Part shown: positions 1-64,000 of the stretch, in pieces | Layout of the letters: each line of letters starts with the position of its first letter | How positions within the stretch are numbered: position 1 is the stretch's first letter | Virus record (IMG/VR): IMGVR_UViG_3300045988_159115 | Direction: 5' to 3' (one strand) | Length of the DNA stretch: 64,000 bases | Origin: a virus | Position numbers and translations under genes: made by a program | Notes under the pieces: generated by a model | What the model was told of the DNA's origin: nothing | The model's database searches: none | What the model saw: only the letters and a program-made list of their open reading frames with translations

Positions 1-164
1 GCGAGAAAGAGGAGGCTGCTGAAAAGAAACACAAGAAGAAGGAAAAGAAAAAGGCTAAGAAAGAAAAGAAAGCTCGTGAAGCCATGGACAACATCACGAA
101 AGATGATGACTTCGATACTGCGAAAGAGTATCAGAAGTACATGGAAGACTTTACGAGCTTTTGA
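1..164 (+). CDS. 3' end of a CDS entering from upstream; Lys/Glu-rich C-terminus, function unknown
   Basis: Frame 3 is open from the window edge (..EKEEAAEKKHKKKEKKKAKKEKKAREAMDNITKDDDFDTAKEYQKYMEDFTSF) to TGA 162-164. It is absent from the ORF track because it has no start in the window. Confidence 0.4.
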   Translation, partial: EKEEAAEKKHKKKEKKKAKKEKKAREAMDNITKDDDFDTAKEYQKYMEDFTSF

Positions 165-178
165 TGGGAGGACAAAAG

Positions 179-1084
179 ATGGTATCCAATGTGGAACTTC
201 AGGGTACTAAGATGAAGATGCGTTCTCGCATTCTTCAGTATTTCCCTGTGGAACTCCTGATGAAACTTCGTCAGGTAAGTGATGCTCATGGAGTGAGTAA
301 TAATGAGAAAACTCCGAAGATCATTGAGCTTCTCAATGAGTATCACGTTCCGTTCGATCGCCTTGGTAATGGCACAAATCGTTATGGCATTTTGATTGAT
401 GGATATGCCGTAAAGATTGCGCTGGATAGTGCAGGCCGAATGGACAATCGTCGTGAGTTTAAGTATGCTCACAATCTGTATCCGTATGTCGTCAAAGTCT
501 ATGAGTGCTCGGAGGATGGACTCATTGCATTCTTTGAGTATGTGACGATCTTTTCCATGGCAGACTATATGGCATGTCAGGATCAGATGAGAGACATTCT
601 GAGAGAAATCAGTCAGAACTATCTGGTTGGCGATATCGGCGTTTCGTCCAATAACTACGTGAACTGGGGAACGAGAGAAAACGGCGAAATCGTGATTCTC
701 GATTTCGCATATATCTATTCCTTGTCTTATCGTGGTTTTGAATGTACGAAGTGTGACGAGCATGCTCAACTTCAATTTGATCCGGACTACAATAACCTGA
801 TTTGCCCATTCTGTAAAGAGAAGTATAGCTTTTCTGCGATCCGGAGAAGAATTTCGAAGGAAGACGAGCAGAATGAGATCGGCAATATCATGGAAGCTGA
901 AGGCGCTTATAAGCTGACTGCTCCGACTCAATTCGTTGAGATTGGTGAGAAGAAAGCGATGAAGTATCGTGGCAAGTCCAAGAAAGAGACGCTGGAAAAA
1001 GATTGCTCTGGTCCGAAACTGAAGAAAGATATGACCTCGGAAGAAGCCAAGACATATCTGGATCAGTTGATCGCTATGGCATAA
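179..1084 (+). CDS. protein-kinase-like protein with C-terminal zinc ribbon
   Basis: Track ORF 161-1084; the GGGAGGA SD favours ATG 179. Kinase-like motifs: G-loop-like LGNGTNRYG, AVKIA (VAIK-like), catalytic-loop-like VGDIGVSSNNYVNWG, ILDFAY (DFG-like). C-terminal CTKCDEH...CPFCKEK. Terminator 1087-1133 follows. Confidence 0.6.
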   Translation: MVSNVELQGTKMKMRSRILQYFPVELLMKLRQVSDAHGVSNNEKTPKIIELLNEYHVPFDRLGNGTNRYGILIDGYAVKIALDSAGRMDNRREFKYAHNLYPYVVKVYECSEDGLIAFFEYVTIFSMADYMACQDQMRDILREISQNYLVGDIGVSSNNYVNWGTRENGEIVILDFAYIYSLSYRGFECTKCDEHAQLQFDPDYNNLICPFCKEKYSFSAIRRRISKEDEQNEIGNIMEAEGAYKLTAPTQFVEIGEKKAMKYRGKSKKETLEKDCSGPKLKKDMTSEEAKTYLDQLIAMA

Positions 1085-1086
1085 TT

Positions 1087-1133
1087 AGAAACAGCACTAA
1101 CTCCCGGCTAGAAAGTTAGTGCTGTTTCTTTTT
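1087..1133 (+). terminator. intrinsic terminator
   Basis: AGAAACAGCACTAAC / GTTAGTGCTGTTTCT stem followed by TTTT. Confidence 0.8.
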
Positions 1134-1199
1134 GTCATTTATATGTAATATACTAGAGAGGTAAAAACTCTTAAAATAATTAAAGGAGTGAAATCGAAA

Positions 1200-3482
1200 A
1201 TGTCTAAAAAGAAAAATGGGTTTGTAGATTTTGCAAACCAAGTTCGTCCGGTATTTATCAATCCGGATCCCTCTGTGAAAGAGGACATTCATTATCTGGG
1301 CTATACTCTGAAAGCCCAGCGTCGGTCTCGTGATGAGCAGGCTGCCTTGACGCTCGATGCGTTGATTGCTCTCGATGATATGGCAACCGAAATTGAAAAG
1401 AAGACCGGTAAGCCTGTTGACATGAACAAGGTTCGTGCAGAGGCTAAGAAAGAGAAATGCAAGAAAGGAGATACTGTCGTTGTCAAGGGTAAGCATGTTC
1501 CGACGAAGATTACGACAGAGGATCTCCTGAATCAGCTTCCTGTATGTTATCCGATTTTGAATGATTCTGAAGATGAGGAGGAAGAGTCTTCTGATGTGTC
1601 TGATAACGATCTGATTCTGAGTCAGATGACGGAAGAAGAGGAACCTGAGGAGAAGGACAACGGAAAGTTCGTTGGTGTCTTCAAGTATGCTCAGGCAAAT
1701 GACTCTGACGATTCTGATGAGGATGATGAGGATGACGACGAATCAGAAGAGGACGATGACGAAGAGGAAGAAGATTCTACCGATGAGTCTGACGAAGGTG
1801 ATGATTCTGAGGAAGAATCCGATGTCCATATCGACCCGGGTAAGTTCGGCGAGCCGGATGATGCTGATGATGAGGACTTCGAGAAATGGATGAAGAGTCT
1901 TTCGTCCAATCTGGGCTTTGAGTATAATCCGGAGGATTCTTTCTTGAAGAAAGGTAACAACGGAGTCCCTGAGTCTTTGGAATTGACTCCTCCTGTTCCG
2001 AAAGTCGATGATGATGAGGATGACGAAGAGAGTGAACCTCCGAAGAAGGTTGATTTGGAAGAGGCATCTAAGCACGATGATTATCTGAAGAAGATTCTCG
2101 ATGCTGCTCGGAATGATTCTGGATTTGGTCAGAATGATGTTGTCAAGCAGGAGAAGCCGAAAGAGCCTGAGACAATTCCTCCGGAGGTTTTGGAACAGGC
2201 GAAGGCAAAGGAACCTGTGCCTCTTGTGTTTGAAGAGATCAAAGCTCCGATGCCCCATGACGTTCAGTTTGTGTCTCACGATATTAAGTATACGATTCCG
2301 ATCGAGAGTCAGTTCAATTCTCTCCATATCTTCTTCAAAGACAATCCGGTTTCTCAGCAGCTGTTTGATAATGTCGTCAAGATTGGTGATGGTGTCAATG
2401 CTCTGTGCATCAATCTGGATTATCTCAAGGTGAATCCGAATGCGAACACGATCGTTGGGCACAAGGATACCATCGAAGCATTCGATTGGTTCATGAATTC
2501 CGCAATTCATTTCCGTCCGAGTTTCGTTATGTCTCGTGATGAGTTCGCAGCATCCATGGCAACGATTACTGAGTTCAATGATACTCAGTATAAGTTCTTC
2601 CCGGTTGGTACGAATTATGTTGCGGGATATTATGCGGACAATGAGAGCTTTGACAACTTTGCCATTGCTTTCAATTATCTTGCAGAGCACGGTATCTGTG
2701 AGACGTTCTTCAAGAAGTATCTTGAGACGGTTATGGCAGAGTCCAGTTTCAGCTTTACGAATGCAACGATGCCTCAGGTTGCAGCGATTTGCAAGTCTGA
2801 AGACAATGCTCGGGCAATGAAGGCATTCTTCCATAAGTTCTATTTGGATCCGGATACTGAGATGACTGCTGGGAATACTCCTGCGAACAAAGACATCTCT
2901 GAGTATCTCGTTGATACCAAGTGGAACGATCCTGAGTTCATTGGTTCCATCTTCCAGTTGATCATGGATGCCAATGAGCCTGAGGATGATGATCCGATCG
3001 AAGGCGTTGACGAAGAAACCGATGCAGAAGCAGCACGTTTGAATGCAATCTATGATGAGCAGAAAAAGCGTGTTGAGTCTGGAGAAGGGATTGATCCGTC
3101 CGTTGCGATGGCCACTGGAATGCCTCTGACTCCGGATATGATTGCAACCGATGAAGAGATTGCAGAAGCGACTGGAGTCTCTGATGCGTCTGAAAAGAAG
3201 CGTGAACTTCTGACGGATGTTGCTGAAATTCTCGCGCCTATTAATGATCCGGCAAAGCTTGATCAGATCATTGCGCGTTATAAGCAGATTGGTGATCCGA
3301 ATTACAAAAAGGAAGAACCGAAGCAGGATTCGTCTGACGATGATGACGAAGACGATGATGCTTTCGATGAGGATGACTTCTTCCCGGATCGTCGGAAGGA
3401 AGAGAAGCGTGCAGCAACCATTATGCGTACTCCTCAGAAAGACGACGATGAGGACGAGAACTTCGTCATTACTCGTCGTTGA
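1200..3482 (+). CDS. large acidic protein with long Asp/Glu low-complexity tracts, function unknown
   Basis: Track ORF 1188-3482; AAAGGAG SD and ATG 1200. D/E runs lie at roughly aa 120-290 and again at the C-terminus. The middle part (about aa 340-600) looks globular. Confidence 0.75.
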   Translation: MSKKKNGFVDFANQVRPVFINPDPSVKEDIHYLGYTLKAQRRSRDEQAALTLDALIALDDMATEIEKKTGKPVDMNKVRAEAKKEKCKKGDTVVVKGKHVPTKITTEDLLNQLPVCYPILNDSEDEEEESSDVSDNDLILSQMTEEEEPEEKDNGKFVGVFKYAQANDSDDSDEDDEDDDESEEDDDEEEEDSTDESDEGDDSEEESDVHIDPGKFGEPDDADDEDFEKWMKSLSSNLGFEYNPEDSFLKKGNNGVPESLELTPPVPKVDDDEDDEESEPPKKVDLEEASKHDDYLKKILDAARNDSGFGQNDVVKQEKPKEPETIPPEVLEQAKAKEPVPLVFEEIKAPMPHDVQFVSHDIKYTIPIESQFNSLHIFFKDNPVSQQLFDNVVKIGDGVNALCINLDYLKVNPNANTIVGHKDTIEAFDWFMNSAIHFRPSFVMSRDEFAASMATITEFNDTQYKFFPVGTNYVAGYYADNESFDNFAIAFNYLAEHGICETFFKKYLETVMAESSFSFTNATMPQVAAICKSEDNARAMKAFFHKFYLDPDTEMTAGNTPANKDISEYLVDTKWNDPEFIGSIFQLIMDANEPEDDDPIEGVDEETDAEAARLNAIYDEQKKRVESGEGIDPSVAMATGMPLTPDMIATDEEIAEATGVSDASEKKRELLTDVAEILAPINDPAKLDQIIARYKQIGDPNYKKEEPKQDSSDDDDEDDDAFDEDDFFPDRRKEEKRAATIMRTPQKDDDEDENFVITRR

Positions 3483-3504
3483 TTCCCAGAAAGGATGAGA
3501 AACG

Positions 3505-4191
3505 TTGATATACTTTATGAGTGGTAAAACGCTCATCACAAAGTATGTCGTAGAAGAAAAAGCCGAGGATATCTTTGAGACCAATTTCGTGTTGGCATCT
3601 CAAAGAGTCCGTCGTGGGACGATCGCGAATAATAGTAAGTTTAAAGAGCAAATCATAGACGGGTCTATTGGATTCTATCCGGACATGGAAATGATTCTGG
3701 ATTATAAAGACTATAAAGATCCTGAATATGAAAGGAAGTATAAGGAGTCTCTTCATAGAATGCTTCCGACACTTGCTCTTATGATCAAGGCACATTATGA
3801 ATCTGATCTTACGATTGTATTTGTATGCGCCGAGTGCGAGAAGAAGTATCGGCATCTCAAGCTCATTCGTGATTTCGTGAGAGAAGAATTCCTCGGATTT
3901 GAAATCTACGACTATAAGAAGACTGGGCACATGAAAGGAGGTGGTGCTCTTACTCAAAACGACATTGACATCCTGATTCTCTGCGATGATGTAATTAAGG
4001 GTGCCAAGGAAGAGGACAAGATGCGTAGTATGATGACGCGTCGAGGACGTAAAATGTACGTGCAAAGTTGTACCACGAAGCAGTTGAAGAATGAATTGAA
4101 AGCCAGAGATGAGTATTATTCTGATATGAATCACGCAGAAATGGCTAGTAAACTTCTTGAACTGCTTGAGGCACAATACAACAGAAGATAA
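3505..4191 (+). CDS. hypothetical protein
   Basis: Track ORF. The start is uncertain: TTG 3505 after AAAGGA, or ATG 3517. Hairpin terminator 4202-4244 follows. Confidence 0.6.
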   Translation: MIYFMSGKTLITKYVVEEKAEDIFETNFVLASQRVRRGTIANNSKFKEQIIDGSIGFYPDMEMILDYKDYKDPEYERKYKESLHRMLPTLALMIKAHYESDLTIVFVCAECEKKYRHLKLIRDFVREEFLGFEIYDYKKTGHMKGGGALTQNDIDILILCDDVIKGAKEEDKMRSMMTRRGRKMYVQSCTTKQLKNELKARDEYYSDMNHAEMASKLLELLEAQYNRR

Positions 4192-4201
4192 TTTCCCTAG
4201 T

Positions 4202-4244
4202 GAGACAGTTCGGTGGGCGAAAGCCCACTGGCTGTCTCTTTTTT
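4202..4244 (+). terminator. intrinsic terminator
   Basis: GAGACAG..GTGGGCGAAAGCCCAC..CTGTCTC followed by TTTTTT. Confidence 0.8.
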
Positions 4245-4264
4245 GTCTTCTCATAGTGAAATCG

Positions 4265-4276
4265 ACAGGAAATTAA
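4265..4276 (+). promoter_or_regulatory. class B motif ACA-N6-TAA (candidate phage-RNAP promoter)
   Basis: ACAGGAAATTAA; 20 nt upstream of ATG 4297, after terminator 4202-4244. Confidence 0.5.
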
Positions 4277-4296
4277 TCGAAAAGGAGGTTGTGAAA

Positions 4297-5100
4297 ATGG
4301 CAGAAGAATATAGTAAGCTATACCTCAAAGATAATTACCTCAATAAAGGAATTTCCATTTTAACTGGAAAGACGATTATTGAGTATGACTTAAAATCAGC
4401 AAATACTAGCCTGTGCTCTGAATACCATCTTTTACCACAGGATCAGATTGAAAAAATATCGGCTCTACCAAGAAGTAAACGAGTGGTGAAGATTGGTAAG
4501 CTGTGTAGAAAAAATAAAGAGTTTAATGAAGGATTAAAGAAAGCATTCGTTGACATTCGTAGAAGATTCTTTGAAGCAAATAATATCCAAGATGAAGATA
4601 TTCTTGCGATCAAGAAAGATGCAATCTTTTGCCTTCGGAAATGCAAGGTAAATGAATTTGGCCCATGCCTATTCAGACCGAAAAATGTCTATAGCTCTTA
4701 TCTCTATTTACCACCACTGGAGCTCTACTACAAAGGCTCATATTTGCCTAGCAAAGAACTACTTGCCGTGAAGGGAATCTCTGATGAGACTCTACATCTT
4801 CACGAAGATTACATGCTCACATTTTTCAAACAACTTTTCAGACATATTGAGGAAGGAAAACAACACAACATTTTTCGATATCTTTCAGATTTTACGACAG
4901 CGTATAAGCTGAAACAGCTAGAACCTGGGTACTATCGAGAATTCAACCAGAATAGTCTAATGATTGATGAAGGTGGAGAAGTCACGTACGATGATGAGAC
5001 TTTCATACCATATGAAGGATCGGAGAAATCAGCTCATCTAAATATCGACTATAACTTCTCTAAGGTGATAATTCCTCTCCTCAATATTCTGATATACTGA
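4297..5100 (+). CDS. hypothetical protein (AT-rich codon usage)
   Basis: Track ORF 4213-5100 begins inside the upstream terminator. AAAAGGAGG SD plus ATG 4297 (MAEEYSKLYLK) is the credible start. Class B motif at 4265. Confidence 0.7.
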   Translation: MAEEYSKLYLKDNYLNKGISILTGKTIIEYDLKSANTSLCSEYHLLPQDQIEKISALPRSKRVVKIGKLCRKNKEFNEGLKKAFVDIRRRFFEANNIQDEDILAIKKDAIFCLRKCKVNEFGPCLFRPKNVYSSYLYLPPLELYYKGSYLPSKELLAVKGISDETLHLHEDYMLTFFKQLFRHIEEGKQHNIFRYLSDFTTAYKLKQLEPGYYREFNQNSLMIDEGGEVTYDDETFIPYEGSEKSAHLNIDYNFSKVIIPLLNILIY

Positions 5101-5113
5101 GGAGAGGATTGAT

Positions 5114-5530
5114 TTGCTCGAAGTTATTTACAACGAAATGTATGGGGTATGCCAACCGGATGGATTGATTCCTGATTGGATCAGCAATTACTTTTATAAG
5201 AATCACGACGATATCATGTCGGATGGGTTCTGCTGTAAGCTTTATGTCTCACAGTATCAGTTCATTGATGATCTGATTATCTTCCTTAAACTGACAGACT
5301 ATTACACTCCGCATGTGAAATTCTTCTATCATGAGAGGGAATGCTTCAAGGTAAAACAGAAATGGAATACGATTGATTTCCATCCCTATAAATTCCGAGA
5401 AGAACTTGAAAAGGCTAAGTATCGGTACGATATGATGCCGAATAAAATCTCCACGTCTCCTGCTCAGATTGAGAAGAAGTACGTGGAGGAAACTGGCCAT
5501 TACCAGTACGAATTTACTTTGAGTTCTTGA
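5114..5530 (+). CDS. hypothetical protein
   Basis: Track ORF; TTG start 13 nt after the previous stop, GGAGAGG SD. Same AT-rich codon style as 4297-5100. Confidence 0.55.
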   Translation: MLEVIYNEMYGVCQPDGLIPDWISNYFYKNHDDIMSDGFCCKLYVSQYQFIDDLIIFLKLTDYYTPHVKFFYHERECFKVKQKWNTIDFHPYKFREELEKAKYRYDMMPNKISTSPAQIEKKYVEETGHYQYEFTLSS

Positions 5531-5543
5531 CATGTATGATGGA

Positions 5544-6023
5544 TTATGCTTGCTCTTTCTGAGTCAGCTGATCCATCATATTTTTGTCCACATATGTGAG
5601 GACAGCAACGAAAGTTCTCTTTGTGATGCAACGCATCAGATATTCTTTCGTCATGACAAGATTCTTATCACTGAAGATTTCAGGCTTGATTGAATTAAAT
5701 ACTGCCTTAGAAATTTCTTCAATGTCTTTATCAATATCCATATTTTTTCCTTTTTTATCGAGGAAAATTTCATAGCGTTTATTATTCACAAGCTCGAGAG
5801 TTACTGTATCATCTATGAGAGTCAGTAACTCTCGAGTACATTTGATTCTTTGATCAATTTCCAAAGTAGGAGTGGAATCCTGAATCCGATTGATAAGATT
5901 CTGAGTTTCTGTAAGAACCTTATTGATTTTATAATTATATAGGACATAGACAATGCGTGATGCGACAGCTGCACCGATAATAAATGCAACTATCACAATC
6001 GCAATTACGAGAGATGTAGACAT
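5544..6023 (-). CDS. N-terminally membrane-anchored protein, function unknown
   Basis: Track ORF. One hydrophobic helix, MSTSLVIAIVIVAFIIGAAVASRIVYVLY. The start abuts the stop of 6025-6699, consistent with an operon. Confidence 0.65.
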   Translation of the reverse strand: MSTSLVIAIVIVAFIIGAAVASRIVYVLYNYKINKVLTETQNLINRIQDSTPTLEIDQRIKCTRELLTLIDDTVTLELVNNKRYEIFLDKKGKNMDIDKDIEEISKAVFNSIKPEIFSDKNLVMTKEYLMRCITKRTFVAVLTYVDKNMMDQLTQKEQA

Positions 6024-6024
6024 A

Positions 6025-6699
6025 TTAGTCTCCTTTCTTAGCGGCTAGTTTAACTACCGTGTCGTTTAGCTGGAGAATGCCAAAGTCGTTACTATCATAC
6101 ATCATAGAACGGTCGATGTACTTATTGAGTTTTTCTTTGAGGCGATCACTCATTGCAATACCATATTTCTCAATGAATGCATTTAGATCACCCCATGCCT
6201 GATTGTAGTTGATGAAGATATTTCTGTTATGAACTTCCTCATGAACTGTAGCAAGAAGCATCACAACCTGAATATGGTTTAACTGATGCTCATTCATTAC
6301 TTCATCAGCAATTCTAAAGGTGCTGATCTTTTTATTATTGAGGATGAACCATTCTGTCATAATCTCACAATAATCAAAGAGTGTGAAGATTGGACCATGG
6401 TGCATCTCAATTTCAATCTTTCCCTCTACATCAGGCTCTACATCAGGAAGAACTTGGCAATGATCCAGACCAATGACATTCTTTAAGTAGTAAATGTATT
6501 TTGAGTAACGATCATTCGTTCTCACCATACGTTCACAGCCTTTGATGAAATTCGTATAGGAATCAATATTTGAGAAGTATTCAACTCCTTTATACAGAGG
6601 AATCTGATACATACTTTCGCCAGCATTGACGAACGGAATTACTTTTCCGGATTCATTTTTTTCTTGGTTATATTCGATACCAGGGAGATTTCTTGGCAT
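6025..6699 (-). CDS. hypothetical protein
   Basis: Track ORF; GAGAGGAGAAA SD; class B motif 28 nt upstream (6728-6739). Confidence 0.7.
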   Translation of the reverse strand: MPRNLPGIEYNQEKNESGKVIPFVNAGESMYQIPLYKGVEYFSNIDSYTNFIKGCERMVRTNDRYSKYIYYLKNVIGLDHCQVLPDVEPDVEGKIEIEMHHGPIFTLFDYCEIMTEWFILNNKKISTFRIADEVMNEHQLNHIQVVMLLATVHEEVHNRNIFINYNQAWGDLNAFIEKYGIAMSDRLKEKLNKYIDRSMMYDSNDFGILQLNDTVVKLAAKKGD

Positions 6700-6727
6700 A
6701 GTAGTTTCTCCTCTCTATTAAAAATCG

Positions 6728-6739
6728 TTAATAGCATGT
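6728..6739 (-). promoter_or_regulatory. class B motif ACA-N6-TAA
   Basis: Reverse complement CTAAAAACATGCTATTAA; 28 nt upstream of minus-strand ATG 6699. Confidence 0.55.
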
Positions 6740-6782
6740 TTTTAGGGCATATTCTTATTGGCCCTAGAATTCTCTAGTGAAG

Positions 6783-6794
6783 ACATTGGTATAA
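6783..6794 (+). promoter_or_regulatory. class B motif ACA-N6-TAA
   Basis: ACATTGGTATAA; 40 nt upstream of ATG 6835. Confidence 0.55.
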
Positions 6795-6834
6795 TCTCTG
6801 AGAATGAAATAATAATGGAGGTGAGTGTGATACA

Positions 6835-9800
6835 ATGGCTGATATTAATATGGTAAGTCAGCTTTCAAAAGACTTTATGACCATCGTACAAGATTCTGTC
6901 ATCAAGTATAAAGTCTTAGCTGACGAATCAGAGACTTTGGAAAGTATGCGGAACGGCGATCTCTACGTAAGAGCAATGCGCAAAGAAGATACTTTTGAAG
7001 GTTACGAAAATTTCACTGAAGAAGAAATTCTCGAAGTTTATGATGCTGCGGGAATTACGATCACACGAGGGGAACTGCTTGATTATGTCTATAATAATCG
7101 GGAGATTCCTGTCATTTATAAATACAAAAATGCTGATGGTACGATCGGTTTCCAGCATGATGTAAGAAAAGATCTCGTCGAGAATCGACGCAAGAAGATT
7201 ATCTCTACCTATGTGGAAGAGAATAACTACTATCGCATGCTGATCGGTCTTCCTGATCGAGATGAAGATCCGGATGAGTATTTTTACGTACCTGCTGACA
7301 TCGCAGAAGAATATAATCTTCCCAGCGATGTCGCTATTCATGAACTGGATATTGGTCAAGTATCAGTGCTTCAAGCAATTGGATACATTGATAAACTGAT
7401 TGCTGAGAATCCTACTAAGAAATATTTGAATTATCTTGGTAGTAAAGCAGTCGACCTTGTGACAGCAAGAAGTGCAAAGGCTTTTGATATTATCCGAGTT
7501 CCGAATATTTCTTCTGCTACGATGTGGAATAGTTTCTCTTTGATCTATTCTCAGTGCAGAGAATATTTTATGGTGACGATTTATGTCCCCGAGCATCGCC
7601 AGACGATTGGGTATTATGACAATTTCATTGCTCTGTGCATCATGGTGATGACTCTTCAGCAGTTCGTTGCTCGTATTTTGAAGTTCACGATTGAGCGTGA
7701 TTTCTTTGATGAGTATTGTGTGAGATGCCTGTTTAATTGCTATGGCGTTCCGTATGATAGTGCATTGGATAATGATACGAAGCTTCAAATCGTTCAGAAT
7801 CTGAATCTTCTCGTTCAGAATAAGGGTACAACGAAAGTTCTTGTAGACATCGCATCCATCCTTGGATTCGATCGTCTTAAGATCTATAAATACTGCCTGG
7901 TTAAAGATCGGCTGTTTGACGAAAATGGATTGCCTATTGTGGCAACGAAGAAAGATCCTGCTACAGGAAGAGAAGTTCCTGATTATGAGACGATGTATGA
8001 CGTTTATTTCAAGAAGATTGATGTGAGCGCTCATGACTACTATCATGCTCTTCAGAAAGAAGCTATTTCTGAATCGTATAGTAGCGTTACTTCTCCTGAT
8101 CCGTACTGGATTGATGACGATGAGTTAAAGAAATCATTGTATGAGATTGAGTATAACTATGCTGAGACAAAGTACATGGGTGTCTCAATTTCGTATCGAA
8201 TGACTCGACTTTTCTTTGATAACGTCTATGCTCTGAAGATGCTTCTGGATAATCGTTTTAAGGAATACACGATTTTCCTTGATCTTCCGAAAATTCTTAC
8301 CTATCAGAGCATTAGCATCTTCGATGCGATCGTTACTCTTTGTGCTCTTACATGTAAGATGAATAATCTTCGTGGTAACATCTTGTATACCCCTTCTAAG
8401 ATTCTTCATGTGATGGGATTCAACTTCCGTGAGAATTTTGATAAGATTCGTGAGAAGGTTATTCTTGGTTATGAGTATAAAGAGAATCCTAAGGAAGAAG
8501 AGAAGGAAGCGTATGAGAAGAAGCTGAAGTCCAGTCCGTATTATGACAGACTGAATGATGAGCTTGCTAAGTACTTTGAGCGTCCTGAGATGGATGGTCC
8601 GTATACGGCAGAGAATCTGAATATGATGTATTCGGATATTCTTACGATGTACGATTTCCTTCTGAATAAAATGGCTCATGCGGAAACGATTGAAGAATAT
8701 CGTCTGTATAAAGATTTCTATTATGCAGCATATTATGCTGAAGAAACGCAGGATATTTTTGCAATCGGTGACTCGAAGCCGTTTACCGATTGGGATACCA
8801 TCACTCAGAATGATGGATTCACAAAAGGATGGATTCTTGCTCACGTTGATACTACAAAAGATGCAGAGCATTGTCTTGTCCATGATAAGACTACGATTAC
8901 GACATGCAATTATCTGAGCAATCTGTTTAAAGATATCCAGGAAGGCTCTTATGTGGAGTTCCACCCGGCATCTAGCACATGGTCTCAGGTATATGAGTTC
9001 GATGCCAACGATACCTATATCAGAAGTTATAATCCTGCTTATGATTACGATAGCGGAAAGAGCTTTATTAAGTTCCTTCCAATTCGTGGTCATAAATATT
9101 ATATCAGTATGCGCCCATCTGATGCTGCCATTTCAACACGAGACAATCGAGTCATTTTCGATGATGAACTTGCTGGTATGGTAAATGGATGTCGTCTGGA
9201 GTTTGCTCCTAGATATGCATCAACGTTTATGGATTATCTGATGTACCGGAATCCGGCACTTTGGGCATTCGTCGAAAGTACTGACAAAGATCAGGTTCCT
9301 CAGTATGCAAATCATATCATCAATCGTCTTTTGAAGCTGATTCCTTCTTTGAGAACTCTGGGTTCGTCTATTGGATATTCCTCTACGATGGAGGATGTTC
9401 TTCTGAGATTCATCCGGTTCTTCAAATCCTATACAACAGACCTTCTGAATATGGAAGTTATCTATGTCTTGGATATGAAGCCAGAGAGTTTGCTCCGTCT
9501 AATGGATTATGGACGATATATCGTTACATTGTATCCGAAAGATGACCAGTTATTTGGCTATACAGACATGCTGGAAGCTTCTATTACGGAGCATATGGAT
9601 ACGAAGTTGACATTCAGAGATAATGTGAACGTGTCTTCCATTTTGTATCTTTTCTCTGATCTTCGGTTCATTGATGACATCCATCATATCCAAGTAGATA
9701 TCCGAAAGAAAGATGATCTCAAGATCAATGATAGGAATCAGTTTGAACTGATCACAGATTATATCTGGCTTCAGTCGATTCTTCATATTCATGATTGGTT

Positions 9801-10524
9801 CCGGTATGAAGTTATCTATAAGATGTATGAGAACCGAATTCCTTTCCGAGATGAAATTCTCAGGACTTTTATAGATCTCGTAGCAAACGACACTCAATTT
9901 GGCTTCTATGATATGCTCTTCGATTATTCCAAGTTTATTCATCCAGATACTTACATGAAGTTTAAGGATGGATTGGATTATCAGACGTATTACCCGATGC
10001 AGACTGGATATACGCTTAGAGATAGATCTGATGTCGTGTCAAAGACTGATGAACTCAACGATAAGACCTTCCGTCTCTACGTAGAGAAATTCTTTAAGAA
10101 AGAGATTGAAGTCTTTGATAAAGACGGATTCAGGTTCACTGATGACACAGATAAATTTGCTATTCTTTTACAGGATAAAACTTATCTGCGCTATCGTGAT
10201 GCAATTCGCATTGAAGTTCTTATGAGACTCTTTGATAGAAAGACCTTCACTGATCAGATGAATCATATGCAAGTTGTAATTGATCGACTGATGAGTAAGT
10301 ATCATTTCACGGATGCTCATAAAAGCACTCATGGTGATTATTTGACTCCGGATGGATACCATTTCTCTGATGAAGTTTCCTATATATCGAAAGAGTATCT
10401 CGCAAAGCACGGTGCAGCATCTCATATGGGATTCTATGACTTTATCATGGCTCCCGAGATAAATGAATCGGTAAATACAAAACTTGGATTTAAAGACGAA
10501 TGCAGAATCTTCTATGAAGAATAA
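6835..10524 (+). CDS. very large protein (1229 aa), possible virion component, function unknown
   Basis: Uninterrupted track ORF; GGAGGTGAG SD; class B motif at 6783-6794. I recognised no enzymatic motif. Confidence 0.8.
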   Translation: MADINMVSQLSKDFMTIVQDSVIKYKVLADESETLESMRNGDLYVRAMRKEDTFEGYENFTEEEILEVYDAAGITITRGELLDYVYNNREIPVIYKYKNADGTIGFQHDVRKDLVENRRKKIISTYVEENNYYRMLIGLPDRDEDPDEYFYVPADIAEEYNLPSDVAIHELDIGQVSVLQAIGYIDKLIAENPTKKYLNYLGSKAVDLVTARSAKAFDIIRVPNISSATMWNSFSLIYSQCREYFMVTIYVPEHRQTIGYYDNFIALCIMVMTLQQFVARILKFTIERDFFDEYCVRCLFNCYGVPYDSALDNDTKLQIVQNLNLLVQNKGTTKVLVDIASILGFDRLKIYKYCLVKDRLFDENGLPIVATKKDPATGREVPDYETMYDVYFKKIDVSAHDYYHALQKEAISESYSSVTSPDPYWIDDDELKKSLYEIEYNYAETKYMGVSISYRMTRLFFDNVYALKMLLDNRFKEYTIFLDLPKILTYQSISIFDAIVTLCALTCKMNNLRGNILYTPSKILHVMGFNFRENFDKIREKVILGYEYKENPKEEEKEAYEKKLKSSPYYDRLNDELAKYFERPEMDGPYTAENLNMMYSDILTMYDFLLNKMAHAETIEEYRLYKDFYYAAYYAEETQDIFAIGDSKPFTDWDTITQNDGFTKGWILAHVDTTKDAEHCLVHDKTTITTCNYLSNLFKDIQEGSYVEFHPASSTWSQVYEFDANDTYIRSYNPAYDYDSGKSFIKFLPIRGHKYYISMRPSDAAISTRDNRVIFDDELAGMVNGCRLEFAPRYASTFMDYLMYRNPALWAFVESTDKDQVPQYANHIINRLLKLIPSLRTLGSSIGYSSTMEDVLLRFIRFFKSYTTDLLNMEVIYVLDMKPESLLRLMDYGRYIVTLYPKDDQLFGYTDMLEASITEHMDTKLTFRDNVNVSSILYLFSDLRFIDDIHHIQVDIRKKDDLKINDRNQFELITDYIWLQSILHIHDWFRYEVIYKMYENRIPFRDEILRTFIDLVANDTQFGFYDMLFDYSKFIHPDTYMKFKDGLDYQTYYPMQTGYTLRDRSDVVSKTDELNDKTFRLYVEKFFKKEIEVFDKDGFRFTDDTDKFAILLQDKTYLRYRDAIRIEVLMRLFDRKTFTDQMNHMQVVIDRLMSKYHFTDAHKSTHGDYLTPDGYHFSDEVSYISKEYLAKHGAASHMGFYDFIMAPEINESVNTKLGFKDECRIFYEE

Positions 10525-10533
10525 GGTCTGAAA

Positions 10534-10545
10534 ACATTAGTGTAA
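10534..10545 (+). promoter_or_regulatory. class B motif ACA-N6-TAA
   Basis: CTGAAAACATTAGTGTAA; 56 nt upstream of ATG 10602. Confidence 0.6.
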
Positions 10546-10601
10546 CCTGATTTTTTGAGAACCTGCATTACTCAATATACTAAGAAAGGATGATGAAATC
10601 T

Positions 10602-11513
10602 ATGATTAAGAAACTTAACGATAGATTTTCCATGAATGACAAGGTCGACATTGGCAATGACCATCACCATCGGAATACCCTGTGGGCTCGTACCCAGATC
10701 ATTGGTGGCTACGGCCTCCATAAGAATCCTGAGACTGGTCTTTCTGAACTTGATGAGGTCGTGTTCGAGACTGAGAACATGGTTCCTATTGGCGGCGTCC
10801 AGTTTGCTATGGAGCAGATCTTTGGTGTGAAGGGCCCTCTTGAGGTTCCTTCTCTGAATAAGGATCTTGGCATTGCAACAGGCGCTACTGTGAAGCCGAC
10901 TGCCCCCAACCCTCATGCATATGGTACGAAGGTTTGCCTGTTCGGTATTGGCGTCAGTGGTTCTGCTGAGAACAACCTGACTGCTAAGGAAGTTAAGTAC
11001 CGTGACAGTGCTGTTGACGGTATGGTTCCATTCCGTTATACCAATGAGACTCTGTCAACTGATGATCAGAAGCGTTACTTTGGTAAGGTGAAGAAGACCG
11101 ATACAAACACCACCGCTTACTATCTGAAGCGTTTCGATGGCGAACCTGTCATCAAGCACTTCTATGACGATTCCACTGAGGATGGCGTGGATGGTTCTGA
11201 GGTCAAGAGCGATATCTTTACCAAGGATTATGGTAAGGGCGTTCAGACTCTGACTGAGATGAACCTGATCATCTCCAAGAAGGACATCAAGGAGTGGTTC
11301 ACTGCTCAGGGTAACGTTGAGGAGAGCCGTGTGAACTCCATTGCTCTGTATTCTGCCGTCTATGACGCGAATGCAAAGCTGAACCCTGCAGATACGAATG
11401 AGACTATGGGTGACTATACTGACATCCATCTGTTCTCTAAGCTGAACATCCCCACTGAGCCTATGAGCCTCACAAAGGATATGCACATCATTTATCGCGT
11501 TTACGGTTCTTAA
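10602..11513 (+). CDS. probably abundant protein of unknown function (structural candidate)
   Basis: Track ORF 10590-11513. The AAGAAAGGA SD overlaps the first two ATGs, so ATG 10602 is best spaced. Strongly G/C-ending codons. Own class B motif (10534) and own terminator (11552-11597), so it looks monocistronic. Confidence 0.8.
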   Translation: MIKKLNDRFSMNDKVDIGNDHHHRNTLWARTQIIGGYGLHKNPETGLSELDEVVFETENMVPIGGVQFAMEQIFGVKGPLEVPSLNKDLGIATGATVKPTAPNPHAYGTKVCLFGIGVSGSAENNLTAKEVKYRDSAVDGMVPFRYTNETLSTDDQKRYFGKVKKTDTNTTAYYLKRFDGEPVIKHFYDDSTEDGVDGSEVKSDIFTKDYGKGVQTLTEMNLIISKKDIKEWFTAQGNVEESRVNSIALYSAVYDANAKLNPADTNETMGDYTDIHLFSKLNIPTEPMSLTKDMHIIYRVYGS

Positions 11514-11551
11514 AATCAAACAGATATTTGATGCCTGTAAGCTGAAACTAG

Positions 11552-11597
11552 CCGCATGAATAAAATGACATTGCGTCAATTATTCATGCGGTTTTTT
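11552..11597 (+). terminator. intrinsic terminator
   Basis: CCGCATGAATAA / TTATTCATGCGG stem followed by TTTTTT. Confidence 0.8.
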
Positions 11598-11601
11598 GTT
11601 T

Positions 11602-11611
11602 ATATATTATA
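11602..11611 (+). promoter_or_regulatory. class A motif ATATATTATA (candidate early-type promoter)
   Basis: Exact 10-mer, just after terminator 11552-11597 and 67 nt upstream of the tubulin ATG 11679. Confidence 0.6.
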
Positions 11612-11630
11612 CTTAAGTACGAAAGCTGAA

Positions 11631-11642
11631 ACCATTAGTTAT
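11631..11642 (+). promoter_or_regulatory. class B variant (ACC-N6-TAT)
   Basis: CTGAAACCATTAGTTAT closely resembles CTGAAAACATTAGTGTA at 10528; 36 nt upstream of the tubulin ATG. Confidence 0.4.
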
Positions 11643-11678
11643 TCGTGCAAAAAAATATTTTTTTAGGAGGCATGATTT

Positions 11679-12824
11679 ATGCTAAGTATTTCTGTAGTGG
11701 GTATCGGTAACTGCGGTTCGCAAATCGCTGCGTTGGCTATGAAGAAGCTAAACGTACCTGTGATTGCGATCAACAGCAGTGAAAGAGATATCCAGACCCT
11801 GCCGGAAGACGTTCCGGTTTACTTGATGGGTGACGCCAAGGGCGCTGGCAAGCAGCGTATCATGGCAAAGCAGATGCTCAAGAAGTCCGTTATGGACATC
11901 CTTGAGAATCCGAAACTGAAGGACGTCTTCGCAAGTGACATCCTGTTTGTGGTGTCTTCTACTGGTGGCGGTACCGGTTCTGGTACTGCGATCCTGATGA
12001 CCAATATCATTCGTGAGGTCTACACGAAGGGTACTGTCGTCACGGTTGGCGTGCTTCCTACGCTCAAGGAAGCTCTGTCGACTCAGTTGAACAGCGTTGA
12101 GTATCTGAAGGAGCTGTATGGCACCATGACGGATACTACATATATGCTGTATGATAATGATCGTTGTTCGAAGAGTGCGATCGCCATGATGGATTCTGTG
12201 AACGAGCAGGTCGTCAACGATATGGATGTCATCCGCGGAACCTATCAGATTCCGACTCGTTACGCATCCATCGACGAGAGAGACATGCTCAACATCATCG
12301 GTACTCCTGGCCGTCTTGTTGTTGCTGGCGTTCGGGATATCGCAAAGCGTCGTGACGCAGATAACATCGACATCGAGGATGCTCTGATTGATGCTCTGCG
12401 TACCGCTCCGATTGCAGATCTCGAGAAGGATGGCGTGATTGCACGTACTGGTGTGATCAGTGCGCTGTCTTCTGATCTGAACGATCGGTTTGATACCCAT
12501 ATCCCGAAGGTTCTGAATGTCGTTGGTACTCCTGTCGAGGAGTTTGAGCATGTGGCGGTCAATACTGATCGTCATCTTCCGTCCAACGTCTTCATCGTGT
12601 GCTCTGGCATGAGCCAAGCAAACGATCGTCTTCGTAAGATCAATGATCGAATCGAAGAGATCAATTCTTTGCAGGAGAAGGCAAAGGCTGACGATTCTAT
12701 CATCTCCGAGATTGATGTTTCGAAGCTGAGCCAGAAGGTGAGCCACACCCGTACTCCTGCAAAGGAAAAGGAAGCAGGTACAGATTTCGACCTGAAGAGC
12801 ATCTTCTCGAAGTTCGGCATCTAA
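11679..12824 (+). CDS. tubulin/FtsZ-superfamily GTPase (phage PhuZ/TubZ-like)
   Basis: VVGIGNCGSQIA (G-box 1), tubulin signature SSTGGGTGSGTA, T7-loop-like YDNDR. AGGAGG SD 8 nt before the ATG. Confidence 0.9.
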   Translation: MLSISVVGIGNCGSQIAALAMKKLNVPVIAINSSERDIQTLPEDVPVYLMGDAKGAGKQRIMAKQMLKKSVMDILENPKLKDVFASDILFVVSSTGGGTGSGTAILMTNIIREVYTKGTVVTVGVLPTLKEALSTQLNSVEYLKELYGTMTDTTYMLYDNDRCSKSAIAMMDSVNEQVVNDMDVIRGTYQIPTRYASIDERDMLNIIGTPGRLVVAGVRDIAKRRDADNIDIEDALIDALRTAPIADLEKDGVIARTGVISALSSDLNDRFDTHIPKVLNVVGTPVEEFEHVAVNTDRHLPSNVFIVCSGMSQANDRLRKINDRIEEINSLQEKAKADDSIISEIDVSKLSQKVSHTRTPAKEKEAGTDFDLKSIFSKFGI

Positions 12825-12836
12825 GTAAGGTTTCAT

Positions 12837-12900
12837 AAGAGGGGAATAGTATTTTACCGAGGTGGTTACACTAAGGTAATTTTGGCTATCCCCTCTTTAT
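12837..12900 (+). terminator. large-loop hairpin after the tubulin gene (terminator-like; encloses class B motif)
   Basis: AGAGGGGA(A)TAG / CTATCCCCTCT arms, about 36-nt loop, followed by TTTAT. Confidence 0.4.
12868..12879 (+). promoter_or_regulatory. class B motif ACA-N6-TAA
   Basis: ACACTAAGGTAA, identical to the 12-mer at 63821; 52 nt upstream of ATG 12932. It lies in the loop of hairpin 12837-12900. Confidence 0.55.
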
Positions 12901-12931
12901 GGGATAAATAAATTCAAGGAGGACTCATTAT

Positions 12932-13918
12932 ATGAGTAAGGACAACAACAAAAAACGGGAATTTAAGATTCCTAAGGAAGTCAAGAATTTCCTCATGCCG
13001 TTCAAGAAGTGGCGTAAGGACAATGACTTTTACGAGAGCAAGAAGGATGCTCGTAAGGCCTATTACACCGAGAAGCTCGAGTGGATGGGCGAGAGTGTGA
13101 TTCCTCTGCTCGTCAGTTATGGCTATCGTCAGGAAGTGATTGAGATCAAGAACGACCTCTACGAAGGGTTGTCTGATCCCGAGTTCGTGAAGGCCTGCAC
13201 AAAGGCTGTCAAGAAGGGCGATGGTTTTGAGAACCAGTCCCTGTATGCAGTCCTGGTCCAGGACATGGCTGAGGCGCTGGCAAAGCAGGCTCGCGTTGAG
13301 TCTGCTAAGACTGGTGAGACCATCGTTACGGATATCGACGATATGGTTGAGCTGTCCAAGCTGGTTCTGGCAAAGAAGATCAAGAAGGCAAAGAAGGCCG
13401 GGATTGATGAAGCCACTGCATTCAGTGTGCTGAGCATCCTGCCGGATACTTCCATTCTGGATATCCGCAACGACAACCGCTGTAATAAGAAGTTCTACTT
13501 CTACAGAAAGCTTATCAATTGCCTGTATACTCTGGCAAAGGATAAGCCTCTGTGTGCACCGGTTGGTGAGATCATCGAATTCGTCTTCCGTAAGGGCGAC
13601 GACTTCATCCCCAGTTTCATCGTGTGTGCGATGCTGGAGCGTAAGGAGCGTTACAACAGCCTCAACAAGACTCAGCAGGAGGTCTATGACCAGCTGACTA
13701 CTTGGGCTTTTGGTAAGCTCGAGAGTTACGATAAGGAAACCATCACTGCCGCCCTGCGTCTGTATTACAACTGGCGCAAGGACGACGCAGCAAACAACCG
13801 TGATTCTCAGCGCCGATACTATGTGAGCAGCCTGCCGGAGAATGAATATCCGAAGACTGTCGCATGCATGAACAAGATCATCGCAAGCGGCGATGAGCAC
13901 ACCAAGGACTTTTTCTAA
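12932..13918 (+). CDS. basic, probably alpha-helical protein downstream of tubulin, function unknown
   Basis: Track ORF; AAGGAGG SD; G/C-ending codon usage like the tubulin gene; class B motif at 12868. Confidence 0.75.
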   Translation: MSKDNNKKREFKIPKEVKNFLMPFKKWRKDNDFYESKKDARKAYYTEKLEWMGESVIPLLVSYGYRQEVIEIKNDLYEGLSDPEFVKACTKAVKKGDGFENQSLYAVLVQDMAEALAKQARVESAKTGETIVTDIDDMVELSKLVLAKKIKKAKKAGIDEATAFSVLSILPDTSILDIRNDNRCNKKFYFYRKLINCLYTLAKDKPLCAPVGEIIEFVFRKGDDFIPSFIVCAMLERKERYNSLNKTQQEVYDQLTTWAFGKLESYDKETITAALRLYYNWRKDDAANNRDSQRRYYVSSLPENEYPKTVACMNKIIASGDEHTKDFF

Positions 13919-13936
13919 TAAAGGAGAGCAAGAATA

Positions 13937-14521
13937 ATGGGCAAGCATAATAATCGTTATGATAAGCGTAAGGGTGTTTCCGAGAAGGTGAGCACCAAGC
14001 TGTCCAAGCGTCTGGACGAGAAGAGCATGAGCGAGACGTTGAGCGTCAGCTGCATGAAGAATCCCGTTGAGTATGCTTCTAAGCATGCCAACAAGAAGCT
14101 TCGTCTGAAGGGTATCAGCAAGGCTGAGAAGAAGCTGCTGACCTGTGGCTGTGAGCACGTCATCATCAACAAGAAGGGTCGGCGCAAGGCTGCTCTGCGC
14201 CCTGCTGAGAAGGGCATGATGCAGTGCCGTCTGTGCGGCAAGATCATTTCTCCCACCATTCCCACCGAGGAGGATCTGGATAAGATCTGGGAGGCTTCCG
14301 ATGCAGTCGACAATCAGGTTCGTCTGATGGTCGGTATGCTGGATCTCGGCGCAAACGTCGATCGTGCAACCTATGCGTTCGCATGGCGTCAGAAGATGTG
14401 GCGTAAGTTCGAGGCCAAGATCATCAAGCTGGGTGCCAAGAATCAGGTGATCCAGGACAAGAAGCACGGCAAGGGCAACAACGACAACGATGGCTCCGGT
14501 GTTGCTGGCGAGTGGTATTGA
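13937..14521 (+). CDS. Lys-rich protein with CxC...CxxC zinc-ribbon-like motif, function unknown
   Basis: Track ORF; AAGGAG SD 18 nt after the previous stop. TCGCEH...CRLCGK. Terminator 14615-14666 follows. Confidence 0.7.
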   Translation: MGKHNNRYDKRKGVSEKVSTKLSKRLDEKSMSETLSVSCMKNPVEYASKHANKKLRLKGISKAEKKLLTCGCEHVIINKKGRRKAALRPAEKGMMQCRLCGKIISPTIPTEEDLDKIWEASDAVDNQVRLMVGMLDLGANVDRATYAFAWRQKMWRKFEAKIIKLGAKNQVIQDKKHGKGNNDNDGSGVAGEWY

Positions 14522-14614
14522 TCTACAGAGAAAGATAAGCTTAGCTACCTTATCTCAAAACGTGCTACAATCGCGTCAAAATTGAAGCACTGTGTTTAAC
14601 TGTAGTTAAATGAG

Positions 14615-14666
14615 AAGAATCCAATGTGATTTGTGTAATAGCAAATTCACATTGGATTCTTTTTTT
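14615..14666 (+). terminator. intrinsic terminator
   Basis: GAATCCAATGTGA / TCACATTGGATTC stem followed by TTTTTTT. Confidence 0.85.
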
Positions 14667-14745
14667 CGTGCTAGGAAGTCTATGATCCGAAAGGGATTTA
14701 ATCTCATAAATTGGGAAACTTTCCATTAATCCGTATAGGACTACG

Positions 14746-14774
14746 CATGAAAAACGAAAGGACGATATGAATGG
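14746..14774 (+). promoter_or_regulatory. conserved 29-nt leader with 7-codon uORF (MKNERTI) abutting the topoisomerase B-subunit start
   Basis: CATGAAAAACGAAAGGACGATATGAATGG. uORF ATG 14747 to TGA 14768-14770, then the main ATG at 14771. 28 of 29 nt are identical to 17372-17400. Confidence 0.6.
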
Positions 14775-17194
14775 CCCAATTTAAAGACGATAAGATGGAA
14801 TACATCGAATCGGATATTGAAAAGATCCAAATGAAAACCGGCATGTATATCTCTTATGTCGGTCGTAAAGGTGCACTGCATCTGGCAAAAGAAGTAATTC
14901 AAAATGCTATTGATGAATGTGCAAACCCCAAAAGTCCTGCTAAGAATATTCAGGTAACTCTTGACGTTTTGGATGGTTCTCTGATTGTCGAAGACGATGG
15001 TCGTGGCATTCCGGAGACTCAGGAGATCCCGATGGATATTCTGTGTACAAAACTGAATTCCGGTAGTAAGTTTACCCGTGAACAGGGTGGCGCTTCTTCC
15101 GGTGAAAACGGTGTCGGTCTGACTGCTACAAACGCACTGTCTGCCATGTTCCGTTGGGAATCTTACCGCGATGGAAATTGCCACCACATCGAGTTTGAGA
15201 ATGGTGTGAAGATTGCAGACGAGCATAAGAAGTCTAGCAAGAAGCATGGTTGTATTCTCAAATTCATTCCCTCTACGAAGTACCTCGGTAAATCAGCAGT
15301 CATCAATAAAGATGACCTGAAAGAATGGCTGGATGGTATTTCGTATTTCATCCCTTCTGATTGCAAGATCGTTTATACGGTCGAGAAGGGTATGGATAAA
15401 GTTATCTCCAGCACCAAGTATAAGTCTGGCAATATGAGTGATCTTCTGAAATCTCATCTGACAGATTCTGTCTTGGTAAAGCCGAAAGATTTCCACGGTG
15501 AAACCAAACTCGATGAGGATTACCGTGGAGAAAAGACGATTAAGAGAAGCCTGTCTCTTCAGTTTGCATTTGCATACACGACTTCTCTTGAGCCTTGGGT
15601 AGATTCTTTCTGTAACTACGTGAATACCACTTCTGGTGGCGTTCATCTGAATGCAGTCAGAGAAGCTATCTGGCGATTCTTTATGAAGAAGACAAATGAA
15701 GCTCTGAGTGAGAGAGAGAAGAATAAGTATTCTGTGTTAAAGGTTGATATTGAATCCGGTATGAATCTGGTTGTCAATATCTTCACCGATGCTCAGATGC
15801 AATTCGTTGGTCAGACCAAGAACGAGATCTCCAACGACATGCTCTTCGCTCCGATTAAGCAGCTCGCTTCCGATGCGATGGATGGATACTATTCCAAGCC
15901 GGAGAATAAGGACGAGCTGAATGCGATCGTGAAGGTTATTAAGACGAACTGCAAAGCTCGTGTTGATGCTTCCAAGATCCGTGAGCAGACGATCAAGGAG
16001 ACCGTCAATAAGTTTGACAAGCACAAGATTCCGAACTTCACTCCTTGCAATAACGATGGCAAGGCTTACAAAGAGCTTCACATCTGTGAGGGACGCTCGG
16101 CAGCTGGCTCTCTGGTTAACGGTCGTGATCCTGACACTCAGGCATTCTTCAGTTTCCGTGGCGTCACTGCGAACGGTTTTAAGCGTGACGCATCTACCAT
16201 CCTTGCCAACAAGGAATGGTATACCTACGTCAAGCTTCTGAAGACAAACTTTGGCCCGAAGTTTAACCTTGCCAATTGCTATTATGACAAGATTATCATC
16301 GAGACAGACTCCGATGTCGACGGCTATAATATCTCTTCTGGTATCGGTGCGTTCCATGCACTGTATATGCCGGAACTGGTTAAAGCCGGTAAGCTGTACA
16401 AAGCAATCGCTCCTCTGTACCATATCGACGATAAGAAGACTCCGTTTGTCCGTTCTAAGAACGAGTACATCGAAGCATATCAGGATAAGGTGCTGAAGAA
16501 CTATAAGGTCGCTCTTGATTCTTATGGTAAGGACTATCTGAAGAGTTCTGTCTTTAAGAAGTTCATCTATGATACGGAATTCTATCCTGATGAGCTGACT
16601 CGTGTCTCCAACCACTTCGGTGTCAATAAGTTCCTCATTGAGCGTATCGCCGCATACTTCGTTATCGGTGGTTATATGACGTCGGACATTCCCACTCTCT
16701 TTGGTAATCGGAAGTTCCTTCTGAAGTTCACCGAGATGCTCCAGTTGAAGTTCCCTGAGCTGAAAGTAACCGATAAGGGTTCTATCACTGGCATCATTGA
16801 TGGTAAGTTCCAGTCGATCAAGATTACCGATCGCTTCATCAAGAAGATCGAGGACCTCGCTCCTATCTACTCTGAGTATGGTTATATGATGAGAGTTTGT
16901 GAGAAGGATGGTCCTGAGATTCCGATGAGCATTGGTGAGTTCCTCGATTCTGCCAATAAGTACAAGGCGAAGATTCTGTCTCGCTTTAAAGGACTTGGCG
17001 AAGCAAACGGTAAGGAACTGTGGCAGACTACCCTTGACCCGAACAACCGTATTCTGATTCAGTTGACTATGGATGATGTTGAGAAGGATCTGAAGATCTT
17101 TGCAAAGCTCCATGGTACAACGGAAGAAGATCTGAGAGCACGTAAGGAAATGATGGCTGCTTACCGCATCAAGAGAGATGATCTGGATAACTAA
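14771..17194 (+). CDS. type IIA DNA topoisomerase, ATPase/Toprim (GyrB/ParE/T4 gp39-like) subunit
   Basis: GHKL motifs EVIQNAIDE and DDGRGIPE. Toprim motifs EGRSAAGS and ETDSDVDGYNI. Confidence 0.9.
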   Translation: MAQFKDDKMEYIESDIEKIQMKTGMYISYVGRKGALHLAKEVIQNAIDECANPKSPAKNIQVTLDVLDGSLIVEDDGRGIPETQEIPMDILCTKLNSGSKFTREQGGASSGENGVGLTATNALSAMFRWESYRDGNCHHIEFENGVKIADEHKKSSKKHGCILKFIPSTKYLGKSAVINKDDLKEWLDGISYFIPSDCKIVYTVEKGMDKVISSTKYKSGNMSDLLKSHLTDSVLVKPKDFHGETKLDEDYRGEKTIKRSLSLQFAFAYTTSLEPWVDSFCNYVNTTSGGVHLNAVREAIWRFFMKKTNEALSEREKNKYSVLKVDIESGMNLVVNIFTDAQMQFVGQTKNEISNDMLFAPIKQLASDAMDGYYSKPENKDELNAIVKVIKTNCKARVDASKIREQTIKETVNKFDKHKIPNFTPCNNDGKAYKELHICEGRSAAGSLVNGRDPDTQAFFSFRGVTANGFKRDASTILANKEWYTYVKLLKTNFGPKFNLANCYYDKIIIETDSDVDGYNISSGIGAFHALYMPELVKAGKLYKAIAPLYHIDDKKTPFVRSKNEYIEAYQDKVLKNYKVALDSYGKDYLKSSVFKKFIYDTEFYPDELTRVSNHFGVNKFLIERIAAYFVIGGYMTSDIPTLFGNRKFLLKFTEMLQLKFPELKVTDKGSITGIIDGKFQSIKITDRFIKKIEDLAPIYSEYGYMMRVCEKDGPEIPMSIGEFLDSANKYKAKILSRFKGLGEANGKELWQTTLDPNNRILIQLTMDDVEKDLKIFAKLHGTTEEDLRARKEMMAAYRIKRDDLDN

Positions 17195-17256
17195 CAGAAA
17201 AGTAATCCGCGATGGGTTATTGGTTTCCATAATTCAAACTCTCTTTAAAATATAAA

Positions 17257-17305
17257 ATAAGACGTAGACAGTGAGCTCGTGTAACTACACTGTCTACGTC
17301 TTATT
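17257..17305 (+). terminator. intrinsic terminator (A-tract/T-tract flanked, potentially bidirectional)
   Basis: AATAAGACGTAGACAGTG / CACTGTCTACGTCTTATT. Confidence 0.8.
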
Positions 17306-17371
17306 CCTTGTATTTCCATTGTCTGGAAAACGTATATATAGGAGTGATCCTTATGTAAACTGAGATTACAT

Positions 17372-17400
17372 CATGAAAAACGAAAGGACGACATGAATGG
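17372..17400 (+). promoter_or_regulatory. conserved 29-nt leader with 7-codon uORF (MKNERTT) abutting the topoisomerase A-subunit start
   Basis: CATGAAAAACGAAAGGACGACATGAATGG. uORF ATG 17373 to TGA 17394-17396, then the main ATG at 17397. Confidence 0.6.
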
Positions 17401-19763
17401 AACAAATCATTCGTAAGAATTTGGCGGAAGAGTGTGAAAACTACATCAAGCTGTTTGGTGCAAATAAGAATCTCTACCGTATTATTCCGTCTATGATCGA
17501 CGGATTGAAACCCGTTCAGAGACGATTCCTCTATTCTCTGTATAAGGGAAAGGGTCGTACTCAGTTTATTAAAATGGCAAAGGCTGCTGCGGATACCACC
17601 GCAGCATATCATCCTCATGGTAGTGCATCAGTTGAAGACGTCGGTGCGAAGATGGCTTCTCCGATTGCGAATAACCTTACTACCGTGGAAGGCCAGGGAA
17701 ACTTCGGTTCCTATAAGTCAGACGAGGCAGCAGCTTCTCGTTACATTGAGTGCAAACTTTCGAAGTATGCACTGGAGTGCTTCTTCCGAGATTTCGATAT
17801 CTCCAATGTCGACATGAAGCCGACTTATACTGGCGATGACGTTGAGCCGGAATATCTCCCTGCAAAGTATCCTCATGCATTGATCAATCCTCAGCTGTCT
17901 GGTATTGGCTATGCATTTGCTTCTAATATCCCTCCTTTTAATTTTAAGGAAGTCTTGGAAGCAACGATTACCCTTCTGAAGAATCCGGATGCAAAGATTC
18001 TTCTGATTCCGGATTCTCCTACTGGAGCAGAAATCGTTGATGATGGTCAGTTTGAAAGAATCAATGCCGAAGGCCTTGGTACTTTCACTCTCCGTGGTAA
18101 ATGTGAAGTTGACGTTCAGAAGAATATCATCACCATTACTTCGATTCCTCTTCAGACAACCATTGATGATATCATCCGAAAGATCGTTGAGCTTCGTGAG
18201 AAAAAGGTCTTTGATGAGATTAAAGACATCAAGGACTATTCTGGAGAGAAGCACGTTCGGACTCTCATCTATCTTGATCAGAATGCCGATCCGTATGCAA
18301 CGATCGAGAAACTCTATACGAAGGGAACTGGTCTGAAGAAGACTTATCCTGTCGGTCTGAAGATGGTCGATGACTATCGTGACATCGACTATGGTGTGAA
18401 GTCTTTCCTTCTGGATTGGATTTCCTATCGTAGAGATACAGTTCGTTCTTCCTTCAATTCGAAGCTGATTGCTACGATGGAAGAGAAGAATATCAACGAC
18501 GCTCTTCTTCTGATCCTTGCTGGTAAGAATGGTGAAGCAACGATTAAGCTCGCTCGTGAGTCTTCCAATAAGGATGCTTTTGCGAAAGCACTGATGGAGA
18601 AGTATGGGATCAATTCTCAGCAGGCGTCTACGATTTCCAATATGCGAATCTACGCATTCACCAAGGATGCGTACGAAGAGTATAAGAAGAAGGAGCCTCT
18701 CTTGATTCAACAGATCAAAGATCTTGAAGCAACTCTGGATGACGACGGGAAGATTGATGAAGTGATCATCAGTCAGCTGAAGGAAGGCATTAAGCTGTTC
18801 GGTTCTCCCCGTAAGAGTCCAATTGTGAAAGAAGGTGAAGAAGACGAGATTGAATCAACTGATCATTGTGTTGCTATCTCTGAGGATGGATTCATTAAGA
18901 AGGTACTCCTCGGAGAGAGTAATGTCGGTAAAATCGGAGAAAAGATGAGCACTCGGACTATGGTTATCCCTGTCAATAATGAGCGCTCTCTGATTATCTT
19001 CGATGTGAATGGTCGAGCATACCGTCTTCCTGTTCATGCTCTTCCGGACTCTCTTCCGGAGGAGAATGGGATTCCTGTGGAGCGCTATTGCAAGGGTATC
19101 GGTGCCATCGTTGCTACTATGATCCAGCCCACAAAGAGTCAGCTTGAGAAGCATTCTATCTATGCTATCTTCCTGACTAAGAAGGGCGTTATGAAGGCGA
19201 TTGATGCAAACGAGATGTCCAACAACTTCAAATCCATGAACGTCATTAATGTGACGGATGGAGATGCTCTTGTTGGTGCAGCTTGCTCTATTGATCGAAG
19301 CCTGAATAACTTCATCATTTATACCGACGAGGGCAATGGTCTCCGTAAGGAACTCAGTGATATTCCTATCATGAAACCTGCTGCACAGGGAAGCAGAATG
19401 ATCAATCTGAAGAAGCATGAAAGCTGTGTTGGCTTTAATGGCATTTCTTCGAAGGATAAGTTCGTTCTGTATGTGACAGATCAGGGACGTGCAAAGGTCA
19501 CTGAGATGAAGTATTTCCCTCTGTCTAAGAAGAAGGAAATGGTCGCATTGATCACAATGGATCCAGGTGAACGTCTTGTCTGTGTCCGTGGTATTGAGCC
19601 CGGTTCTCTTATCACAGCATATGCAAAGACTGGATCTGAGACGATTAAGTCTGGCGACGTTCCTCTGTCCACTAGAGTAGCAGCACCGAAGAAGGTCTTT
19701 AAGCTCGGTAATTCTCGTACCAAGATCTTAGCGATTACTGTCGATAGACAGAACGCTGAGTAA
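17397..19763 (+). CDS. type IIA DNA topoisomerase, DNA breakage-reunion (GyrA/ParC/T4 gp52-like) subunit
   Basis: AAYHPHGSASV (GyrA KYHPHGD) and active-site region AAASRYIECKL (GyrA AAMRYTE). Confidence 0.9.
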   Translation: MEQIIRKNLAEECENYIKLFGANKNLYRIIPSMIDGLKPVQRRFLYSLYKGKGRTQFIKMAKAAADTTAAYHPHGSASVEDVGAKMASPIANNLTTVEGQGNFGSYKSDEAAASRYIECKLSKYALECFFRDFDISNVDMKPTYTGDDVEPEYLPAKYPHALINPQLSGIGYAFASNIPPFNFKEVLEATITLLKNPDAKILLIPDSPTGAEIVDDGQFERINAEGLGTFTLRGKCEVDVQKNIITITSIPLQTTIDDIIRKIVELREKKVFDEIKDIKDYSGEKHVRTLIYLDQNADPYATIEKLYTKGTGLKKTYPVGLKMVDDYRDIDYGVKSFLLDWISYRRDTVRSSFNSKLIATMEEKNINDALLLILAGKNGEATIKLARESSNKDAFAKALMEKYGINSQQASTISNMRIYAFTKDAYEEYKKKEPLLIQQIKDLEATLDDDGKIDEVIISQLKEGIKLFGSPRKSPIVKEGEEDEIESTDHCVAISEDGFIKKVLLGESNVGKIGEKMSTRTMVIPVNNERSLIIFDVNGRAYRLPVHALPDSLPEENGIPVERYCKGIGAIVATMIQPTKSQLEKHSIYAIFLTKKGVMKAIDANEMSNNFKSMNVINVTDGDALVGAACSIDRSLNNFIIYTDEGNGLRKELSDIPIMKPAAQGSRMINLKKHESCVGFNGISSKDKFVLYVTDQGRAKVTEMKYFPLSKKKEMVALITMDPGERLVCVRGIEPGSLITAYAKTGSETIKSGDVPLSTRVAAPKKVFKLGNSRTKILAITVDRQNAE

Positions 19764-19768
19764 ATGAT

Positions 19769-19814
19769 AAATCCATAGTGAGTAGCTACCTGTGCTCTCA
19801 CTATGGATTTTTTT
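19769..19814 (+). terminator. intrinsic terminator
   Basis: AAATCCATAGTGAG / CTCACTATGGATTT stem followed by TTTT. Confidence 0.85.
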
Positions 19815-19822
19815 GTATTTGC

Positions 19823-19834
19823 ACAATTCCTTAA
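19823..19834 (+). promoter_or_regulatory. class B motif ACA-N6-TAA
   Basis: GCACAATTCCTTAA; 27 nt upstream of ATG 19862, after terminator 19769-19814. Confidence 0.55.
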
Positions 19835-19861
19835 TACTTTTAATACGGGAGGAAGAAACCA

Positions 19862-20104
19862 ATGAAACAATCTGACGTACATCATCACATTCTGAAGACT
19901 CTTTACAAAGTAAACTCAGCAGTTCTCTTCTTCTTAGGTCTGTATCTTACCATTCGATTTGAAGTCGAGAACTGGAATACTAGACGAATCATTGCTCTCA
20001 TCAATAATCCTATGGAAGTTTTTGTTGGAGTGCTTGCGATTCTCGGTGGTTTCTTCTTCTTGTATAAATATCGTCACTATAATGAAGAAAGGGATGGGGA
20101 TTAA
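19862..20104 (+). CDS. small membrane protein (2 predicted TM helices)
   Basis: Track ORF; GGGAGGAAG SD; class B motif at 19823. Confidence 0.65.
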   Translation: MKQSDVHHHILKTLYKVNSAVLFFLGLYLTIRFEVENWNTRRIIALINNPMEVFVGVLAILGGFFFLYKYRHYNEERDGD

Positions 20105-20403
20105 TGGAATACAAACAGATTCATGGTAGTTCCGGTGGTAGAAGTGCCGGAACTCCTCTTGATATTCCTTGGACTATTCGAAATGGCAGAGCTGCTCAAT
20201 GCACTTGTCTTCCGATGGTTGAAGAATGGCTGAAAGATGAAATTAACGCACGAAAGAACTGCGGTTGTACTGCTTGTGAATATTCCAAGAATATGCTTAG
20301 AGAACTTCAGCATATCGTGCAGGTTTATTCTAAGACCGAAGAGGGTATGAGCAGACGCTGTGATCGTGTTGATTCGTGCGATAAAATTCGAAATAAATTG
20401 TGA
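20104..20403 (+). CDS. small Cys-rich protein
   Basis: Track ORF; TAATG overlap with the previous gene. The sequence contains a CTC motif, a CGCTAC motif and further cysteines towards the C-terminus. Confidence 0.55.
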   Translation: MEYKQIHGSSGGRSAGTPLDIPWTIRNGRAAQCTCLPMVEEWLKDEINARKNCGCTACEYSKNMLRELQHIVQVYSKTEEGMSRRCDRVDSCDKIRNKL

Positions 20404-20480
20404 TTCCAACTGAGTGGTAATCGGAGGATAAAAATATTCTCTGAAAATCACGTCATGATGGTAAACATGGAGGTTTTATT

Positions 20481-20588
20481 ATGAGCGTAAATCGGTTTTT
20501 TAACGCAGTCACAAACGGTCTTGCTATCGCAGCGGTGATCATCTTTGCACCGATCGTTGCGGTGGTCGTTGGGACTCTGAAGGACTGA
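20481..20588 (+). CDS. 35-aa single-TM peptide
   Basis: Not in the track (under 60 aa). GGAGG SD 8 nt before ATG 20481. MSVNRFFNAVTNGLAIAAVIIFAPIVAVVVGTLKD. Confidence 0.45.
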   Translation: MSVNRFFNAVTNGLAIAAVIIFAPIVAVVVGTLKD

Positions 20589-20598
20589 GGTGAGTACA

Positions 20599-20724
20599 AT
20601 GACATACAAAGCATACAGAGCAAAGTGCCGGGGAGAAAACTTCTCTTTCCTGGTGTATATCATTGGTCTTCTCATTTGGCTGCTCTTCGGCACGAATGAC
20701 ATTAAGCCCACTGGGAATAAATAA
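20599..20724 (+). CDS. 41-aa single-TM peptide
   Basis: Not in the track. ATG 10 nt after the previous stop, GAGGTGAG SD. MTYKAYRAKCRGENFSFLVYIIGLLIWLLFGTNDIKPTGNK. Confidence 0.45.
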   Translation: MTYKAYRAKCRGENFSFLVYIIGLLIWLLFGTNDIKPTGNK

Positions 20725-20732
20725 TACTGAAA

Positions 20733-20744
20733 ACGAAGAAGTAA
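20733..20744 (+). promoter_or_regulatory. class B variant (ACG-N6-TAA)
   Basis: CTGAAAACGAAGAAGTAA; 53 nt upstream of ATG 20798. Confidence 0.35.
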
Positions 20745-20797
20745 TGGATTCACATATAAGTCCGTTACTTCTTCATATTTTTATTTGGAGGTTTGTT

Positions 20798-22195
20798 ATG
20801 ACACATACAGATGTAGATGAAAATGGCATGGGTATGGTTCTCCTTACCGACTATCTTACGAGGTATTGGGACAATCGCCACCCTGAATATGAGCATGATC
20901 GTGCTCATTGCCACTATACCTATCGTAAGCATTCCGAATGGGATAAGCATGAGGTTAAAGATGTTCCTCCTTATTCCATTGATATTCCCTGTAACATCTC
21001 TATGAATCCGTTCAGTGGTATGATTTTTGAGACCATTGATGAGGCTCGTTCTACCCTGGCTGATTACATCAGCATGTTTGGTCAGGAAGCTACTTCTTAT
21101 GTCTATAAGAAGGATAGCCGCCTTGGTATGGTTCTCACTACCACGTTCGATGACACGGATGGTGAAACTTGGACCTGTGACATTATCCGTTTTAACACTG
21201 AGAATGATGCCAATACATATGTCATCAACATGTGGTGTGAGGTTGATCATTTTGTCAGTGGCTTGAAGGTTTCTTGCTTTGAGAAACGGCTTTACATGTG
21301 CAGCCAGACTGGTGAGTTCGTTGAACTGAAAGAGAATGATAATGGCGATGCAGGTCGCGGCGAAGTAGGTCGCATCGTTGTATATCCGAATATTTATGAC
21401 ATCGAGTTCAATTCCTACAATGGTGCTATGGAAGCATGGTGTTCCATTACCCACAAATGCAGGTTTATGAAGTTTGATCGGCACGTCTATCCGATTCATG
21501 GTTGCATGTATACCGCGTTTTCCGATGATTATGAACTTGGCATGCCAGATGAATCTTCAACCGTTACGGCTGAAGAGGTTGTTGCTTTGATGCCTAGTAA
21601 AAACGGCAATGGTAAGTGCTACCGCATCGTTTCTTTGAGCTGCGGCTGTGACAATATTGATGAAGTTTCTGCACTTGAAGCTACTCCGATCCCTCATCAC
21701 CAGACTGGCAAGACGGTTGATCTTACGACTCTGATGTGTGATGGCATTTATTATACCAAGAATCCGATGATGATTTATCAGACTCGTCGGAATTGTAACT
21801 GCCGTGACGGAAATGACAATGTTGTATTCTTCACGAATTCCGTAGCAGCCGATGGCGTTACTGGATTTGATAATTTCTCGAGGTTTATCTTCGGTGATTA
21901 TCAGGCAGCTTGCGATACCTTAAGGATCTTCCTCACAATGATGGGATACAAGTATGTGAAGGTGTCTCTTGATGGATCAATCACCGGTCTTGAGGATGAT
22001 CGCTATACGTATCACATCACTGCAAGAGTCGCTCAGGATCATGGTGCCAAACTTAGTACCATCCACGTTGCACTTCTCCCGATTTACGGTTCTGGCAGTG
22101 GAGTTGATAATTGCAATGTCAATTATGTTCCCATGTTCTATTCCGGTTTCTCCACTCTTCCTGTGATTCCCAAGAAATCTTCTGAAGATAAGTAA
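20798..22195 (+). CDS. Cys/His-rich 465-aa protein, function unknown
   Basis: Track ORF 20663-22195. GGAGG SD plus ATG 20798 (MTHTDVDENG) is the credible start. Bidirectional terminator 22204-22244 follows. Confidence 0.7.
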   Translation: MTHTDVDENGMGMVLLTDYLTRYWDNRHPEYEHDRAHCHYTYRKHSEWDKHEVKDVPPYSIDIPCNISMNPFSGMIFETIDEARSTLADYISMFGQEATSYVYKKDSRLGMVLTTTFDDTDGETWTCDIIRFNTENDANTYVINMWCEVDHFVSGLKVSCFEKRLYMCSQTGEFVELKENDNGDAGRGEVGRIVVYPNIYDIEFNSYNGAMEAWCSITHKCRFMKFDRHVYPIHGCMYTAFSDDYELGMPDESSTVTAEEVVALMPSKNGNGKCYRIVSLSCGCDNIDEVSALEATPIPHHQTGKTVDLTTLMCDGIYYTKNPMMIYQTRRNCNCRDGNDNVVFFTNSVAADGVTGFDNFSRFIFGDYQAACDTLRIFLTMMGYKYVKVSLDGSITGLEDDRYTYHITARVAQDHGAKLSTIHVALLPIYGSGSGVDNCNVNYVPMFYSGFSTLPVIPKKSSEDK

Positions 22196-22203
22196 ATAAC
22201 GAA

Positions 22204-22244
22204 AGTCGCCCACGATTAGCGGTCAATACTAATCGTGGGCGACT
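22204..22244. terminator. hairpin between convergent genes
   Basis: AGTCGCCCACGATTAG / CTAATCGTGGGCGACT. Confidence 0.7.
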
Positions 22245-22308
22245 TCCACTGTTATAAATTCAAGGAGGAAAAATATGAAGAATGAAGAAAAGACAAAGCA
22301 TCTTTCTC

Positions 22309-23034
22309 TTATCCATATGTAAATGGAATAATGTCCATTTGATACAGATTAGCCCAGTCATCAACGAGCTGCTTTCGCTGGTCAGCAGCATTCTGCCAGT
22401 CATCCAGTTTCATCTGAATGGTGCCATATGCTGTCTGAATCTCATTGTAGTGCTTCATCGTCTGATAGAGCATGTCCTTGACATCCAGAATTGCAAGATC
22501 ATGGAATGACTCTTCCATTGTCGGAGTGATAGTGGTCAGATTCTTGTCATGAATCATAGCGATATCAAAGACAAGCTGAGAACTACATAAGACGTTGTAG
22601 AGAGTGACCTTGCGAGGAGGCTCGTATTTGAAGAGTAGCTTCGGAACTGTCTGTCGTGTTAGAGCAAGACCAGCATTTGAGAGGATGCTCTGATTCATCA
22701 TATTGCCATGCAGAATTGGAATACCACCACCCCAATAGCCGATACCAGAAATATCTGCTTCATCGTATTTCACATCTACGATTTGAGTAATTTCATGGTT
22801 TGCGAAAATATCAGGGAGAAGATAAGTTTCCCAGTTTGCGTGCTTCTCTACACGTGTCAGATCCGTAAGATCAAACCGATAGGTTTCACGGTAAGGGCAA
22901 TATGTGCTGAACGTTCTTACGGTAATCGTCTGGATAACATCCATAATGGCTTGATCCAGATTATCAAACGGGAGTGCTAACGAATAAAGACCGAGTTCGA
23001 TTTTCATTCGTGTGACTAGAGTAGAAATATTCAT
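22309..23034 (-). CDS. hypothetical protein downstream of prohead protease (head-morphogenesis candidate)
   Basis: Track ORF; GGAGGTGAG SD; 30 nt after the protease stop. Confidence 0.7.
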   Translation of the reverse strand: MNISTLVTRMKIELGLYSLALPFDNLDQAIMDVIQTITVRTFSTYCPYRETYRFDLTDLTRVEKHANWETYLLPDIFANHEITQIVDVKYDEADISGIGYWGGGIPILHGNMMNQSILSNAGLALTRQTVPKLLFKYEPPRKVTLYNVLCSSQLVFDIAMIHDKNLTTITPTMEESFHDLAILDVKDMLYQTMKHYNEIQTAYGTIQMKLDDWQNAADQRKQLVDDWANLYQMDIIPFTYG

Positions 23035-23064
23035 AATAACTCACCTCCAAAAATGAGTTGAGTA

Positions 23065-23943
23065 TTACTTACCGAAAGAACGGAAGAAATCATCAACCAG
23101 ACGCTTGGAGTTCTGATTGATATTGCAGTAGATGGTGTTGGTGTCCTGATCACGAATGATCATCTGCTTACGGCTACGAGTAAAGCCCATGACAGAATCT
23201 TCATCCAGGTCAAAGCTTTCCATCAGAACCTGAGCGTTCGGATCAGTTGCAGAAATACGGCCGATCAGATCCTTCATGGGGATAGCAATATCAGCAGCCT
23301 CACTGATGTAATGATTGGTTGTAACAACCTTATTACCTTCAGGATCCTTTGTGATAAACTTATTATCGACAGAAGTAATCTGCTCAGCTTCACGATGAGA
23401 CTGGAACAGAACCCAGTCGTAAGTGATGATCTGACGCACATTGACAACGGGTTTGGAGTTCTTGATGTTCATGGTCGCAATTGCGCGGCAGCTGAAACCA
23501 GGGATGAAGCCCTGAACCATCTTACGTGCAAGATTCATACCGGCGGCAGTGCCAGAGTCAGTCTGAATCTTGGAGATAAGCAGATTACGCTCGACATGAG
23601 GATTCAGCATCTTGTGAGAGGTGTTATTCATGTCGATATCACGAATGCGCTCAGGAGCGAGGGGCATATCCTTGTACTTCGGAGTGGGATGATTCATCTC
23701 ACCGAACCAGCCGCCATGAGACAGATAATGCTGAATACGCTCAGTCTTCAGGCACTGCTCAATATTGGCAGCTTCATACATACGGGAGTTACGATTCATA
23801 ACATCGAATGAGTGAATGCAGGATTCAAACTCGACATAAAAGACATCACCGTCATGATGGACTTTCATATCTTTAACGATATTCTGCTCGGGAGAAGTCT
23901 CTTCAGCAATATACATCACGCCGACATCTTGATCAATCGTCAT
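23065..23943 (-). CDS. prohead core protease, T4 gp21-like
   Basis: MNRNSRMY, GEMNHP and IPGFSCRAI match my recollection of the T4 gp21 motifs NRNKRLYP, GELNHP and IPGVSSRG. Class B motif at 23987-23998. Confidence 0.8.
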   Translation of the reverse strand: MTIDQDVGVMYIAEETSPEQNIVKDMKVHHDGDVFYVEFESCIHSFDVMNRNSRMYEAANIEQCLKTERIQHYLSHGGWFGEMNHPTPKYKDMPLAPERIRDIDMNNTSHKMLNPHVERNLLISKIQTDSGTAAGMNLARKMVQGFIPGFSCRAIATMNIKNSKPVVNVRQIITYDWVLFQSHREAEQITSVDNKFITKDPEGNKVVTTNHYISEAADIAIPMKDLIGRISATDPNAQVLMESFDLDEDSVMGFTRSRKQMIIRDQDTNTIYCNINQNSKRLVDDFFRSFGK

Positions 23944-23986
23944 AGTATATCAATCCTTTCTGTTTAGTATAGTTAGGAGCAAAAGC

Positions 23987-23998
23987 TTACCCTATTGT
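23987..23998 (-). promoter_or_regulatory. class B motif ACA-N6-TAA
   Basis: Reverse complement CTAAAAACAATAGGGTAA; 43 nt upstream of the prohead protease ATG 23943. Confidence 0.6.
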
Positions 23999-24043
23999 TT
24001 TTAGGGCATATACTTACCATCCGTATATTCTATTAGTATAATG

Positions 24044-24053
24044 ATATATTATA
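24044..24053 (+). promoter_or_regulatory. class A motif ATATATTATA
   Basis: Exact 10-mer in the context TAATGATATATTATAC; 86 nt upstream of ATG 24140. Confidence 0.6.
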
Positions 24054-24139
24054 CAGGTAGAAGATAGAGGAAGAAGAGTACTCTGTCAAATCAATTTGTA
24101 TGATCCTCGAGAATAAGAGGGTCGGAAGGAGATCATATT

Positions 24140-24745
24140 ATGAAAACCAACAACATCATCAAGAACGCAAGCAAGGCCATCCGTAACGGCAGCAAGAACT
24201 ACATCGGTTACTGCAACAAGTGCGCCGCACAGCGTGCTGTCGCTCGCAAGAACGATGCCAAGTACGACAGCAAGGTCTTCGCTAAGGCCCTTGTTGGAGG
24301 CGCAGCGATCTATTTGACCGTTGCTGCTGTCGATTTTGCAATCGACGTTGCACCCATGATCGTTAATAAGATCAAGGGTGATGCGAAGAAGGCGCTCGAC
24401 GAGAAGAACTCGGTGACTGTCCAGACCATGGAACGAGAGATGGCTATGCGCAAGGCCACCCTCGAGAACACCGGGTACACTGACTACTACGTCAGCGGAG
24501 ACACCATGGCGATGAACCACGGTGAGCTCACTGGTGGCGTGATCACCAAGGCTTGCCTCGATGCTAAGCCTGGCACGCTGCCCAGAATCATCATTGGCAA
24601 CTCTGTCAGTGATGAGCATGTGGACAAGATCTACACCGTCGATGGTCAGCCGAAGTGCTGCCCTTACGGTGAAGACCCTGCAACCACCAAGCATGAGAAG
24701 GATGTCACCTTCCCGATGTTCGGTGACCACAAGGTTGAAGAGTAA
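24140..24745 (+). CDS. probably abundant membrane-associated protein, function unknown
   Basis: Track ORF; GGAAGGAG SD; G/C-ending codons; one hydrophobic segment, LVGGAAIYLTVAAVDFAIDVAPMIV. Class A motif at 24044. Confidence 0.75.
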   Translation: MKTNNIIKNASKAIRNGSKNYIGYCNKCAAQRAVARKNDAKYDSKVFAKALVGGAAIYLTVAAVDFAIDVAPMIVNKIKGDAKKALDEKNSVTVQTMEREMAMRKATLENTGYTDYYVSGDTMAMNHGELTGGVITKACLDAKPGTLPRIIIGNSVSDEHVDKIYTVDGQPKCCPYGEDPATTKHEKDVTFPMFGDHKVEE

Positions 24746-24788
24746 AAGAAATCGAATAGCGTAAAATAGCGTAAAGGAGAAAACCACT

Positions 24789-24968
24789 ATGAAAAACAAT
24801 AACAGCACGAGCACGTCGACCATCATCGCCAATGTGGTTGTGTCCACCGTATTCATGTACGGCTGGATGCGACTCATCCTGAAGGACGTACCGGAGTACG
24901 TCAAGAGCAAGGGCCTCTTGAAGGTGGCCAAGGAGAAGTATGATTCCTTCATGGCGAAGGAAGCATAA
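24789..24968 (+). CDS. 59-aa membrane peptide
   Basis: Not in the track (59 aa). AAAGGAG SD. MKNNNSTSTSTIIANVVVSTVFMYGWMRLILKD... Same G/C-ending codon style. Terminator 24977-25016 follows. Confidence 0.55.
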   Translation: MKNNNSTSTSTIIANVVVSTVFMYGWMRLILKDVPEYVKSKGLLKVAKEKYDSFMAKEA

Positions 24969-24976
24969 CTTCTCAG

Positions 24977-25016
24977 AAGAAGGACCTAACAACCAGTTAG
25001 GTATCCTTCTTTTTTT
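24977..25016 (+). terminator. intrinsic terminator, bulged GGACCTAAC family
   Basis: GAAGGACCTAAC-AACCA-GTTAGG(TA)TCCTTC followed by TTTTTTT. Confidence 0.8.
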
Positions 25017-25070
25017 GTAATTACATTGATTACCTTAAATATAATTACAAAACTAAGGAGGATCATAGAA

Positions 25071-25508
25071 ATGACGATTACAGATGGTAGAGTTCCACAC
25101 GTCTGTGAGAATAGTACGATTGACAAATACATCAATACAAAAGCCCTCTTTAAGTTAGATGCGCATGGCGGTGTAATATTGGATCGGTTTTACATCGAGA
25201 TTTTCTACCACAGAGAACGGAGAAAGCAATTCCCGTATCAGCCAAATGTGACTTCATTAAAGATTCGAATCAAGGATCTGAATAATTATTCTGAGAAAAT
25301 CTTTGAAGATAAATTTGAGCAGTGGGAATTTTCTTCGATTCGAAAAATGATCAAAAAATATTCCGATTTTGAAAAAGTCGATTTTGAGTCGGCATATGTG
25401 GCTTTCAAAAAGAATTTGGAAGGAAGACTCACACTCATGCTTTATGACAATGCCGGAAAAGATATTTTATATAATGCGACAATGAATTCGGAGGGAGAAT
25501 TTGAATGA
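25071..25508 (+). CDS. hypothetical protein
   Basis: Track ORF 25026-25508; TAAGGAGG SD plus ATG 25071. Confidence 0.65.
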   Translation: MTITDGRVPHVCENSTIDKYINTKALFKLDAHGGVILDRFYIEIFYHRERRKQFPYQPNVTSLKIRIKDLNNYSEKIFEDKFEQWEFSSIRKMIKKYSDFEKVDFESAYVAFKKNLEGRLTLMLYDNAGKDILYNATMNSEGEFE

Positions 25509-26404
25509 AACCAAGACATGTATACCAGCTTGCTGCTGGTCTAATGGAATCGTATGCTACCTCAGCTCTTCAATTCCTTAATCCTTTGACTGGAATTGAT
25601 GACTTAAGGAAATCCGGTGTTCGATATGAAGTATCGGATTTTATTGGCCGGATTATTCCAAAGGGAGCAAATAAGATTTCTCGAAGTAAAGGGAATCCGA
25701 TCAAAGGAGTTTATCTTGGCACCGTTTCTGGAGCAATACCGATTTTTTTGTTTATGGATATGGATACGGCATATCTTGTGAAGACGACCGTAAACGGAGA
25801 AGTTGAATCGGCTGAACCGTATAAAGGATATAATCCTTTTCGTGGGATTGACCCATCGGATTCTTTTGTGGCAGATTCTACTTTTACCACGATATCAAAT
25901 TCTCTTTATCAGATTCCATTGACAAAAGCGATGTATGAATTTATAATTCATGGTGGTAGATATATTTCCCTCTCAAATCCGAATGGTTGGAATTATATTA
26001 CTCCGACTATTTGCAAACGAAAGAATCTGGAAGATCCATCCGTTTTATCTTATAAACTTCTCGGAAATCCACTTCCAGATTACACGTATCCGTTTGTGGA
26101 ATATGTGAATGGAAAGTTTGCACGAATTACTCAGATCGTGGATGACAGGAAGGTATCTATTGAAGAGCATGATATGAAGTCAGATTCTGAGCTCCGTTGG
26201 ATTACGAATTTCAAATGGCCAAATATGGACGCTTGTATCAGTACTCTCTTTCGATATGAATTGATTCGAGATTATCAGCCTATTTCCGATCTTACGGTAT
26301 CAAATTGTGATAATACAGAAATCTTCAATGTTTGTGCTCGGAATAAGCATCAGAAGACTTTTATCTATGAGCGTTCCACTGGACATATGACTTTGATTTT
26401 ATAA
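25505..26404 (+). CDS. hypothetical protein
   Basis: Track ORF; ATGA start/stop overlap with the previous gene. Confidence 0.7.
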   Translation: MKPRHVYQLAAGLMESYATSALQFLNPLTGIDDLRKSGVRYEVSDFIGRIIPKGANKISRSKGNPIKGVYLGTVSGAIPIFLFMDMDTAYLVKTTVNGEVESAEPYKGYNPFRGIDPSDSFVADSTFTTISNSLYQIPLTKAMYEFIIHGGRYISLSNPNGWNYITPTICKRKNLEDPSVLSYKLLGNPLPDYTYPFVEYVNGKFARITQIVDDRKVSIEEHDMKSDSELRWITNFKWPNMDACISTLFRYELIRDYQPISDLTVSNCDNTEIFNVCARNKHQKTFIYERSTGHMTLIL

Positions 26405-26408
26405 TACG

Positions 26409-26465
26409 TATACCTCCTTTCTTTGATTATATATTATAAAGGTAATCAATAAGAAAGGAGGTATA
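26409..26465 (+). promoter_or_regulatory. 15-bp perfect inverted repeat whose right arm is the SD of gene 26470 (anti-SD hairpin)
   Basis: TATACCTCCTTTCTT (26409-26423) pairs with AAGAAAGGAGGTATA (26451-26465). The 27-nt loop contains class A motif 26429-26438. Confidence 0.6.
26429..26438 (+). promoter_or_regulatory. class A motif ATATATTATA
   Basis: Exact 10-mer (TGATTATATATTATAA); 31 nt upstream of ATG 26470. It lies in the loop of inverted repeat 26409-26465. Confidence 0.6.
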
Positions 26466-26469
26466 TATT

Positions 26470-26679
26470 ATGGCACGTACTAGCTATGTAAAAGGCGACA
26501 GCAACTATACATCACTAACATGTAAGTTGCTGTCGCCTGTTGCAGACTACGCTGAAGTCTCACGAGATGAACTGACGCGTAGTTTCACCAGCCAGATGTC
26601 TAGGTTTAATAGTAATGGCGTATTTGGTAAGTATTTAGCTACATCTCCAAATATGGACCAAACTATTAGCCTCGTCTAA
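26470..26679 (+). CDS. small hypothetical protein
   Basis: Track ORF; AAAGGAGG SD, which is one arm of a 15-bp inverted repeat. Class A motif at 26429. Confidence 0.6.
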   Translation: MARTSYVKGDSNYTSLTCKLLSPVADYAEVSRDELTRSFTSQMSRFNSNGVFGKYLATSPNMDQTISLV

Positions 26680-26685
26680 TGGCTG

Positions 26686-26728
26686 AAAAGAAAGAGTGGG
26701 AGCGATACACTTTCACTCTTTCTTTTTT
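26686..26728. terminator. bidirectional terminator between convergent genes
   Basis: AAAAGAAAGAGTG / CACTCTTTCTTTTTT. Confidence 0.8.
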
Positions 26729-26751
26729 GTAAGTTTATCAATAGAAAAATG

Positions 26752-27981
26752 TTAGTAGTCTAATTCTTCCTTATCCACGATAATCTCAGAAGGAGATACC
26801 GTAGACAGTTTTGCTTTCAGAGCAGGAATAATAGTATCGTACATGACTCTGTAAAGTTCCTTATTCTCTGTAAATGCTTCATGCACATTTCGTCCAGGGA
26901 ACTTCAAATCCTTCCGGTCGCCAAAGTAATAGCCATTGATGTTACCACCAAGCATACCGATTTCCTTCGCATAGTTGATAGACGAACGAATGGAGTCGTA
27001 TCCATGTACCTTGTCAAAAACAAGAGGCACAGAGACGCCATCGGTATTACTTCGGTTTTTGACGAAATATGCCGAAACGCCAAATCCATCAAATCCATTG
27101 GTTGCAACTTCATATTTTTCGCTACCAATAGAGGTAAGACGAATCATGGTATTGGTGTAATACTGAAGAGCCTTACCAGCAGGAAGAGTTTCGTTCTGCT
27201 TCAGACCACGCATCTCAGCAGGCTGAGGAACACCCATGCTAATCTTATCTTTGATGTGGTTAATCATGATAAGAATGATATTGGCGGCCTTCAGCATCTG
27301 CATGATTTCTTTCAGGAAACGAGTCATCAGTCCAGCGAAACGAGAACTATCAGTCTGAGAAGAAATAGAATCCATCTCAGCCTGACCATCCTTCGTGTTC
27401 TCATTGATGAAAGAAGACATAGATGCGACAGAGTCGATGATGATGACGGTAGGCACGTAGACGTAGACCTTGTCACCGAATTCATCAACTTCACCAGTAT
27501 CATACTTAAACTGATCTGGATTTGCAGTCTTTGTACGATACAGCTCAGCAATCGTCTTCTTGATCTCTTCAATGGATACACCGAGCTGACGAACGATGTA
27601 TTTACCATTACGAAGTTCTTCTGGAGTAAATCTGCTCAAGGCAGAAATACGAGTCATATTCGTACCACCCTCAAGGTCGAAATGGATAACGAATCCATTG
27701 TCGAAAGGACGGACGATACTAGATCCAATCTGAGTAGCAAAAGTAGTTTTACCAACGTGGGTCTTACCGATAATCGTAACGATAGAACCACAGGTCACGC
27801 CGATAGAAGGATATACTTCTTTCACGTTTCCATCAGCGTCAAATACATTTACGTTGAAACCCATTGAATAATCGAGAGCAGGGAAACCTGTCCGATATGC
27901 AGTGAATGTGGAATTTGTAGTAAACATGTTTCCGATTTTAGCATTACTACGCAATGCTTCCAGTAAAATATTCTTACCCAT
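26752..27981 (-). CDS. RecA-superfamily recombinase (UvsX/RecA-like)
   Basis: Walker A GKTHVGKTTFATQIGS at about aa 70 and Walker B VIIIDSVASM. Size and motif spacing are RecA-like. Class B motif at 28009-28020. Confidence 0.75.
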   Translation of the reverse strand: MGKNILLEALRSNAKIGNMFTTNSTFTAYRTGFPALDYSMGFNVNVFDADGNVKEVYPSIGVTCGSIVTIIGKTHVGKTTFATQIGSSIVRPFDNGFVIHFDLEGGTNMTRISALSRFTPEELRNGKYIVRQLGVSIEEIKKTIAELYRTKTANPDQFKYDTGEVDEFGDKVYVYVPTVIIIDSVASMSSFINENTKDGQAEMDSISSQTDSSRFAGLMTRFLKEIMQMLKAANIILIMINHIKDKISMGVPQPAEMRGLKQNETLPAGKALQYYTNTMIRLTSIGSEKYEVATNGFDGFGVSAYFVKNRSNTDGVSVPLVFDKVHGYDSIRSSINYAKEIGMLGGNINGYYFGDRKDLKFPGRNVHEAFTENKELYRVMYDTIIPALKAKLSTVSPSEIIVDKEELDY

Positions 27982-28008
27982 AATTGAGCACTCCTTTTCT
28001 CTCAGGTC

Positions 28009-28020
28009 TTACTGAGCTGT
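28009..28020 (-). promoter_or_regulatory. class B motif ACA-N6-TAA
   Basis: Reverse complement TTTTAACAGCTCAGTAA; 27 nt upstream of the RecA-like ATG 27981, after terminator 28035-28085. Confidence 0.55.
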
Positions 28021-28034
28021 TAAAATGAGCATGC

Positions 28035-28085
28035 AAAAACAGGAGACGCTATCTAGACTAGGCTTGTCATAGATAACGTCTCCTG
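28035..28085 (-). terminator. intrinsic terminator (minus strand)
   Basis: CAGGAGACGCTATCT / AGATAACGTCTCCTG, with an A-run on the plus strand that gives a T-run on the minus strand. Confidence 0.8.
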
Positions 28086-28095
28086 ATAAATGATC

Positions 28096-29292
28096 TTAAA
28101 GAATAATAGTGATTTTATCTATTGCTCGTGTAATTGCTGTGTATTGAAGTTTTTTATATAGATTGTCAGGGAAATTCTGGAATCTGCTTTCGTTGACAAG
28201 CAGCACACGATTATACTGACTACCCTGAGAAAGATGAGTTGTGATAGCATAAGCATACTCAAATTTATTGAGCTGATTATATTTATCCATCCCATCATTC
28301 TGGGTTCCCGGGTCAGCTTTCATCGCAGGTAAGTCAACTTTTAGATTTCGGAATTGCTTTTCTGGAGGAAGGAAGTCTGGGTGGAAATCAATTGTCAGAT
28401 ACTGACTATTCCTATTCTGGTCATCAATATATGTGATTTCTCCAGCAGTTCCATTCGTCAAGAAAAGGATGTGATCAATCGTTCGTTTCCAGTTATTTTT
28501 TCTGCAAATGACTCGCTCTCCAAGAACCGGATTATCTTCTTGCTTCTTTCGATAGAATTCTTTCCGATAGAAATTATTGATCAATCCACGCATTTTATTA
28601 GAATACGTAAGAGTGATATCATGCTTCTTAAGAAGTTCTCTCGTTACTTTTGTATCATGACCGAATACGATGGAATCTCCGTACGTACCAGGTTCCAGTG
28701 GTCTATTATTTAGAACGCATTGGGATAGGTAGATGATTGGATTTCCCTCTTCTTGTCGCATGATTTGAGTAAGATGATAATCTGGCTCTGTAAGGAAGAA
28801 AGCACCTCCAATAACAGGAGGCAACTGATTTAAGTCACCCATAGCAATAACTGGGATATTATAACTGAGAAGGTCTTGTGCAATCTCAGCAGATACCATA
28901 GATGCTTCGTCGACTACAATGAGCTTGTAATCTTTTTGAAGCGTTTCTTTTTTACGAAAAATCCACTTCTGAATGACTTTATTCTTATCGTCAAATTGGT
29001 AATGACCTTCGTCATCAAGAATTGGCACTTTCACATAGTCGTAGATTAAGCTATGAATCGTTTGAGCGGGTAAGCCGTTTCGAGCCATGACCATTGCGGC
29101 TTTTCCCATGAAAGCAGTGAAAGCACAGTCGCTAATATCGAGTCCAATGGAATCTATGAAGAAGTTCACTAGAAAAGTTTTTCCTGCTCCACTCACTCCA
29201 GATAACTCGAATACTTGCTCATCGTGTCTTTCCCACCAGTTCTGTATTAGAAAAAGAGCTTGTGCTTGATCTCTATTCAATTCAATTCCCAT
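28096..29292 (-). CDS. SF1 DNA helicase (Dda/RecD-like)
   Basis: GVSGAGKTFLV, LIVVDEASMV, GDLNQLPPV, YAITTHLSQGSQY, LQYTAITRA. Confidence 0.85.
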   Translation of the reverse strand: MGIELNRDQAQALFLIQNWWERHDEQVFELSGVSGAGKTFLVNFFIDSIGLDISDCAFTAFMGKAAMVMARNGLPAQTIHSLIYDYVKVPILDDEGHYQFDDKNKVIQKWIFRKKETLQKDYKLIVVDEASMVSAEIAQDLLSYNIPVIAMGDLNQLPPVIGGAFFLTEPDYHLTQIMRQEEGNPIIYLSQCVLNNRPLEPGTYGDSIVFGHDTKVTRELLKKHDITLTYSNKMRGLINNFYRKEFYRKKQEDNPVLGERVICRKNNWKRTIDHILFLTNGTAGEITYIDDQNRNSQYLTIDFHPDFLPPEKQFRNLKVDLPAMKADPGTQNDGMDKYNQLNKFEYAYAITTHLSQGSQYNRVLLVNESRFQNFPDNLYKKLQYTAITRAIDKITIIL

Positions 29293-29367
29293 AGGGATAT
29301 TTTCCTCCTTGCTCTTCTTTTTAGCTTATGATTTCTGTTTTTACCTCTATCTGAACCCACTATGAAA

Positions 29368-29379
29368 ACAGAATTTTAA
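29368..29379 (+). promoter_or_regulatory. class B motif ACA-N6-TAA
   Basis: TGAAAACAGAATTTTAA; 27 nt upstream of ATG 29407. Confidence 0.55.
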
Positions 29380-29406
29380 GCACATTGACTAAGGAGGGAA
29401 ACTAAT

Positions 29407-29772
29407 ATGTCGATTACTGGATTTGATATGATCTATTCTATAGATAATCAAGAGTATGGATACGTTCCTGAGGACTTTAAACCGAAGCGTCGTCAGGAAC
29501 GTATTAGCCTTGTTGTCCCTCGTATTATGGGTGCTCTCACTGCTACGGGAACTGCAAATATTACTGGTAATAAGCTCTTTGCAAATGGAAAAGAGTGTAA
29601 GATCAATTTTAATAAGAGCATTAAATTTGGTAAGGCATTCACAGTAGAGCTTCAGGATAGTAATACTTGGATTGATAAAATTGATAAGGATGGTAATGTC
29701 GTAAAGGGCAAGAAGTTCACCGTTGATTTTATCAATGGAAATATTCAGTATCCGTATGCAACCACAAAGTAA
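29407..29772 (+). CDS. hypothetical protein
   Basis: Track ORF; AAGGAGGG SD; class B motif at 29368. Confidence 0.65.
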   Translation: MSITGFDMIYSIDNQEYGYVPEDFKPKRRQERISLVVPRIMGALTATGTANITGNKLFANGKECKINFNKSIKFGKAFTVELQDSNTWIDKIDKDGNVVKGKKFTVDFINGNIQYPYATTK

Positions 29773-29787
29773 TTAGGAGGATATCCC

Positions 29788-30186
29788 ATGTATATGACAT
29801 CACAAGGTGAGAAACCTACAGGAGAATGCTATCTGATTCCTCCAGACGACAACGGAGTTGCTTGGCTGGTTGCCCATTATTATGATGGGACCAATGTCAA
29901 GCTGATTCGTTTCAGAAAACCTGAGAAATCTCCTAAGAGTGATTCTCCTATGCAACGAATGTATGACCTCGAAGATAATCAGCTGAAGCTTGCTCAAGTT
30001 CTTACAGTTGCTCAGACTGTTATCATGAGTTTGACTGGCGTAAATATTGATTCTGCTGGTAATCTTCCGAAGGTTATTTCTGATCTTACTGCTATCAAGG
30101 GCGCTCGAAATGGCCTGAATAATATGGGAGATGCGGAATACGTTGTGACAAACGTTGAGCAGCTCCTGAATCAGAGAGGATGGTGA
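29788..30186 (+). CDS. hypothetical protein
   Basis: Track ORF; TAGGAGG SD; same operon as 29407. Confidence 0.65.
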   Translation: MYMTSQGEKPTGECYLIPPDDNGVAWLVAHYYDGTNVKLIRFRKPEKSPKSDSPMQRMYDLEDNQLKLAQVLTVAQTVIMSLTGVNIDSAGNLPKVISDLTAIKGARNGLNNMGDAEYVVTNVEQLLNQRGW

Positions 30187-30189
30187 GTT

Positions 30190-30594
30190 ATGGCAGATCA
30201 GTATTATGCAACGATCAGTGAGCTTATTCGATCAATTGATCACGAAGAGATCAGTTATCGAAATCTGCATACGACTTTCTGTATTCGTGAAAATGGTACA
30301 GATACAATCCAAGTTCCATATAAATCAATTATCCGTGAGTACATTGACCTTATGAATGAGGATGCTGTGAGTGTGAAGCTCCCTGATGATGAAGTCCGTA
30401 TTTATCAGTATAAGCCGAAGAAGCTTTCTCTTGATCTATATGGGACGACAGAACTTTGGGCTGGACTTCTTGAGCTCAATCACATGTATTCTATCTTGAA
30501 CTTCGATTGTCTGAAGCCTTTCCTCGTATTTAATCCGGGCACGGTAAGAAAGAAGATCAACGAGATTCTGATTGCTGAAGAAGTTATTAAGTGA
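30190..30594 (+). CDS. hypothetical protein
   Basis: Track ORF; 3 nt after the previous stop. Terminator 30598-30637 follows. Confidence 0.65.
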   Translation: MADQYYATISELIRSIDHEEISYRNLHTTFCIRENGTDTIQVPYKSIIREYIDLMNEDAVSVKLPDDEVRIYQYKPKKLSLDLYGTTELWAGLLELNHMYSILNFDCLKPFLVFNPGTVRKKINEILIAEEVIK

Positions 30595-30597
30595 ATT

Positions 30598-30637
30598 AAA
30601 GTACCAGACTATCAATTCTCAAGTAGTCTGGTACTTT
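30598..30637 (+). terminator. intrinsic terminator
   Basis: AAAGTACCAGACT / AGTCTGGTACTTT. Confidence 0.8.
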
Positions 30638-30642
30638 AATTT

Positions 30643-30652
30643 ATATATTATA
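30643..30652 (+). promoter_or_regulatory. class A motif ATATATTATA
   Basis: Exact 10-mer just after terminator 30598-30637; 33 nt upstream of the ligase ATG 30686. Confidence 0.6.
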
Positions 30653-30685
30653 TAATAGACGAAATATCAAGGAGGTAATAATCAA

Positions 30686-32818
30686 ATGGCATTAAACGTC
30701 AATTTCAATGACCTTTATCAGAGAATGGTTGATGGCGAAACTTCTGTTGCTGAAGCATCCAGATTCATGCAATCGCCTGAAGTTCATAAGCTCATCAATT
30801 CTCTGGTCTACAAAAAGTCCATTGATCAGATGGTTCCTTTCTACCCTGAGGAACTTCAAAATATTCAGGGTATTATCAACGTGGCGCAGTTCATCTATAA
30901 CGATTCTGGAATGGATACTGGACTTACCGATTCGGAATATGATGCACTTTATGAAGCAATGCTTCGTAATGGTGGAGACGATATCATCACGGTACCGATT
31001 CTTCCGAATGCAAATAATATTGCGCATCATAAGTACCCGTCTCTTCGTGGTACTCTGACGAAGACCTACTATCTTTCCACAGATGAGAAGCGCACAAATC
31101 CGTCTCGCCATTATCTGGATGAATGGATTCAGACGATGGAGAATAAGATCTATCAAGCAACCGGGAAGCAGATGTATCTCAATGATGAAGAGATCTATGT
31201 TTTCCCGAAGTTTGATGGAGTCTCCGGCATCTTTGAGATGAATGCTGACGGAACGATCGGCAGAGTTCTTACTCGTGGATTCACTGAGCGAAACGAGGCT
31301 CAGGATATCACACGTCATTTCCAAGGTCTTCCTATCCGTAAGTATCATGAAATCAATGGTGCTTATGGTTTGAAGACAGAGGTCATGATGTATGAATCCG
31401 ACCTTGCAAAGTTCAATGAGACGTATCATACGGATTACAAGAATACCCGATCCATCGTATCTGGTATTCTGAATAGTGAAGAATATGACCCGTATAAGGC
31501 ACAGTATCTTCACGTAGTTCCTCTTCGTGTTGGAGATCTGGATGGTAATCAGGAACTTGCACAGGAAGCTTTCAATCTGTACCCGTATCTTCGTTGCCGT
31601 CTGAAAGACCGTGAAGCAATCAGAAATTTCGCCTATTCTCATCGTTATATTCATGATGAACTTCGGTGTGATGGTGCAGTTATCTATATCATCAATCCCG
31701 AGATTCAGAAGATTCTTGGACGCGAGAATGATAAGAATAACTTCGAAGTGGCTTACAAGTTCACGGAAGAATCTGCTATGACGATTCTGGAAGACGTCTC
31801 TTTCAATATGGGTTCTTTTGGAAGACTAGCTCCGGTTGCAAAGGTGAAGCCGGTTAAGCTAAAGGGAAACACCATTGAGAAAGTTTCTCTTGGGTCTGTT
31901 GGTCGATTCCGTTCTTTGAAGCTTCATGAGGGTGACAAGGTTAAGATTCTTTACGACATCATTCCGTATCTTGCCTTCGATAAAGACTGCTCTCATAACT
32001 ATGATGGGAAACAGTTCGTCCTTCCTGCAACCTGTCCTGAGTGTGGAGAGATTCTGGAATTCAGTGACACTGGTGATGTTGCATCCTGTGTCAATCCGAA
32101 CTGTGCATGCAGACGGATTGGTAAGATCATTAATTATCTCAATAAGATGAGTATTGATGGTCTTTCTTACGGAGTTATCTCCAGACTCTATCATGAAGGC
32201 ATTGTGAAGAATGTCGTTGATCTCTATAAGCTTGACAAGCACAAGAAGGAGATTATCGGGATTGATGGCTTTGGTCCAAAGCTTGTGAATTCTTGGATTG
32301 ACGCAATCGAGGAAAAGTCTGCCGTCGAGGATTATATCTTCCTTGGGTCTCTTGGCATTGAGGGAGTATCTAAGAAGACTTTCTCGAAGATCATGAATGT
32401 CATGACTTTGGATGAGCTCTTGGATGTTTGTGAGAATAAGCTTCCTCACTCTCTCATCTCGATTCCTTCTATTCAGGCAAAGACAGCTGAGAAAATTATC
32501 GCAGGTGTCAATGCCAATATCAAGCTCATTGAGAAACTGGAGAAGTATCTGAATATCAAGTCAACGAAGGGTAGTGAAGATCGGTGCAAGTTTGCAGTCT
32601 GCTTTACTATGATCCGAGATAAGAGTTTGGAGAAATGGATCCTTGAGCATGACGGCAGGGTTGATGCAACCTTGACAAAAGCAACCACATTCCTTGTGGT
32701 CCCGTCTCTGGATACAACTTCCGATAAAGTTGAGAAAGCCAAGAAATACGGAGCTTATGTGATTCCGATTGACAAGGCAATCGAAACTTTCACGAGATAT
32801 ATTTCAAGCATTGAGTAA
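30686..32818 (+). CDS. ligA: NAD-dependent DNA ligase
   Basis: Adenylation motif FPKFDGVSG (KxDG), Zn finger CPECGEILEF..CVNPNC, an HhH-like region, and a C-terminal BRCT-like CKFAVCFTMIRDKSLEKWILEHDGRV. About 710 aa, typical LigA length. Confidence 0.88.
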   Translation: MALNVNFNDLYQRMVDGETSVAEASRFMQSPEVHKLINSLVYKKSIDQMVPFYPEELQNIQGIINVAQFIYNDSGMDTGLTDSEYDALYEAMLRNGGDDIITVPILPNANNIAHHKYPSLRGTLTKTYYLSTDEKRTNPSRHYLDEWIQTMENKIYQATGKQMYLNDEEIYVFPKFDGVSGIFEMNADGTIGRVLTRGFTERNEAQDITRHFQGLPIRKYHEINGAYGLKTEVMMYESDLAKFNETYHTDYKNTRSIVSGILNSEEYDPYKAQYLHVVPLRVGDLDGNQELAQEAFNLYPYLRCRLKDREAIRNFAYSHRYIHDELRCDGAVIYIINPEIQKILGRENDKNNFEVAYKFTEESAMTILEDVSFNMGSFGRLAPVAKVKPVKLKGNTIEKVSLGSVGRFRSLKLHEGDKVKILYDIIPYLAFDKDCSHNYDGKQFVLPATCPECGEILEFSDTGDVASCVNPNCACRRIGKIINYLNKMSIDGLSYGVISRLYHEGIVKNVVDLYKLDKHKKEIIGIDGFGPKLVNSWIDAIEEKSAVEDYIFLGSLGIEGVSKKTFSKIMNVMTLDELLDVCENKLPHSLISIPSIQAKTAEKIIAGVNANIKLIEKLEKYLNIKSTKGSEDRCKFAVCFTMIRDKSLEKWILEHDGRVDATLTKATTFLVVPSLDTTSDKVEKAKKYGAYVIPIDKAIETFTRYISSIE

Positions 32819-32827
32819 GGTGTAACA

Positions 32828-32873
32828 AAAGTTTGACGATGGATTGAACGAAATCAATCCATCGTCAAACTTT
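32828..32873 (+). terminator. intrinsic terminator
   Basis: 20-bp stem AAAGTTTGACGATGGATTGA / TCAATCCATCGTCAAACTTT. Confidence 0.8.
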
Positions 32874-32937
32874 CCCTACTCGAAGAAGAATGCAGGTCAT
32901 TTAATATAACTGTTTTTGTAGGAGGTCTATTTTCAGT

Positions 32938-33114
32938 ATGAAGAAGTTTTCTAAGAAAGCTTTTAAGAAAGCATTCATTCAGCATTTCTGTAATCATGAA
33001 TGGTTTCCGAAGCACGTTGGTGATGGATATATCGTTTACGTCTGCCAGAAATGTGGGAAGACGATGTCAGAAGAAGCGATGTATGAGAAAGAGTTTAACT
33101 TAGACAAGTTCTAA
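32938..33114 (+). CDS. 58-aa Lys-rich zinc-ribbon-like peptide
   Basis: Not in the track. GTAGGAGG SD, though the spacing is long at 13 nt. CNH...CQKCG. Confidence 0.4.
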   Translation: MKKFSKKAFKKAFIQHFCNHEWFPKHVGDGYIVYVCQKCGKTMSEEAMYEKEFNLDKF

Positions 33115-33134
33115 TTTGGTTCTTATTACGTGAT

Positions 33135-33146
33135 ACAATTAGTTAT
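33135..33146 (+). promoter_or_regulatory. class B variant (ACA-N6-TAT)
   Basis: GATACAATTAGTTATTAA; 67 nt upstream of ATG 33214. Confidence 0.4.
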
Positions 33147-33213
33147 TAATAACCCTAGTGTAGTCCTGTTCGCTGGGGCCTTTTCAATAACTATAGAAAG
33201 AGGTACACGTAAA

Positions 33214-33636
33214 ATGAAAACCGATATTGCTGGTCTCGCAAGTTTCTATAAAAATGAGGCATGGAAGGACAATGAAGCGATTCAGAATAACTTCTCCATC
33301 CGTGTGAAGCCTTCCAACGTGAACGATCAGACGTCTCATGCCTCTATCACAATCACCATGACTCCCAAGTCTCAGCCGGATAAGGAGCTGTCTGCTTCTC
33401 TCTACATTGTGGAGAGCAACATGAAGGTTCGTAATCCGAAGACTGGTCAGGCTGCTGATGACTATACTCGCGTGGCCGTTATCTTCGTGAACAACCATTC
33501 TCACACTGTCATTTTCTCTTCCCTGTCCAAGAACGCTCTGGAGAAGAGCCAGAAGTACGTCATCCAGTATTTCCTGAAGCGTGCTTCTTACACCGATCCC
33601 AGCGTTCTGCCTGATAAGCCTGCTGACGAGGCTTAA
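33214..33636 (+). CDS. probably abundant 140-aa protein, function unknown
   Basis: Track ORF 33130-33636; GAAAGAGG SD plus ATG 33214; G/C-ending codons. Variant class B motif at 33135. Confidence 0.7.
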   Translation: MKTDIAGLASFYKNEAWKDNEAIQNNFSIRVKPSNVNDQTSHASITITMTPKSQPDKELSASLYIVESNMKVRNPKTGQAADDYTRVAVIFVNNHSHTVIFSSLSKNALEKSQKYVIQYFLKRASYTDPSVLPDKPADEA

Positions 33637-33657
33637 AACCAAACCATGATTTCACTT

Positions 33658-33667
33658 ATATATTATA
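33658..33667 (+). promoter_or_regulatory. class A motif ATATATTATA
   Basis: Exact 10-mer; 133 nt upstream of ATG 33801. The leader contains an imperfect hairpin at about 33683-33741. Confidence 0.55.
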
Positions 33668-33800
33668 TATAGGTGATGAAGATGAGCTTACTGCAATTTG
33701 TGTGTTAGAAATTCATTTTAGCATACACTTTGTAGTAAGCTCGTTTTATCATGAGAACGAACGTAAACCCAATGAGAAACTTTGAAAGGAAGTACCAACT

Positions 33801-34514
33801 ATGGCAACGAAATCTCAGGCGTGGTTCGACGAATGTGTCGTCGACAACAAGAAGGAGCTTCTGGATATCGGTGAACTTGCAAATCACTTGATCCACGATT
33901 CCCTGTCTTTGGGTATCTCTGACCCGAAGACTACTGTGGCGATTTATGCCACGATCTTCGATGCTATCACCGATGTGGTGGCATCCAAGGAAGCAAACTA
34001 CGACCACTATGATCTGAACGTAGCGAATCGCTTCCTCATCGGTTATGATACGACCGATAACAAGGAGGACGAGAAGTCTGGCAACTTCATGGTCTACATG
34101 CAGCACATGGAAGCCACTCAGTCCGATAACTCCATTGATGACGACAACGATGATACCATCTCTCTGTGCGTCCAGTGGAATGCAAACAACATCAAGGAGC
34201 AGCAGGATGTTCTGAAGGATGTCGCCGGTAAGGCAAAGATCAAGATGGGCGACATCATCAACATCAAGCTGGAGAGCCATGAGTTCATCCTGCCGCTGTT
34301 CTGCATCATTCACGCATGTATCGTAAACTATGTGCGTCTGCGTCGTCGTGAAGAGAACGTGTCGGACTACAACATCAACGTTGCTGGCCTGTATACCATT
34401 GGCTGCCAGGTTGATGATGAGTCCAATGAAGAGATCTACTATACCCCGTCCATCAGCCTGAAGCTGAAATTTAAGAACGATGCTAAGGCAACTGGCGTAA
34501 AGGACGAGGACTAA
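33801..34514 (+). CDS. probably abundant acidic 237-aa protein, function unknown
   Basis: Track ORF; GAAAGGAAG SD; G/C-ending codons. Class A motif at 33658 with a 133-nt leader. Terminator 34547-34594 follows. Confidence 0.75.
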   Translation: MATKSQAWFDECVVDNKKELLDIGELANHLIHDSLSLGISDPKTTVAIYATIFDAITDVVASKEANYDHYDLNVANRFLIGYDTTDNKEDEKSGNFMVYMQHMEATQSDNSIDDDNDDTISLCVQWNANNIKEQQDVLKDVAGKAKIKMGDIINIKLESHEFILPLFCIIHACIVNYVRLRRREENVSDYNINVAGLYTIGCQVDDESNEEIYYTPSISLKLKFKNDAKATGVKDED

Positions 34515-34546
34515 TCCTCGATAAAGTACCACAACGGTAACACGGT

Positions 34547-34594
34547 GGGCTGATATGATAATTCGAAAGAAATCATATCAGCCCATTATTTTTT
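34547..34594 (+). terminator. intrinsic terminator
   Basis: GGGCTGATATGAT / ATCATATCAGCCC followed by ATTATTTTTT. Confidence 0.8.
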
Positions 34595-34610
34595 CAGGAG
34601 GAAGCCACAA

Positions 34611-36392
34611 ATGCTCAAATATATTGGAGAATACGTGTCCGACTTTGAGAAAGAACTTAATCGGCCTCTGATGACAAAAGAAGCTGATCTTCCTCTGGTC
34701 GAGTATATCAAGGATGTCTGGCGTTCTTTGGAGATCGTCAAGAACATCAAGATTCTGAGCTTCGAGTGGAATGACAACGAAGCGACGATCGACATCAATA
34801 ATCATATCTTCAAGCGCGAGAAAAAGAAGCGCAAGAAGGATCGCTATAACTACAAGTTCATCAATGATGATCGTTGTGGTTGCCTGACAGTATATGTCGA
34901 GATTACTGTCAAAGAAAATGATAGCCGGAATCCGGATGAACCGAAGATCCATAAGAAGATCATCAAGAAGCAGATGCTGATTCCTATTCAGGATGAGGAT
35001 GGGTTCTTCTATATCCGTGGCAAGCGCTATTATATGATTTATCAGCTCGTTGATAAATCTACATACACTTCGAATAACGCTGTTACTCTGAAGTCTCTGA
35101 TGCCTATCTGCGTGAAGCGCAATGGCATTAAGACAGACGAGATCGTTCGAAGTGAAAACACCGGTAAGGATGTAAACGGAATGCAGTATAACATTCCCGT
35201 TTATAACGTCTTCGTCTTCCGTAAGGAAATTCCCATCATGCTGTTCTATCTTGCAAACGGATGGGACTGGGCAATGTGCTATCTGGAAGTCGATAATGTC
35301 ATTCGTCTGGTGAAGAACCTCGATGATGCTAATTTCGAGAAGAATCTGTATTTCCAGATTTCCAGTCATTGCTTCATCGAGGCAAACAAGGAGATGTTCC
35401 TGAAGTACCCTTATATCCAGTCTGTGGTTGGTGGTCTTCTGACGATTTCCAATTCCAGAACTACGATGGATGATTTCCATGACCGTACGGTTTGGATCAA
35501 GGCGCTCTCAAACAACAACACCGTTGAGAAGGGTGAAGACATTCTGGTGTTCTTTAACCGTCTGATGGATGTTACCACTCGTAAGATTCTGAAGCTCAAC
35601 GATTACGAGAAGAATGACATCTATGCAATCCTTCGTTGGATGATGCAGAATTTCGGCACCCTCCGTATGAAGGATAACATGAGTCTTGAGAATAAGCGTC
35701 TTCGTTGCAATGAGTATATTGCATCGCTGCTGACTCTGGACTTCTCTTCTCGACTCAATTCTGTGATTACTCTTGGTAACAAGGCAACCATGGATAACTT
35801 CACAAACATGTTCCGCTTCACGGGTGAGATTCTGATCCAGAAGATGCATTCTTCTGGTATTCTCCGGTTCAATGATAATATGAATGATATGGACTTCTTC
35901 TCGAAGTTCAAGTATACTATCAAAGGACCTCATTCCATGGGCGGAAAGAATTCCAACAACATCTCGATTCGCTACCGTGGCTCTCATCCGAGCTTCCTTG
36001 GTAATATTGACCTTTTGGTTTGTGGTAACTCTGACCCTGGTACTTCCGGTGTCTTGAGTCCGTTTGGTAAAATCAAGGGCTTCTATTTCAACGATGAGAA
36101 TGAGACTGATGCGTTCCGGTTCGATTATGCAAAGGATTTGGAGCGTGTCCTCACGGAAGAGAACTTTGAGTATATCAAAATCAACTGTGCTACTAAGGAG
36201 GAGTATTATGCTCTTCTGAATAAGTTGGCAGACTTTAACGAGAATGCTATTAAGATCAATGGTACGTCTCGTGAAAAGTACGAAGTTGTTGTTGAGAAAG
36301 AAGACATGACATCTGGTTCTGATTCGGATGAGAAGGAAACTCAGGAAGAAGCTCCAGAGACTATTTCCGACACAACCGAAGATGATTCCTAA
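34611..36392 (+). CDS. multisubunit RNA polymerase beta subunit, N-terminal fragment
   Basis: GFFYIRGKRYYMIYQLVDKS (beta F.ING.ERV..SQL), LENKRLRCNEYIASLL (GNRR.R..GEL), RYRGSHPSFLGNIDLLVCGNSDPGTSGVLSPF (R.VH.SHYGR.CP.ETPEG.N.GL). The protein ends soon afterwards in an acidic tail. Confidence 0.85.
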   Translation: MLKYIGEYVSDFEKELNRPLMTKEADLPLVEYIKDVWRSLEIVKNIKILSFEWNDNEATIDINNHIFKREKKKRKKDRYNYKFINDDRCGCLTVYVEITVKENDSRNPDEPKIHKKIIKKQMLIPIQDEDGFFYIRGKRYYMIYQLVDKSTYTSNNAVTLKSLMPICVKRNGIKTDEIVRSENTGKDVNGMQYNIPVYNVFVFRKEIPIMLFYLANGWDWAMCYLEVDNVIRLVKNLDDANFEKNLYFQISSHCFIEANKEMFLKYPYIQSVVGGLLTISNSRTTMDDFHDRTVWIKALSNNNTVEKGEDILVFFNRLMDVTTRKILKLNDYEKNDIYAILRWMMQNFGTLRMKDNMSLENKRLRCNEYIASLLTLDFSSRLNSVITLGNKATMDNFTNMFRFTGEILIQKMHSSGILRFNDNMNDMDFFSKFKYTIKGPHSMGGKNSNNISIRYRGSHPSFLGNIDLLVCGNSDPGTSGVLSPFGKIKGFYFNDENETDAFRFDYAKDLERVLTEENFEYIKINCATKEEYYALLNKLADFNENAIKINGTSREKYEVVVEKEDMTSGSDSDEKETQEEAPETISDTTEDDS

Positions 36393-36405
36393 ATAGGAGG
36401 ATACG

Positions 36406-36660
36406 ATGAGAAAAATTAGTCCGACTGGACATGTACAGCAAGAGGATTCTGTGATCCTGAAGTTATTGGACGACATTGTAGACTACTACAGTGATCCGAA
36501 GACTATGGGAACGATTTCTCATGCTCTCACGGAGAAAATCCGGTATGTCCAGAAAAATTACGAGTCTATCATTCGAGACGATATTGACCGTATTGCACAG
36601 GATACAACGAAGCGTCGATATGACGTAGAGGATACGGAAGAGGCCGCCAAGGATGACTAA
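36406..36660 (+). CDS. small hypothetical protein
   Basis: Track ORF; TAGGAGG SD. Confidence 0.6.
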   Translation: MRKISPTGHVQQEDSVILKLLDDIVDYYSDPKTMGTISHALTEKIRYVQKNYESIIRDDIDRIAQDTTKRRYDVEDTEEAAKDD

Positions 36661-37363
36661 ACTCGTACTAGATTTTGGTAGAGTCACTCGAATCATGCGC
36701 GTGAAACTTACAGTGATCGTGGATGATGAAAGTGATCCGAAGACATCTAAGTTTACGAAAGTCGTTGACAAAAGTAACTATAAAGGAGTGGAGTATCTTC
36801 GGGTAACTCCACATCCTTATGTTACTTTGGACATCTCTGCTGGGAAGGACAAATCAGAAGACTGGAATGGAAACCTTCAGATCAATCTGAATACCATGTA
36901 TAAGTATGCACTTTGTAGAAAGCTGAATAAGCTGATAAAGTGCTTTACCGAACTGGAAGATCTTTTCATGGTAGATGAGGACGGTCATCTTCACGTAAAT
37001 AAAGATGAGTCGAAGAAAGCTGCTCAGGAACTGCTGACGAATAATGGTGCAATTCGAATTGCACCTGTGGTTGTCTATAAGAATACTGGAGATACTTCTT
37101 CTGGTGTGGAAGGCGCAGTTTTTATGATCAATACGATTGATAACTATTGCACTTTTACATACACTGAACTTCAGAATTTTTATGATCTATTGGAAAATAT
37201 GGACATGATGGCATATGCAATGGATCTGATCACGATGAATCAAGTGTATTCAAAAGAGGAAACTGAAATTCCTCAAGTCAACTATTCTGAAGTGCAAAGT
37301 CCTGATACAACGAAAGCAACTCCGATTGTTAAATCTCCGGATACAATTCCGGACCTAAGTTAA
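36653..37363 (+). CDS. hypothetical protein
   Basis: Track ORF; 8-nt overlap with the previous gene. Confidence 0.65.
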   Translation: MTKLVLDFGRVTRIMRVKLTVIVDDESDPKTSKFTKVVDKSNYKGVEYLRVTPHPYVTLDISAGKDKSEDWNGNLQINLNTMYKYALCRKLNKLIKCFTELEDLFMVDEDGHLHVNKDESKKAAQELLTNNGAIRIAPVVVYKNTGDTSSGVEGAVFMINTIDNYCTFTYTELQNFYDLLENMDMMAYAMDLITMNQVYSKEETEIPQVNYSEVQSPDTTKATPIVKSPDTIPDLS

Positions 37364-37378
37364 AAGGATGTGATACCA

Positions 37379-37927
37379 ATGAATCATAGCCTGATCAAGG
37401 CTGGAATGAAAGATAAAAGTCTTGTCTTCAAGAAGAGTGATTCGAATAAAGCAATTCGTACCGCTCTCGATATGATGGGTGAGACAAAATACATTATCAT
37501 TTGCATGGAAGAAATTACAGAACTGCTGGAAGTCATCGGTGATAACATTGATGGCACTGGGTGCTATATCCACACCGTTGAAGAGATTGCTGACGTAGCA
37601 TGTTGCTGTGATATTCTCCAGGTCATTTTCGATATAAGATCGAAGGAGCTGGCAAAGCCTGAGAAGTGCAAGAAGAAGAGAGCAAACTTGAAAGCGCATT
37701 CTCTTTTGTGCCAGTCCCATATGATCCTTTCTAAATACCTCCGTCACGCAGATCATATAGATCTGGATGATTTTAGAGAGGTTAAGATCATCCCGTGTAT
37801 CAACATGATGGCAAGTGCCGTAGAAATGCTGAAGAATGCATATGGGATTAAAGATAGCGAGATTAAGAAACTGCGTGCGATCAAGCTTGATCGTATGAAG
37901 AAGCGCATTGAGAACAACGACCTGTAA
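37379..37927 (+). CDS. MazG-like all-alpha nucleotide pyrophosphohydrolase (tentative)
   Basis: Track ORF 37370-37927; AAAAGGA SD plus ATG 37379. Paired acidic helices CMEEITELLEV and VEEIADVACC resemble the ExxE/ExxD metal motifs of MazG/dimeric dUTPase-type enzymes. Confidence 0.45.
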   Translation: MNHSLIKAGMKDKSLVFKKSDSNKAIRTALDMMGETKYIIICMEEITELLEVIGDNIDGTGCYIHTVEEIADVACCCDILQVIFDIRSKELAKPEKCKKKRANLKAHSLLCQSHMILSKYLRHADHIDLDDFREVKIIPCINMMASAVEMLKNAYGIKDSEIKKLRAIKLDRMKKRIENNDL

Positions 37928-37929
37928 GT

Positions 37930-37971
37930 AAAAGAAGAGTACCTTGAGAAATCTTGGTACTCTTCTTTTTT
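37930..37971 (+). terminator. intrinsic terminator
   Basis: AAAAGAAGAGTACC / GGTACTCTTCTTTTTT. Confidence 0.85.
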
Positions 37972-38160
37972 GTAAATATGGGACAAACCTTATAGTAATC
38001 CGGATGAGGAATTTCGTTACTATCGGTGCCAATGGTAGTAGGTTGCTCATTCGCATTTATGGTTTGATATTATCTATATCGACTACGGTTAACAGGAGCT
38101 AGTTTGGATTACCTGACTAGCTCCCGTTAACTATCCTTATAATAGAAAGGAGATGTGGAT

Positions 38161-38256
38161 GTGATTCGAATTCTTTTTGAAGATTTGGTTTACTATGTCT
38201 GCTATGCATTTTACTTTATTCGATTTATGGTTTTTGGTATAGATGATGATTTATGA
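38161..38256 (+). CDS. 31-aa aromatic/hydrophobic peptide with acidic tail (speculative)
   Basis: Not in the track. AAAGGAG SD 8 nt before GTG 38161. (M)IRILFEDLVYYVCYAFYFIRFMVFGIDDDL. Preceded by hairpin 38079-38124 and a TATAAT box, and followed by bidirectional terminator 38259-38304. Confidence 0.3.
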   Translation: MIRILFEDLVYYVCYAFYFIRFMVFGIDDDL

Positions 38257-38258
38257 TT

Positions 38259-38304
38259 AAAAGGTAGCTACTCTATATTGGATTACAGAGTAGCTACCTA
38301 ATTT
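38259..38304. terminator. bidirectional hairpin at the 3' end of the Rad50-like gene
   Basis: AGGTAGCTACTCT / AGAGTAGCTACCT, flanked by AAAA and TTTT. Confidence 0.7.
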
Positions 38305-40910
38305 TAGCTTTTTTCGATAGGAATATAAGATGCGAGTTCTGCGTTAGAAGAAGTTCTGTTTCGAGTATCTACGATGTCAACAGGATATGCGTTAAACATG
38401 TCGTTGTGAGAGATAACGAATACCTGCTCAGCATGAATCATATCAATTTGCATCTCCAAGACATGTAAAAACTTCTCACGATTGGATATATCGAGAGTGG
38501 CATCGATCTCATCAAGAAGCATGATATTATACTTCGAGATAGATTTGTAAGTGAGTGCAAATGAGAGTGCTAGAGAGATAAAGCTTCGCTCACCCTGAGA
38601 AGCATAAATCACATCTTTTACAGTGGTTCCTTTTGTACTATAAGGAATTCCAAATTCATCAGCCGTGATTTCAAAATCTTCCAGATGAAGATCTCCGTCA
38701 TATACGACATCAAGTAGTTGATTCGCAATATCTTTGATGTCTTTTAAATATGCTTGGATGAAAATAAGAGGAATTCCTTCTCGACTAGAAAGAGCACGAG
38801 CAAGATATTCAAGATCCGTAAACTTGGAACTGAGTTCATCAAGATCTTTTTTATACCTCTTATAATTCTCGATACGGAACTCATTGTCTTGGTGAGTTTT
38901 ACTCATCTTATTCTTACGGAACTGGAGATCATTGAGAACTGATGTTTTCTCACGAATCTGAAGAGATAACTGAGATGCAAGGGTAAGTTTTGATTTGAGA
39001 TCATTAAATTCAGTCTCAACTTCATCCTCATGCTCCATTGCAACTACCATATCTTCATAATCAGATACGGAAGCTTCTTTTTCTGCAATCTCTCTATTGA
39101 GAGAATTGATCGTTTCTTTGACTTCATCAAGTTGTCCCATAAGAGTTGTACGAGAGTTGATGAGCTCTTCCAGTTTATTCTGGAAATACTCAATATTGCT
39201 ATTTGCTTTCTTATATTGAGCAAGCATAGATTTCTGACGGTTGAGTTCTTCGAGATCAGCATCCTGAAGTTCATCATCTGTGATGAGTCCAAGCTCATGG
39301 AAGATAATATCCTTATCATAAATCCATTCCATATTACAAATATGGGTAAGGACTGTACTCATCATGAACTGGTCTTTGATACACTCAGGCATCTTCTCAA
39401 AGATATCATGATAATCTCTCAGATATTTGAGGACTGTCTGGATGTTATTATAGGCCATTTTTGTATAAGCCAAGAACGTCTCATCTTCAATGACCTTGTC
39501 TGGGGCTTGTGTTGCGTACTCATAGATTCTCTGATAGAAGTCATAAACTCTGCATCCAGACGGATTCTTACAGTCAGGACCTAAGAGACCAATATCTTTG
39601 CTGATTTCAGCATAGACTTGCTCACAGAGAGATTGCATTCGGTTCCGTTTAATTTTCTCTCTATTCTCTCTGGTATATTTCTCAATATCCGTTTTTGTGT
39701 GGAAGAAGGATACAGCTTTCTGAATTGGTCCTTTACCAAGCTCATATGTCGACAGCAGGATATCCATGCATTTATCAAGCATCTTGATAAGGTCTTCCAT
39801 TTCTGCTTTAGAACATGGACGAACATATCCGGCGATTCCACTTTCTTTTGCTCTTCTCCGAATCGTTTCTCTAAGAAGCTCAATATTTGCTTCCATGTCT
39901 TTGACGTTTTGATCATCCTCAATACGAGCGATTTCACGTCTGATGGAATCAATTTCATTTGCGATAGAATCCAGTTGATTCAGAATTCCAGTTCGTGTAA
40001 TGACGTTTGTATCAAGAGAAGATTTTGCTTTCAGAATAGCAATCTTAGCTTCTTCAATCATAGACTTCAGGGTGCTAATGCTAATCTTAATTTCAGATGC
40101 TCTTGCTAGTGCTTTCTGAATGTGCTTTAGTTCTTTTTCTTTCTCTTGAATCCGGTCTCTCATTGCTGGAATATCTCCACAGTCATTGAGTTGATACTGG
40201 AGAACGGAGAGTTCACTATTCACTTTCTCAATCTTTGCTGTGAGATCCTCAATTTGATGCTGCAGACTTTTTTGAGCCTTTTTGAGTTCTCCCAAATCAT
40301 CCACTTGAAGTCGACGAATTAGGTCTGAAGTATGATTGATTTGGATATTGACTTTATTCTTATCTGCCATAATTTTCTTATGGTAAGAAAGATAAATGTC
40401 AGCTTCACTGATAATCTTACCAGTGAAGTTTTTTCGTTCCTGTCTCTTCATATCAATGAAATTTGTGACATTGCTACCAAGACGAGTAAGCTTCATATAA
40501 TCTTGCTCAAGTCCAAGTTCCTTTTCCACAATTTCTTTGAAAGAAGTGACATTCCCGTTTTCGTTCAATTCTACACCATTTTTCTGGATATAGCTTTTGA
40601 TAATATGCTTATCACTATTTCTGGTATAGAAATGCTGTATGACGTATAAATCGTCACAATCGGAGATATGGATTTCTTTATATCCATTTTCTCTTGGAAC
40701 GATAATTGGGTTATCGCTGCGTACATCCATGTTGCCATTTGTAGGGAATGGATGTAAGCAACTTAAAATGCTAGTCTTACCAGACCCATTTGGTCCAGTA
40801 AGCAATACGACATTATTATTAGACTTACTGAAATCAATCTCAATCGTTTCCGTATTGAATGCAGTAACGATATTGATGAAATTCGTAAGTTTTAGATACA
40901 AGATTTTCAT
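38304..40910 (-). CDS. Rad50/SbcC-like SMC-family ATPase
   Basis: Walker A LLTGPNGSGKTSIL, long coiled-coil middle, signature ASQGERSFISLALSFAL, Walker B IMLLDEIDATLD, H-loop VFVISHN. Confidence 0.85.
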   Translation of the reverse strand: MKILYLKLTNFINIVTAFNTETIEIDFSKSNNNVVLLTGPNGSGKTSILSCLHPFPTNGNMDVRSDNPIIVPRENGYKEIHISDCDDLYVIQHFYTRNSDKHIIKSYIQKNGVELNENGNVTSFKEIVEKELGLEQDYMKLTRLGSNVTNFIDMKRQERKNFTGKIISEADIYLSYHKKIMADKNKVNIQINHTSDLIRRLQVDDLGELKKAQKSLQHQIEDLTAKIEKVNSELSVLQYQLNDCGDIPAMRDRIQEKEKELKHIQKALARASEIKISISTLKSMIEEAKIAILKAKSSLDTNVITRTGILNQLDSIANEIDSIRREIARIEDDQNVKDMEANIELLRETIRRRAKESGIAGYVRPCSKAEMEDLIKMLDKCMDILLSTYELGKGPIQKAVSFFHTKTDIEKYTRENREKIKRNRMQSLCEQVYAEISKDIGLLGPDCKNPSGCRVYDFYQRIYEYATQAPDKVIEDETFLAYTKMAYNNIQTVLKYLRDYHDIFEKMPECIKDQFMMSTVLTHICNMEWIYDKDIIFHELGLITDDELQDADLEELNRQKSMLAQYKKANSNIEYFQNKLEELINSRTTLMGQLDEVKETINSLNREIAEKEASVSDYEDMVVAMEHEDEVETEFNDLKSKLTLASQLSLQIREKTSVLNDLQFRKNKMSKTHQDNEFRIENYKRYKKDLDELSSKFTDLEYLARALSSREGIPLIFIQAYLKDIKDIANQLLDVVYDGDLHLEDFEITADEFGIPYSTKGTTVKDVIYASQGERSFISLALSFALTYKSISKYNIMLLDEIDATLDISNREKFLHVLEMQIDMIHAEQVFVISHNDMFNAYPVDIVDTRNRTSSNAELASYIPIEKS

Positions 40911-40936
40911 AATTTCACCTTTTCTATAGTGGTTTC

Positions 40937-40948
40937 ATATTGAATGGT
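40937..40948 (-). promoter_or_regulatory. class B variant (ACC-N6-TAT)
   Basis: Reverse complement CTAAAAACCATTCAATAT; 26 nt upstream of the Rad50-like ATG 40910. Confidence 0.4.
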
Positions 40949-41310
40949 TTTTAGGTGAATAACATGTTAGTAACTCCTTGACTGGATTGAACTACGAAGA
41001 TGTTCTTAATCAGTATGGATTTAATAGCTATAGATTTTTCTTTGGAACGAGTAATGTGGTTACGTCAGAAATATCTTTGATATGAAAACGGGACTTTTCA
41101 TCTTCATTGTACCTCCTAAGAATATAGTGGAAAACGTTTGCGCTCTGGTGATGTATCATAACAATTTTCGTGTATATGAACTTCCGGCGGATATGAGCAT
41201 TCTTCCTTCTTGACCTCATGGTCAAAAGCTATATAAAGTCCATCCTGTACTCCGTTGCCGATATCTCACGGATGGAAGGTGGAAGAGATATTGGGCGGTT
41301 TATATATACA

Positions 41311-41358
41311 AAGAAGACGCTATTATGTAATTGGAAAGGTTACATAATAGCGTCTTCT
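41311..41358 (-). terminator. hairpin terminator of the RNAP operon (minus strand)
   Basis: GAAGACGCTATTATGTAA / TTACATAATAGCGTCTTC. Confidence 0.7.
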
Positions 41359-41365
41359 GCTGTCG

Positions 41366-42652
41366 TTATGACAGATGATAGATTTCCTTGATGAGATTAT
41401 TGATATAATCCACATTAATCTGGATGATGATTTTGTACGTGTAGTACGTACTTTGATGATGAAACTTCAGAGTGAGGGTATTAAAGTCGAATGAGTAATC
41501 CTTATCAGGAGTCATCAGACGGCCCTGCTTCCGAACTTTCATCTTGAAGAAGTCCGTTGTCGGAATTCCTCGTTCAAAGTGGAAGTTGAGAACTTTCTTC
41601 AGACTATCATTGAAGAGAGTGCTAAGATCAACTTCATCATCCATCTGTTCCAGCCTACAAGACGGAGATGCATACAAAGTCCATCCAAGAGGAAGATTCA
41701 CATCATCTTCTGTCAGTACATCTGTGAAAATCGGAACGATGGTATTTCCACTATCGTCACAAGTAACGATACTATTTTCTTTGATATCGTCACTAAAGAT
41801 ATAGTAGAAGCCTGTCGAATAGAATTCACAGCGCATACTGAAATTGATCTTATAGGAATCACCAACTTGGTTTACCTTATCGCCTTCGTCAACATTGAAG
41901 TTTGTGATAATCGTGTCGATATTGACTGGATAGTACCGATAAAATTCTTCATGTCCAGTTGCTCCTTCCAACTTGTAAGTGATAGGAGTAACGGATGTAG
42001 AATTCAGATGCTTCAAGAACTTTGCTGTACTTCCATCTTCATCTCGCATCGGAACTTTGATCAGTTCGGAATACTTTGCAAGAAGATCAGGCGGAATATA
42101 ACTTTCAAGACATGTCTGGAGATTGAAAGGAATCTCATATCTCACTGAGTTCTTGAAGTAGTTCGCCCAGTTGATTTGCTGAATCATCGTATTGAAGATC
42201 AAGATGACATCGAAATTCAATACGCTACGATTCATTTGATACTTAATTGCAGTACGAGAATTCCGATCCCAAATGAAATCTTGTAAATTAGTACCGCCTC
42301 GCATCATATAGAGGTCACCCTGACGCTCAATGAGAGGAGTTCCACGAAGGAATCTACTGTCATCATCCCAGTCAATACGGGGACGGATAACAAACATGGG
42401 AGGCTGCTTCTTTAAGAACTCTTTCGGAGTACTTCTCATTTGAGCATGAGCGATCTTACTATTGACATGAATTGTCTTGAAGAAATCTTTCGGAAAAAGA
42501 TTGATGAGCCAATTCTGAACGAATGCTGTCACGTTTCCATAGGTATGAGCAGCTGATGTTTGCGCTTGGATGTAATGCATCGGATGCCCATAGATAAGAT
42601 CATGACGCTCGTCTTCTGTCAGCTCATAGTCGTGAAGTCGTTTTGTATCCAT
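41366..42652 (-). CDS. hypothetical 428-aa protein co-transcribed with RNA polymerase fragments
   Basis: Track ORF; GAGGTG SD 31 nt after the beta-prime stop. I recognised no motif. Terminator 41311-41358 follows. Confidence 0.7.
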   Translation of the reverse strand: MDTKRLHDYELTEDERHDLIYGHPMHYIQAQTSAAHTYGNVTAFVQNWLINLFPKDFFKTIHVNSKIAHAQMRSTPKEFLKKQPPMFVIRPRIDWDDDSRFLRGTPLIERQGDLYMMRGGTNLQDFIWDRNSRTAIKYQMNRSVLNFDVILIFNTMIQQINWANYFKNSVRYEIPFNLQTCLESYIPPDLLAKYSELIKVPMRDEDGSTAKFLKHLNSTSVTPITYKLEGATGHEEFYRYYPVNIDTIITNFNVDEGDKVNQVGDSYKINFSMRCEFYSTGFYYIFSDDIKENSIVTCDDSGNTIVPIFTDVLTEDDVNLPLGWTLYASPSCRLEQMDDEVDLSTLFNDSLKKVLNFHFERGIPTTDFFKMKVRKQGRLMTPDKDYSFDFNTLTLKFHHQSTYYTYKIIIQINVDYINNLIKEIYHLS

Positions 42653-42683
42653 ACATATTCACCTCGCTTTCTAATGAGAATGA

Positions 42684-43904
42684 TTACAAGAGCATAGTAT
42701 CCGGATCAATCTGATTCGATTTGATGTTAGCTGTATGGAATTTCTTCATGCCCATCTTCAGAAGCTTTGTGGAAATCTGAGGGCAACCGAGGCCAATATT
42801 CAGGTTATCCAGCTTGTAGTTCAGCTCTCCTGCACAGATATTGCAGATATGCTTTCCCTTGCAATACATGGGGCTACGCAGTTTGATAGGCTTACCGACA
42901 TACTTACCGATAATCTCAGGAGTCAAGCAGACATACTTACCATTTTCTACGATGTACCGATACTCAAAGTCACGAGTATCTTTCGGAGTCATGATGTAGG
43001 AAATGGTCTTTTTTGTCCCGCAATCACTGCCATGCTCATCAAGAACTTCGCCCTGCATTGCTGCCAGAAGCTGTTTTGTCAGGTAGCCAGACTCAGCAGT
43101 ACCGACTGCTTTCGGGTATGCACCAGAAACGACGGATGTGCCGAAAGAAGGAATGTCTTGCTTTGTGATACCATCCATGAAAGACGATCTGACGATTTCA
43201 TATTCGCCAGTAATATTATTCATGGTAGCACCCTTATACAACATCATATTCTTGTAGTTACCGAAGTTACCACGAGCACCAGAATTATAAAGGTCCATAC
43301 CGGGGTCATCTGCAAGAAGTTTCTTTGCCTCACTGGTGAGTTCTTTCTCGATTTTCTCGGAAGTAACGATGTCACCCTCATTGAGCTTGTCATCATATTT
43401 CTTGAAAAGCTCTTCTTTTCGCTTAGCAATCTCAGGAGGGCATGCAATTGTCTTCTCACTGAAAGAAGTAGTGATAACAGAGTTCAGCTGCATTCCAAGA
43501 GTATCACGGTAATCGTAATAGTCATAGAAATCATTGATGCTGATCTTATCATCAATCAGAGCTTTTGCAAGTTGACTTTCGATAGATTCATATTTACCCT
43601 GAGTAACAGGCTCATTCACATACCCGAGAACACTCTGGAATCCAAAGCGTTCGATGAGGTACTTATTGAAGATGAACCTACCGACGGTTGTCTTCGTTTT
43701 CTCTTTTACGAAATACTCAGAAGGCTCCAATGTCATTTCGTCCCAAGTACTGAACTTAGATTTCTTAACTCCACTGAAAGCGTTCTGAGCATCTGTAGTA
43801 TCTCCGAAGAGATAGACGAGCTTTGTGAAAGTAAGATCATCCGGTTTTAATTCCAGAAGTTCTTTCTTTTCTGCTTCTGTGATTTTTCGAGCAGGTCTAG
43901 GCAT
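42684..43904 (-). CDS. multisubunit RNA polymerase beta-prime subunit fragment (regions E-G: bridge helix to first trigger-loop helix)
   Basis: TTVGRFIFNKYL; LYNSGARGNFGNYKNMMLYKG (SGARG...GMRG); bridge helix GTAESGYLTKQLLAAMQ (TA.SGYLTRRLVD); LRSPMYCKGKHICNICAG; GLGCPQISTKLLKMGMKKFHTA (AAQSIGEP.TQ.T..TFH.GG). Confidence 0.85.
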   Translation of the reverse strand: MPRPARKITEAEKKELLELKPDDLTFTKLVYLFGDTTDAQNAFSGVKKSKFSTWDEMTLEPSEYFVKEKTKTTVGRFIFNKYLIERFGFQSVLGYVNEPVTQGKYESIESQLAKALIDDKISINDFYDYYDYRDTLGMQLNSVITTSFSEKTIACPPEIAKRKEELFKKYDDKLNEGDIVTSEKIEKELTSEAKKLLADDPGMDLYNSGARGNFGNYKNMMLYKGATMNNITGEYEIVRSSFMDGITKQDIPSFGTSVVSGAYPKAVGTAESGYLTKQLLAAMQGEVLDEHGSDCGTKKTISYIMTPKDTRDFEYRYIVENGKYVCLTPEIIGKYVGKPIKLRSPMYCKGKHICNICAGELNYKLDNLNIGLGCPQISTKLLKMGMKKFHTANIKSNQIDPDTMLL

Positions 43905-43906
43905 CC

Positions 43907-44635
43907 TTAACCCTCCTCTTTCAGAGTCTTATTAATCATCAGGCCACGAGTGACCAGATCGGATTTAAGACCCATACCAAGCAGGTATACATCAACTGTA
44001 TTCAGAGTAGTCTTATTCTCAGGAGAAGATTCCATATCTTCCAGAGAGACATAACCCTTCGTATTGATTGCAGTATACATCTGCTGCTTCATAACCATAT
44101 CATCGGCACGAGGGCCATTGAGTTCCTTCAACGTATCCTTCATATTCATGCTGATGAGCATGGAATTTTCAAGGTCAGATTCACGGCCATTCTTATCAGC
44201 GCCACTAACCTGACCAGTAAGAGAAGAACGTGCATCTGCTGTGGTAGACAGACCGTTCTTCTTTGCAACCGTTTGCTGTGTACGTTTCACATGGCAGTAT
44301 CCAACAGGCACTGCTTCTTTGGAAACGATGATATTATTCTTATCCATTGTATAGTGAGGGAATGCAATTCTCTCAAACAGAGGAACGTTAAGTACCTTTG
44401 CTGCATCTTCAATATCAGGAACTTTCAGATCAATCTGATAGTCACAGACATTCAGAATCAGATACTCGTTCGGGTTTGCAAAAAATTCTTTGAAGAATTT
44501 ATCAAACTGAGCATCCGTCATGGTATCAAAGATGGATTTGTAGTGCTTCGTATTTGCGCCGGTCTTATCAAGAGCATTGAATGTCTTATAGATAAGATCT
44601 TCCATCTTCTTTCGTTTTTGCGGAGTTAACGCCAT
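43907..44635 (-). CDS. multisubunit RNA polymerase beta subunit, C-terminal fragment
   Basis: Track ORF 43907-44686; AAAGGAG SD plus ATG 44635. VGYCHVKRTQQTVAKKNGLSTTADARSSLTGQ (GY.Y.LKL.H.V.DK.HARS.GP..TQQP) and GRESDLENSMLISMNMKDTLKELNGPRADD (GGQR.GEME.WAL.AYGA..L.E.L..KSDD). Confidence 0.7.
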   Translation of the reverse strand: MALTPQKRKKMEDLIYKTFNALDKTGANTKHYKSIFDTMTDAQFDKFFKEFFANPNEYLILNVCDYQIDLKVPDIEDAAKVLNVPLFERIAFPHYTMDKNNIIVSKEAVPVGYCHVKRTQQTVAKKNGLSTTADARSSLTGQVSGADKNGRESDLENSMLISMNMKDTLKELNGPRADDMVMKQQMYTAINTKGYVSLEDMESSPENKTTLNTVDVYLLGMGLKSDLVTRGLMINKTLKEEG

Positions 44636-44679
44636 AACGATGTATCTCCTTTCGTTTAATGTGTAATAGACTAGGCTGC

Positions 44680-44691
44680 TTACCATTCTGT
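44680..44691 (-). promoter_or_regulatory. class B motif ACA-N6-TAA
   Basis: Reverse complement CTGAAAACAGAATGGTAA; 44 nt upstream of the RNAP beta-C ATG 44635. It lies in the loop of hairpin 44665-44724. Confidence 0.6.
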
Positions 44692-44732
44692 TTTCAGGAT
44701 GAAATTAAGCTGCCTAGTCTTATTTTATAATG

Positions 44733-44742
44733 ATATATTATA
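44733..44742 (+). promoter_or_regulatory. class A motif ATATATTATA
   Basis: Exact 10-mer in GTCTTATTTTATAATGATATATTATA, an extended context shared with site 50424. Upstream of ATG 44842. Confidence 0.6.
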
Positions 44743-44841
44743 TAGGTATAGAAAGTCCATAAATATAAAAAGAAAGGTTGTAAAAATACGTGGCTTATCT
44801 GAAAATACATGAAAAATAAAAGAATAGGAGTTGTAGAGACA

Positions 44842-45696
44842 ATGCTTTCAAGAAGACGTAGTTTAGGTGGCGCATATCCTTTGGCATCACAGGACCTCGT
44901 TTCGCTCAAGAGCATCATCATCAAAAATGAAATCACTATGGATTATATCAATTCGTGGTTTGATACTATGCTTGATGTGTTGAGTGATGCTGTGCACTAT
45001 CCAGCTAGACAGATACACCTCGGCAGTATGATTTATGATATCGCCGAAAAGAGCAAAATCGAGTACGGACTTTTCAGATACTCGTATAAAGAATCCATCA
45101 TAAAGTTTTCCATTAATAAAGAGGACCATGAGATTGCATTAGATTTGTATCTCTTTGATGATGTTCTTCCGGCTGCCGCTGGATGCGATAGAAGCGTTAT
45201 CCATTTCATTCTTTATAACGATACCAGTTTTCGTAATATGTGGTTTGCTGTAAAGAAAAATACATACATCTACTGGAATAGTGTCATACCCAATAAGGAT
45301 GCCGGAATACCTAAAGGTGAAGTCTTTGGTATTATCGTTCGTGAGATTGAAGACTTCTTGGCTGCGATGCTCTTTACTGTGATCCGGGGCAAGCCTATTC
45401 AGCGTGAATCCCGCACTACTTCGTTGCCTGTGAAGGAGAATACTCATAAGGAAACGAAACCACATTCTAGCCGTAACGACAATAGCCCGATTATCATTGA
45501 TGCATTGGATAAAGCCACTATCCGTAGAAATATCAACGTAAGTCGCGTTGGTGAAAAGCATCATGAAATGCGGTATCGTCATATCGTTCACGGACACTAT
45601 CGTCATTATAAAGACGGTAGAACCGTTTGGGTGTCCTCCTATGTGCGGTGCAAAAACAAGGGCTCGAAGTCGGAAGTAATTGGAGGTGACGTATAA
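44842..45696 (+). CDS. hypothetical protein with basic His/Arg-rich C-terminus
   Basis: Track ORF 44809-45696; TAGGAG SD favours ATG 44842. C-terminus HHEMRYRHIVHGHYRHYKDGRTVWVSSYVR. Class A motif at 44733. Confidence 0.65.
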   Translation: MLSRRRSLGGAYPLASQDLVSLKSIIIKNEITMDYINSWFDTMLDVLSDAVHYPARQIHLGSMIYDIAEKSKIEYGLFRYSYKESIIKFSINKEDHEIALDLYLFDDVLPAAAGCDRSVIHFILYNDTSFRNMWFAVKKNTYIYWNSVIPNKDAGIPKGEVFGIIVREIEDFLAAMLFTVIRGKPIQRESRTTSLPVKENTHKETKPHSSRNDNSPIIIDALDKATIRRNINVSRVGEKHHEMRYRHIVHGHYRHYKDGRTVWVSSYVRCKNKGSKSEVIGGDV

Positions 45697-46040
45697 TGCA
45701 GTATTCAGGATTATGGCTGTCAAAAGAAATGGCAGAATCTTTCATCGGATATATCCATGATGGATCGGCAGTACAAACTACTCTTCCGAATGAATATATC
45801 CATATCTTTGCTCGGATCACTGAGGGAGGCAAACTTTATTTCCGCCTTGATCCGAATGATGCCAAAAGCGGCGAATTCTATTTAACGAATGCCGCTGGCA
45901 ATGTTTCATACGCTCATGCAACCATCCAAAAGATGTATGAGGTTATCAGTGACATGTTCTACCTCACCCATGATCAGAAATACACGAGTTTGAAGACTAA
46001 GGTACGGCAGGCTGCCGAAATGAACTCGTGGTATAGATGA
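45696..46040 (+). CDS. hypothetical protein
   Basis: Track ORF; TAATG overlap with the previous gene. Confidence 0.6.
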   Translation: MQYSGLWLSKEMAESFIGYIHDGSAVQTTLPNEYIHIFARITEGGKLYFRLDPNDAKSGEFYLTNAAGNVSYAHATIQKMYEVISDMFYLTHDQKYTSLKTKVRQAAEMNSWYR

Positions 46041-46049
46041 TATATTATA
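46040..46049 (+). promoter_or_regulatory. class A motif ATATATTATA
   Basis: Exact 10-mer; 29 nt upstream of small ORF 46079 and the operon 46201-46884. Confidence 0.6.
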
Positions 46050-46078
46050 TATATATATGAAAGGAGTGAGAGCGAAAT

Positions 46079-46189
46079 ATGAAATTCCAAAATCGTATTG
46101 GAAAGAATATCATGAAGGCTTTTAAGAAAAAGCCGAGACGGTATCCTGTGAGCGCGAAAACGGTACTCGATATCATCAAAAAGAAATAA
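46079..46189 (+). CDS. 36-aa highly basic peptide
   Basis: Not in the track. AAAGGAG SD. MKFQNRIGKNIMKAFKKKPRRYPVSAKTVLDIIKKK. Class A motif 29 nt upstream. Confidence 0.4.
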   Translation: MKFQNRIGKNIMKAFKKKPRRYPVSAKTVLDIIKKK

Positions 46190-46200
46190 GGAGAAAAAGT

Positions 46201-46884
46201 ATGAAAAAGAAAGCAATTAAGAAAATCTTCCATGGAGAGATGGACTCCTATAAGGAGAAACTGGTTGTGCGCTTCATGTCTGAGAAGGCGACAGCTCAGG
46301 CGTACAGTTATCTTGATGATCATATCAAAGAGCTGAAGTTGACCGGCGACGATGCCGAGAAACTTCCGTGGGTAAATCGTCAGGCAGATAACCTTTGCAG
46401 TAAGGCAATGAATGAATCCATGCGTCATTCGAATATTGCTTATGGCATTAAGATTGCTTTGGAAGGCGTTTGCGACGAATTAGCCATTGAGGTGTACGAT
46501 GATTACGCGATGCTCATCGTTGACCCTGACAGCTTTGAGGTTGACCCGTTCTCGTATGTGGCTGACTGCGGGGTTTCCATTTTGGACGACCCCCTCAACA
46601 GCTTTGCTAAGCTTCGTAAGAAGTACTTAGAGCTTGCCAATAAAATCTCTAAGGCAAAGGCTGATATGGACGATGCTAAAGATGACGGTGTGGTTGCTGA
46701 GATCACTTCTGTCGACGATGAAGACACTCCTTCCAAACAGCAAAAGGCTGAGTGGCTTGACTCGTTTGAAGAGCTTATACAGAATGCCAATGCAGGGAAC
46801 TCTTCTGACGCAGTTCCTGCTGAAGAATCTCCCAAAGAAGCTCCTTCGGAGGAATCTCCTGTGGAAGAGGAGTCTCATGAGTAA
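46201..46884 (+). CDS. hypothetical protein with acidic Pro/Glu/Ser-rich tail
   Basis: Track ORF; AAGGAG SD. Terminator 46904-46941 follows. Confidence 0.7.
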   Translation: MKKKAIKKIFHGEMDSYKEKLVVRFMSEKATAQAYSYLDDHIKELKLTGDDAEKLPWVNRQADNLCSKAMNESMRHSNIAYGIKIALEGVCDELAIEVYDDYAMLIVDPDSFEVDPFSYVADCGVSILDDPLNSFAKLRKKYLELANKISKAKADMDDAKDDGVVAEITSVDDEDTPSKQQKAEWLDSFEELIQNANAGNSSDAVPAEESPKEAPSEESPVEEESHE

Positions 46885-46903
46885 GTAACTCACATGCATT
46901 CTT

Positions 46904-46941
46904 GGAAGGACCTAACAGCCAGTTAGGCATCCCTCTTTTTT
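46904..46941 (+). terminator. intrinsic terminator, bulged GGACCTAAC family
   Basis: GAAGGACCTAAC-AGCCA-GTTAGG(CA)TCCCTC followed by TTTTTT. Confidence 0.8.
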
Positions 46942-46947
46942 CCATCC

Positions 46948-46959
46948 ACACTAAATTAA
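46948..46959 (+). promoter_or_regulatory. class B motif ACA-N6-TAA
   Basis: ACACTAAATTAA; 33 nt upstream of ATG 46993, after terminator 46904-46941. Confidence 0.55.
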
Positions 46960-46992
46960 TTTACTTTATCACGAAAGGGAGTGAATTAATTT

Positions 46993-47187
46993 ATGAAAGA
47001 AGACAACGGGTGGATTACGCTTCTACAGATTACAATTGGCGCATATCTGTGCTATTTTCAATACATCATGTACATGCTGATGCTCAGTCATAATGCAAAT
47101 GAAACTAGAAAAGAACGCCAATTTGCTATTCGTCGGGTAATTAAAAAAATTTATATGTGGATGAAGAAGGAGTTCTGGGGAGAATGA
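46993..47187 (+). CDS. small membrane protein
   Basis: Track ORF; AAAGGGAG SD; TM helix WITLLQITIGAYLCYFQYIMYMLML. Class B motif at 46948. Confidence 0.6.
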   Translation: MKEDNGWITLLQITIGAYLCYFQYIMYMLMLSHNANETRKERQFAIRRVIKKIYMWMKKEFWGE

Positions 47188-47369
47188 GTGCGCCTAACAG
47201 CTACTATTATGATGATTATTATGACGAGTTGGAATGGATGGATAATGCCAGCGCATTCGATTGGATCAGGTTTTATCTTGCAATCGGAATTATGATGGTC
47301 ATCCTGTACCCTATTTGGGCGGTCCAAAAAGTGAAAGAACTCATCACTGGCTTATTTAAGCACAATTGA
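47184..47369 (+). CDS. small membrane protein
   Basis: Track ORF 47157-47369. ATGA overlap start at 47184 (MSAPNSYYYDDYYDE...); TM helix FYLAIGIMMVILYPIWAV. Confidence 0.55.
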   Translation: MSAPNSYYYDDYYDELEWMDNASAFDWIRFYLAIGIMMVILYPIWAVQKVKELITGLFKHN

Positions 47370-47373
47370 TTAA
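47362..47373 (+). promoter_or_regulatory. class B motif ACA-N6-TAA
   Basis: GCACAATTGATTAA; overlaps the stop codon of 47184-47369; 45 nt upstream of ATG 47419. Confidence 0.5.
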
Positions 47374-47418
47374 GCAAAAGGATTTCTATGATCCTGAAAA
47401 TGAAAGGAGATAATAATT

Positions 47419-48411
47419 ATGGCTATGGCTATGAAGCTTCTGCTTCTGGATCCGGAGACCAATGACTACGGCAATGGCCTTACTGCGATTGAAAAGATGC
47501 GTGGTGAGATGGTTGATTTCCCTGATGAATGGGAGATTGGCATTTCCGATAAGACTGGCACATCTGCAATGCAGTCTTTCGTCATCTATAAGGGCGCTGT
47601 CTGGGATATCGTGAAGAACTACTACGACCTTGATAATAAGGTGCGTATCTTCATGTGTATCAAGTCTAAGGAGACTTATGACGATCCGAAGTATTATGAC
47701 GAGACTCATAAGAAGCCCGAGACACCTAAGCCCATCAACCCTCCAGTTCGTGTCGATCCTACCTCTGTTTCATACAAGGCAAAGAATCTGATTGATCGTG
47801 CCATCGCTTCTGCAATGAATGGCGCTGGTAAGAATGAGAAGGATCTTGCCGCAAAGGTATATACTGCTCTTGGTACTATTACCGAGGGCGGCCACATCGA
47901 CATGGATGCGCTCACTCCCAGTGAGGCTGATGAGCAGGCAAAGATGGAAGCGTGGTCAGCTGCTGTTAAGGCTGGTAAGCACGCTGATGCTTGCAATATC
48001 ACCGTCTACACCATTGATGCTGGCTCTGGCGTTGCATATGAGGTAACAGAGGCTACCCTCAACGACGTTGCTAAGAAGCAGACCGAAGAGTTTGTCGCAG
48101 ATGAGATGGAGACTGCCCTCAGCGTCTGCAAGACTGCAAAGTTCACAGTTGGTGGTAACGCTCGTGAGATGTTTGGTAAGACATACATGGGTTGGGTCGT
48201 GAATATTTCTCTTTCCGAAGTTGCTGCAAAGACTACTGTAGAGAAGCCGAAGCCCGACTCTACTGAGACACATCAGCCTACGGAATCCACCGGTACTACA
48301 GAATCAACTGATACTGAGAAGACTCAGGCTCCTTCCGAGGACGCAAATACTGAGGCAGAGACTCAGACAGTTCCGAATCCCTACGATGAGATTCTCACTC
48401 CTGCCACCTGA
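47419..48411 (+). CDS. probably abundant 330-aa protein with Thr/Glu/Pro-rich tail, function unknown
   Basis: Track ORF; AAAGGAG SD; G/C-ending codons. Class B motif at 47362. Terminator 48423-48473 follows. Confidence 0.75.
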   Translation: MAMAMKLLLLDPETNDYGNGLTAIEKMRGEMVDFPDEWEIGISDKTGTSAMQSFVIYKGAVWDIVKNYYDLDNKVRIFMCIKSKETYDDPKYYDETHKKPETPKPINPPVRVDPTSVSYKAKNLIDRAIASAMNGAGKNEKDLAAKVYTALGTITEGGHIDMDALTPSEADEQAKMEAWSAAVKAGKHADACNITVYTIDAGSGVAYEVTEATLNDVAKKQTEEFVADEMETALSVCKTAKFTVGGNAREMFGKTYMGWVVNISLSEVAAKTTVEKPKPDSTETHQPTESTGTTESTDTEKTQAPSEDANTEAETQTVPNPYDEILTPAT

Positions 48412-48422
48412 TAAAGTTTAAA

Positions 48423-48473
48423 AATAAGATTACGCTCTACTCTATATCAAAGAGACAGAGCGTAATCTTATTT
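48423..48473 (+). terminator. intrinsic terminator
   Basis: AATAAGATTACGCTCT / AGAGCGTAATCTTATT. Confidence 0.8.
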
Positions 48474-48499
48474 CTATCAAATAAAAAGGAGAATGAAAT

Positions 48500-49036
48500 A
48501 TGACTATCGAAGAAGAATTCAAACTGTATGCTGATGATTTTTACAGACAGCATGAGTTTGTTGCTATGGACGAAGACTGCTGGGAGAAAGAGCAAGCGGT
48601 TCGTGATATCATCTGGCCGGTTCGTCAAAAGTATGGCAGTGTAGATGATCCGGAATTATTACAGCCTTTTCATGATGAAGCTGAAGTCTGCCATATTCAG
48701 GGCATGTGGTTGCATGATGCGCCAATTCTGTGCGCAAAGGTTATTGACGATGATAGCTTCATTATCCGTCCTGATATGGAGATCATGGTTCAATGCTTTG
48801 GATCTGATATGGTGGATGACACAGAGATGAATGTCAAATATGCAACTTATGCGCATGGCCCGTATAAGGAGTTCAGGAAGCTCATTCTTGAAAGCGATGG
48901 CTTTGCTGATAAGTTCCAGTTACTCCTGCATTTTGACTGGGCACTTGGTTGCTCTATGTGCATTCCGTACGGAATGTATAGCCAGTATGATATCAGGACG
49001 GATGCGAGAGATTTTGATAAACTGACTTGTGAATAA
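48500..49036 (+). CDS. hypothetical protein
   Basis: Track ORF; AAAAGGAG SD. Bidirectional terminator 49038-49082 follows. Confidence 0.65.
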   Translation: MTIEEEFKLYADDFYRQHEFVAMDEDCWEKEQAVRDIIWPVRQKYGSVDDPELLQPFHDEAEVCHIQGMWLHDAPILCAKVIDDDSFIIRPDMEIMVQCFGSDMVDDTEMNVKYATYAHGPYKEFRKLILESDGFADKFQLLLHFDWALGCSMCIPYGMYSQYDIRTDARDFDKLTCE

Positions 49037-49037
49037 G

Positions 49038-49082
49038 AAAAGAAGACTACATTGGATGGATTTCCATGTAGTCTTCTTTTTT
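49038..49082. terminator. bidirectional terminator between convergent genes
   Basis: AAAAGAAGACTACAT / ATGTAGTCTTCTTTTTT. Confidence 0.8.
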
Positions 49083-50319
49083 AGCTATACATCTGGATGG
49101 AGAGAATGAAATACATAAAGATTGCTTTTGTATAGTCAACTCTTGTAGCAGAGCGACTGAACTTCCGATAAATACCAGAAGAAGTTCCCCATTTATCCAG
49201 AGTAGTTTTTATGTTAGTGACGTTCTTATCCTTTGAGTTGGTTTTCTTAAACAGCTGAAGAGCATACCCAATGAATTCTTTAGATCTGATTTCATCAGGT
49301 TCATGAGAATCAGTGTAGAGATAAAGGAAAAGAATACTAGAAATAAATTCTTTCATAGTTTCACTTTCCTTCTCATTGATAATCAGAGAGATGTAGTTCC
49401 GAAGATCAAGCTTGGATACCTGTGCAGCGTTTGAAGCAAAATCTGCAATACGAAGGTCAACGCCATTTGTCAGCATAGACAACACGATCTTGTTGGATAG
49501 CGCCTCAACTTTATTGGTATTATTGACGTTATCCACATTGATATTATCGTCATATGCATCCACTTGCGTTGTAACGAATAGACCTTTCTTATAGTTTGTC
49601 TGATAAGCGTTTGCGATCTTCTTCAGCAAACTATTTTGGTCATTTCGAATACGCTGGATGAATCGAATTACATCCTGGTCTGCACCACGGTTAAAATCCT
49701 TCTCATGGAATTTCCAAGAAGACTGGATTGAGTATGTTAGCGTACCAAAGATGTGATTTGATTTCTTGATGATAAACCGATTGCTCAAATTATCAATGGT
49801 ATATTGCATGATATTTGGATTCGGCTCATATCGGAAATACTTTGCGAAGATAGATGGATACACAGAAAGAGCCATTGCAATCAACGCACTATTCAGAAGT
49901 TTCGCATCTTTTGCCAGAGTTGCATAACGAATACAGCAATAGAAGATGAAGAAAATGGGGTTATTCTTAAACAGCCTCCAGTTAGCCTTATCGTTTACCT
50001 GTTTTGTGATCTTATCAACCAAAGCAGCAACTTCTGTATCAGATATACTGAAAAGATCGAAATATTCTTGTTTGTCTTTCATAGTAAACGGAATCAGATA
50101 TTGCGGTCCGGATGTTGTGAGCTTGTCGTTATTCCGGCTTACATATCTGCCAATGATATTATTGAAATTCCGTTTTCCTTGATCTGTGGAAAGGACAGCT
50201 TCAATCTTTGGGTAAAGCTCATCTTTGATAATATACGTGAAAGAGTCATTCGATGCTTCCGAAAAATACATCGGCTCAATATCATAATTATCTTGAGCAT
50301 CTTCAAAGAAGATAAACAT
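49081..50319 (-). CDS. hypothetical 412-aa protein
   Basis: Track ORF; TGGAGGT SD; class B motif at 50351-50362. Confidence 0.7.
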   Translation of the reverse strand: MFIFFEDAQDNYDIEPMYFSEASNDSFTYIIKDELYPKIEAVLSTDQGKRNFNNIIGRYVSRNNDKLTTSGPQYLIPFTMKDKQEYFDLFSISDTEVAALVDKITKQVNDKANWRLFKNNPIFFIFYCCIRYATLAKDAKLLNSALIAMALSVYPSIFAKYFRYEPNPNIMQYTIDNLSNRFIIKKSNHIFGTLTYSIQSSWKFHEKDFNRGADQDVIRFIQRIRNDQNSLLKKIANAYQTNYKKGLFVTTQVDAYDDNINVDNVNNTNKVEALSNKIVLSMLTNGVDLRIADFASNAAQVSKLDLRNYISLIINEKESETMKEFISSILFLYLYTDSHEPDEIRSKEFIGYALQLFKKTNSKDKNVTNIKTTLDKWGTSSGIYRKFSRSATRVDYTKAIFMYFILSIQMYS

Positions 50320-50350
50320 GTGATTTTACCTCCATTCTTTAATAGTTGAT

Positions 50351-50362
50351 TTAAGCTAATGT
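50351..50362 (-). promoter_or_regulatory. class B motif ACA-N6-TAA
   Basis: Reverse complement ACATTAGCTTAA; 31 nt upstream of minus-strand ATG 50319. Confidence 0.55.
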
Positions 50363-50373
50363 CCTTTGGCGTA

Positions 50374-50414
50374 AATAAGACCAGATACTATTGATTTCTA
50401 GTATCTGGTCTTAT
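50374..50414. terminator. 18-bp perfect hairpin in a divergent promoter region (insulator/terminator-like)
   Basis: AAATAAGACCAGATACTA / TAGTATCTGGTCTTATTT. It sits between class B site 50351 (minus strand) and class A site 50424 (plus strand). Confidence 0.5.
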
Positions 50415-50423
50415 TTTATAATG

Positions 50424-50433
50424 ATATATTATA
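50424..50433 (+). promoter_or_regulatory. class A motif ATATATTATA
   Basis: Exact 10-mer in GTCTTATTTTATAATGATATATTATAC; 80 nt upstream of ATG 50514. Confidence 0.6.
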
Positions 50434-50513
50434 CACATAAGAAGCCATAGAGGAATGGAAGCAATAACCCATCGCAGTTAAATTTTTCATAATTGAAAGG
50501 AATTCAAAATATT

Positions 50514-50711
50514 ATGACAAACGATACTGCGCACTTCTATCCCTCTATGACCATGACACAGGCCGAGCTTATAGCTAGACTCACTTTTCCAGGAGGAGCA
50601 TTTAGATATGTCTCTAAATGGGAAGCTGACGAAGCTGCGGCTCGCGGAGAGAACTTGATTTATATCAAGCCTCCAATTGAATACTCATTGCAGATTCCCA
50701 ACCATCTGTAA
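50514..50711 (+). CDS. small hypothetical protein
   Basis: Track ORF 50493-50711. ATG 50514 after GAAAGGA. Class A motif at 50424. Terminator 50723-50765 follows. Confidence 0.55.
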   Translation: MTNDTAHFYPSMTMTQAELIARLTFPGGAFRYVSKWEADEAAARGENLIYIKPPIEYSLQIPNHL

Positions 50712-50722
50712 TTAGTATTAGG

Positions 50723-50765
50723 AGAAAGTTGGTTCTTATATGGCTTCTTACAACTTTCTTTTTTT
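50723..50765 (+). terminator. intrinsic terminator
   Basis: AGAAAGTTG / CAACTTTCT stem followed by TTTTTT. Confidence 0.65.
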
Positions 50766-50769
50766 AATG

Positions 50770-50779
50770 ATATATTATA
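50770..50779 (+). promoter_or_regulatory. class A motif ATATATTATA
   Basis: Exact 10-mer just after terminator 50723-50765; 69 nt upstream of ATG 50849. Confidence 0.6.
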
Positions 50780-50848
50780 AATATGATAGGCAGGAAGGAT
50801 GTGAAAAATTTATATGCCGAAATCGTTCAAATTGAAAGGAGTATAAAA

Positions 50849-51235
50849 ATGATCATTAACGGTAATCGAATTGATTTGCTGGAAGACATGCAAACTGTCA
50901 TGGCAGAAAGGAAGGAGAAGGAATACTATTTCTCCTTCCATAATATCCGGCATGACATTTTCAGCACATGCTGTGACATGGAAGTCGTCACCAAATCTTC
51001 TGATGGCGAGTCTAAGGATACGTTTGGTATGACTATTATCGGAGAGAATATCTCTGACACTGGCCGCATTGCTGAGATGTTCTATGATGCAATGCGTACG
51101 AACGAATCTTTTGGTGTTTTCACTCTCATCAACGAGCATCCTGTTTCTGGTAAACGGATCCAGGTGAAAGAAAAAGATACCGACGGTAAAGAGAAGCAGA
51201 TTACGATCATTTTCTATGTGAAAGGAGTGATTTGA
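50849..51235 (+). CDS. small hypothetical protein
   Basis: Track ORF 50783-51235. GAAAGGAG SD plus ATG 50849. The longer start would overlap the class A motif at 50770. Confidence 0.6.
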   Translation: MIINGNRIDLLEDMQTVMAERKEKEYYFSFHNIRHDIFSTCCDMEVVTKSSDGESKDTFGMTIIGENISDTGRIAEMFYDAMRTNESFGVFTLINEHPVSGKRIQVKEKDTDGKEKQITIIFYVKGVI

Positions 51236-51237
51236 GA

Positions 51238-51627
51238 ATGAGAGTAGAACGCGAACGCAAGTCTACGAAAAACGAGCGTGGGCTAAATGACCGCTTTGTC
51301 ATTGAGGATTATGATGGACTTGGGAGTTATCTCATAATCTCTCCCGAGAAGTTTGACATAAGCCTTGACGGCTTTGTAGATGTTACTTATCAACTTCGAA
51401 ATGACCGGTGTGCAGAGCATATTGCGGTGCATATCTCGTATGATACTATCTTACATGCATCGGGCAAGATTAACGTCGCTGACATCTGCGAAGGCATTTT
51501 CTCCAATAAGGATAATATTTGCAATATTATCCAGGCGTACCCTGGCGCTTACATTCCGATCAAATTCGATGCGGACCCGTATCAGTATGGGTTTAACAGT
51601 GGCTATATGAAAAAGGAGGATTATTAA
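51238..51627 (+). CDS. small hypothetical protein
   Basis: Track ORF 51232-51627; AAAGGAG SD plus ATG 51238. Confidence 0.6.
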   Translation: MRVERERKSTKNERGLNDRFVIEDYDGLGSYLIISPEKFDISLDGFVDVTYQLRNDRCAEHIAVHISYDTILHASGKINVADICEGIFSNKDNICNIIQAYPGAYIPIKFDADPYQYGFNSGYMKKEDY

Positions 51628-51628
51628 G

Positions 51629-52084
51629 ATGATGGAATATTTTTCTGGTGAGTATTACGTAGTTAAGGGGTCTGACAAGAACTACATGTTCTACAACCAT
51701 ACGGCAGTTCATGATGACCGCACCGAGGAGCGTGGAGACGAGTTTTACAACACCTTCAATATGATCTACCGGGACAGTGAAGGGAAGCTTCAGGAACGAA
51801 TCTTTGAAGCATCCGCTCAGCTGAGCGATAAGAAGGTTGTTGCATTCTCCTGTGACACCTTCCATTATCTCATGATTGAGATGATGAATAACCCGATGAA
51901 GCTCGGTTCCGTTGTCCGGAATCTTATCTTCGAGAAGCCGAAGTCTATCGTTCTGAACGACTTCAACCTTGAGATGCTGAAGGATGAGTGCGATTCCGAT
52001 GAGGTGATTCAGGTGACGGGTCCCAATCAGGATGACGTCATCGTTACCTTCAAGCCCATCTCTCCTACCACAAGAAAGGACTGA
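51629..52084 (+). CDS. small hypothetical protein
   Basis: Track ORF; AAAGGAGG SD. Confidence 0.6.
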   Translation: MMEYFSGEYYVVKGSDKNYMFYNHTAVHDDRTEERGDEFYNTFNMIYRDSEGKLQERIFEASAQLSDKKVVAFSCDTFHYLMIEMMNNPMKLGSVVRNLIFEKPKSIVLNDFNLEMLKDECDSDEVIQVTGPNQDDVIVTFKPISPTTRKD

Positions 52085-52088
52085 TAAC

Positions 52089-52502
52089 GTGACCGATCAT
52101 TACAAGGTTTTTGCAGATCAGATCATTGCGAAAGAAGTCTATAACGAGAGCGATGATACGGTTTATACCATCGTGCCTTGCAGCTCTGGTATGGATGCTT
52201 GTCCTGGAACTGATGGTTATTACGCAATGATCTGGCATAACGCTTCTGGCTTCTCTTCGAAGTTCTTTAAGCTCTCTGTGGTTAAGAAAGAAGAGATTGC
52301 TGACTATTGCACTGCCGATCGGATGTGTGAAGAGGTTATCACAGATACCAGGTCTCTCATTAAGCTGATTAGCAATTTGAATGCTGGCACTATGACGCAG
52401 TGTCTCGTACATCTGTCTCTTCCCTCCGAGCATAACGGATATTTTAACGGAGCTTTTCGTCAGGAATATGACATCGTCGTTGCAATTACTCCGGTGAAAT
52501 AA
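52089..52502 (+). CDS. small hypothetical protein
   Basis: Track ORF 52032-52502. GAAAGGA SD 8 nt before GTG 52089, which removes the 53-nt overlap. Bidirectional terminator 52506-52548 follows. Confidence 0.5.
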   Translation: MTDHYKVFADQIIAKEVYNESDDTVYTIVPCSSGMDACPGTDGYYAMIWHNASGFSSKFFKLSVVKKEEIADYCTADRMCEEVITDTRSLIKLISNLNAGTMTQCLVHLSLPSEHNGYFNGAFRQEYDIVVAITPVK

Positions 52503-52505
52503 ATA

Positions 52506-52548
52506 AAAAAGAAGGAGCCAAACCATTTTCGGTGGCTCCTTCTTTTTT
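52506..52548. terminator. bidirectional terminator between convergent genes
   Basis: AAAAAGAAGGAGCCA / TGGCTCCTTCTTTTTT. Confidence 0.85.
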
Positions 52549-52552
52549 GTAA

Positions 52553-54037
52553 TTATGGAATGATGCTCTTTTGAAAAACACCTTTACACTTTGCTCGGAG
52601 AATTGGAAGTTTGTTGACGAGCTGTCTTTCACAAGGCTCGAACCCAATATCAATCAAATCGTAGAAGTAGGTATCGTCTGTCGGACTATACTCACGCAAT
52701 CTACCAGATAATTGATTTGCGATTATTTTAGATGAGAACGGTGTGGTATTGATAATGGATCTTAAGTCTTTGATATCAACGCCAGTACCACAGCTCTGGA
52801 TCGTAGAAATAATAACGTCCACACTGGATTTAGCCATTTCATTCTCTTCTTTTTTATTCTTAGAATGAATTGTGCCAATGGTTCTTCCATCCAAAATTTC
52901 AGGGTGCTTCTTAAAGTATTCACAGATGTAATTGATATTATCAATTTTTGGTACTGTGATAAGAATTTTCCCTTTATGCTTCTTTGCTTCTTCAAATACC
53001 TGTAATAGAACTTTCATGAGAGAGTTCTTTGGATCTTCGTCAAATGCCCACATTGCAAATAGCAGTGAACTAAATCCTTTATACGTATCACATTTCTTTT
53101 TCCAATACGAAGTTGGATTAGAACGATAAGTGATTGGGTAATACAGGATATGCTTCCTACTTACAGCAGTAGAAGTTTCTTCCAATGCTTTATTTGACCG
53201 ATAACGGTAGACAGATGCGAAGCACCGTTCATAGAGGTGGGCTTCTTGATCATCACTTCGAGTGAAGTTTGCTGTCAGATAATAGGTTCTTACAGTATCA
53301 CTGAAGTAATCCACATAAATGACATTTCGGAAACAAAGATGTGCTTCATCGTATACTTTGACTCCGATTTTCACTTCATGGAAAAACTCTTTTAAAGCGT
53401 CTTCCCCTTTATTTCGAGCATAAGTTTGAAGAGTCTGATGGTTAACGAAGTAGATATCTCCTTCGATGGAACCATCAATAATTCCATCCATCGTCCCACT
53501 ACCAACGATATTGATGAGTCTATCAGGATCAATATCGGTTTTTTCATGGAACGTGTTAATCCATTGCTCTTTGATTTTATCCTGTGTTGTAATGATCATA
53601 GTCCTTGCTTTCATGGAAATGATTGCATTGACCATGCAGTACGTTTTCCCAAATCCAGTTTGAAGAATCAATGCTTGCTGACTGGATACGGAAAACCCAG
53701 AATATTTCCCACTTGCAGTTAAGAAATTGATGCAGTCTTTTTGCAAATCGTCTCTTGGAGCAACCGTCATATTTGCATCTTTGAATGTGCGGTATGGATC
53801 GTGGTCATATACCATAATTGCTTTTGTATTGAAGTAATTTTCAAGATAAGCAACGTCCATACCTCTAGGAAGATACAGTTTATCGTCTTTTATCAAATAG
53901 ACACCGTTTACATATCGGTGTCTCAAATTATCCCATGTACAAAATCTTTTTTCGATTTTGAATTCTTCACCTTTTTCATAGGGAGATATTTCGATGTGAG
54001 TATGAAATACACGGATTGTTTTTGTATCGTATCCCAT
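52553..54037 (-). CDS. SF2 DEAD/DEAH-type helicase (UvsW/ResIII-like)
   Basis: Motif I QTGFGKTY, motif II VYDEAHL, motif III TANFTRSD, motif V QSCGTGVDIKD, motif VI QLSGRLRE. Confidence 0.8.
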   Translation of the reverse strand: MGYDTKTIRVFHTHIEISPYEKGEEFKIEKRFCTWDNLRHRYVNGVYLIKDDKLYLPRGMDVAYLENYFNTKAIMVYDHDPYRTFKDANMTVAPRDDLQKDCINFLTASGKYSGFSVSSQQALILQTGFGKTYCMVNAIISMKARTMIITTQDKIKEQWINTFHEKTDIDPDRLINIVGSGTMDGIIDGSIEGDIYFVNHQTLQTYARNKGEDALKEFFHEVKIGVKVYDEAHLCFRNVIYVDYFSDTVRTYYLTANFTRSDDQEAHLYERCFASVYRYRSNKALEETSTAVSRKHILYYPITYRSNPTSYWKKKCDTYKGFSSLLFAMWAFDEDPKNSLMKVLLQVFEEAKKHKGKILITVPKIDNINYICEYFKKHPEILDGRTIGTIHSKNKKEENEMAKSSVDVIISTIQSCGTGVDIKDLRSIINTTPFSSKIIANQLSGRLREYSPTDDTYFYDLIDIGFEPCERQLVNKLPILRAKCKGVFQKSIIP

Positions 54038-54061
54038 ATCCTTCTTCCCTCCTTAGAGTTT

Positions 54062-54073
54062 CTATGTGTATGT
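54062..54073 (-). promoter_or_regulatory. class B variant (ACA-N6-TAG)
   Basis: Reverse complement CCAAAAAAACATACACATAG; 24 nt upstream of the SF2 helicase ATG 54037, after hairpin 54089-54132. Confidence 0.4.
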
Positions 54074-54223
54074 TTTTTTGGCAATATGATGGAATAGCAG
54101 TCGGTATCAACCCGTATACCAACTGCTATTCCAATATACTTTTTATCTTCATTCAGCAAGGCCCAACAATTCTTCTTCGTATAGGATCTTACTTGCGTTC
54201 TGGTGGCTACTACATTAATAAAA

Positions 54224-54676
54224 TCATTTCTTTTCGAACGAATCATGCTTGAGATGATCATAACAGACATCGCGAATATGTTTGATAGCCATCTCTGCTT
54301 TACCATTCGGAATATCGTTATCAACACAGTAAGCCTCATATTTCTTGCACTGTTCGAGAATATGGTTATATTGCTCTTCAGTGTGCCGATCGTTGTTGTC
54401 TCGAATTTCACTCTCAAATTGAAAAATCTCATATCGGTATTGAGCGACTTTAAAGTCCTGGAAATCTTTTTTCTGCTCTTCCTGAGCTTTCTTTAACGCA
54501 TCCAATTCCGTTTTGAGGCCAGAGTTCATTTTGTCTCCCATCCATTTGAGAATCATTGTAATTGGGTTGAACTTAATAGGAGAAATCTCGATGATCGTGC
54601 CAGAAGCGATTAGATAGATTAGCGCCTGTCCAATCGCTTTGGCGAGGTCACCAGAATCCATGTTGAATAAGCCCAT
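54224..54676 (-). CDS. membrane-associated protein transcribed divergently from the endolysin (holin candidate by context only)
   Basis: Track ORF. One hydrophobic segment, AIGQALIYLIASGTIIEI, then a charged coiled-coil-like region. Class B motif at 54739-54750. Confidence 0.35.
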   Translation of the reverse strand: MGLFNMDSGDLAKAIGQALIYLIASGTIIEISPIKFNPITMILKWMGDKMNSGLKTELDALKKAQEEQKKDFQDFKVAQYRYEIFQFESEIRDNNDRHTEEQYNHILEQCKKYEAYCVDNDIPNGKAEMAIKHIRDVCYDHLKHDSFEKK

Positions 54677-54738
54677 GTCGTTACCTCGCTTACAAAAGAT
54701 TCAATAATGCATGAAGGTGTTACCCTGTCATGCAAGTA

Positions 54739-54750
54739 TTATATGTCTGT
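54739..54750 (-). promoter_or_regulatory. class B motif ACA-N6-TAA
   Basis: Reverse complement ACAGACATATAA; 62 nt upstream of minus-strand ATG 54676. Confidence 0.5.
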
Positions 54751-54771
54751 TGCATGACCCCAGACCCCGTA

Positions 54772-54783
54772 ACACATACATAA
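54772..54783 (+). promoter_or_regulatory. class B motif ACA-N6-TAA
   Basis: AACACATACATAA; 29 nt upstream of the endolysin ATG 54813. Confidence 0.6.
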
Positions 54784-54812
54784 TTCTGTGACGATGAAAG
54801 GAGTAATATATT

Positions 54813-55457
54813 ATGGGTAACGTAAAGACCTATCCTCGTACACCGGATGTGAATCTTTCAAGTCATTTTGCACTGCATGAATTTGCATGTAAGGATAACG
54901 GCGTGAGCAAGACTGTCCTTGTTGATGATGAACTGGTTCAGCGTCTTGAGACTCTTCGGAGTCGTCTTGGCGGAAAAGCCATCAATATCAATTCTGGTTA
55001 TCGTTCTCCCGCTCACGATAAGGCAGTTGGCGGTTCTGGTAGGGGTTTCCATACGAGAGGCATGGCAGCTGATATCTGGGTTCAGGGCCTTACTTGTGTT
55101 CAGCTCGGCATGCTTGCAAAGGAAGTTGGCTTCCGTGGTATTGGTATGTATCATCGTAAGCCTTCTGAGCAGGTTGTCCATGTTGACACACGCCCGTCTC
55201 CGTGTAAGTGGCTTTGCCGTTCTGGTGCAAAGTACAATTACATCCAGAACTTCATGCCTACGGTATCTCCTACTTCTCAGGGTGATACAAACAAGACTGC
55301 AACCATTATGCTTCAGTCTTGCCTTGGCATCGCTGAAGATGGGAAGTACGGTCCTGCAACAGTTGCTGCTGTTAAGAAGTTCCAGGCTGCGCATGGTCTG
55401 ACTGCTGATGGTATCTGCGGTGTTATGACTTGGAAAGAAATCGGTAAGATTCGTTAA
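54813..55457 (+). CDS. endolysin: Peptidase_M15 (M15A/YcbK-like) catalytic domain plus C-terminal peptidoglycan-binding (PG_binding_1-like) domain
   Basis: SGYRSPAHD, GFHTRGMAADI and VVHVD match the Zn-ligand pattern H..D..H of M15 peptidases. C-terminal DGKYGPATVAAVKKFQAAHGLTADGICGVMTW. Confidence 0.85.
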   Translation: MGNVKTYPRTPDVNLSSHFALHEFACKDNGVSKTVLVDDELVQRLETLRSRLGGKAININSGYRSPAHDKAVGGSGRGFHTRGMAADIWVQGLTCVQLGMLAKEVGFRGIGMYHRKPSEQVVHVDTRPSPCKWLCRSGAKYNYIQNFMPTVSPTSQGDTNKTATIMLQSCLGIAEDGKYGPATVAAVKKFQAAHGLTADGICGVMTWKEIGKIR

Positions 55458-55464
55458 GACTACA

Positions 55465-55507
55465 AAAAAGACAACGGAAATCGTATTTGAAATCCGTTGT
55501 CTTTTTC
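55465..55507. terminator. bidirectional terminator between convergent genes
   Basis: AAAAAGACAACGGA / TCCGTTGTCTTTTT. Confidence 0.8.
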
Positions 55508-55508
55508 T

Positions 55509-56267
55509 TTACCGCATCATACTGATCCAGTATTGGCCAGTCTCAAAAAGAATTGTATTTGGATAATCTTCCTGAGAGATACCCTCAATACCTTCCACAT
55601 TAGGAGCGATAATCGTTACGTTTTTTAAATTATTGCATGTAAGCAGTCCAACTACGTTGCCAGTATACCCAGCTCCAATGAGATACAAACTCCGAAGTTG
55701 AGTGCAACGCACAAGTCTCTCTATATTGCCATCCTTGGCTTTGTGAATATCACCATCAAGTTTCATGAAGCGGATTGTATCACTGATATCACTCATCTTG
55801 AACTTCTCAATGAAACAGTTCGGACTGACAATCAAGCTTTCAAGCCGTTCAAGATTTCCGATATACTCGGACTCCACAGTGATATGATCGAGGAGGGATA
55901 AATAGTCAATGTATTCAACATCGCCAAAGAATCCGACACAGCATGTGTCATTATTCAGTGGCTTAATTGAAAATCGAACGACATAATTCGTCCGCAAGCA
56001 TTTCTTTCGGAATGCATGCATTGATTTATTGGATTCGCCCTCATCAGACCACAGAACACAATTGCTGCTATGGTAAATGAATACTTTTGGCGGACGAAGT
56101 TTTTTATCTCCGAAGATATCATGCCGTAAGCAAACTTCAAAATTGATTTCGTGAATGATTGCTTGATTCGGCACTTTATATCGAAGAATAAGACGCTTCA
56201 TCCCTTTCACACTACGCTTCGGATTTGCATTAAGTTCTTCTATGAACTTTCTCTCACTAGCGTTCAA
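55509..56267 (-). CDS. leucine-rich-repeat-like protein (tentative)
   Basis: Track ORF. The C-terminal half has LxxLxLxxN/C-type periodicity (LERLESLIVSPNC..., CTQLRSLYLIGAGYTGNVVGLLTCNNLKNVTI). Confidence 0.45.
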   Translation of the reverse strand: MNASERKFIEELNANPKRSVKGMKRLILRYKVPNQAIIHEINFEVCLRHDIFGDKKLRPPKVFIYHSSNCVLWSDEGESNKSMHAFRKKCLRTNYVVRFSIKPLNNDTCCVGFFGDVEYIDYLSLLDHITVESEYIGNLERLESLIVSPNCFIEKFKMSDISDTIRFMKLDGDIHKAKDGNIERLVRCTQLRSLYLIGAGYTGNVVGLLTCNNLKNVTIIAPNVEGIEGISQEDYPNTILFETGQYWISMMR

Positions 56268-56270
56268 TTT

Positions 56271-56810
56271 TTACAGATCCTTTCCCTCGTCATATTCTAC
56301 GTCTGTCAGATTCGTAAGAAATTTTATGCCATCGGAAGTATACCCAGAGATATTGGTATTCTTGATGTTGAGGAATCGTAAGAAGATGCACTTGTAAAGA
56401 TCAGAGAATTTCCCGTAAACATCAGTGCAATTAACATCCAAGTATTCCAAGGAAGTCATCATGCCAAAATCCGACAAAGGATTCGTGATGCTTGTGTTGG
56501 CTACAGTAATCTTTGTAACCCGGTTTGCTTTTGGAATATAGAGCACAGTATCTTCACCTTTCGGAAAAGAAATGACGCTTGTCTTACCATCCGTAGTCCA
56601 GATGGTATCCTGATCTACGTATCTATTTCCACGACGCACCTTCGAAGTGATTACCTGATTGATACAGGAAGTGATATACACGGTATTCGTTTCGTGAGGG
56701 CTCTTCTCATCTTTTCTAAAGAAGAGATATAAGCCATCATCGTGCTTGGAATAGCGCACACGCAGTCTTGTCACACATTGCTTCATTCGTTTCCATAAAG
56801 TCGTCACCAT
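56271..56810 (-). CDS. leucine-rich-repeat-like protein (tentative)
   Basis: Track ORF. MTSLEYLDVNCTDVYGKFSDLYKCIFLRFLNIKNTNISGYTSDGIKFLTNLTDV. Class A motif at 56867-56876. Confidence 0.45.
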   Translation of the reverse strand: MVTTLWKRMKQCVTRLRVRYSKHDDGLYLFFRKDEKSPHETNTVYITSCINQVITSKVRRGNRYVDQDTIWTTDGKTSVISFPKGEDTVLYIPKANRVTKITVANTSITNPLSDFGMMTSLEYLDVNCTDVYGKFSDLYKCIFLRFLNIKNTNISGYTSDGIKFLTNLTDVEYDEGKDL

Positions 56811-56866
56811 AATAATTCCTCCAAGTTTTTATATTCATGAGCTTCTTTTCATCTACTCACTATAAT

Positions 56867-56876
56867 TATAATATAT
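56867..56876 (-). promoter_or_regulatory. class A motif ATATATTATA (minus strand)
   Basis: The reverse complement reads TGATTATATATTATAATTATAGTG; 56 nt upstream of minus-strand ATG 56810. Confidence 0.6.
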
Positions 56877-56959
56877 AATCAAAAACAATTAGGTAGAAAT
56901 GTTTTCCTTCTTCCTTTCAAATTTTGGTCGGTCGAACACGCGCGGGCAAAATCATATGA

Positions 56960-57000
56960 TCCAGACTGCTGTAACGTCTTAGATTACAGTAGTCTGGATT
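56960..57000 (-). terminator. second hairpin downstream of the fibre-like gene
   Basis: ATCCAGACTGCTGTAA / TTACAGTAGTCTGGAT; weak T-tracts. Confidence 0.45.
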
Positions 57001-57017
57001 ATGCTTTATTAGACAAG

Positions 57018-57063
57018 AAAAATCCCTATGGAATACCAGTATAAGTATCCATAGGGATTTTTT
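57018..57063 (-). terminator. intrinsic terminator (A/T flanked, bidirectional)
   Basis: AAAAATCCCTATGGA / TCCATAGGGATTTTTT. Confidence 0.85.
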
Positions 57064-57080
57064 ATGCTAGAGGATAAAGA

Positions 57081-58451
57081 TCACTTTTCCTCATCAGTTG
57101 ATGTAGACGCTGAATCCTCAGTGGGAGGAGTCGTAGTCTCTGAAGGAGTCTCTTCCTTTACACTACCCTCTTCAGTTGAGTCAGTGGAAGGAGTCTCGAC
57201 GGTTTCATCGGGCTTATTCTCAGTCTCAGTCTCCTCAGTTGATCCTGCGGCTTCAGAAGACTGATCGGTGCCAGATGCCTCAGTGGACTCACCCTTCTCG
57301 GTTGTGTCAGTGGATGCATCGGTTTCACCAGTCACAGTATCGGTGGTTTCGCCTTCTGAAGTAGACTTATCTTCGGAGGAACCAGGATTGGTTTCATCCG
57401 TAGATTCAGGAGGAGTCACTGTACCATTATCGGTATCGGTAGTTTCACCAGATCCGGTTGTGTCAGTAGACTCACCAGGTTCGGTCGTTTCCGTACCGGT
57501 TGTCTCACCAGAGCCTTCCGTCTCAGTAGACTTATCCGGCTCAGGTGTTTCAGTCTTAGTCTCCTCAGACTTCTTAGCAGCATCGAGTTCAGACTGGAGA
57601 CGGTCGTTCTTTGCCTTCTCAGCATTGAGCTCCTCTGTGGTATCATGGAGCTGCTTCCATGCGTCAGATGCGGAAGCTTCTGCATTATCAGCACGGTTAG
57701 TTGCATTAGCCAGATCCTTTTCGGTCTCAGCCTTAGAATCTTCAGCTTCCTTCTGAGCCTTCTCAGCGGCAGCCTTAGCAGCTTCTGCCTCAGCCTGTGC
57801 CTTCATAGCATCCTCAGCATTGACTCGAGCAATCTCAGCCTTATTCTCTGCATCGGCGATGCGATCAAACAGATCCATCAGAGCAGCAGTGACATTAGGC
57901 ATGTTGTACTGATCGAGAACCGTTCGATCACCGATCAGGCCAAGATAGTCGCTGTAGGTAAGCGGAGCGTCATATGCATCCGCAACAGACGTGTTAGGTT
58001 CAACGCCAAGCCTCTTATACAGATCAGCAATTGCACCAATGATAGTACCATCGCCGCCATAAGAATCCAGCAGAGATGCGTTGCCAATGGCATCCGCAAT
58101 ATTCAGACCAATCAGATCAGTATCCACAAAATCGGTGGAACCAACTGCCTGGTCTTCCATCGGACCGGTAACATTGCCATCCTTGTCAGCAACGACAAAT
58201 TCGGTACCAGAACCATTCGTAGCAGTACCGTCGCTGTCATCGACACTGGCAACAGCATCATCATCGAGACTCATAGGCTGAGCAGCAGGTGCGTCACTGA
58301 CAAGATTCTGAGCTGCGATTGAGCTATCCGAGATGAAGTATGTCTTCAGAGGATTATTCTTCTCAGCAGTTGTCAGCTTGTCGTAATTTGCTTGAGTAAT
58401 AACGATATTTTGTTCAGCGGTTGCAATGATCTCGTCATTAATTTTAATCAT
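57081..58451 (-). CDS. fibre/decoration-like protein: N-terminal domain, Ala/Lys/Glu coiled coil, about 190-aa Thr/Glu/Ser/Gly-rich tail
   Basis: Track ORF; G/C-ending codons. Coiled coil AEAAKAAAEKAQKEAEDSKAETEKD. Repetitive GETT/TETT/ESTD units. Terminator 57018-57063 follows. Confidence 0.7.
   Translation of the reverse strand: MIKINDEIIATAEQNIVITQANYDKLTTAEKNNPLKTYFISDSSIAAQNLVSDAPAAQPMSLDDDAVASVDDSDGTATNGSGTEFVVADKDGNVTGPMEDQAVGSTDFVDTDLIGLNIADAIGNASLLDSYGGDGTIIGAIADLYKRLGVEPNTSVADAYDAPLTYSDYLGLIGDRTVLDQYNMPNVTAALMDLFDRIADAENKAEIARVNAEDAMKAQAEAEAAKAAAEKAQKEAEDSKAETEKDLANATNRADNAEASASDAWKQLHDTTEELNAEKAKNDRLQSELDAAKKSEETKTETPEPDKSTETEGSGETTGTETTEPGESTDTTGSGETTDTDNGTVTPPESTDETNPGSSEDKSTSEGETTDTVTGETDASTDTTEKGESTEASGTDQSSEAAGSTEETETENKPDETVETPSTDSTEEGSVKEETPSETTTPPTEDSASTSTDEEK
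57084..57650 (-). repeat. imperfect coding tandem repeats (Thr/Glu/Ser/Gly-rich tail of 57081-58451)
   Basis: Recurrent GGTTTCACC / GTCTCACC / CTCAGTAGAC units on the plus strand. The protein shows GETTGTETTEPGESTDTTGSGETTDTD-type units. Confidence 0.6.
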
Positions 58452-58475
58452 TTCTGTTATCCTCCTTTCTTCTCA

Positions 58476-58991
58476 TTATACCTTGACAAATACCAGCTGA
58501 CCATTAATGAGAGCATCTGTAGCTACAGCGTAGGTAGAGATGTTCGTAAGGGTCAGTGCACCGGCAGCTGTACAAGAGAGTTTCAGGTTGATAACGCCCT
58601 TACTAGGAACGATTGTTGCGCTGGAATCAGTCTCTTCGACGTACATACCGCACATACCTGTTGTAAACACAACAGTGGAGGTCTCAATCTTCGGACGAAT
58701 GGTAGTACCAAGCGTAGAAATTGAGACGGATGCACCTGCTGCCAATGCTGCCTTAAGTTTAACATTGACCAGAGACAGTACAACCATCTCATGACTATTT
58801 GCATACGTGATACTACCCGAACTTGTATTGGCCAGAGTCAGAGAGCCGTTTGCAGTAGTTGTGAGCTCCTTCAATGCTGTCTGAACTGTGGTAGACGTAA
58901 TGCGGGTGCCGGATGTGGCAACTGAGACATTTGATGCCGGCAGTGTGGAACCACCAGCATATACGACGCCCGATTTTACAATCTTCGGCAT
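58476..58991 (-). CDS. small fibre/receptor-binding-like structural protein (tentative)
   Basis: Track ORF; Ser/Thr/Ala/Gly-rich beta-type composition. TVQTALKEL resembles the NVQ.AL.EL motif common in phage tail-fibre N-termini. Class B motif at 59058-59069. Confidence 0.5.
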   Translation of the reverse strand: MPKIVKSGVVYAGGSTLPASNVSVATSGTRITSTTVQTALKELTTTANGSLTLANTSSGSITYANSHEMVVLSLVNVKLKAALAAGASVSISTLGTTIRPKIETSTVVFTTGMCGMYVEETDSSATIVPSKGVINLKLSCTAAGALTLTNISTYAVATDALINGQLVFVKV

Positions 58992-59057
58992 ATAGATTTA
59001 TCACCCTTTCTTTAAGATTATTACCCAATATCGTTATAATAAAGGACAGATCAGGTA

Positions 59058-59069
59058 TTAGCTATATGT
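59058..59069 (-). promoter_or_regulatory. class B motif ACA-N6-TAA
   Basis: Reverse complement CTAAAAACATATAGCTAA; overlaps the stop of 59072-60160; 66 nt upstream of ATG 58991. Confidence 0.6.
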
Positions 59070-59071
59070 TT

Positions 59072-60160
59072 TTAGACGACTATCAGGCGGTACTTGTTAC
59101 CATACAGGTCTGTAGCAGTAGATGTAGAGCGGTTGATATTCATTCTAGTGTGTTCAGGAAGCGGATAATCATCAATCACGACACCATCTTTATCAACGGC
59201 TTGGAATTCATACTTATCCGGATCGTCTTCAGAAAGATCATCGTGCCAAACGACATTGATCTTTACACCACGATTTTCATATTCAAGATACTTCAGCGTT
59301 TCTTCATCACGAGATTCTTCGCCGAGAGAATCTTCAATACCATCAAACAGATCGTCATCGTTGCTTACATCAGAATAGTCCTGTGTGGAAGAAGAATCGG
59401 TAGGCGCAATATTATTACGACCCATTTCCATCATAGTCTTCAGATAGGTAGAAGCGTAGTTCACCATATTGGCCTGCTCAGAGGTATTATTGGAGCCAAA
59501 TTCTTTGCGCTCTTTGAAGTTCATATCTGCAATAGAACGCTTTGTGGAAATAATCTTATCCACAATCTGAAGGCTCGTACCACGTGCAGTACTGATACTA
59601 TTGATAAGATCGGTCGTGAATTTCCCAATACCACGGGCACTACTCTTAGAGCTTTCCAGCTGGTCATACTTCTTTTGGAGAGAATCAACGAACTTAGCTT
59701 GCTGAAGTTGCATGTCCCTAAGCAAGGCAAGCTCAGGTTCAAACTCCTTCTTATGATTGATAGGCTGGCCATCTTTCTTTTTCTTCTTTTTGTCGCCATC
59801 GCCTTCATCATCTTCATCATAATCAAAAAGATCGTTGAAGCGCTTATTTTTCTTCTTCTTTTTCTTCTTTGCAGATTTAACGCCGAAGCTAAAGTCGACA
59901 GCTTCGTCCTGCATGGAATTCATTCCATTCAGATAATACTGGAAGTCATCATCTTCCTGCTTAATAGCAGATTGATTGCGTTCCACCTTCTTTTTCTCAG
60001 CTTTCGCTAAGAGATCAGAAGCCAGAACGCAATCATCTGTCCCATAATCGTCAAGATCTGCGGTAGCGTCAAGAAGGCTTTGTACTCGATTCGTTTTTAC
60101 TTTACGCTTCGAGTTTACTTCGATTTCGCTCTTAGGTAGATCGTCGTAATTATACTTCAT
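59072..60160 (-). CDS. hypothetical protein with poly-Lys and acidic tracts
   Basis: Track ORF; AAAGGTGG SD. AKKKKKKKNKRF and GDKKKKKKDG tracts. Class B motif at 60206-60217. Confidence 0.7.
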   Translation of the reverse strand: MKYNYDDLPKSEIEVNSKRKVKTNRVQSLLDATADLDDYGTDDCVLASDLLAKAEKKKVERNQSAIKQEDDDFQYYLNGMNSMQDEAVDFSFGVKSAKKKKKKKNKRFNDLFDYDEDDEGDGDKKKKKKDGQPINHKKEFEPELALLRDMQLQQAKFVDSLQKKYDQLESSKSSARGIGKFTTDLINSISTARGTSLQIVDKIISTKRSIADMNFKERKEFGSNNTSEQANMVNYASTYLKTMMEMGRNNIAPTDSSSTQDYSDVSNDDDLFDGIEDSLGEESRDEETLKYLEYENRGVKINVVWHDDLSEDDPDKYEFQAVDKDGVVIDDYPLPEHTRMNINRSTSTATDLYGNKYRLIVV

Positions 60161-60205
60161 ATAAAGACCACCTTTCGTTGGTAATTAATGGAAAGCCTAG
60201 AAAAC

Positions 60206-60217
60206 TTATGCATCTGT
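60206..60217 (-). promoter_or_regulatory. class B motif ACA-N6-TAA
   Basis: Reverse complement GGAAAAACAGATGCATAA; 45 nt upstream of ATG 60160. Confidence 0.55.
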
Positions 60218-60246
60218 TTTTCCTATCCTTTTTCATTGGCCTTGTG

Positions 60247-60258
60247 ACAGTTGACTAA
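60247..60258 (+). promoter_or_regulatory. class B motif ACA-N6-TAA
   Basis: ACAGTTGACTAA; 28 nt upstream of the PolB ATG 60287. Confidence 0.5.
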
Positions 60259-60286
60259 ACGAAAGACCGAAAGGAATGAAACTAAT

Positions 60287-62113
60287 ATGGTAGATACAGT
60301 GAAACCCAAAAAAGATTCTTCCATGTTGATTGACATTCAATATGTGAAACCTAGTAAAGCAAATAACCAGCCAGATGACTATCTCTACATTATCTGGAGA
60401 GATATGGATACTGGTGAGAAGCATTTGATGATAAATAAAAACCCGGTCATTCCTATCTATTTTGAGAAGGAAGAGTATCGGGATCATGACTATTGTAAGA
60501 ATTACGCTCCGATGGATCATCTCGTAGAGAAATTTGTTCCGTATCGAGATGTGACGAAGGAGATTGCTTGTGAAGCTGGTGGCCAGTGGCTTCAGATTTA
60601 CAAGGAGAATATGAGAGCCGGTCGTTATGGAGAGAATAAAAAAATTTATGCTTATCCATACACGTTCGGCTCTGATTATGACCCTATCCCTATTTATCGA
60701 GCAAAATGGCTTAATAAATTTGATAATGATAGGGTTAAAAAACTGCATAAGGGATTCCTCGATATTGAGGTTGATGGTATCGAAACTCCGGGAATGCCTT
60801 CTGCACAAGACTGTCCTGTTAATGCAGTTACTCTGATTGACGGATGGGATGGTATCGTATACACTTTCCTTTATGTCGGTAGACAGTATGAAGGAAGCGA
60901 TCCTCATCGTAAAGAGATGTATGCTAATATGCATGCTCAGCAGAAGTATATGATTACTCATACTTCTGAATTTAATCAGAAGCTCCATGAAACCTATGAC
61001 GACTTCTACGGTGCTGACTTGAAGTATAAGCAATTCTTCTATACCGATGAGAAGAAGATGCTTGTCCATTTATTCCAGCTTATCAACCAATTGAAGCTTG
61101 ACTTCATTGCTGTGTGGAATATCTCCTTCGATATGCCGTACTTAATTGAACGATTGACTCGATTGGGACTTGACCCGAAAGAAGTAATGTGCCATCCGGA
61201 TTTTCCTGCTAAGGTTTGCTACTTTAAGAAGGACGATCGAAACTTCGAAATTAAGAATAAGAATGATACGATGATTCTTAGTTCTTATACGAATTTCATC
61301 GACCAAATGGAACTGTATGCAGCAAACCGTAAAGGTGCATCCGAACTTCGTTCCTATAAGCTGAATTTCATTGCACAGAAAGAGTTGAAGGATACGAAGC
61401 TCGATTATTCTGACGAAGGTAATATTAAGACTCTTCCATATGAGAACTTCGAGATGTTTGTGACATACAACATCAAGGACGTTTTGCTTCAGTATGGTAT
61501 TGAACGCCGTACTTGTGATATGGATACCTTATATGTCTCTTCGTATAAGAATGCTACTCCGTATGCAAAGGTCTTTAAGCAAACCGTCGTTCTTCGTAAC
61601 GTGCAATACGTGAACTTCTTAAGTAGAGGACTGGTTCCTGGAAATAACATCAATGTCCTCTTTGATACAAAGGCTGCACCTAAGTATGATGATGAAGGAA
61701 ACTTGATTGACGAAGATGAGAGCTTCGAAGGTGCGCTCGTAGCCGATCCGACGTATAATGATAAAGTCGGTATTGACATTTACGGCCAGCCTTCCAATAA
61801 TATCTTCCTCAATGCAGTTGACTTCGATATGTCTGCATTCTATCCTTCTAGCATTCGTGCCATGAATATCGACCCGTCTACGTTGATTTTCAAAATGCAG
61901 CTTGACCTTGATCAGTATGATATTTATGGCGGAGAAATTCCTCTGAATGGTATTACTTGGAAAAAATTCGTTGAAGAAGGAGAGAAAGACGGAAGCAAGG
62001 AGTTCATTGATAACTTCCAGACAGGGAACTACCATAGCTTTGGTAGCAAATGGCTTAATATGCCTTCTGTCGATGAAGTATTCCAGCGTATGAAAGAGGA
62101 GCTTGGAGACTAA
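60287..62113 (+). CDS. family B DNA polymerase, N-terminal part only (3'-5' exonuclease domain through polymerase motif A)
   Basis: Track ORF 60251-62113; GAAAGGA SD plus ATG 60287. ExoI GFLDIEVD, ExoII VWNISFDMPYL, ExoIII YNIKDVLL, motif A DFDMSAFYPSS. There is no KxxxNSxYG or YGDTDS before the stop, about 86 aa after motif A. Confidence 0.85.
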   Translation: MVDTVKPKKDSSMLIDIQYVKPSKANNQPDDYLYIIWRDMDTGEKHLMINKNPVIPIYFEKEEYRDHDYCKNYAPMDHLVEKFVPYRDVTKEIACEAGGQWLQIYKENMRAGRYGENKKIYAYPYTFGSDYDPIPIYRAKWLNKFDNDRVKKLHKGFLDIEVDGIETPGMPSAQDCPVNAVTLIDGWDGIVYTFLYVGRQYEGSDPHRKEMYANMHAQQKYMITHTSEFNQKLHETYDDFYGADLKYKQFFYTDEKKMLVHLFQLINQLKLDFIAVWNISFDMPYLIERLTRLGLDPKEVMCHPDFPAKVCYFKKDDRNFEIKNKNDTMILSSYTNFIDQMELYAANRKGASELRSYKLNFIAQKELKDTKLDYSDEGNIKTLPYENFEMFVTYNIKDVLLQYGIERRTCDMDTLYVSSYKNATPYAKVFKQTVVLRNVQYVNFLSRGLVPGNNINVLFDTKAAPKYDDEGNLIDEDESFEGALVADPTYNDKVGIDIYGQPSNNIFLNAVDFDMSAFYPSSIRAMNIDPSTLIFKMQLDLDQYDIYGGEIPLNGITWKKFVEEGEKDGSKEFIDNFQTGNYHSFGSKWLNMPSVDEVFQRMKEELGD

Positions 62114-62970
62114 TGGTAGATACACAGAAGAACTATATCCAAATCATTTCAGATCTTGTCTCTGTCCCACAGGATGAGCTGACTGAGATGCTTAAGAAAG
62201 ATCTTAGGAAAAAGAAAGCAACTCCTTTGATGGAAGAAATTATGAGTGCTCTCGGAGTGTCAGAAGAAGAATTGCGAGAGCAACTCAGATATGAATTCAC
62301 CGGTAAGATTACCGTTCATATTCCAGAAGAAGAGATTCGTTCTCCAATTGCCAAGATGCTGTCTAAATTGATTCGTGTCATGAACGATATCTATATCTTA
62401 AAGACTGGTGATGTCATTAGTCTGGATGTAGACTATCCGTATCACATCAAATTACAGCAGGAGATGACGGAGTCTATTTTCTCATTACTTCCTGAGATTG
62501 ATGGAATCATTCATATTCCAAATGCTCGTGAATTTAAGATGATGCTTTATCCTTCTGACAAGGAAGCGATGACTGATGGATTCGATTTTTACGAGTATAA
62601 GACAAAAGCAGTTCCAGTTATCTTGAATTCTGAAAAAGGAAAAGTCTTAGCAAGACTCAAGTATTATCAGGATTTGAGTGCTGGCTGTGATAGCTGGTAT
62701 GATTTCGTTTTGGACGAATCGACGATCAATAAGATTTTCGTGAATAACGATTATTTTGATTTCGTTCCAGAAGGAGTGGAAGGTGGTCCTTCGATTATTC
62801 TTACGAAGGAATCTTTCCCACTCATTACAGAAAAGACAGCTGATATCATAGAGTATAGCGCAAGACAATACTCTAAAGACTTATACCTAATCGTATTCAG
62901 ATTCGATTGTGGTATTTTTTCAGTTCAATCGTTCAACTTCTATATCCCGATGGTTAGAAAAGATAGCTGA
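62113..62970 (+). CDS. hypothetical protein translationally coupled to the PolB fragment
   Basis: Track ORF; TAATG overlap. I saw no polymerase motif B or C. Terminator 62975-63027 follows. Confidence 0.65.
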   Translation: MVDTQKNYIQIISDLVSVPQDELTEMLKKDLRKKKATPLMEEIMSALGVSEEELREQLRYEFTGKITVHIPEEEIRSPIAKMLSKLIRVMNDIYILKTGDVISLDVDYPYHIKLQQEMTESIFSLLPEIDGIIHIPNAREFKMMLYPSDKEAMTDGFDFYEYKTKAVPVILNSEKGKVLARLKYYQDLSAGCDSWYDFVLDESTINKIFVNNDYFDFVPEGVEGGPSIILTKESFPLITEKTADIIEYSARQYSKDLYLIVFRFDCGIFSVQSFNFYIPMVRKDS

Positions 62971-62974
62971 AACT

Positions 62975-63027
62975 AAAAAATAAGAACCAAGGTTTCTCGT
63001 ACTAGAGTGAACCTTGGTTCTTATTTT
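62975..63027 (+). terminator. intrinsic terminator
   Basis: AAAAAATAAGAACCAAGGTT / AACCTTGGTTCTTATTTT. Confidence 0.85.
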
Positions 63028-63029
63028 AC

Positions 63030-63068
63030 AAAAAAGAAGGGATACCTAGCTGGTTGCTAGGTCCCTTG
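63030..63068 (-). terminator. intrinsic terminator, bulged GGACCTAAC family (minus strand)
   Basis: Reverse complement AAGGGACCTAGC-AACCA-GCTAGG(TA)TCCCTT followed by CTTTTTT. Confidence 0.8.
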
Positions 63069-63078
63069 ATCCCATGGA

Positions 63079-63684
63079 TTATTTCATAGGATCGAAGTCA
63101 CGAACCAAGAATGGTACGTAGATGTTGTCTATATTCATGAGGAGGAAATAGCAAATGCCGTCCTCGCTCATGAAATGGTGAATTTTCATGTATTCGGTGT
63201 GATCGCCATAGACATCCTGGACAGCCTTGTACTCATTAGCATACTGGATGCCGATGAGTTGGTCGCCATTGGTGGACGTAGCGAACAGATCCGCGCTCGA
63301 AATCCTCAAGTAGTTCTTTCCGGTGGAAAGCACAGACATGAAATCATCGAACGATTCCGGAGAGAACCCGGTATAGTGCATGAGATCGTTGATGACGTCG
63401 GGGGTGAAGATAGTTTCCAGATTGAGGCCGCGAACGAACTGTGTGAGCACAACGTTCTTATTGGGTTTGACTGTCTTGTAGATCGGGCTCTTTACGATGA
63501 TGTCACCATTCAGGAGGGAAGAGCATTGCTGATCAGCCGTATTAGCGTAGAGCAACCGATCGTATATCTCAGAATACCCTTCGTAATATTTAACAGACCC
63601 ATTGACTACCGTTGCTTTGATGATGTGAAATGGATTGTACTGTTCGGTGCGGCGCAAGGCGCTCTTGCTGATTTCATATCCCAT
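63079..63684 (-). CDS. hypothetical protein
   Basis: Track ORF; GGAGAAGGAAAA SD. Class A motif at 63761-63770. Terminator 63030-63068. Confidence 0.65.
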   Translation of the reverse strand: MGYEISKSALRRTEQYNPFHIIKATVVNGSVKYYEGYSEIYDRLLYANTADQQCSSLLNGDIIVKSPIYKTVKPNKNVVLTQFVRGLNLETIFTPDVINDLMHYTGFSPESFDDFMSVLSTGKNYLRISSADLFATSTNGDQLIGIQYANEYKAVQDVYGDHTEYMKIHHFMSEDGICYFLLMNIDNIYVPFLVRDFDPMK

Positions 63685-63760
63685 TCTGTTTTCCTTCTCC
63701 TAGTATACACTAGGCCAAAATGAATATAAGTAAACCGATTGCTTACTTCATATTCACTAT

Positions 63761-63770
63761 TATAATATAT
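63761..63770 (-). promoter_or_regulatory. class A motif ATATATTATA (minus strand)
   Basis: The reverse complement reads TAATTATATATTATAATAGTG; 76 nt upstream of minus-strand ATG 63684. Confidence 0.6.
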
Positions 63771-63820
63771 AATTATTTTAAATGATTAACTGTTATACTC
63801 CACAGGAAATGATGCTGAAA

Positions 63821-63832
63821 ACACTAAGGTAA
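63821..63832 (+). promoter_or_regulatory. class B motif ACA-N6-TAA
   Basis: CTGAAAACACTAAGGTAA; 73 nt upstream of ATG 63906. Confidence 0.55.
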
Positions 63833-63905
63833 GCTTAAGACAATACATATGATGCATTACGTTTTCATATCAAAAAATAGATTTGAGAGGAGTGTAGTAA
63901 GTCCT

Positions 63906-64000
63906 ATGGCCGATCATATCCACGAAGCTTCTGGATCTTCTGCGCCGCAGCTTACCAAACAGCAGGCGGGTCGAATTAACCGGACGAATCGAAACATCAG
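63906..64000 (+). CDS. 5' end of a CDS running off the window
   Basis: ATG 63906 (MADHIHEASGSSAPQLTKQQAGRINRTNRNI..) is open to the window end. The GAGGAG SD is 13 nt upstream, a long spacing. Class B motif at 63821. Confidence 0.4.
   Translation, partial: MADHIHEASGSSAPQLTKQQAGRINRTNRNI

Follow-up and report, generated by a model that had tools for sequence, protein, structure and literature searches.

Promoters probably read by phage-encoded RNA polymerases

Two classes of promoter have been mapped by dRNA-seq in the Bacillus phage AR9: an early one, AAATATATATTAT-N6-G, and a late one, AACA-(6N)-TA/G, whose last base is the transcription start site (PMC5312081). The late promoters are read by the non-virion RNA polymerase (nvRNAP) with gp226 (PMC9209446). 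In AR9/PBS1 this holoenzyme is composed of gp105, gp089, gp270 and gp154 plus gp226, and the early promoters belong to the virion RNAP. The late promoters of phiKZ (TATG; nvRNAP with gp68) resemble the system described here in the phage multisubunit RNAP with a fifth subunit, in the very short promoter and in the independence from host RNAP; however, their sequence is another one, without an upstream ACA block, and phiKZ promoters are not predictable from sequence. The late promoters of T4 (TATAAATA) consist of one short element rich in A+T, with no -35. They depend on gp55 and gp33 and share this architecture with the present motif, but the host core enzyme is used, and both the sequence and the bipartite spacing differ.

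The window (the whole stretch of viral DNA that was analysed, 64,000 nucleotides) carries the signal ACA-N6-TAA upstream of about twenty genes. This signal is real, and the promoter system is almost certainly a variant of the one already described in AR9. With a probability of about 0.85, ACA-N6-TAA is the promoter class of a phage-encoded non-virion multisubunit RNAP in a relative of AR9/PBS1, an uncultivated jumbo phage with a genome of about 260 kb. As in the late promoters of AR9/PBS1, an ACA block and a TA block stand exactly 6 nt apart without any -35 element, and the start codon of a virion, lysis or recombination gene follows 20-70 nt downstream; divergent pairs are frequent, orthologous genes are served in both phages, and the same early-promoter motif is present alongside, together with a beta-N homolog. 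The AR9 parallel, already drawn in an earlier note on this DNA, is supported by the literature consensus, the polymerase homologs, the late orthologs and a core that is conserved while the spacers change. Of the consensus given there, AACA-N6-TW, the first part agrees with the literature, which has TA/G in place of TW.

Occurrence and statistics of the ACA-N6-TAA motif

The 19 sites of the earlier note are all exact in coordinate and strand, and the distance between TAA and start codon, given as 20-75 nt, was measured as 20-73 nt. The 12-mer ACACTAAGGTAA is identical at 12868 and 63821, the CT(G/A)AAAACA 5' flanks had been quoted correctly, and the five near-variants are present with one or two mismatches each: ACCATTAGTTAT at 11631, ACGAAGAAGTAA at 20733, ACAATTAGTTAT at 33135, ACCATTCAATAT at 40937 and ACATACACATAG at 54062.

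In the whole window there are 25 matches versus 34.9 expected (shuffle mean), so that the motif has no global enrichment. This low count is what favours the view that the pattern is nothing else than A+T-rich intergenic composition plus selective reading, a view which can be practically discarded in the light of composition-matched upstream shuffles, spacer controls, an unbiased scan of dyads, the sequence flanking the window and the conservation seen in relatives. The earlier note had proposed a comparison with dinucleotide shuffles, coding sequence and its antisense strand. The 49 sense-upstream regions (5,483 nt) hold 18 copies, in contrast to a mean of 2.73 (sd 1.70, maximum 9) in 1000 composition-matched dinucleotide shuffles, and this confirms the proposed excess. 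The spacing is specific: spacers of 5 and 7 are not enriched in the same sense-upstream count (2 copies each), and with a spacer of 6 the 3' element is TAA in 18 cases, TAG in 4, TAT in 1 and TAC in none. Among the 53,248 trinucleotide-gap-trinucleotide combinations of the dyad scan, ACA-6-TAA is second (18 observed, 2.56 expected, p = 3e-10), the first being the Shine-Dalgarno sequence.

Coding sequence (57.6 kb) is depleted of the motif, with 3 copies versus 23.1 expected from synonymous-codon shuffles, and the antisense strand of coding regions has none versus about 14 expected, whereas the spacer-control motifs are depleted only about 2-fold in coding DNA; the proposed coding and antisense comparisons are thus also borne out. 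In AR9, on the other hand, the motif is tolerated in coding DNA (observed/expected 0.85, against 0.13 here). Six copies of the window were outside the earlier list. Five of them (17194, 22309, 37360, 62865 and 63492) lie within genes or touch the end of one, and the sixth, ATAACATGTTAGTAA (40962..40973, +), is intergenic. All intergenic copies point at a downstream gene with the sole exception of this last one, which points into a conserved non-coding region of 455 nt without any ORF and is identical in the relatives L017 and L018.

The location of the motif in 5' leaders, at a variable distance of 20-73 nt from the start codon, could also be expected of a signal acting in RNA (RNase processing or binding of a translational regulator). 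This is very improbable: an RNA signal does not explain the absence of the motif from the antisense of coding regions, many sites are directly 3' of a terminator hairpin or lie between divergent genes, where transcripts from upstream should not arrive, and in AR9 the start site has been mapped to the homologous motif.

The fuller consensus of the promoter motif is C-T-R-A-A-A-ACA-N6-TAA. Compared with AR9, where A at -11 is strictly required, this position is A in only 11 of the 19 sites; +1 is A instead of A/G, +2 is A in about 80% of the sites (AR9 has no +2 preference), and there is an additional C/T preference at -16/-15. The lack of accompanying sigma70-like -35/-10 pairs was upheld, such pairs being outnumbered by those of shuffled sequence in each of the three 20-kb segments scanned (1-60000).

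Conservation in relatives and outside the window

In relatives with roughly 30-90% protein identity, 30 of the 32 orthologs compared still have the motif, which lies 23-74 nt from the ATG and has different spacers, whereas genes without motif in the window show it in 2 of 26. When the regions were aligned with MAFFT, no variation was seen in 67 of the 72 cells of the ACA and TAA columns; for the spacer the count was 42 of 72, and for the remaining intergenic columns 472 of 912. Besides, another 20 kb of this genome, from beyond the window (roughly 84 kb were examined in all), contain six further upstream sites, and none with spacer 5 or 7; these precede homologs of tail sheath, virion protein and guanylate kinase, among others.

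Genes preceded by putative late-type promoters

The motif is found before the genes of endolysin, prohead protease, the 1229-aa protein and DNA polymerase and before the RecA-like gene, all of them named in the earlier note. Where the gene or operon has an AR9 ortholog of mapped promoter, 15 of 16 sites correspond to late transcription in AR9.

At the left of the window, the core ACAGGAAATTAA (4265..4276, +) is 20 nt before ATG 4297 of a gene similar to AR9 g239, which has a mapped late promoter. A divergent pair follows: CTAAAAACATGCTATTAA (6728..6739, -) is 28 nt before the g261-like gene 6699-6025, and ACATTGGTATAA (6783..6794, +) is 40 nt before the g260-like gene of the 1229-aa virion protein, kept as ACAAATGCTTAA in the L019 ortholog; both AR9 counterparts are late. 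CTGAAAACATTAGTGTAA (10534..10545, +), kept as ACAACCTATTAA in L019, lies 56 nt before the virion structural gene 10602 (phrog_19418). The copy ACACTAAGGTAA at 12868..12879 (+) is within an inverted repeat, 52 nt before gene 12932, and ACAATTCCTTAA (19823..19834, +) is directly 3' of a terminator hairpin and 27 nt before gene 19862; ACA-N6-TAA is also present, with other spacers, in the orthologs of L058 and L059.

The prohead protease gene 23943-23065 is preceded at 43 nt by CTAAAAACAATAGGGTAA (23987..23998, -), and L058 and L059 carry CTGAAAACACTAATTTAA at the identical distance; its counterpart, g114, is late. TTAACAGCTCAGTAA (28009..28020, -; ACAGCTTTCTAA in L058 and L059) is 27 nt before the UvsX/RecA-like gene 27981-26752, whose counterpart g086 is also late. 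TGAAAACAGAATTTTAA (29368..29379, +), 27 nt before gene 29407, is retained in L058, L059 and L064, the last with a different spacer. A weak AAAACA-N7-TAA, probably a spacing variant, is found at 29326..29338 (-) before the RecD-like helicase gene 29292-28096; its counterpart g016 has a late promoter, and the exact N6 motif was not found in the L058 and L059 orthologs. Another weak, degenerate variant, ACCATTCAATAT / CTAAAAACCATTCAATAT (40937..40948, -), precedes the SbcC-like gene 40910-38304. The exact motif was not found in the orthologs of the relatives, and the AR9 counterpart g139 is downstream of a late promoter mapped before g140.

Further on, CTGAAAACAGAATGGTAA (44680..44691, -) is 44 nt before the virion-RNAP operon, formed by 44635-43907 (g078-like), 43904-42684 (g264-like) and 42652-41366; g078 and g264 are late, and the motif is retained in L017, L018, L029 and L019, with different spacers in the last two. 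ACACTAAATTAA (46948..46959, +; ACACTAGAATAA in L017, ACATTGGAATAA in L018) is 33 nt before gene 46993. ACAATTGATTAA (47362..47373, +), which recurs unchanged in L017 and L018 and as ACAATGTATTAA in L029, is 45 nt before gene 47419 and shares bases with the stop codon of the ORF before it. The 330-aa product of 47419 is a repeat protein, and its former reading as an RNAP subunit was not borne out. The g052-like gene 50319-49081 has GGACATTAGCTTAA (50351..50362, -) 31 nt upstream, retained with other spacers in L029 and L019, and g052 is late.

The variant ACATACACATAG / AAAAACATACACATAG (54062..54073, -), with TAG replacing TAA, precedes the SF2 helicase gene 54037-52553; the late promoter of AR9 g155 is upstream of g156, the ortholog of this helicase gene. 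Two further divergent pairs were found. In the first, AACAGACATATAA (54739..54750, -; ACACATCTATAA in L054 and L055) is 62 nt before gene 54676-54224, and AACACATACATAA (54772..54783, +) is 29 nt before the endolysin gene 54813, its core being retained in L054 and L055 with changed spacers. In the second, GAAAAACAGATGCATAA (60206..60217, -; GAAAACAGAGACTTAA in L054 and L055) is 45 nt before gene 60160-59072, and TGACAGTTGACTAA (60247..60258, +) is 28 nt before the DNA polymerase gene 60287, the core being retained as ACATTTGACTAA (L054) and ACAGTAGTCTAA (L055). The AR9 ortholog of this polymerase, g132, is early, so that the class differs at this site. Between both pairs, CTAAAAACATATAGCTAA (59058..59069, -; ACATACAGATAA in L055) is 66 nt before gene 58991-58476. 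Finally, CTGAAAACACTAAGGTAA (63821..63832, +) lies 73 nt before a portal-like gene that begins at 63906 and is cut by the window end; its counterpart, g128 (portal), is late.

A second class: putative early-type promoters

A second promoter class, absent from the earlier note, was found in the same DNA. The motif ATATATTAT-N6-R has 11 sense-upstream sites, with a purine after N6 in 11 of 11, and by sequence it matches an early promoter of AR9 type. The core is identical, the purine stands 6 nt downstream in both, and the motif is located upstream of small ORFan genes and of the nvRNAP gene; however, the upstream AAA of AR9 is T-T-R or AATG here, and A and G are equally frequent as start base.

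The putative early promoters on the plus strand are 11602..11610 (ATATATTAT-N6-G, before the tubulin-like gene 11679), 24044..24052 (gene 24140), 26429..26437 (gene 26470), 30643..30651 (NAD-dependent DNA ligase gene 30686; retained in L058 and L059), 33658..33666 (gene 33801; the nvRNAP beta-N gene 34611 by read-through), 44733..44741 (gene 44842; retained in L017), 46040..46048 (a small ORF at 46079 and gene 46201), 50424..50432 (gene 50514) and 50770..50778 (gene cluster 50849-52502). Those on the minus strand are 56868..56876 (genes 56810-56271 and 56267-55509; retained in L054) and 63762..63770 (gene 63684-63079; retained in L054 and L055). The motif at 33658 is also retained in L058 and L059, and the AR9 counterparts of its genes, g104-g105, are early.

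Polymerase genes and the proposed transcription scheme

Polymerase subunits of AR9 kind are encoded in the window, as had been claimed. The gene at 34611..36392 (+) encodes a homolog of the AR9 nvRNAP beta-N (gp105; 31% identity) that matches PDB 7S00 chain c (E = 8.6e-52), and two genes at 42684..44635 (-) are homologs of the virion-RNAP subunits g078 and g264 (37% identity each). The latter had been described as an RNAP beta-C/beta-prime operon. They are indeed RNAP fragments, but of the virion RNAP, and beta-prime-like by a weak match to Pfam RNA_pol_Rpb1_5 (E = 0.0035, below the curated cut-off).

The motif could alternatively be a -10-like element for the host RNA polymerase with a phage-encoded sigma-like factor, transcription starting some bases 3' of TAA, on the models of T4 gp55 with TATAAATA and of SPO1 gp28 and gp33/34. 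A short motif without -35 does resemble T4 late promoters, and a homolog of gp226 was not found in the window or 20 kb of flanks (about one third of the genome), nor by database searches on the source contig. Nevertheless, this explanation is improbable, considering that the phage carries its own nvRNAP beta-N and virion-RNAP subunits, that architecture and spacing match the mapped AR9 nvRNAP promoter, that the motif serves orthologs of AR9 late genes and that no window protein scanned matched a sigma-factor family.

For a promoter of the phage nvRNAP, we infer the reading enzyme, the exact start site and the template-strand recognition by analogy with AR9. On this model, a sigma-like specificity subunit and beta-N would jointly contact the ACA block (positions -10 to -8), probably in its template strand, and the first A of TAA would be the transcription start. 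The genes of virion, lysis, recombination, DNA polymerase and virion-RNAP subunits, in short all the non-early ones, would be driven by this class, and the ATATATTAT-N6-R class, presumably read by the injected virion RNAP, would drive the nvRNAP beta-N gene as well as the small early ones. As the genes of each polymerase would be under the promoter class of the other, the two polymerases would cross-feed, as in AR9 and phiKZ.

Some observations run against the nvRNAP reading: the missing gp226 homolog, the relaxed -11, the class of the DNA polymerase gene, late-type here and early in AR9, the gyrase genes, which have neither motif, and the AR9 dU-pocket (-10) residues R363, K375 and N382, which are not conserved (S, N and F in the window beta-N). 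AR9 has a G+C content of about 28%, in contrast to 41% in this phage, which also differs from AR9 in encoding a tubulin-like protein.

Distribution of the late-type motif

ACA-N6-TAA is a conserved element of fixed spacing and orientation that is associated with genes in this phage. The 19 sites that the earlier note had listed were all found, at their coordinates and on their strands, among the 25 copies present in the window. Counting both strands, dinucleotide shuffles of the entire window contain 34.9 copies, and the motif is not enriched overall. According to a 66-gene model based on codon usage together with ribosome-binding sites, 17 of the 19 listed sites are located in non-coding DNA directly in front of a gene of matching orientation. 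Of the other two, site 47362 shares bases with the stop codon of a small ORF in front of it, with the next start 45 nt downstream, and site 63821 lies 73 nt upstream of a portal-like gene that extends beyond the window. The distance from TAA to the start codon is 20-73 nt in the 19 sites.

The 49 sense-upstream regions (5,483 nt in total) contain 18 copies, whereas the average over 1000 dinucleotide-preserving shuffles is 2.73 (sd 1.70, maximum 9). Changing the spacer to five or seven bases leaves two copies in each case. A scan of 53,248 trinucleotide-gap-trinucleotide pairs (gaps 0-12), with expectations derived from the trinucleotide composition of these regions, placed ACA-6-TAA second (18 copies for an expectation of 2.56, p = 3e-10), and the sole dyad ranked above it is the Shine-Dalgarno sequence. 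With six bases between the blocks, the 3' one is TAA in 18 cases, TAG in four, TAT in one and TAC in none, and TGN is at background level. The base directly 5' of ACA is A in 11 of the 19 sites, and C and T are favoured six and five bases upstream, which results in the fuller consensus C-T-R-A-A-A-ACA-N6-TAA.

Matches of the TAG form at 24989 and 46915 were discarded as false positives. They are inside two near-identical terminator hairpins (about 24975-25010 and about 46900-46935) of sequence GAAGGACCTAACA(A/G)CCAGTTAGG..TTTTTT. Inverted repeats were also considered as part of the promoter, and they are not a general feature because most sites are outside them; only 44680, 12868 and 54739 are inside repeats. 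Two degenerate sites, 11631(+) before a tubulin-like gene and 40937(-) before an SbcC-like gene, have the common form AAACC-ATTNNN-TAT after a CT(G/A)AAA flank and may constitute a weaker sub-class of late-type promoter.

Depletion from coding DNA and conservation in relatives

The coding DNA of the window (57.6 kb) holds three ACA-N6-TAA copies, none of them antisense, whereas synonymous-codon shuffles give 23.1. Controls with spacers of five and seven bases are merely about two-fold under their own shuffles. This depletion bears on the possibility that the motif is a signal acting at the RNA level, which leaves the purge from the antisense strands of the genes unexplained. The observed/expected ratio in coding DNA is 0.13 here, in contrast to 0.85 in Bacillus phage AR9, whose coding DNA (220 kb) retains 168-186 copies.

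The rule was also followed into held-out DNA, consisting of 10 kb from each flank of the window. Six new copies were found in about 1.5 kb of sense-upstream DNA, none was found with spacer 5 or 7, and the flank coding sequence (16.4 kb) contains two. The flank sites precede homologs of AR9 g125, g126 (tail sheath), g238, g242 and others.

The source contig of the window, of about 260 kb, recurs in several metagenomes. A megablast search with 20 kb of the window gave no match among GenBank phages, tblastn with the 760-aa protein returned nothing, and relatives were found at protein level only. Diverged relatives in IMG/VR show roughly 80%, 60-70% and 30-50% protein identity. For the 15 motif-bearing window genes having an ortholog with a readable upstream region, ACA-N6-TAA is kept in 30 of 32 ortholog instances, at 23-74 nt from the ATG and with the spacer mostly changed; orthologs of window genes lacking the motif have it in 2 of 26 instances. 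In MAFFT alignments of 110-nt upstream regions, made blind to the motif, invariant cells amount to 67/72 in the six core columns, 42/72 in the spacer, 42/72 in the six bases upstream of the core and 472/912 in the remaining intergenic columns. The preference for a six-base spacer is also seen in more distant jumbo-phage contigs and in AR9. That the motif is an artefact of base composition is rejected, since every control is against it.

Comparison with the promoters of AR9

The late promoters of AR9 are AACA-(6N)-TA/G, the last base being the start, as defined from 94 late start sites mapped by dRNA-seq; its early promoters, with 41 mapped start sites, are AAATATATATTAT-(6N)-G (PMC5312081). 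The late class is read by the holoenzyme of the non-virion RNA polymerase (nvRNAP), in which gp226 and the beta-N subunit (gp105) bind the template strand 3'-UUGU-5' at -11 to -8 (PMC9209446). U at template positions -11 and -10 (the complement of A) is strictly required (PMC7598289, PMC9209446). The late consensus used here for the non-template strand is A(-11)A(-10)C(-9)A(-8)-N6-T(-1)A/G(+1). The parallel with AR9 late promoters that the earlier note had drawn is in substance confirmed by the literature (PMC5312081, PMC9209446).

Window genes were mapped to AR9 genes by tblastn. Exact late-type sites precede orthologs of AR9 g239, g261, g260, g114, g086, g078, g052 and g128, and the g078-ortholog site serves the orthologs of g264 and g251 too, which lie with it in one operon. 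The orthologs of g016, g139 and g156 have variant sites in front; in AR9, g139 and g156 are downstream of the late promoters mapped before g140 and g155. Among the 16 sites whose gene or operon has an AR9 ortholog with a mapped promoter, 15 are late in AR9. The sole exception is the DNA polymerase, whose AR9 ortholog g132 is early and whose late-type motif in this phage is conserved in relatives. The genes served are non-early ones (virion, lysis, recombination), and this class is common to their orthologs. Together with the AR9 literature and the homology of the polymerase genes, these classes support the interpretation, already offered in the earlier note, of an AR9-like promoter of a phage RNA polymerase.

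Reading of the motif by the host RNA polymerase plus a sigma-like protein of the phage is a less favoured alternative, given the homology to AR9 and the fact that none of the proteins scanned matched a sigma family. In each of the three 20-kb segments scanned (1-60000), sigma70-like pairs are rarer than in shuffled sequence. A perfect sigma70 consensus, TTGACA-17-TATAAT, is found at 25919-25947 (+), inside the coding sequence 25505-26404.

As regards the enzyme, the start base and the recognition of the template strand, we infer from homology, as the best-supported reading, that ACA would occupy -10 to -8, the T of TAA would be -1 and the first A the start site, and that the motif would be read by the phage nvRNAP plus a specificity subunit. 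The leaders (21-74 nt) are compatible with a start at A/G after T. The strict six-base spacing of ACA-N6-TA is shared with AR9, yet there are differences between both phages. Position -11, strictly required in AR9, is free here: A is absent from it in 8 of the 19 sites, several of which (46948, 47362, 50351 and 60247) are conserved in relatives. G is not enriched at +1, where the AR9 consensus is A/G, and +2 is A, a position for which AR9 sites show no preference.

The early-type motif

A second promoter class, absent from the earlier note, has the core ATATATTAT, identical to the core of the AR9 early promoter, which is read by the virion RNA polymerase (vRNAP). It has 11 sense-upstream sites against a shuffle mean of 0.34 and no copy inside coding sequence away from the start codon. 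The ATATATTAT-N6-R sites are 11602, 24044, 26429, 30643, 33658, 44733, 46040, 50424 and 50770 on the plus strand and 56868 and 63762 on the minus strand. Six bases after the core there is always a purine, in agreement with the early consensus of AR9, and relatives have conserved the motif. The genes that follow are small genes without known family, the ligase, the tubulin-like gene and the operon with nvRNAP beta-N; in AR9, too, promoters of this class precede nvRNAP genes. The vRNAP genes are behind the late-type motif.

The early promoters 44733 and 50424 have the block GTCTTATTTTATAATGATATATTATA in common, each right after a 14-15-bp hairpin (44650-44745; 50375-50435), and the hairpin at 44.7 kb has the late-type promoter 44680(-) in its loop. 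One leader, CATGAAAAACGAAAGGACGAYATGAATG, is common to the GyrB-like and the GyrA-like gene (14743-14773; 17369-17399). Neither promoter motif was found in the intergenic DNA (about 200-250 nt) upstream of these two genes, whose AR9 orthologs are early genes.

Phage RNA polymerase genes

The product of 34611-36392 is a homolog of gp105 (31% identity; PDB 7S00 chain c, E = 8.6e-52), by which the phage has a component of a split beta/beta-prime nvRNAP. In front of the gene there are a hairpin and a run of T (34553-34610); it has no promoter of its own and is probably expressed via read-through from the early promoter 33658. The window and its flanks contain none of the three remaining nvRNAP subunits. 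AR9 vRNAP homologs are encoded at 44635-43907 (g078-like) and 43904-42684 (g264-like). Gene 47419 was rejected as an RNAP beta-C in spite of a weak match to gp089 (E = 0.002), because its ortholog in the relatives, of 631 aa, contains three internal repeats and matches nothing in AR9.

The residues R363 and K375 of gp105, which form the pocket for deoxyuridine at -10, and the nearby N382 correspond to S, N and F in the protein of this phage, the assignment being approximate at about 31% identity. Unlike this protein, the beta-N of phage BpSp retains R, K and N. The specificity subunit of AR9 is gp226, with its 2.1bis helix and V206. BLAST and profile-HMM searches for it gave no match in the window or 20 kb of flanks, and no gp226 of the source contig, about a third of the genome being readable, was found in a set of 5.8 billion proteins or in pattern scans of viral contigs. 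The same protein-set and contig searches found gp226 relatives elsewhere down to 22% identity. Directly to the left of the window, in the adjoining DNA (L065, 8598-9986; last codons at 1-160 of the window), a 462-aa protein of unknown family has an early-type promoter in front. It resembles AR9 gp226 in size and promoter class and does not match the gp226 profile.

Proposed transcription programme and its implications

In the proposed scheme both polymerases would feed each other: the injected enzyme would make the nvRNAP, and the nvRNAP would make the virion enzyme of the next generation, the same logic as in AR9 and phiKZ.

Tentatively, this lineage could carry a naturally relaxed form of AR9 template-strand recognition, independent of deoxyuridine and requiring no more than ACA (-10 to -8) plus the start-site TAA. 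We consider this doubtful, at about three chances in ten. It is suggested by the free -11 position, the replaced dU pocket, the undetected gp226 ortholog and the presence of the tubulin-like gene; a 2020 review describes PhuZ-positioned nuclei in jumbo phages with thymine DNA and their absence from the uracil-DNA group. If recognition were relaxed in this way, a six-base core in ordinary thymine DNA would be enough to fire the polymerase, which would explain why the motif has been removed from both coding strands, unlike in AR9. The tubulin/FtsZ-like gene itself (11679-12824) matches the PHROG PhuZ family (E = 5.9e-13) as well as FtsZ and TubZ in the PDB (about 1e-9 to 1e-7). It is preceded by an early-type promoter as well as by a degenerate site of the late type, and no AR9 homolog was found for it.

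Both promoter classes can be read straight from the sequence of this phage. For an uncultivated phage of 260 kb, this provides an almost complete map of its transcription units and their temporal classes, and the rule extends to its metagenomic relatives. The promoter class and its enzyme were already described for AR9 between 2017 and 2022; what is added is the extension of a known class to an uncultivated lineage with measurable differences, not a new principle or kind of system. These differences (free -11, fixed +2 A, altered pocket, coding purge) offer a natural comparison for how a multisubunit polymerase that looks sigma-less recognises a very short promoter, and they bear on the generality of uracil dependence in the clade.

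Other elements of the window

Rfam and tRNA scans of the window gave no match, Pfam and PHROGs scans assigned no family to most small genes, and no useful match to PDB sequences was obtained for the unknown proteins of 456, 465, 330 and 760 aa. The region 40911-41365 (455 nt), which has no match in Rfam and no convincing ORF, is conserved in the DNA of two relatives (L017 and L018). The conserved late-type motif 40962+ points into it, a 21-bp hairpin is located at its end, and its fold z-score is -4.3 with the hairpin included; a late non-coding RNA may be made from it, or it may contain a small ORF.

Follow-up and report, generated by a model that had tools for sequence, protein, structure and literature searches.

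A TubZ-like tubulin gene and its conserved neighbor in an AR9-like jumbo phage from the gut

INTRODUCTION

To our knowledge, the roles of phage tubulins have been worked out in just two settings, partition by TubZ and nucleus centering by PhuZ. TubZ, together with TubR and a centromere, partitions plasmid prophages, and its flexible C-terminal tail serves in filament dynamics and in binding partners; PhuZ centers a chimallin nucleus. A type III partition system comprises TubZ, TubR, and the centromere tubC, plus TubY; TubR is a small winged-helix protein that binds the centromere and is usually encoded upstream of tubZ, and tubC consists of iterated repeats near the operon. We know of no dedicated neighboring partner gene for PhuZ. 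In c-st, the accessory gene tubY lies downstream of tubZ and encodes a protein with a MerR-like helix-turn-helix, a coiled coil, and a lysine tail (PMC7762940).

In jumbo phages, multisubunit RNA polymerases correlate with the presence of tubulin (PMC7824862), and AR9/PBS1, PALS_2, and phiR1-37 are reported to be without chimallin (PMC10299810). AR9 early promoters, which are used by the virion RNA polymerase, have the consensus AAATATATATTAT-(6N)-G, late promoters have the consensus AACA-N6-TA/G, and genes with an early and a late promoter together form a continuously expressed class (PMC5312081). Here we analyze a tubulin gene and its surroundings in a 64-kb window (the whole stretch of phage DNA under study, 64,000 nucleotides).

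RESULTS AND DISCUSSION

The source is a gut phage of about 255 kb, of the AR9 type and with its own multisubunit RNA polymerases. The product of 34611-36392 matches the beta subunit of the AR9 non-virion RNA polymerase (7s00_c) at 8.6e-52, at an identity of only 31%, and 42684-43904 on the minus strand matches phrog_2962, RNA polymerase beta. Split polymerase subunits homologous to those of AR9, a feature of AR9-like jumbo phages, are thus present. Among cultured phages, BpSp, AR9/PBS1, LPJP1, and Staphylococcus jumbo phages are the closest. The window otherwise holds many replication genes, and a run of virion genes (6835-11513) lies upstream of tubulin. The combination of tubulin with a split RNA polymerase, described in the original prediction as unusual, is so among cultured phages but is common in gut and rumen metagenomes, where we found 695 related tubulins and 245 clusters of the 328-aa protein family described below. 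The features of the region are as follows.

10533-10544, plus strand: predicted late promoter AACATTAGTGTA, an exact AACA-N6-TA, 45 nt 5′ of the virion protein gene
10590-11513, plus strand: gene for a virion structural protein of 307 aa (304 aa if the ATG at 10602 is the start)
11550-11598, plus strand: intrinsic terminator with perfect 12-bp arms (11552-11563/11580-11591) followed by TTTTTT
11602-11617, plus strand: predicted early promoter ATATATTAT-ACTTAA-G, exact AR9 early geometry, predicted start G11617
11630-11641, plus strand: putative late promoter AACCATTAGTTA, one mismatch (AACC for AACA)
11679-12824, plus strand: gene for a TubZ-like GTPase of the tubulin/FtsZ family, 381 aa
12830-12905, plus strand: large stem-loop that encloses TACACTAAGGTA and has no clean U-tract
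12932-13918, plus strand: gene for a basic (pI 8.7), all-helical 328-aa protein, tubulin's conserved neighbor and candidate partner
13937-14521, plus strand: gene for a very basic (pI 9.8) 194-aa protein, 18 nt after the 328-aa gene and in the same frame
12914-14467, minus strand: 517-aa antisense open reading frame (ORF), a shadow of codon bias and not a gene
14612-14668, plus strand: intrinsic terminator with arms 14615-14632/14644-14661 followed by TTTTTTT, closing the 328-194 unit

The tubulin assignment of the original prediction, based on the GGGTGSG signature, is borne out: the protein scores 56.5 bits against Pfam Tubulin PF00091 (cutoff, 33; E, 5.8e-15), and the signature (residues 96 to 102) shows no variation in sets of 15 and of 55 members of the family. 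Also invariant across the family is S197-I-D199-E200-x-D202 (S-I-D-E-x-D), which by position and pattern, rather than by superposition, corresponds to the T7 (synergy) loop, whose acidic residues are needed for polymerization-dependent GTP hydrolysis. The tubulin bears every catalytic and polymerization signature of a cytomotive filament. In its model (pLDDT 86), a globular core is followed by a long helix (315-342) and a disordered linker (342-369), and residues 372-378 make up a conserved amphipathic terminal helix, an arrangement in the style of TubZ and FtsZ; the C-terminal tail FDLKSIFSKFGI is there, with a conserved motif. More than 1,100 solved structures match the model at E ≤ 0.001, those listed all being TubZ, CetZ, or FtsZ. 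The best fold matches are to c-st TubZ (4xcq and 3v3t; TM, 0.83 to 0.84; rmsd, 2.8 to 3.0 Å), ahead of CetZ, Bacillus TubZ, and FtsZ, and the sequence profile gives the identical order (4xcq, 1.8e-17; 3v3t, 4e-15 over the full length), at only 19 to 21% sequence identity to c-st TubZ. PhuZ structures are absent from the top 60 matches by profile and the top 50 by fold, although the best PHROG match, a weak one, is phrog_4733, “tubulin PhuZ” (5.9e-13). By profile and fold ranking, then, the tubulin is TubZ-like rather than PhuZ-like.

The likeness to c-st extends to the layout, in which a flexible tail and a short conserved terminal stretch follow the GTPase core, and to the gene 3′ of tubulin (the accessory gene tubY there, the 328-aa gene, a candidate accessory, here), but the carrier of the c-st system is a plasmid prophage and the remaining components of a TubZRC system were not found. 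No ORF lies between 11513 and 11679, in the upstream position usual for TubR, the 165-nt spacer holding only a terminator and promoters; the upstream gene encodes the 307-aa virion protein, and profiles of the 328-aa and 194-aa families match no TubR in the structure database. Searches of the intergenic regions of 10400-14800 for tubC-like arrays detected no tandem or iterated repeats. Neither downstream protein has a match to the MerR or helix-turn-helix families, and both are unrelated to TubY; the 194-aa protein ends in a lysine cluster as TubY does, a likeness of composition only. Nor is there a chimallin candidate within the 64-kb window of the approximately 255-kb genome. These profile and structure searches agree with the earlier statement that the known partners of phage tubulins are not recognizable in the block. 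Among cultured phages, the only tblastn match to the tubulin is the FtsZ-like gp138 of Bacillus phage G (26% identity over 85% of the length), which differs in having a 98-aa, winged-helix-looking protein encoded directly upstream, in the TubR position, and no homologue of the 328-aa or 194-aa protein nearby. AR9 and the other cultured AR9-like relatives yielded no tblastn match to the tubulin, the 328-aa protein, or the 194-aa protein.

The transcription signals resemble those of AR9. Intergenic sequence makes up 10% of the total, yet it contains 13 of 14 matches to the early motif TATATTAT (P = 2e-12) and 18 of 23 matches to the late motif AACA-N6-TA (P = 3e-14), and TATATTAT-N6-G occurs five times versus 0.7 expected. 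The two motif classes noticed in the original prediction are thus real, being enriched between genes and matching the published early (ATATATTAT-N6-G) and late AR9 consensus sequences. Its individual late-type sites fare unequally: the one at 10533 is exact, whereas those at 11630 (AACC) and 12867 (TACACTAAGGTA, 12867-12878, beginning TACA) are one-mismatch variants that each deviate from AACA at a position retained in the AR9 consensus. The TATATTAT motif upstream of tubulin is kept in many distant relatives, and the late-type site at 11630 is kept in the related loci L003 and L005 but not in L009. With an exact early-type promoter and a late-type variant before it, both predicted from sequence, the tubulin gene fits the continuously expressed class of AR9 (PMC5312081), and tubulin is probably made throughout infection, in line with the multiphase expression first proposed for it.

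Folding supports the fine partitioning of the region into units. Both terminators are strong (11550-11593 plus U6: dG, −23; z, −4.3; 14612-14665 plus U7: dG, −31.9; z, −7.0), and the first is kept in L003 and L005. The hairpin at 12830-12905 is also strong (dG, −35.8; z, −5.7) but is not a canonical terminator because it lacks a free U-tract. In 43 of 50 distinct relatives, tubulin has a strong hairpin after it, and the stretch between tubulin and the 328-aa gene usually contains a promoter-like site as well, so that coexpression of the two is not obligatory.

All four ORFs of the proposed four-gene block are present on the plus strand, but they do not form one unit. The 304/307-aa gene (10602 is the start in most database copies) encodes a member of a family of which 11 of 21 members match phrog_19418 (best E, 1.7e-11), and the protein shows weak similarity to the virion protein g233 of Yersinia phage phiR1-37 and to Staphylococcus jumbo phages. 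In related loci, the gene always pairs with the 1229-aa virion gene that lies upstream of it here, and a copy beside tubulin is lacking in about half of the relatives. Conserved gene order thus places it with the 1229-aa virion gene and outside the tubulin module. The original prediction would have been undermined had the neighbors of tubulin proved to be ordinary virion proteins lacking conserved linkage to it, and since the 307-aa protein belongs to a virion family and is tied to the 1229-aa gene, this is in part what we found.

The 328-aa gene behaves differently. It has a homologue in 73 of 85 related loci, in all 73 directly 3′ of tubulin on the same strand, at a spacing of 26 to 334 nt by our own ORF calls. 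This adjacency spans tubulin identities from 98% down to 33% and holds in clades that have none of the 1229-aa, 307-aa, 194-aa, and topoisomerase genes in the vicinity. The model of the protein is all-helical and very confident (pLDDT 95) and has no match among solved structures, so that the fold is apparently new; profile and structure searches recognized no DNA-binding or other nucleic acid-binding domain. Since the tubulin gene is almost always followed by this gene, synteny marks the 328-aa protein as a candidate new tubulin partner. The 194-aa gene is more loosely linked to tubulin, its family occurring in 57 loci with a fixed place after the 328-aa gene. A zinc ribbon had been predicted for one of the basic proteins, and a zinc site, C-x-H...C-x-x-C, is conserved in the 194-aa family; the protein also has a lysine-rich tail and an invariant Trp193 near its C terminus. 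In clades without the 194-aa gene, the 328-aa homologues are longer, with tails that read KRKPGRPKK or are basic and rich in N, Q, and R. The most divergent clade keeps the tail motif of tubulin just as well, and there the gene after tubulin bears no relation to the 328-aa family; the ligand of the tail is therefore probably something other than the 328-aa protein.

Codon usage in the four genes is extreme in its avoidance of A-ending codons, as originally described. Third-position A makes up 2 to 8%, versus 12 to 17% in flanking genes and 33% in 4297-5100; AAG accounts for 94 to 97% of Lys codons and CTG for 55 to 72% of Leu codons. The bias is a gradient (GC3 of 0.55, 0.58, 0.67, and 0.71) and is not confined to the block, being shared by the prohead protease gene and several small ORFs. 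The region 4297-5530, taken as a single AT-ending gene for comparison in the original prediction, is in fact two ORFs in different frames. In the 328-aa and 194-aa genes, the bias recurs in relatives with genome GC contents of 29 to 42%, and it is therefore not a local composition effect, the possibility that had been raised against an expression-related reading.

The account that best covers these observations, which we put forward tentatively and as somewhat less than probable, is that this AR9-like jumbo phage transcribes the region as three units, each separately insulated, and uses a tubulin filament with a 328-aa accessory to position DNA. The late virion protein gene, with its own late promoter and terminator, would form a unit unrelated to tubulin. 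The TubZ-like tubulin would form another, and the 328-aa and 194-aa genes, with the hairpin and late-like site before them and the strong terminator after them, a third. The 328-aa protein may be a lineage-specific accessory of the filament, either a regulator or a cargo adaptor, with nucleic acid binding supplied by the 194-aa protein or, where that is missing, by the basic tail of the 328-aa homologues. Together these would serve to position or segregate the phage DNA as it replicates in a Firmicutes host, using neither TubR nor TubY nor centromere repeats and, probably, no chimallin nucleus, and the strong codon bias would reflect selection for high expression. We regard as doubtful a more far-reaching version, in which the three proteins constitute an undescribed DNA-positioning system of a family of AR9-like jumbo phages, large and uncultured, that infect Firmicutes of the gut and rumen and probably lack chimallin, with the 328-aa protein as a new class of adaptor or regulator replacing both TubR and TubY and with the tubulin tail tethering filaments either to the membrane or to a division protein of the host.

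It is unlikely, if worth serious weight, that the adjacency is merely inherited gene order and that the 328-aa and 194-aa proteins are abundant DNA-associated factors (nucleoid, replication, or topology) acting together with topoisomerase II, encoded next to them, and not with tubulin. In most loci, topoisomerase II B is indeed encoded just 3′ of the 194-aa gene, both proteins are basic, the hairpin and promoter part their genes from tubulin, and the window is rich in replication genes. However, the tubulin-328 pair survives in clades where the topoisomerase genes lie 9 to 11 kb upstream or are missing from the 21-kb locus, the 194-aa gene still follows the 328-aa gene in loci whose topoisomerase B gene has moved away (L033, L040, and L057), and the 328-aa protein has no recognizable nucleic acid-binding domain. 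Rather improbable is a virion role, in which the two proteins would be late, highly expressed internal head or DNA-condensing components extending the run 6835-11513, with tubulin inserted: neither has a PHROG or tblastn match to any virion protein, both genes follow tubulin rather than virion genes in clades without the 1229-aa and 307-aa genes nearby, and the late promoter-like site upstream of the 328-aa gene, which could speak for this role, is a mismatch variant. What remains in its favor is a codon bias like that seen in the genes for the prohead protease and 307-aa virion protein, the strongly basic character and lysine-rich tails of both proteins, and the two virion protein genes 5′ of tubulin.

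Very unlikely, in our estimate, is a PhuZ-type spindle that centers a phage nucleus whose chimallin wall is encoded in another part of the genome, with the neighboring genes irrelevant. The jumbo phage setting, the multisubunit RNA polymerases that correlate with tubulin, and the phrog_4733 match fit such a spindle, but c-st TubZ and not PhuZ heads the structure matches, both the polymerase and the promoters are AR9-type, AR9-like phages are reported without chimallin (PMC10299810), and the window holds no candidate for it.

These phages provide a third setting for phage tubulins, a TubZ-like protein in lytic-type AR9-like jumbo phages abundant in human and ruminant gut metagenomes, with the known partners not recognized and one strictly colocated gene of apparently new fold. 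Were the 328-aa protein a true partner, it would represent a new way to couple a bacterial-type tubulin filament to cargo and would lead one to ask what role tubulin has in a jumbo phage that probably forms no nucleus. The region is also a clean example of AR9 early/late promoter grammar reaching an uncultured phage family.

Two smaller features of the original prediction met different fates. The decamer AAGCTGAAAC, proposed as a direct repeat bracketing the terminator and promoter upstream of tubulin, is present at both sites (11539 and 11623) but also at 2746 and 4906; with one mismatch allowed, its nine copies versus 4.8 expected are not significant, neither of the two copies is kept in the nearest relatives, and the repeat is probably due to chance. 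The 517-aa antisense ORF, by comparison, is accounted for as a shadow of codon usage, since 12932-14521 contains no TTA, CTA, or TCA codons and the two genes there share a frame; most relatives do not have it, and only 7 of 56 carry any antisense ORF that reaches 200 aa.

Tubulin and its downstream neighbor

The four open reading frames originally predicted are present, and the first, which starts at 10602 in most database copies, may also begin at 10590. The region is organized as follows.

10590/10602-11513 (+), gene for a 307/304-aa protein
11519-11530, AACAGATATTTG, match to the AACA-N6-TG late promoter form
11550-11598, terminator
11602-11617, ATATATTAT-ACTTAA-G, upstream of tubulin, exact fit to the AR9 early promoter geometry
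11630-11641, AACCATTAGTTA, upstream of tubulin, late-promoter variant with one mismatch
11679-12824 (+), tubulin gene
12830-12905, large hairpin enclosing TACACTAAGGTA
12932-13918 (+), gene for a 328-aa protein
13937-14521 (+), gene for a 194-aa protein
14612-14668, terminator

The assignment of 11679-12824 as a tubulin is solid: the protein is catalytically complete and TubZ-like. Its structural model (pLDDT 86) best matches the TubZ of phage c-st (TM 0.83-0.84), followed by CetZ, Bacillus TubZ, and FtsZ, and the sequence profile agrees with this ranking. Toward the C-terminus, the chain is modeled as a long helix followed by a disordered linker (342-369) and then a terminal helix. Every clade, including those lacking the 328-aa gene, keeps the motif D-L-K-x-I-F-x-K-F at the end of the protein, and the tail showed no variation with the presence of that gene, which argues that it binds something universal (such as another subunit, the membrane, or a host protein) and not the 328-aa protein. 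As an idea only, we take the terminal helix to resemble short amphipathic membrane-targeting helices and the FtsZ C-terminal peptide.

We compared gene order across 79 related IMG/VR loci and four from other collections, whose ORFs were searched iteratively with the window proteins. The 328-aa gene is strictly co-located with tubulin: its family occurs in 73 of 85 loci, invariably as the next gene on the same strand, over tubulin identities from 98% down to 33%. Nine loci lack the family despite full flanks, and all belong to the most divergent tubulin clade, in which an unrelated gene of 428-800 aa takes its position; hmmsearch and hhalign detected no hidden homology between the two. Upstream of tubulin, the loci that show this unrelated gene (L060, L065-L067, L070, L072, L074, L075, and L085) have two conserved genes of ~320 and ~360 aa, transcribed divergently. 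Members of the 194-aa family, present in 57 loci, keep a constant position downstream of the 328-aa gene. An extra gene of ~315 aa, absent from the window, separates the two homologues in 36 loci (e.g., L010, 10300-11238); tested as a paralogue of the 328-aa protein, its product proved unrelated to that family.

The original view of all four genes as one unit does not survive this comparison, as the first is an ordinary virion gene. Both its 307-aa product and that of the 1229-aa gene upstream match PHROG virion-protein families, and the former weakly resembles virion protein g233 of phiR1-37. The two genes co-occur in only 39 loci, in seven of which the 307-aa gene sits 0.6-2 kb upstream of tubulin, so it does not belong to the tubulin core. 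Judged by gene order, tubulin and the 328-aa gene form the conserved core.

The 328-aa and 194-aa proteins

Exhaustive representative searching placed the 328-aa family in 245 clusters at 50% identity, none of them named; a word-indexed search returned only 6 to 8 proteins, even with a profile. The model of the 328-aa protein is all-helical and very confident (pLDDT 95, pTM 0.90). It matched no solved structure (best E 0.63) and only three entries in a viral structure library, all uncharacterized gut-virome proteins. Having no solved-structure match, the protein is therefore not TubR-, TubY-, or chimallin-like, in keeping with the earlier statement that known tubulin partners are not recognizable here. 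Neither the 328-aa nor the 194-aa protein gave a tblastn match among phages.

Homologues of the 328-aa protein from clades without the 194-aa gene are longer (390-423 aa) and carry basic C-terminal tails, ending in the AT-hook-like KRKPGRPKK or in asparagine/arginine-rich stretches (P0127, P0128, P0148, P0199, and related proteins; loci L068 and L073). No protein family or structure matched the 194-aa protein; its conserved features are a C-x-H...C-x-x-C site and an invariant Trp193 near its C-terminus, and its tail is rich in lysine.

Promoters, terminators, and repeats

The region comprises three insulated units with AR9-type promoter grammar. In AR9, the early promoter consensus is AAATATATATTAT-(6N)-G and the late consensus AACA-(6N)-TA/G, and expression is continuous for genes that carry both (PMC5312081). 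On sequence grounds, the two promoter-like motif classes recognized earlier, A and B, correspond to the AR9 early and late promoters, respectively. Against an intergenic share of 10.3% of the window, 13 of 14 occurrences of TATATTAT (P = 2e-12) and 18 of 23 of AACA-N6-TA (P = 3e-14) are intergenic. Of the two classes upstream of tubulin, the early match at 11602-11617 is exact, and the late site is a one-mismatch variant. This variant is kept in relatives of 72% identity and lost further out; TATATTAT is found again 43-87 nt 5′ of tubulin in many distant relatives. The late-type match AACAGATATTTG lies between the virion gene's stop codon and the terminator and is therefore probably fortuitous.

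Folding bore out both strong terminators and the large hairpin; a simple scanner had overlooked the terminators because their loops are long. A strong hairpin directly follows tubulin in 43 of 50 distinct relatives, with differing stem sequences, and is often followed by TACATCTTTGTA. In many clades, within the first 100 nt past the tubulin stop codon (L013, L016, L021-L032, L041-L051, and L057), dissimilar stems share a similar apex, GATAATAA(T/C)TTATC, which may serve the whole family as a terminator or as a processing signal for the phage polymerases. The 10-nt direct repeat noted upstream of tubulin does occur but is neither significant nor conserved, which rules it out as a regulatory or centromere element, and a search for centromere-like repeats found none.

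Codon usage

The codon bias of the four genes is real and consists chiefly of avoidance of A-ending codons (2-8%, versus 12-17% in flanking genes and 33% in 4297-5100). The AT-ending comparison gene used originally, 4297-5530, actually comprises ORFs 4297-5100 and 5138-5530, which lie in different frames. The bias distinguishes the block from flanking genes but is not exclusive to it: the gene for the prohead protease shows it, as do several small ORFs of no assigned function. Homologues of the 328-aa and 194-aa genes keep GC3 above their flanks in relatives with genome GC of 29 to 42%, so the bias is not an effect of local composition; the conserved pattern fits selection for expression, as first proposed. 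Genes 12932 and 13937 lie in the same frame, and TTA, CTA, and TCA codons are missing from both; the codon-aligned antisense frame is thereby left without stops, which explains the 517-aa antisense ORF as a product of codon usage. Since a long antisense ORF is absent from most relatives, this ORF is no gene but a shadow of that usage.

Equally extreme bias (GC3 0.59-0.81) marks small ORFs at 24140-24745, 24789-24968, 33214-33636, 33801-34514, 51629-52084, and 63079-63684(-); the five scanned, all but 24789-24968, lacked Pfam or PHROG matches. An early-type TATATTAT motif immediately precedes those at 24140, 33801, and 63079(-), and another lies farther upstream of 51629.

Proposed function and alternatives

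We propose that the tubulin would be made throughout infection and form cytomotive filaments, with the 328-aa protein as a lineage-specific accessory and the link to DNA coming from either the 194-aa protein or, in the long 328-aa homologues, their basic tail. The system's purpose would be to position or segregate replicating phage DNA or, in a possible variant, to partition it while the phage persists in a carrier state, as c-st does. The system most similar in working is TubZ-based partition. Tests for the TubR, tubC, and TubY of type III partition were each negative, so the module should not be filed there. In Bacillus phage G (L087, 4689-4985), gp137 (98 aa), directly upstream of tubulin gp138, reads like a winged-helix DNA-binding protein; it occupies the TubR position, for which the window has no equivalent.

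Three main rivals bear on this reading. The association could be plain inherited synteny around genes with a role in DNA metabolism, and a topoisomerase II B gene does lie downstream of the 194-aa gene; the adjacency of tubulin and the 328-aa gene is kept even in clades with no other window neighbor nearby. Alternatively, the 328-aa and 194-aa proteins could be virion proteins, like the product of the first gene; profile searches of both families against Pfam, PHROG, and structure databases returned nothing consistent. The third rival is a PhuZ/chimallin spindle; PhuZ is not among the top 50 fold matches of the tubulin model, and cultured AR9-like phages are reported to lack chimallin (PMC10299810). 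A 2026 jumbo phage review treats tubulin solely as PhuZ. Set against these rivals, the DNA-positioning proposal concerns a tubulin module that is real, widespread, and unstudied, with the 328-aa protein as candidate partner.

Relatives and host

A nucleotide search of the block against 50,697 phage records gave no match. Its proteins are 97-98% identical to those of IMG/VR contigs of 255-259 kb, and identical proteins are present in nr in the third-party annotation of an uncultured Caudoviricetes genome, where the tubulin (DAY74586.1) is labeled "Cell division GTPase" and the 328-aa and 194-aa proteins hypothetical. Cultured AR9-like phages had no tblastn match to any of these three proteins. 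The window encodes a protein homologous to the beta subunit of the AR9 non-virion RNA polymerase at 34611-36392 (7s00_c, 8.6e-52) and a second piece of an AR9-type multisubunit RNA polymerase at 42684-43904(-), which matches phrog_2962.

The nearest cultured relatives of the 34611-36392 subunit come from phages of Bacillus, Listeria, and Staphylococcus and from Yersinia phage phiR1-37. The tubulin alignment had a single match in bacterial genomes, a 258-kb contig assigned to the bin of a sheep Lachnospiraceae genome, and thus gave no sign of integrated prophages. A Firmicutes host is likely in view of this bin and the AGGAGG ribosome sites of the genes.

Elsewhere in the window, a 760-aa ORF (1200-3482) with acidic short repeats (1715-1771) matches nothing in Pfam, PHROG, or the solved structures. 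The gene for topoisomerase II B (14771-17194) is intact here and broken into at least two ORFs in many relatives (e.g., 526+276 aa and 119+690 aa; L009, 12281-15133, and L011, 12125-15026), a pattern suggestive of introns or mobile-gene insertions.

Follow-up and report, generated by a model that had tools for sequence, protein, structure and literature searches.

Gene map of the window and distribution of the 10-mer

The window, that is, the whole 64-kb stretch of viral DNA analyzed, carries 70 genes on our gene map and is 91% coding. A search of both strands for the 10-mer ATATATTATA found 11 exact matches, at the same coordinates and on the same strands as in the first-pass annotation (Table 1). 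About 0.3 copies would be expected by chance: 100 dinucleotide shuffles of the window gave an expectation of 0.29 and none of them reached 11, while intergenic composition alone gave 0.14-0.51, from models whose training sequence included the sites. The sequence TATATTAT occurs 14 times in the window, and 11 of these occurrences are the full 10-mer. One-mismatch variants of ATATATTATA are self-overlaps, lie within genes or overlap start codons.

All 11 sites are intergenic, the one at 46040 touching a stop codon by 1 nt, and no copy was found in coding DNA across 58 kb. The earlier claim that each site faces a downstream gene holds throughout the window: a co-directional gene is found 29-138 nt downstream of every site and none is wrongly oriented. 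In gaps between tandem genes, 8 of 8 sites have the correct orientation (P = 0.004), and the seven convergent gaps of the window contain no copy. Among the genes said to be served, tubulin (Pfam) and NAD ligase are confirmed; the description of others as "LRR-like" is weak, with one sub-threshold Pfam hit.

Table 1. Predicted early promoters of the window, with associated genes, hairpins and motifs.
Feature	Position	Strand	Remarks
Terminator-like hairpin	~11550-11593		Followed by TTTTTTGTTT; upstream of the 10-mer at 11602
Predicted early promoter	11598..11617	+	10-mer 11602-11611; predicted +1 G 11617; before tubulin gene g11
Tubulin gene g11	11679-12824		Pfam Tubulin
Predicted early promoter	24040..24059	+	10-mer 24044-24053; predicted +1 A 24059; divergent gap
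Orphan gene g23	24140-24745		Downstream of 24044 site
Perfect 15-bp inverted repeat	26409-26423 / 26451-26465		Loop holds 26429 promoter; 3' arm holds g27 ribosome-binding site
Predicted early promoter	26425..26444	+	10-mer 26429-26438; predicted +1 A 26444
Small gene g27	26470-26679		Downstream of 26429 site
Strong hairpin	~30593-30642		Directly 5' of 30643 site
Predicted early promoter	30639..30658	+	10-mer 30643-30652; predicted +1 G 30658
NAD-dependent DNA ligase gene g33	30686-32818		Downstream of 30643 site
Predicted early promoter	33654..33673	+	10-mer 33658-33667; predicted +1 G 33673; heads operon g36-g40
g37	34611..36392	+	AR9 g105 orthologue (non-virion RNAP, nvRNAP; beta subunit, N-terminal part); second gene behind 33658 site
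Virion RNAP (vRNAP) subunit genes g43 and g44	42684..44635	-	g43 42684-43904; g44 43907-44635
Hairpin	~44673-44715		Upstream of 44733 site
AR9-late-type motif AACAGAATGGTAA	44680..44692	-	44-45 nt upstream of g44; heads g44-g43(-g42)
Predicted early promoter	44729..44748	+	10-mer 44733-44742; predicted +1 A 44748; before orphan g45; divergent from vRNAP operon
Hairpin	~45983-46030		Associated with 46040 site
Predicted early promoter	46036..46055	+	10-mer 46040-46049, first base = last base of g46 stop codon; predicted +1 A 46055; before g47/g48
Strong hairpin	~50373-50416		Associated with 50424 site
Predicted early promoter	50420..50439	+	10-mer 50424-50433; predicted +1 A 50439; before g54, divergent gap
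Hairpin with T-run	~50720-50762		Associated with 50770 site
Predicted early promoter	50766..50785	+	10-mer 50770-50779; predicted +1 G 50785; before small genes g55-g58
Predicted early promoter	56861..56880	-	10-mer 56867-56876; predicted +1 A 56861; before g63-g62
g69	63079-63684		Downstream of minus-strand 63761 site
Predicted early promoter	63755..63774	-	10-mer 63761-63770; predicted +1 G 63755; before g69

Conserved block and adjoining hairpins

Alignment of the 11 sites shows that the 10-mer is perfectly conserved, as had been described, and that the conserved block is longer than these 10 nt. It consists of a T-rich stretch, the bases R-A-T-K with an invariant T (11/11), ATATATTATA, four variable positions, T at position 15 (8/11) and a purine at position 16 (11/11; five G and six A), the latter corresponding to the +1 position of Bacillus phage AR9. 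Counting from the first base of the 10-mer, the 11 aligned sites have no conserved column beyond -11 in the 5' direction. The TGAT or TGATT prefix reported at seven sites resolves into TG-ATATATTATA at five and TGATT-ATATATTATA at two and is not one uniform element; the 26-nt context common to sites 44733 and 50424 was correctly described.

Five of the 11 sites are preceded by a fold with a free energy of -15 kcal/mol or lower, compared with 14% of random windows, and at four of the sites the stem is followed by a T-rich tail. A strong hairpin lies ahead of only 5-6 of the 11 sites, and the hairpin sequences are variable and all lie 5' of the motif. Where a hairpin follows a co-directional upstream gene it would probably terminate transcription arriving from there, giving each early unit a start of its own. 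Hairpins are also found upstream of the motif between divergent genes (44733 and 50424), where a terminator would have no co-directional gene to act on, and in relatives of about 80% identity the hairpin at the same place is replaced by one of different sequence.

These hairpins are relevant to a reading in which the motif is a repeat unrelated to initiation, such as a piece of a terminator module, a target of homing endonucleases or of recombination, or a signal for replication or packaging. A hairpin adjoins about half of the sites, and AR9-like genomes are rich in homing endonucleases; however, six sites have no strong hairpin, and all are aimed at a downstream gene with none in convergent gaps, where pure terminators would be expected. 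The core is also identical to mapped AR9 transcription start regions and the motif is kept in front of rapidly diverging genes. We give this reading almost no weight.

The inverted repeat around the 26429 site places the predicted promoter in its loop and the g27 ribosome-binding site in its 3' arm, so that only RNA started there, and not read-through RNA, would be translatable. It is conceivable, but on balance doubtful, that hairpin and vRNAP promoter form a composite module in this lineage, with a function of its own.

Comparison with AR9 and its RNA polymerases

The early promoter consensus of AR9, established by dRNA-seq and primer extension, is AAATATATATTAT-(6N)-G+1 (Lavysh et al. 2017, PMC5312081). 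Early transcription of AR9 is insensitive to chloramphenicol, needs no new protein synthesis and was assigned to the virion RNA polymerase, or vRNAP (PMC5312081), and AR9 yields progeny in the presence of rifampin, whereas phages dependent on host RNAP do not. When we aligned the 34 early promoters annotated in AR9, we obtained AAAT-ATATATTAT-W-N4-(T)-G; the 9-mer ATATATTAT is found in 28 of them and the full 10-mer in 17. The motif of the window thus agrees with AR9-like early logos in its 9-nt core and in the spacing to the start-position purine, usually preceded by T. As in AR9/PBS1, the elements have no -35 element, are intergenic and face genes, and the class precedes a nvRNAP subunit gene together with many small orphan genes.

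The two phages differ in several details. The flank 5' of the core is AAAT in AR9 and (A)T(G/T) here, with T invariant where AR9 has A; position 10 is always A here, and A, T or C in AR9; and +1 is a near-invariant G in AR9, while the predicted +1 here is A at 6 of 11 sites and otherwise G. All 11 copies are exact here, whereas AR9 tolerates variants such as AAATTTATATTAT, and the genome has 41% G+C compared with 28% in AR9. Furthermore, early promoters are annotated for gyrase B and DNA polymerase in AR9, but here the 10-mer is missing from gyrase B, and DNA polymerase, like gyrase A, has the late-type motif. The difference from the AAAT flank of AR9 speaks for a variant of the AR9 promoter and against an identical one; this feature is lineage-specific, because phages of the group differ in their flanks.

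Polymerase genes homologous to the split vRNAP and nvRNAP subunits of AR9/PBS1 are found in the window. Two encode vRNAP subunits: the best match of g43 is AR9 g264 (vRNAP beta-C; 37.6% identity, E = 2e-69), and g44 matches the RNAP domain of AR9 g078, also a vRNAP subunit. The nvRNAP beta-N assignment of g37 comes from a tblastn match to AR9 g105 (AR9 83395-84747, E = 1e-54), and the protein also matches phrog_2943, "polymerase". On sequence grounds, the window is that of a distant AR9-like jumbo phage, with about 37% identity in a vRNAP subunit.

The second motif class of the first-pass annotation, ACA-N6-TAA, corresponds to the AR9 late promoter, AACA-(6N)-TA/G, which AR9/PBS1 likewise have as a second class. 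It occurs 25 times in the window; 21 copies are intergenic and 18 of these 21 face genes, among them g44/g43 (vRNAP), g9 (virion protein) and g22 (prohead protease). The two sets had been called almost disjoint, and within the window the strict ACA-N6-TAA set and the 10-mer set have no served gene in common. The nvRNAP gene g37 lies behind the early site 33658, and AR9 g105 is likewise downstream of an annotated early promoter, located upstream of g104; the vRNAP genes g44 and g43 follow the late-type AACAGAATGGTAA, an arrangement that also agrees with AR9. The predicted regulatory logic of the window matches that of AR9.

The preferred explanation, to which we assign a probability of about 0.85, is that an AR9-like jumbo phage uses the 11 sites as early promoters, read by its own multisubunit vRNAP. 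The AR9 core, the spacing and the RNAP orthologues support the earlier proposal of a distinct early class that a phage polymerase, and not sigma-A, would read. We infer the start site, the timing and the enzyme reading the motif, the assignment to the vRNAP being based on homology to AR9. The vRNAP would travel inside the particle and be injected together with the DNA. It would recognize the AT-rich element around -10, (A)T(G/T)ATATATTATA, from about -19 to -6, and start RNA at the purine 6 nt past ATATATTAT, usually preceded by T, with neither a -35 element nor a host sigma factor. Through these promoters the phage would first express tubulin, DNA ligase, orphan "takeover" genes and one or more nvRNAP subunits; tubulin, DNA ligase, one nvRNAP subunit and about 20 orphan genes are probably immediate-early genes. 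The nvRNAP would then read the ACA-N6-TAA class, in front of structural, replication and vRNAP subunit genes.

Alternatively, the sites might be strong host sigma-A promoters of an extended -10, -35-less type (TGnTATATT or TATTAT), used by the host RNAP immediately after infection, which many ordinary phages rely on. They resemble the Bacillus sigma-A extended -10 (TGnTATAAT) in their AT-rich -10-like hexamers, TATATT and TATTAT, each with 5 of 6 matches to TATAAT; in the invariant T at -2, with G at -1 at 5 of the 11 sites, which puts TGn at the extended -10 position; and in purines at compatible distances (positions 14 and 16). One site (50770) passes a two-hexamer scan, and the AR9 authors could not fully exclude transcription of a few phage genes by the host RNAP. 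However, the absence of a conserved -35 element, already described in the first-pass annotation, was confirmed: for a TTGACA hexamer 16-18 nt before the -10 hexamer, the mean best score is 2.3-2.5 of 6 at the sites and 2.54 at random intergenic positions. TG is only partial, the second base being G or T. The invariance extends over 10-12 nt, its 10 invariant positions exceeding any single hexamer with no usable one-mismatch variants, whereas host promoter families are far more variable, and sigma-70-type sites are rarer in the window than in shuffles. The same core drives chloramphenicol-independent early transcription in AR9, a phage that yields progeny in rifampin, and the core is kept in phages of different hosts, Bacillus and Staphylococcus. 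A sigma-A origin of these sites is improbable; judged by the hexamers and the TG, a certain activity with host RNAP may occur.

The motif could also be the site of a phage sigma-like factor or of a regulator (an activator or repressor operator) that gates another polymerase. A dedicated specificity subunit, gp226, serves the AR9 nvRNAP, the AR9 study leaves open a need for additional virion or host proteins (PMC5312081), and an exact site of 10-12 nt is compatible with a sequence-specific DNA-binding protein. Nevertheless, the fixed spacing to the purine and the strict orientation fit a core promoter better than an operator, and such a regulator seems very improbable to us. Moreover, since AR9 early transcription needs no new protein synthesis, any factor would be packaged with the polymerase, which is functionally the same model as promoters read by the vRNAP.

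Conservation in relatives and other known systems

The exact 10-mer recurs in intergenic DNA of relatives whose vRNAP beta-C is 80, 78, 67, 43 and about 38% identical. Each of their loci would be expected to hold 0.1-1 copies, and T-R follows at positions 15-16 of the copies. With relatives of about 80% identity, intergenic DNA can be aligned at the motif island only: in the gap between g44 and g45, compared with contigs L005 and L006, only this island aligns and the downstream protein is 39% identical. Among near-identical sister contigs, 0 differences were found at 255 compared positions from -7 to +10, in contrast to 12-18% in the flanks. No enrichment of the 10-mer above chance was detected in the 30%-GC relatives (L009-L013 and L018-L022).

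According to a review (PMC7598289), all jumbo phages that encode an RNAP possess AT-rich early motifs, about 10 nt long and centered near -10. In Staphylococcus phage MarsHill, TATATTAT is found upstream of 29 genes and the promoters were attributed to the viral RNAP. MarsHill has the same core and belongs to the same AR9-like clade, with a vRNAP beta-C about 35% identical to g43; however, its motif was identified by MEME only, no late motif was recovered, and host and base composition differ. The nucleus-forming Pseudomonas jumbo phages phiKZ and 201phi2-1 also inject a multisubunit vRNAP, and their early promoters, in front of hypothetical genes and some nvRNAP subunit genes, contain a strongly conserved AT-rich element that precedes the start by about 10 bp. 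However, their sequence is another one, with extra conservation around -20 and -30, whereas the 11 sites here show none upstream of about -23, and their RNAP subunits are much more distant. Coliphage N4 likewise has early promoters for an injected virion polymerase, and hairpins are found near several sites here. The N4 virion RNAP is a single-subunit enzyme that recognizes a short hairpin which itself forms the promoter. An N4-type hairpin promoter was rejected for the window, where the hairpins are 5' of the motif, variable and absent at about half of the sites.

The core sequence is not new, having been reported for AR9 and MarsHill, and no new kind of element is revealed, given that conservation of TATATTAT across AR9-like phages was already published with MarsHill. 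If the composite module were true, the AR9 scheme as known would be extended by insulation and by translation that depends on the promoter of origin, in the 41%-GC, tubulin-encoding branch of the clade, where the 12-nt specificity looks stricter than that of AR9. The predicted promoters provide an early and late transcription-unit map for an uncultured 259-kb Firmicutes jumbo phage without a close deposited relative. The predicted vRNAP promoter core, ATATATTAT-N6-purine, has stayed fixed while the subunit diverged to about 37% identity and G+C went from 28 to 41%, and such a fixed core is a useful constraint on DNA recognition by sigma-less virion polymerases.

Count, placement and orientation of the 10-mer

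An exact search of the window found ATATATTATA in exactly 11 copies, all at the coordinates and on the strands reported by the first-pass annotation. Dinucleotide shuffles contained a mean of 0.29 copies (0 of 100 shuffles reached 11), and Markov models of the intergenic sequence only, trained on intergenic DNA of 34% G+C with the 10-mer sites included, gave 0.14-0.51 expected copies. Furthermore, fragments of the 10-mer ranked next below the ribosome-binding site in an unbiased count of 7-mers across 42 upstream regions. The gene map, which combines ORFs with ribosome-binding sites and codon-usage scoring, comprises 70 genes (91% coding), with a Bacillus-type AGGAGG site before nearly every one; gene numbers (g) are those of this map. 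Every one of the 11 sites lies between genes, one of them overlapping a stop codon by 1 base, and each is followed by a co-directional gene start at 29-138 nt. The 58 kb of coding DNA in the window contain zero copies. In gaps between tandem genes, 8/8 sites are correctly oriented (P = 0.004), and no site was found in the convergent gaps, all seven of which were checked. No copy in the window lies inside a gene or faces the wrong way, two findings that had been proposed to count against a promoter. A non-promoter repeat was rejected, being at odds with how the sites are oriented and placed.

The 10-mer behaves in an all-or-none manner: its 8-nt core, TATATTAT, occurs 14 times in the window and extends to the full 10-mer in 11 of these, and the one-mismatch variants are self-overlaps, intragenic, or overlap start codons. 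Two copies of the core are fused to the start codons of g27 and g61 and are spacers between ribosome-binding site and ATG, not promoters. Several long intergenic gaps (202-455 nt), among them the ones preceding gyrase B and around the SbcC-like gene, lack the 10-mer and may hold other promoters, small RNAs or overlooked small genes.

Coordinates of the 10-mer sites (lowest coordinate) and of other features in the window
Feature	Position	Strand	Remark
10-mer site	11602	+	
10-mer site	24044	+	
10-mer site	26429	+	predicted start 26444
10-mer site	30643	+	
10-mer site	33658	+	
10-mer site	44733	+	
10-mer site	46040	+	
10-mer site	50424	+	
10-mer site	50770	+	
10-mer site	56867	-	
10-mer site	63761	-	
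Tubulin/FtsZ-family gene	11679-12824	+	Pfam Tubulin, 5.8e-15
Late-type motif AACAGAATGGTAA	44680-44692	-	heads vRNAP genes g44 and g43
Inverted repeat TATACCTCCTTTCTT / AAGAAAGGAGGTATA	26409-26465		perfect, 15 nt; encloses the 26429 promoter and its predicted start
Hairpin	44673-44715		
Hairpin	50373-50416		
Core 8-mer fused to g27 start codon	26464-26472	+	…GGAGGTATATATTATG
Core 8-mer fused to g61 start codon	54807-54815	+	…GGAGTAATATATTATG
Sigma-A consensus, 12/12	25919-25947	+	TTGACA, 17 nt, TATAAT
Sigma-A-like pair	24014-24042	+	TTACCA, 17 nt, TATAAT
10-mer-free gap	14522-14770		
10-mer-free gap	17195-17396		
10-mer-free gap	37928-38303		
10-mer-free gap	40911-41365		

Anatomy of the sites and sigma-A promoters

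Alignment of the 11 sites shows a conserved block that extends beyond the 10-mer on both sides. Counted from the first base of the 10-mer, the upstream flank is T-rich from -7 to -5, with a purine at -4, A at -3 (8/11), T at -2 (11/11) and G or T at -1. On the 3' side, four variable bases are followed by T at position 15 (8/11) and by a purine at position 16, the predicted +1, at every site (5 G and 6 A).

The main rival explanation, a sigma-A promoter without a -35 element, is weakened by the sequence comparisons and is considered unlikely. The -35 region of the aligned sites shows no conservation, and at 16-18 nt spacing the closest match to TTGACA averaged 2.3-2.5 of 6 positions at the sites vs 2.54 at random intergenic positions, so that the earlier description of the class as having no conserved -35 element stands. 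The TG is only partial, and the sites have more invariant bases than a single hexamer accounts for. Sigma-70-type two-hexamer sites were fewer than in dinucleotide shuffles in each of three 20-kb scans of 4001-64000 (33 vs 45.8, 35 vs 54.2 and 43 vs 50.5), a depletion that argues against sigma-A and would fit avoidance of promoters of the host type. Also against this rival, the characterised jumbo phage AR9 forms progeny in rifampin, and the core is conserved in phages with other hosts. An extended -10 sigma-A promoter as the main reading was rejected on the site alignment, the -35 test and the sigma-70-type scans, and an N4-style hairpin promoter on folding of the site flanks. The perfect sigma-A consensus lies within the coding sequence of g26. 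The end of the sigma-A-like pair is 2 nt upstream of the 24044 site, and this one intergenic gap might hold tandem host-type and phage-type promoters.

Comparison with AR9 and with relatives

Megablast with 20 kb as query gave no match among deposited phages, and the phage was placed by protein-level searches. The window encodes tubulin, gyrase B, gyrase A, NAD-dependent ligase, an SbcC/SMC-like ATPase, DNA polymerase, helicase and a virion protein. The g43 product belongs to the jumbo-phage split RNA polymerase (RNAP) beta family and is closest to AR9 and PBS1 (37.6% identity, E = 2e-69), followed by BpSp, Listeria phage LPJP1, Staphylococcus jumbo phages and phiR1-37. Its AR9 counterpart, g264, is annotated as the virion RNAP (vRNAP) beta C-terminal subunit. 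Local tblastn of the 70 window proteins against the AR9 genome matched g44 to AR9 g078, a vRNAP subunit, and g37 to AR9 g105, the beta N-terminal subunit of the non-virion RNAP (nvRNAP). In AR9 the nvRNAP subunits are g089, g105, g154, g270 and g226.

In AR9, 41 early start sites were mapped by dRNA-seq and primer extension, with the consensus AAATATATATTAT-(6N)-G+1; early transcription was independent of new protein synthesis and was attributed to the injected virion RNAP, and late promoters read AACA-(6N)-TA/G (PMC5312081). From the AR9 record we extracted 34 annotated early promoters, which conform to AAAT-ATATATTAT-W-N4-(T)-G; the 9-nt core ATATATTAT is present in 28/34 and the full ATATATTATA in 17/34. 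The window sites carry the same core and the same spacing to the start purine, but they differ in the upstream flank, (A)T(G/T) instead of AAAT, in position 10, which is invariably A, and in the predicted +1, which is A or G where AR9 has G in nearly every case.

Exact copies of the 10-mer also lie between genes in relatives with vRNAP beta-C proteins 80%, 78%, 67%, 43% and ~38% identical, at 2-7 per 21 kb vs 0.1-1 expected, with T-R at positions 15-16 in almost all copies. In two relatives (L005 and L006) the motif precedes the orthologue of g45, a protein only 39% identical, and the sole alignable part of the g44|g45 intergenic region is the island AT(G/T)ATATATTATA(A/T)A(G/T)GTA. The window is closely related to three IMG/VR contigs of ~255-259 kb from metagenome 3300045988, none identical to it; across the three near-identical sister contigs, none of the 255 positions compared between -7 and +10 differs vs 12-18% in the flanks, a figure partly inflated by indels. 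The relative with 43% identity (L007, IMGVR_UViG_3300032007_000141) has seven exact 10-mers per 21 kb vs ~1 expected, with the same N4-T-G spacing and a different upstream flank (…GGT or …ATT), which indicates that the core stays constant over deep branches as the flanks drift. In the ~30%-GC relatives (L009-L013 and L018-L022) the 10-mer occurs at chance frequency, and they were left out of the comparative support. Among the matches listed in a collection scan for AATG plus the 10-mer, most were single chance matches, and the contigs with several matches were all from the same metagenome.

The AR9 core and spacing, the RNAP orthologues and the motif island in relatives favour the proposal that a phage polymerase reads this class, and we consider it probable (about 0.85) that the 11 sites serve as early promoters for the virion RNAP of an AR9-like jumbo phage. 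Were a specificity factor packaged, it would refine this model and not compete with it.

Genes served, adjacent hairpins and significance

The ACA-N6-TAA motif, which by its sequence corresponds to the AR9 late class, occurs 25 times in the window, with 21 copies between genes and 18 of these facing a gene. The AR9 nvRNAP requires uracil in its late promoter (PMC7598289), which the window motif resembles. The two classes had been described as serving almost disjoint gene sets, and the strict pattern shares no served gene with the 11 of the 10-mer; two nominal overlaps appear only with a relaxed late pattern, whose chance rate is 2.6 per kb of coding DNA. The nvRNAP gene g37 lies within the operon headed by site 33658 and the two vRNAP genes g44 and g43 lie behind a late-type motif, the same arrangement as in AR9. 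In the window the late-type motif is also carried by the genes for DNA polymerase, gyrase A, helicase and SbcC, a difference from AR9, where early promoters are annotated for gyrase B and for DNA polymerase. The rest of the 10-mer set consists of tubulin, DNA ligase and numerous orphans without Pfam or PHROG family, a content that is typical of early genes. Pfam and PHROGs assigned essentially no family to ten of these proteins; the genes once called LRR-like yielded one LRR_4 match, which is sub-threshold (22.8 bits vs a cutoff of 27), as is a Pallilysin match. The tubulin gene has no homologue in AR9, and its only match among deposited phages is in Bacillus phage G (26% identity); tubulin behind a putative vRNAP early promoter is unusual within the AR9-like clade.

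Since a terminator scan with a loop limit of 8 nt misses promoter-proximal hairpins, site flanks were folded directly. Five of the 11 sites have upstream folds at least as strong as -15 kcal/mol vs 14% of random 60-mers, and a stem followed by a T-rich tail lies at four (11602, 30643, 50424 and 50770); restart of transcription after a terminator, as had been suggested, thus fits about half of the sites. The two strong hairpins listed in the table immediately precede early promoters in divergent gaps, although no co-directional gene ends there, and an opposite-strand late-type promoter (44681-44692) sits within the first. L005 and L006 have a hairpin of another sequence in the equivalent place upstream of the motif (~8796 and 8793, respectively), so the structure is conserved and the sequence is not. 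The RNA of the inverted repeat around site 26429 folds at -29 kcal/mol (z = -7), and the g27 Shine-Dalgarno sequence falls in its 3' arm. In read-through RNA from g26 the repeat would mask the g27 ribosome-binding site, which would stay free in RNA begun at the 26429 promoter, lacking the 5' arm.

According to a review, all jumbo phages that encode RNAP have an AT-rich early motif of ~10 nt near -10 (PMC7598289), and in Staphylococcus phage MarsHill the TATATTAT core lies upstream of 29 genes and was reported as 'nearly identical to AR9'; the window element is therefore not new in kind. The phage itself represents a tubulin-encoding branch of the clade that is new and uncultured and has 41% G+C, and the sites are of value for annotation and as one data point on the depth to which vRNAP promoter specificity has been conserved.
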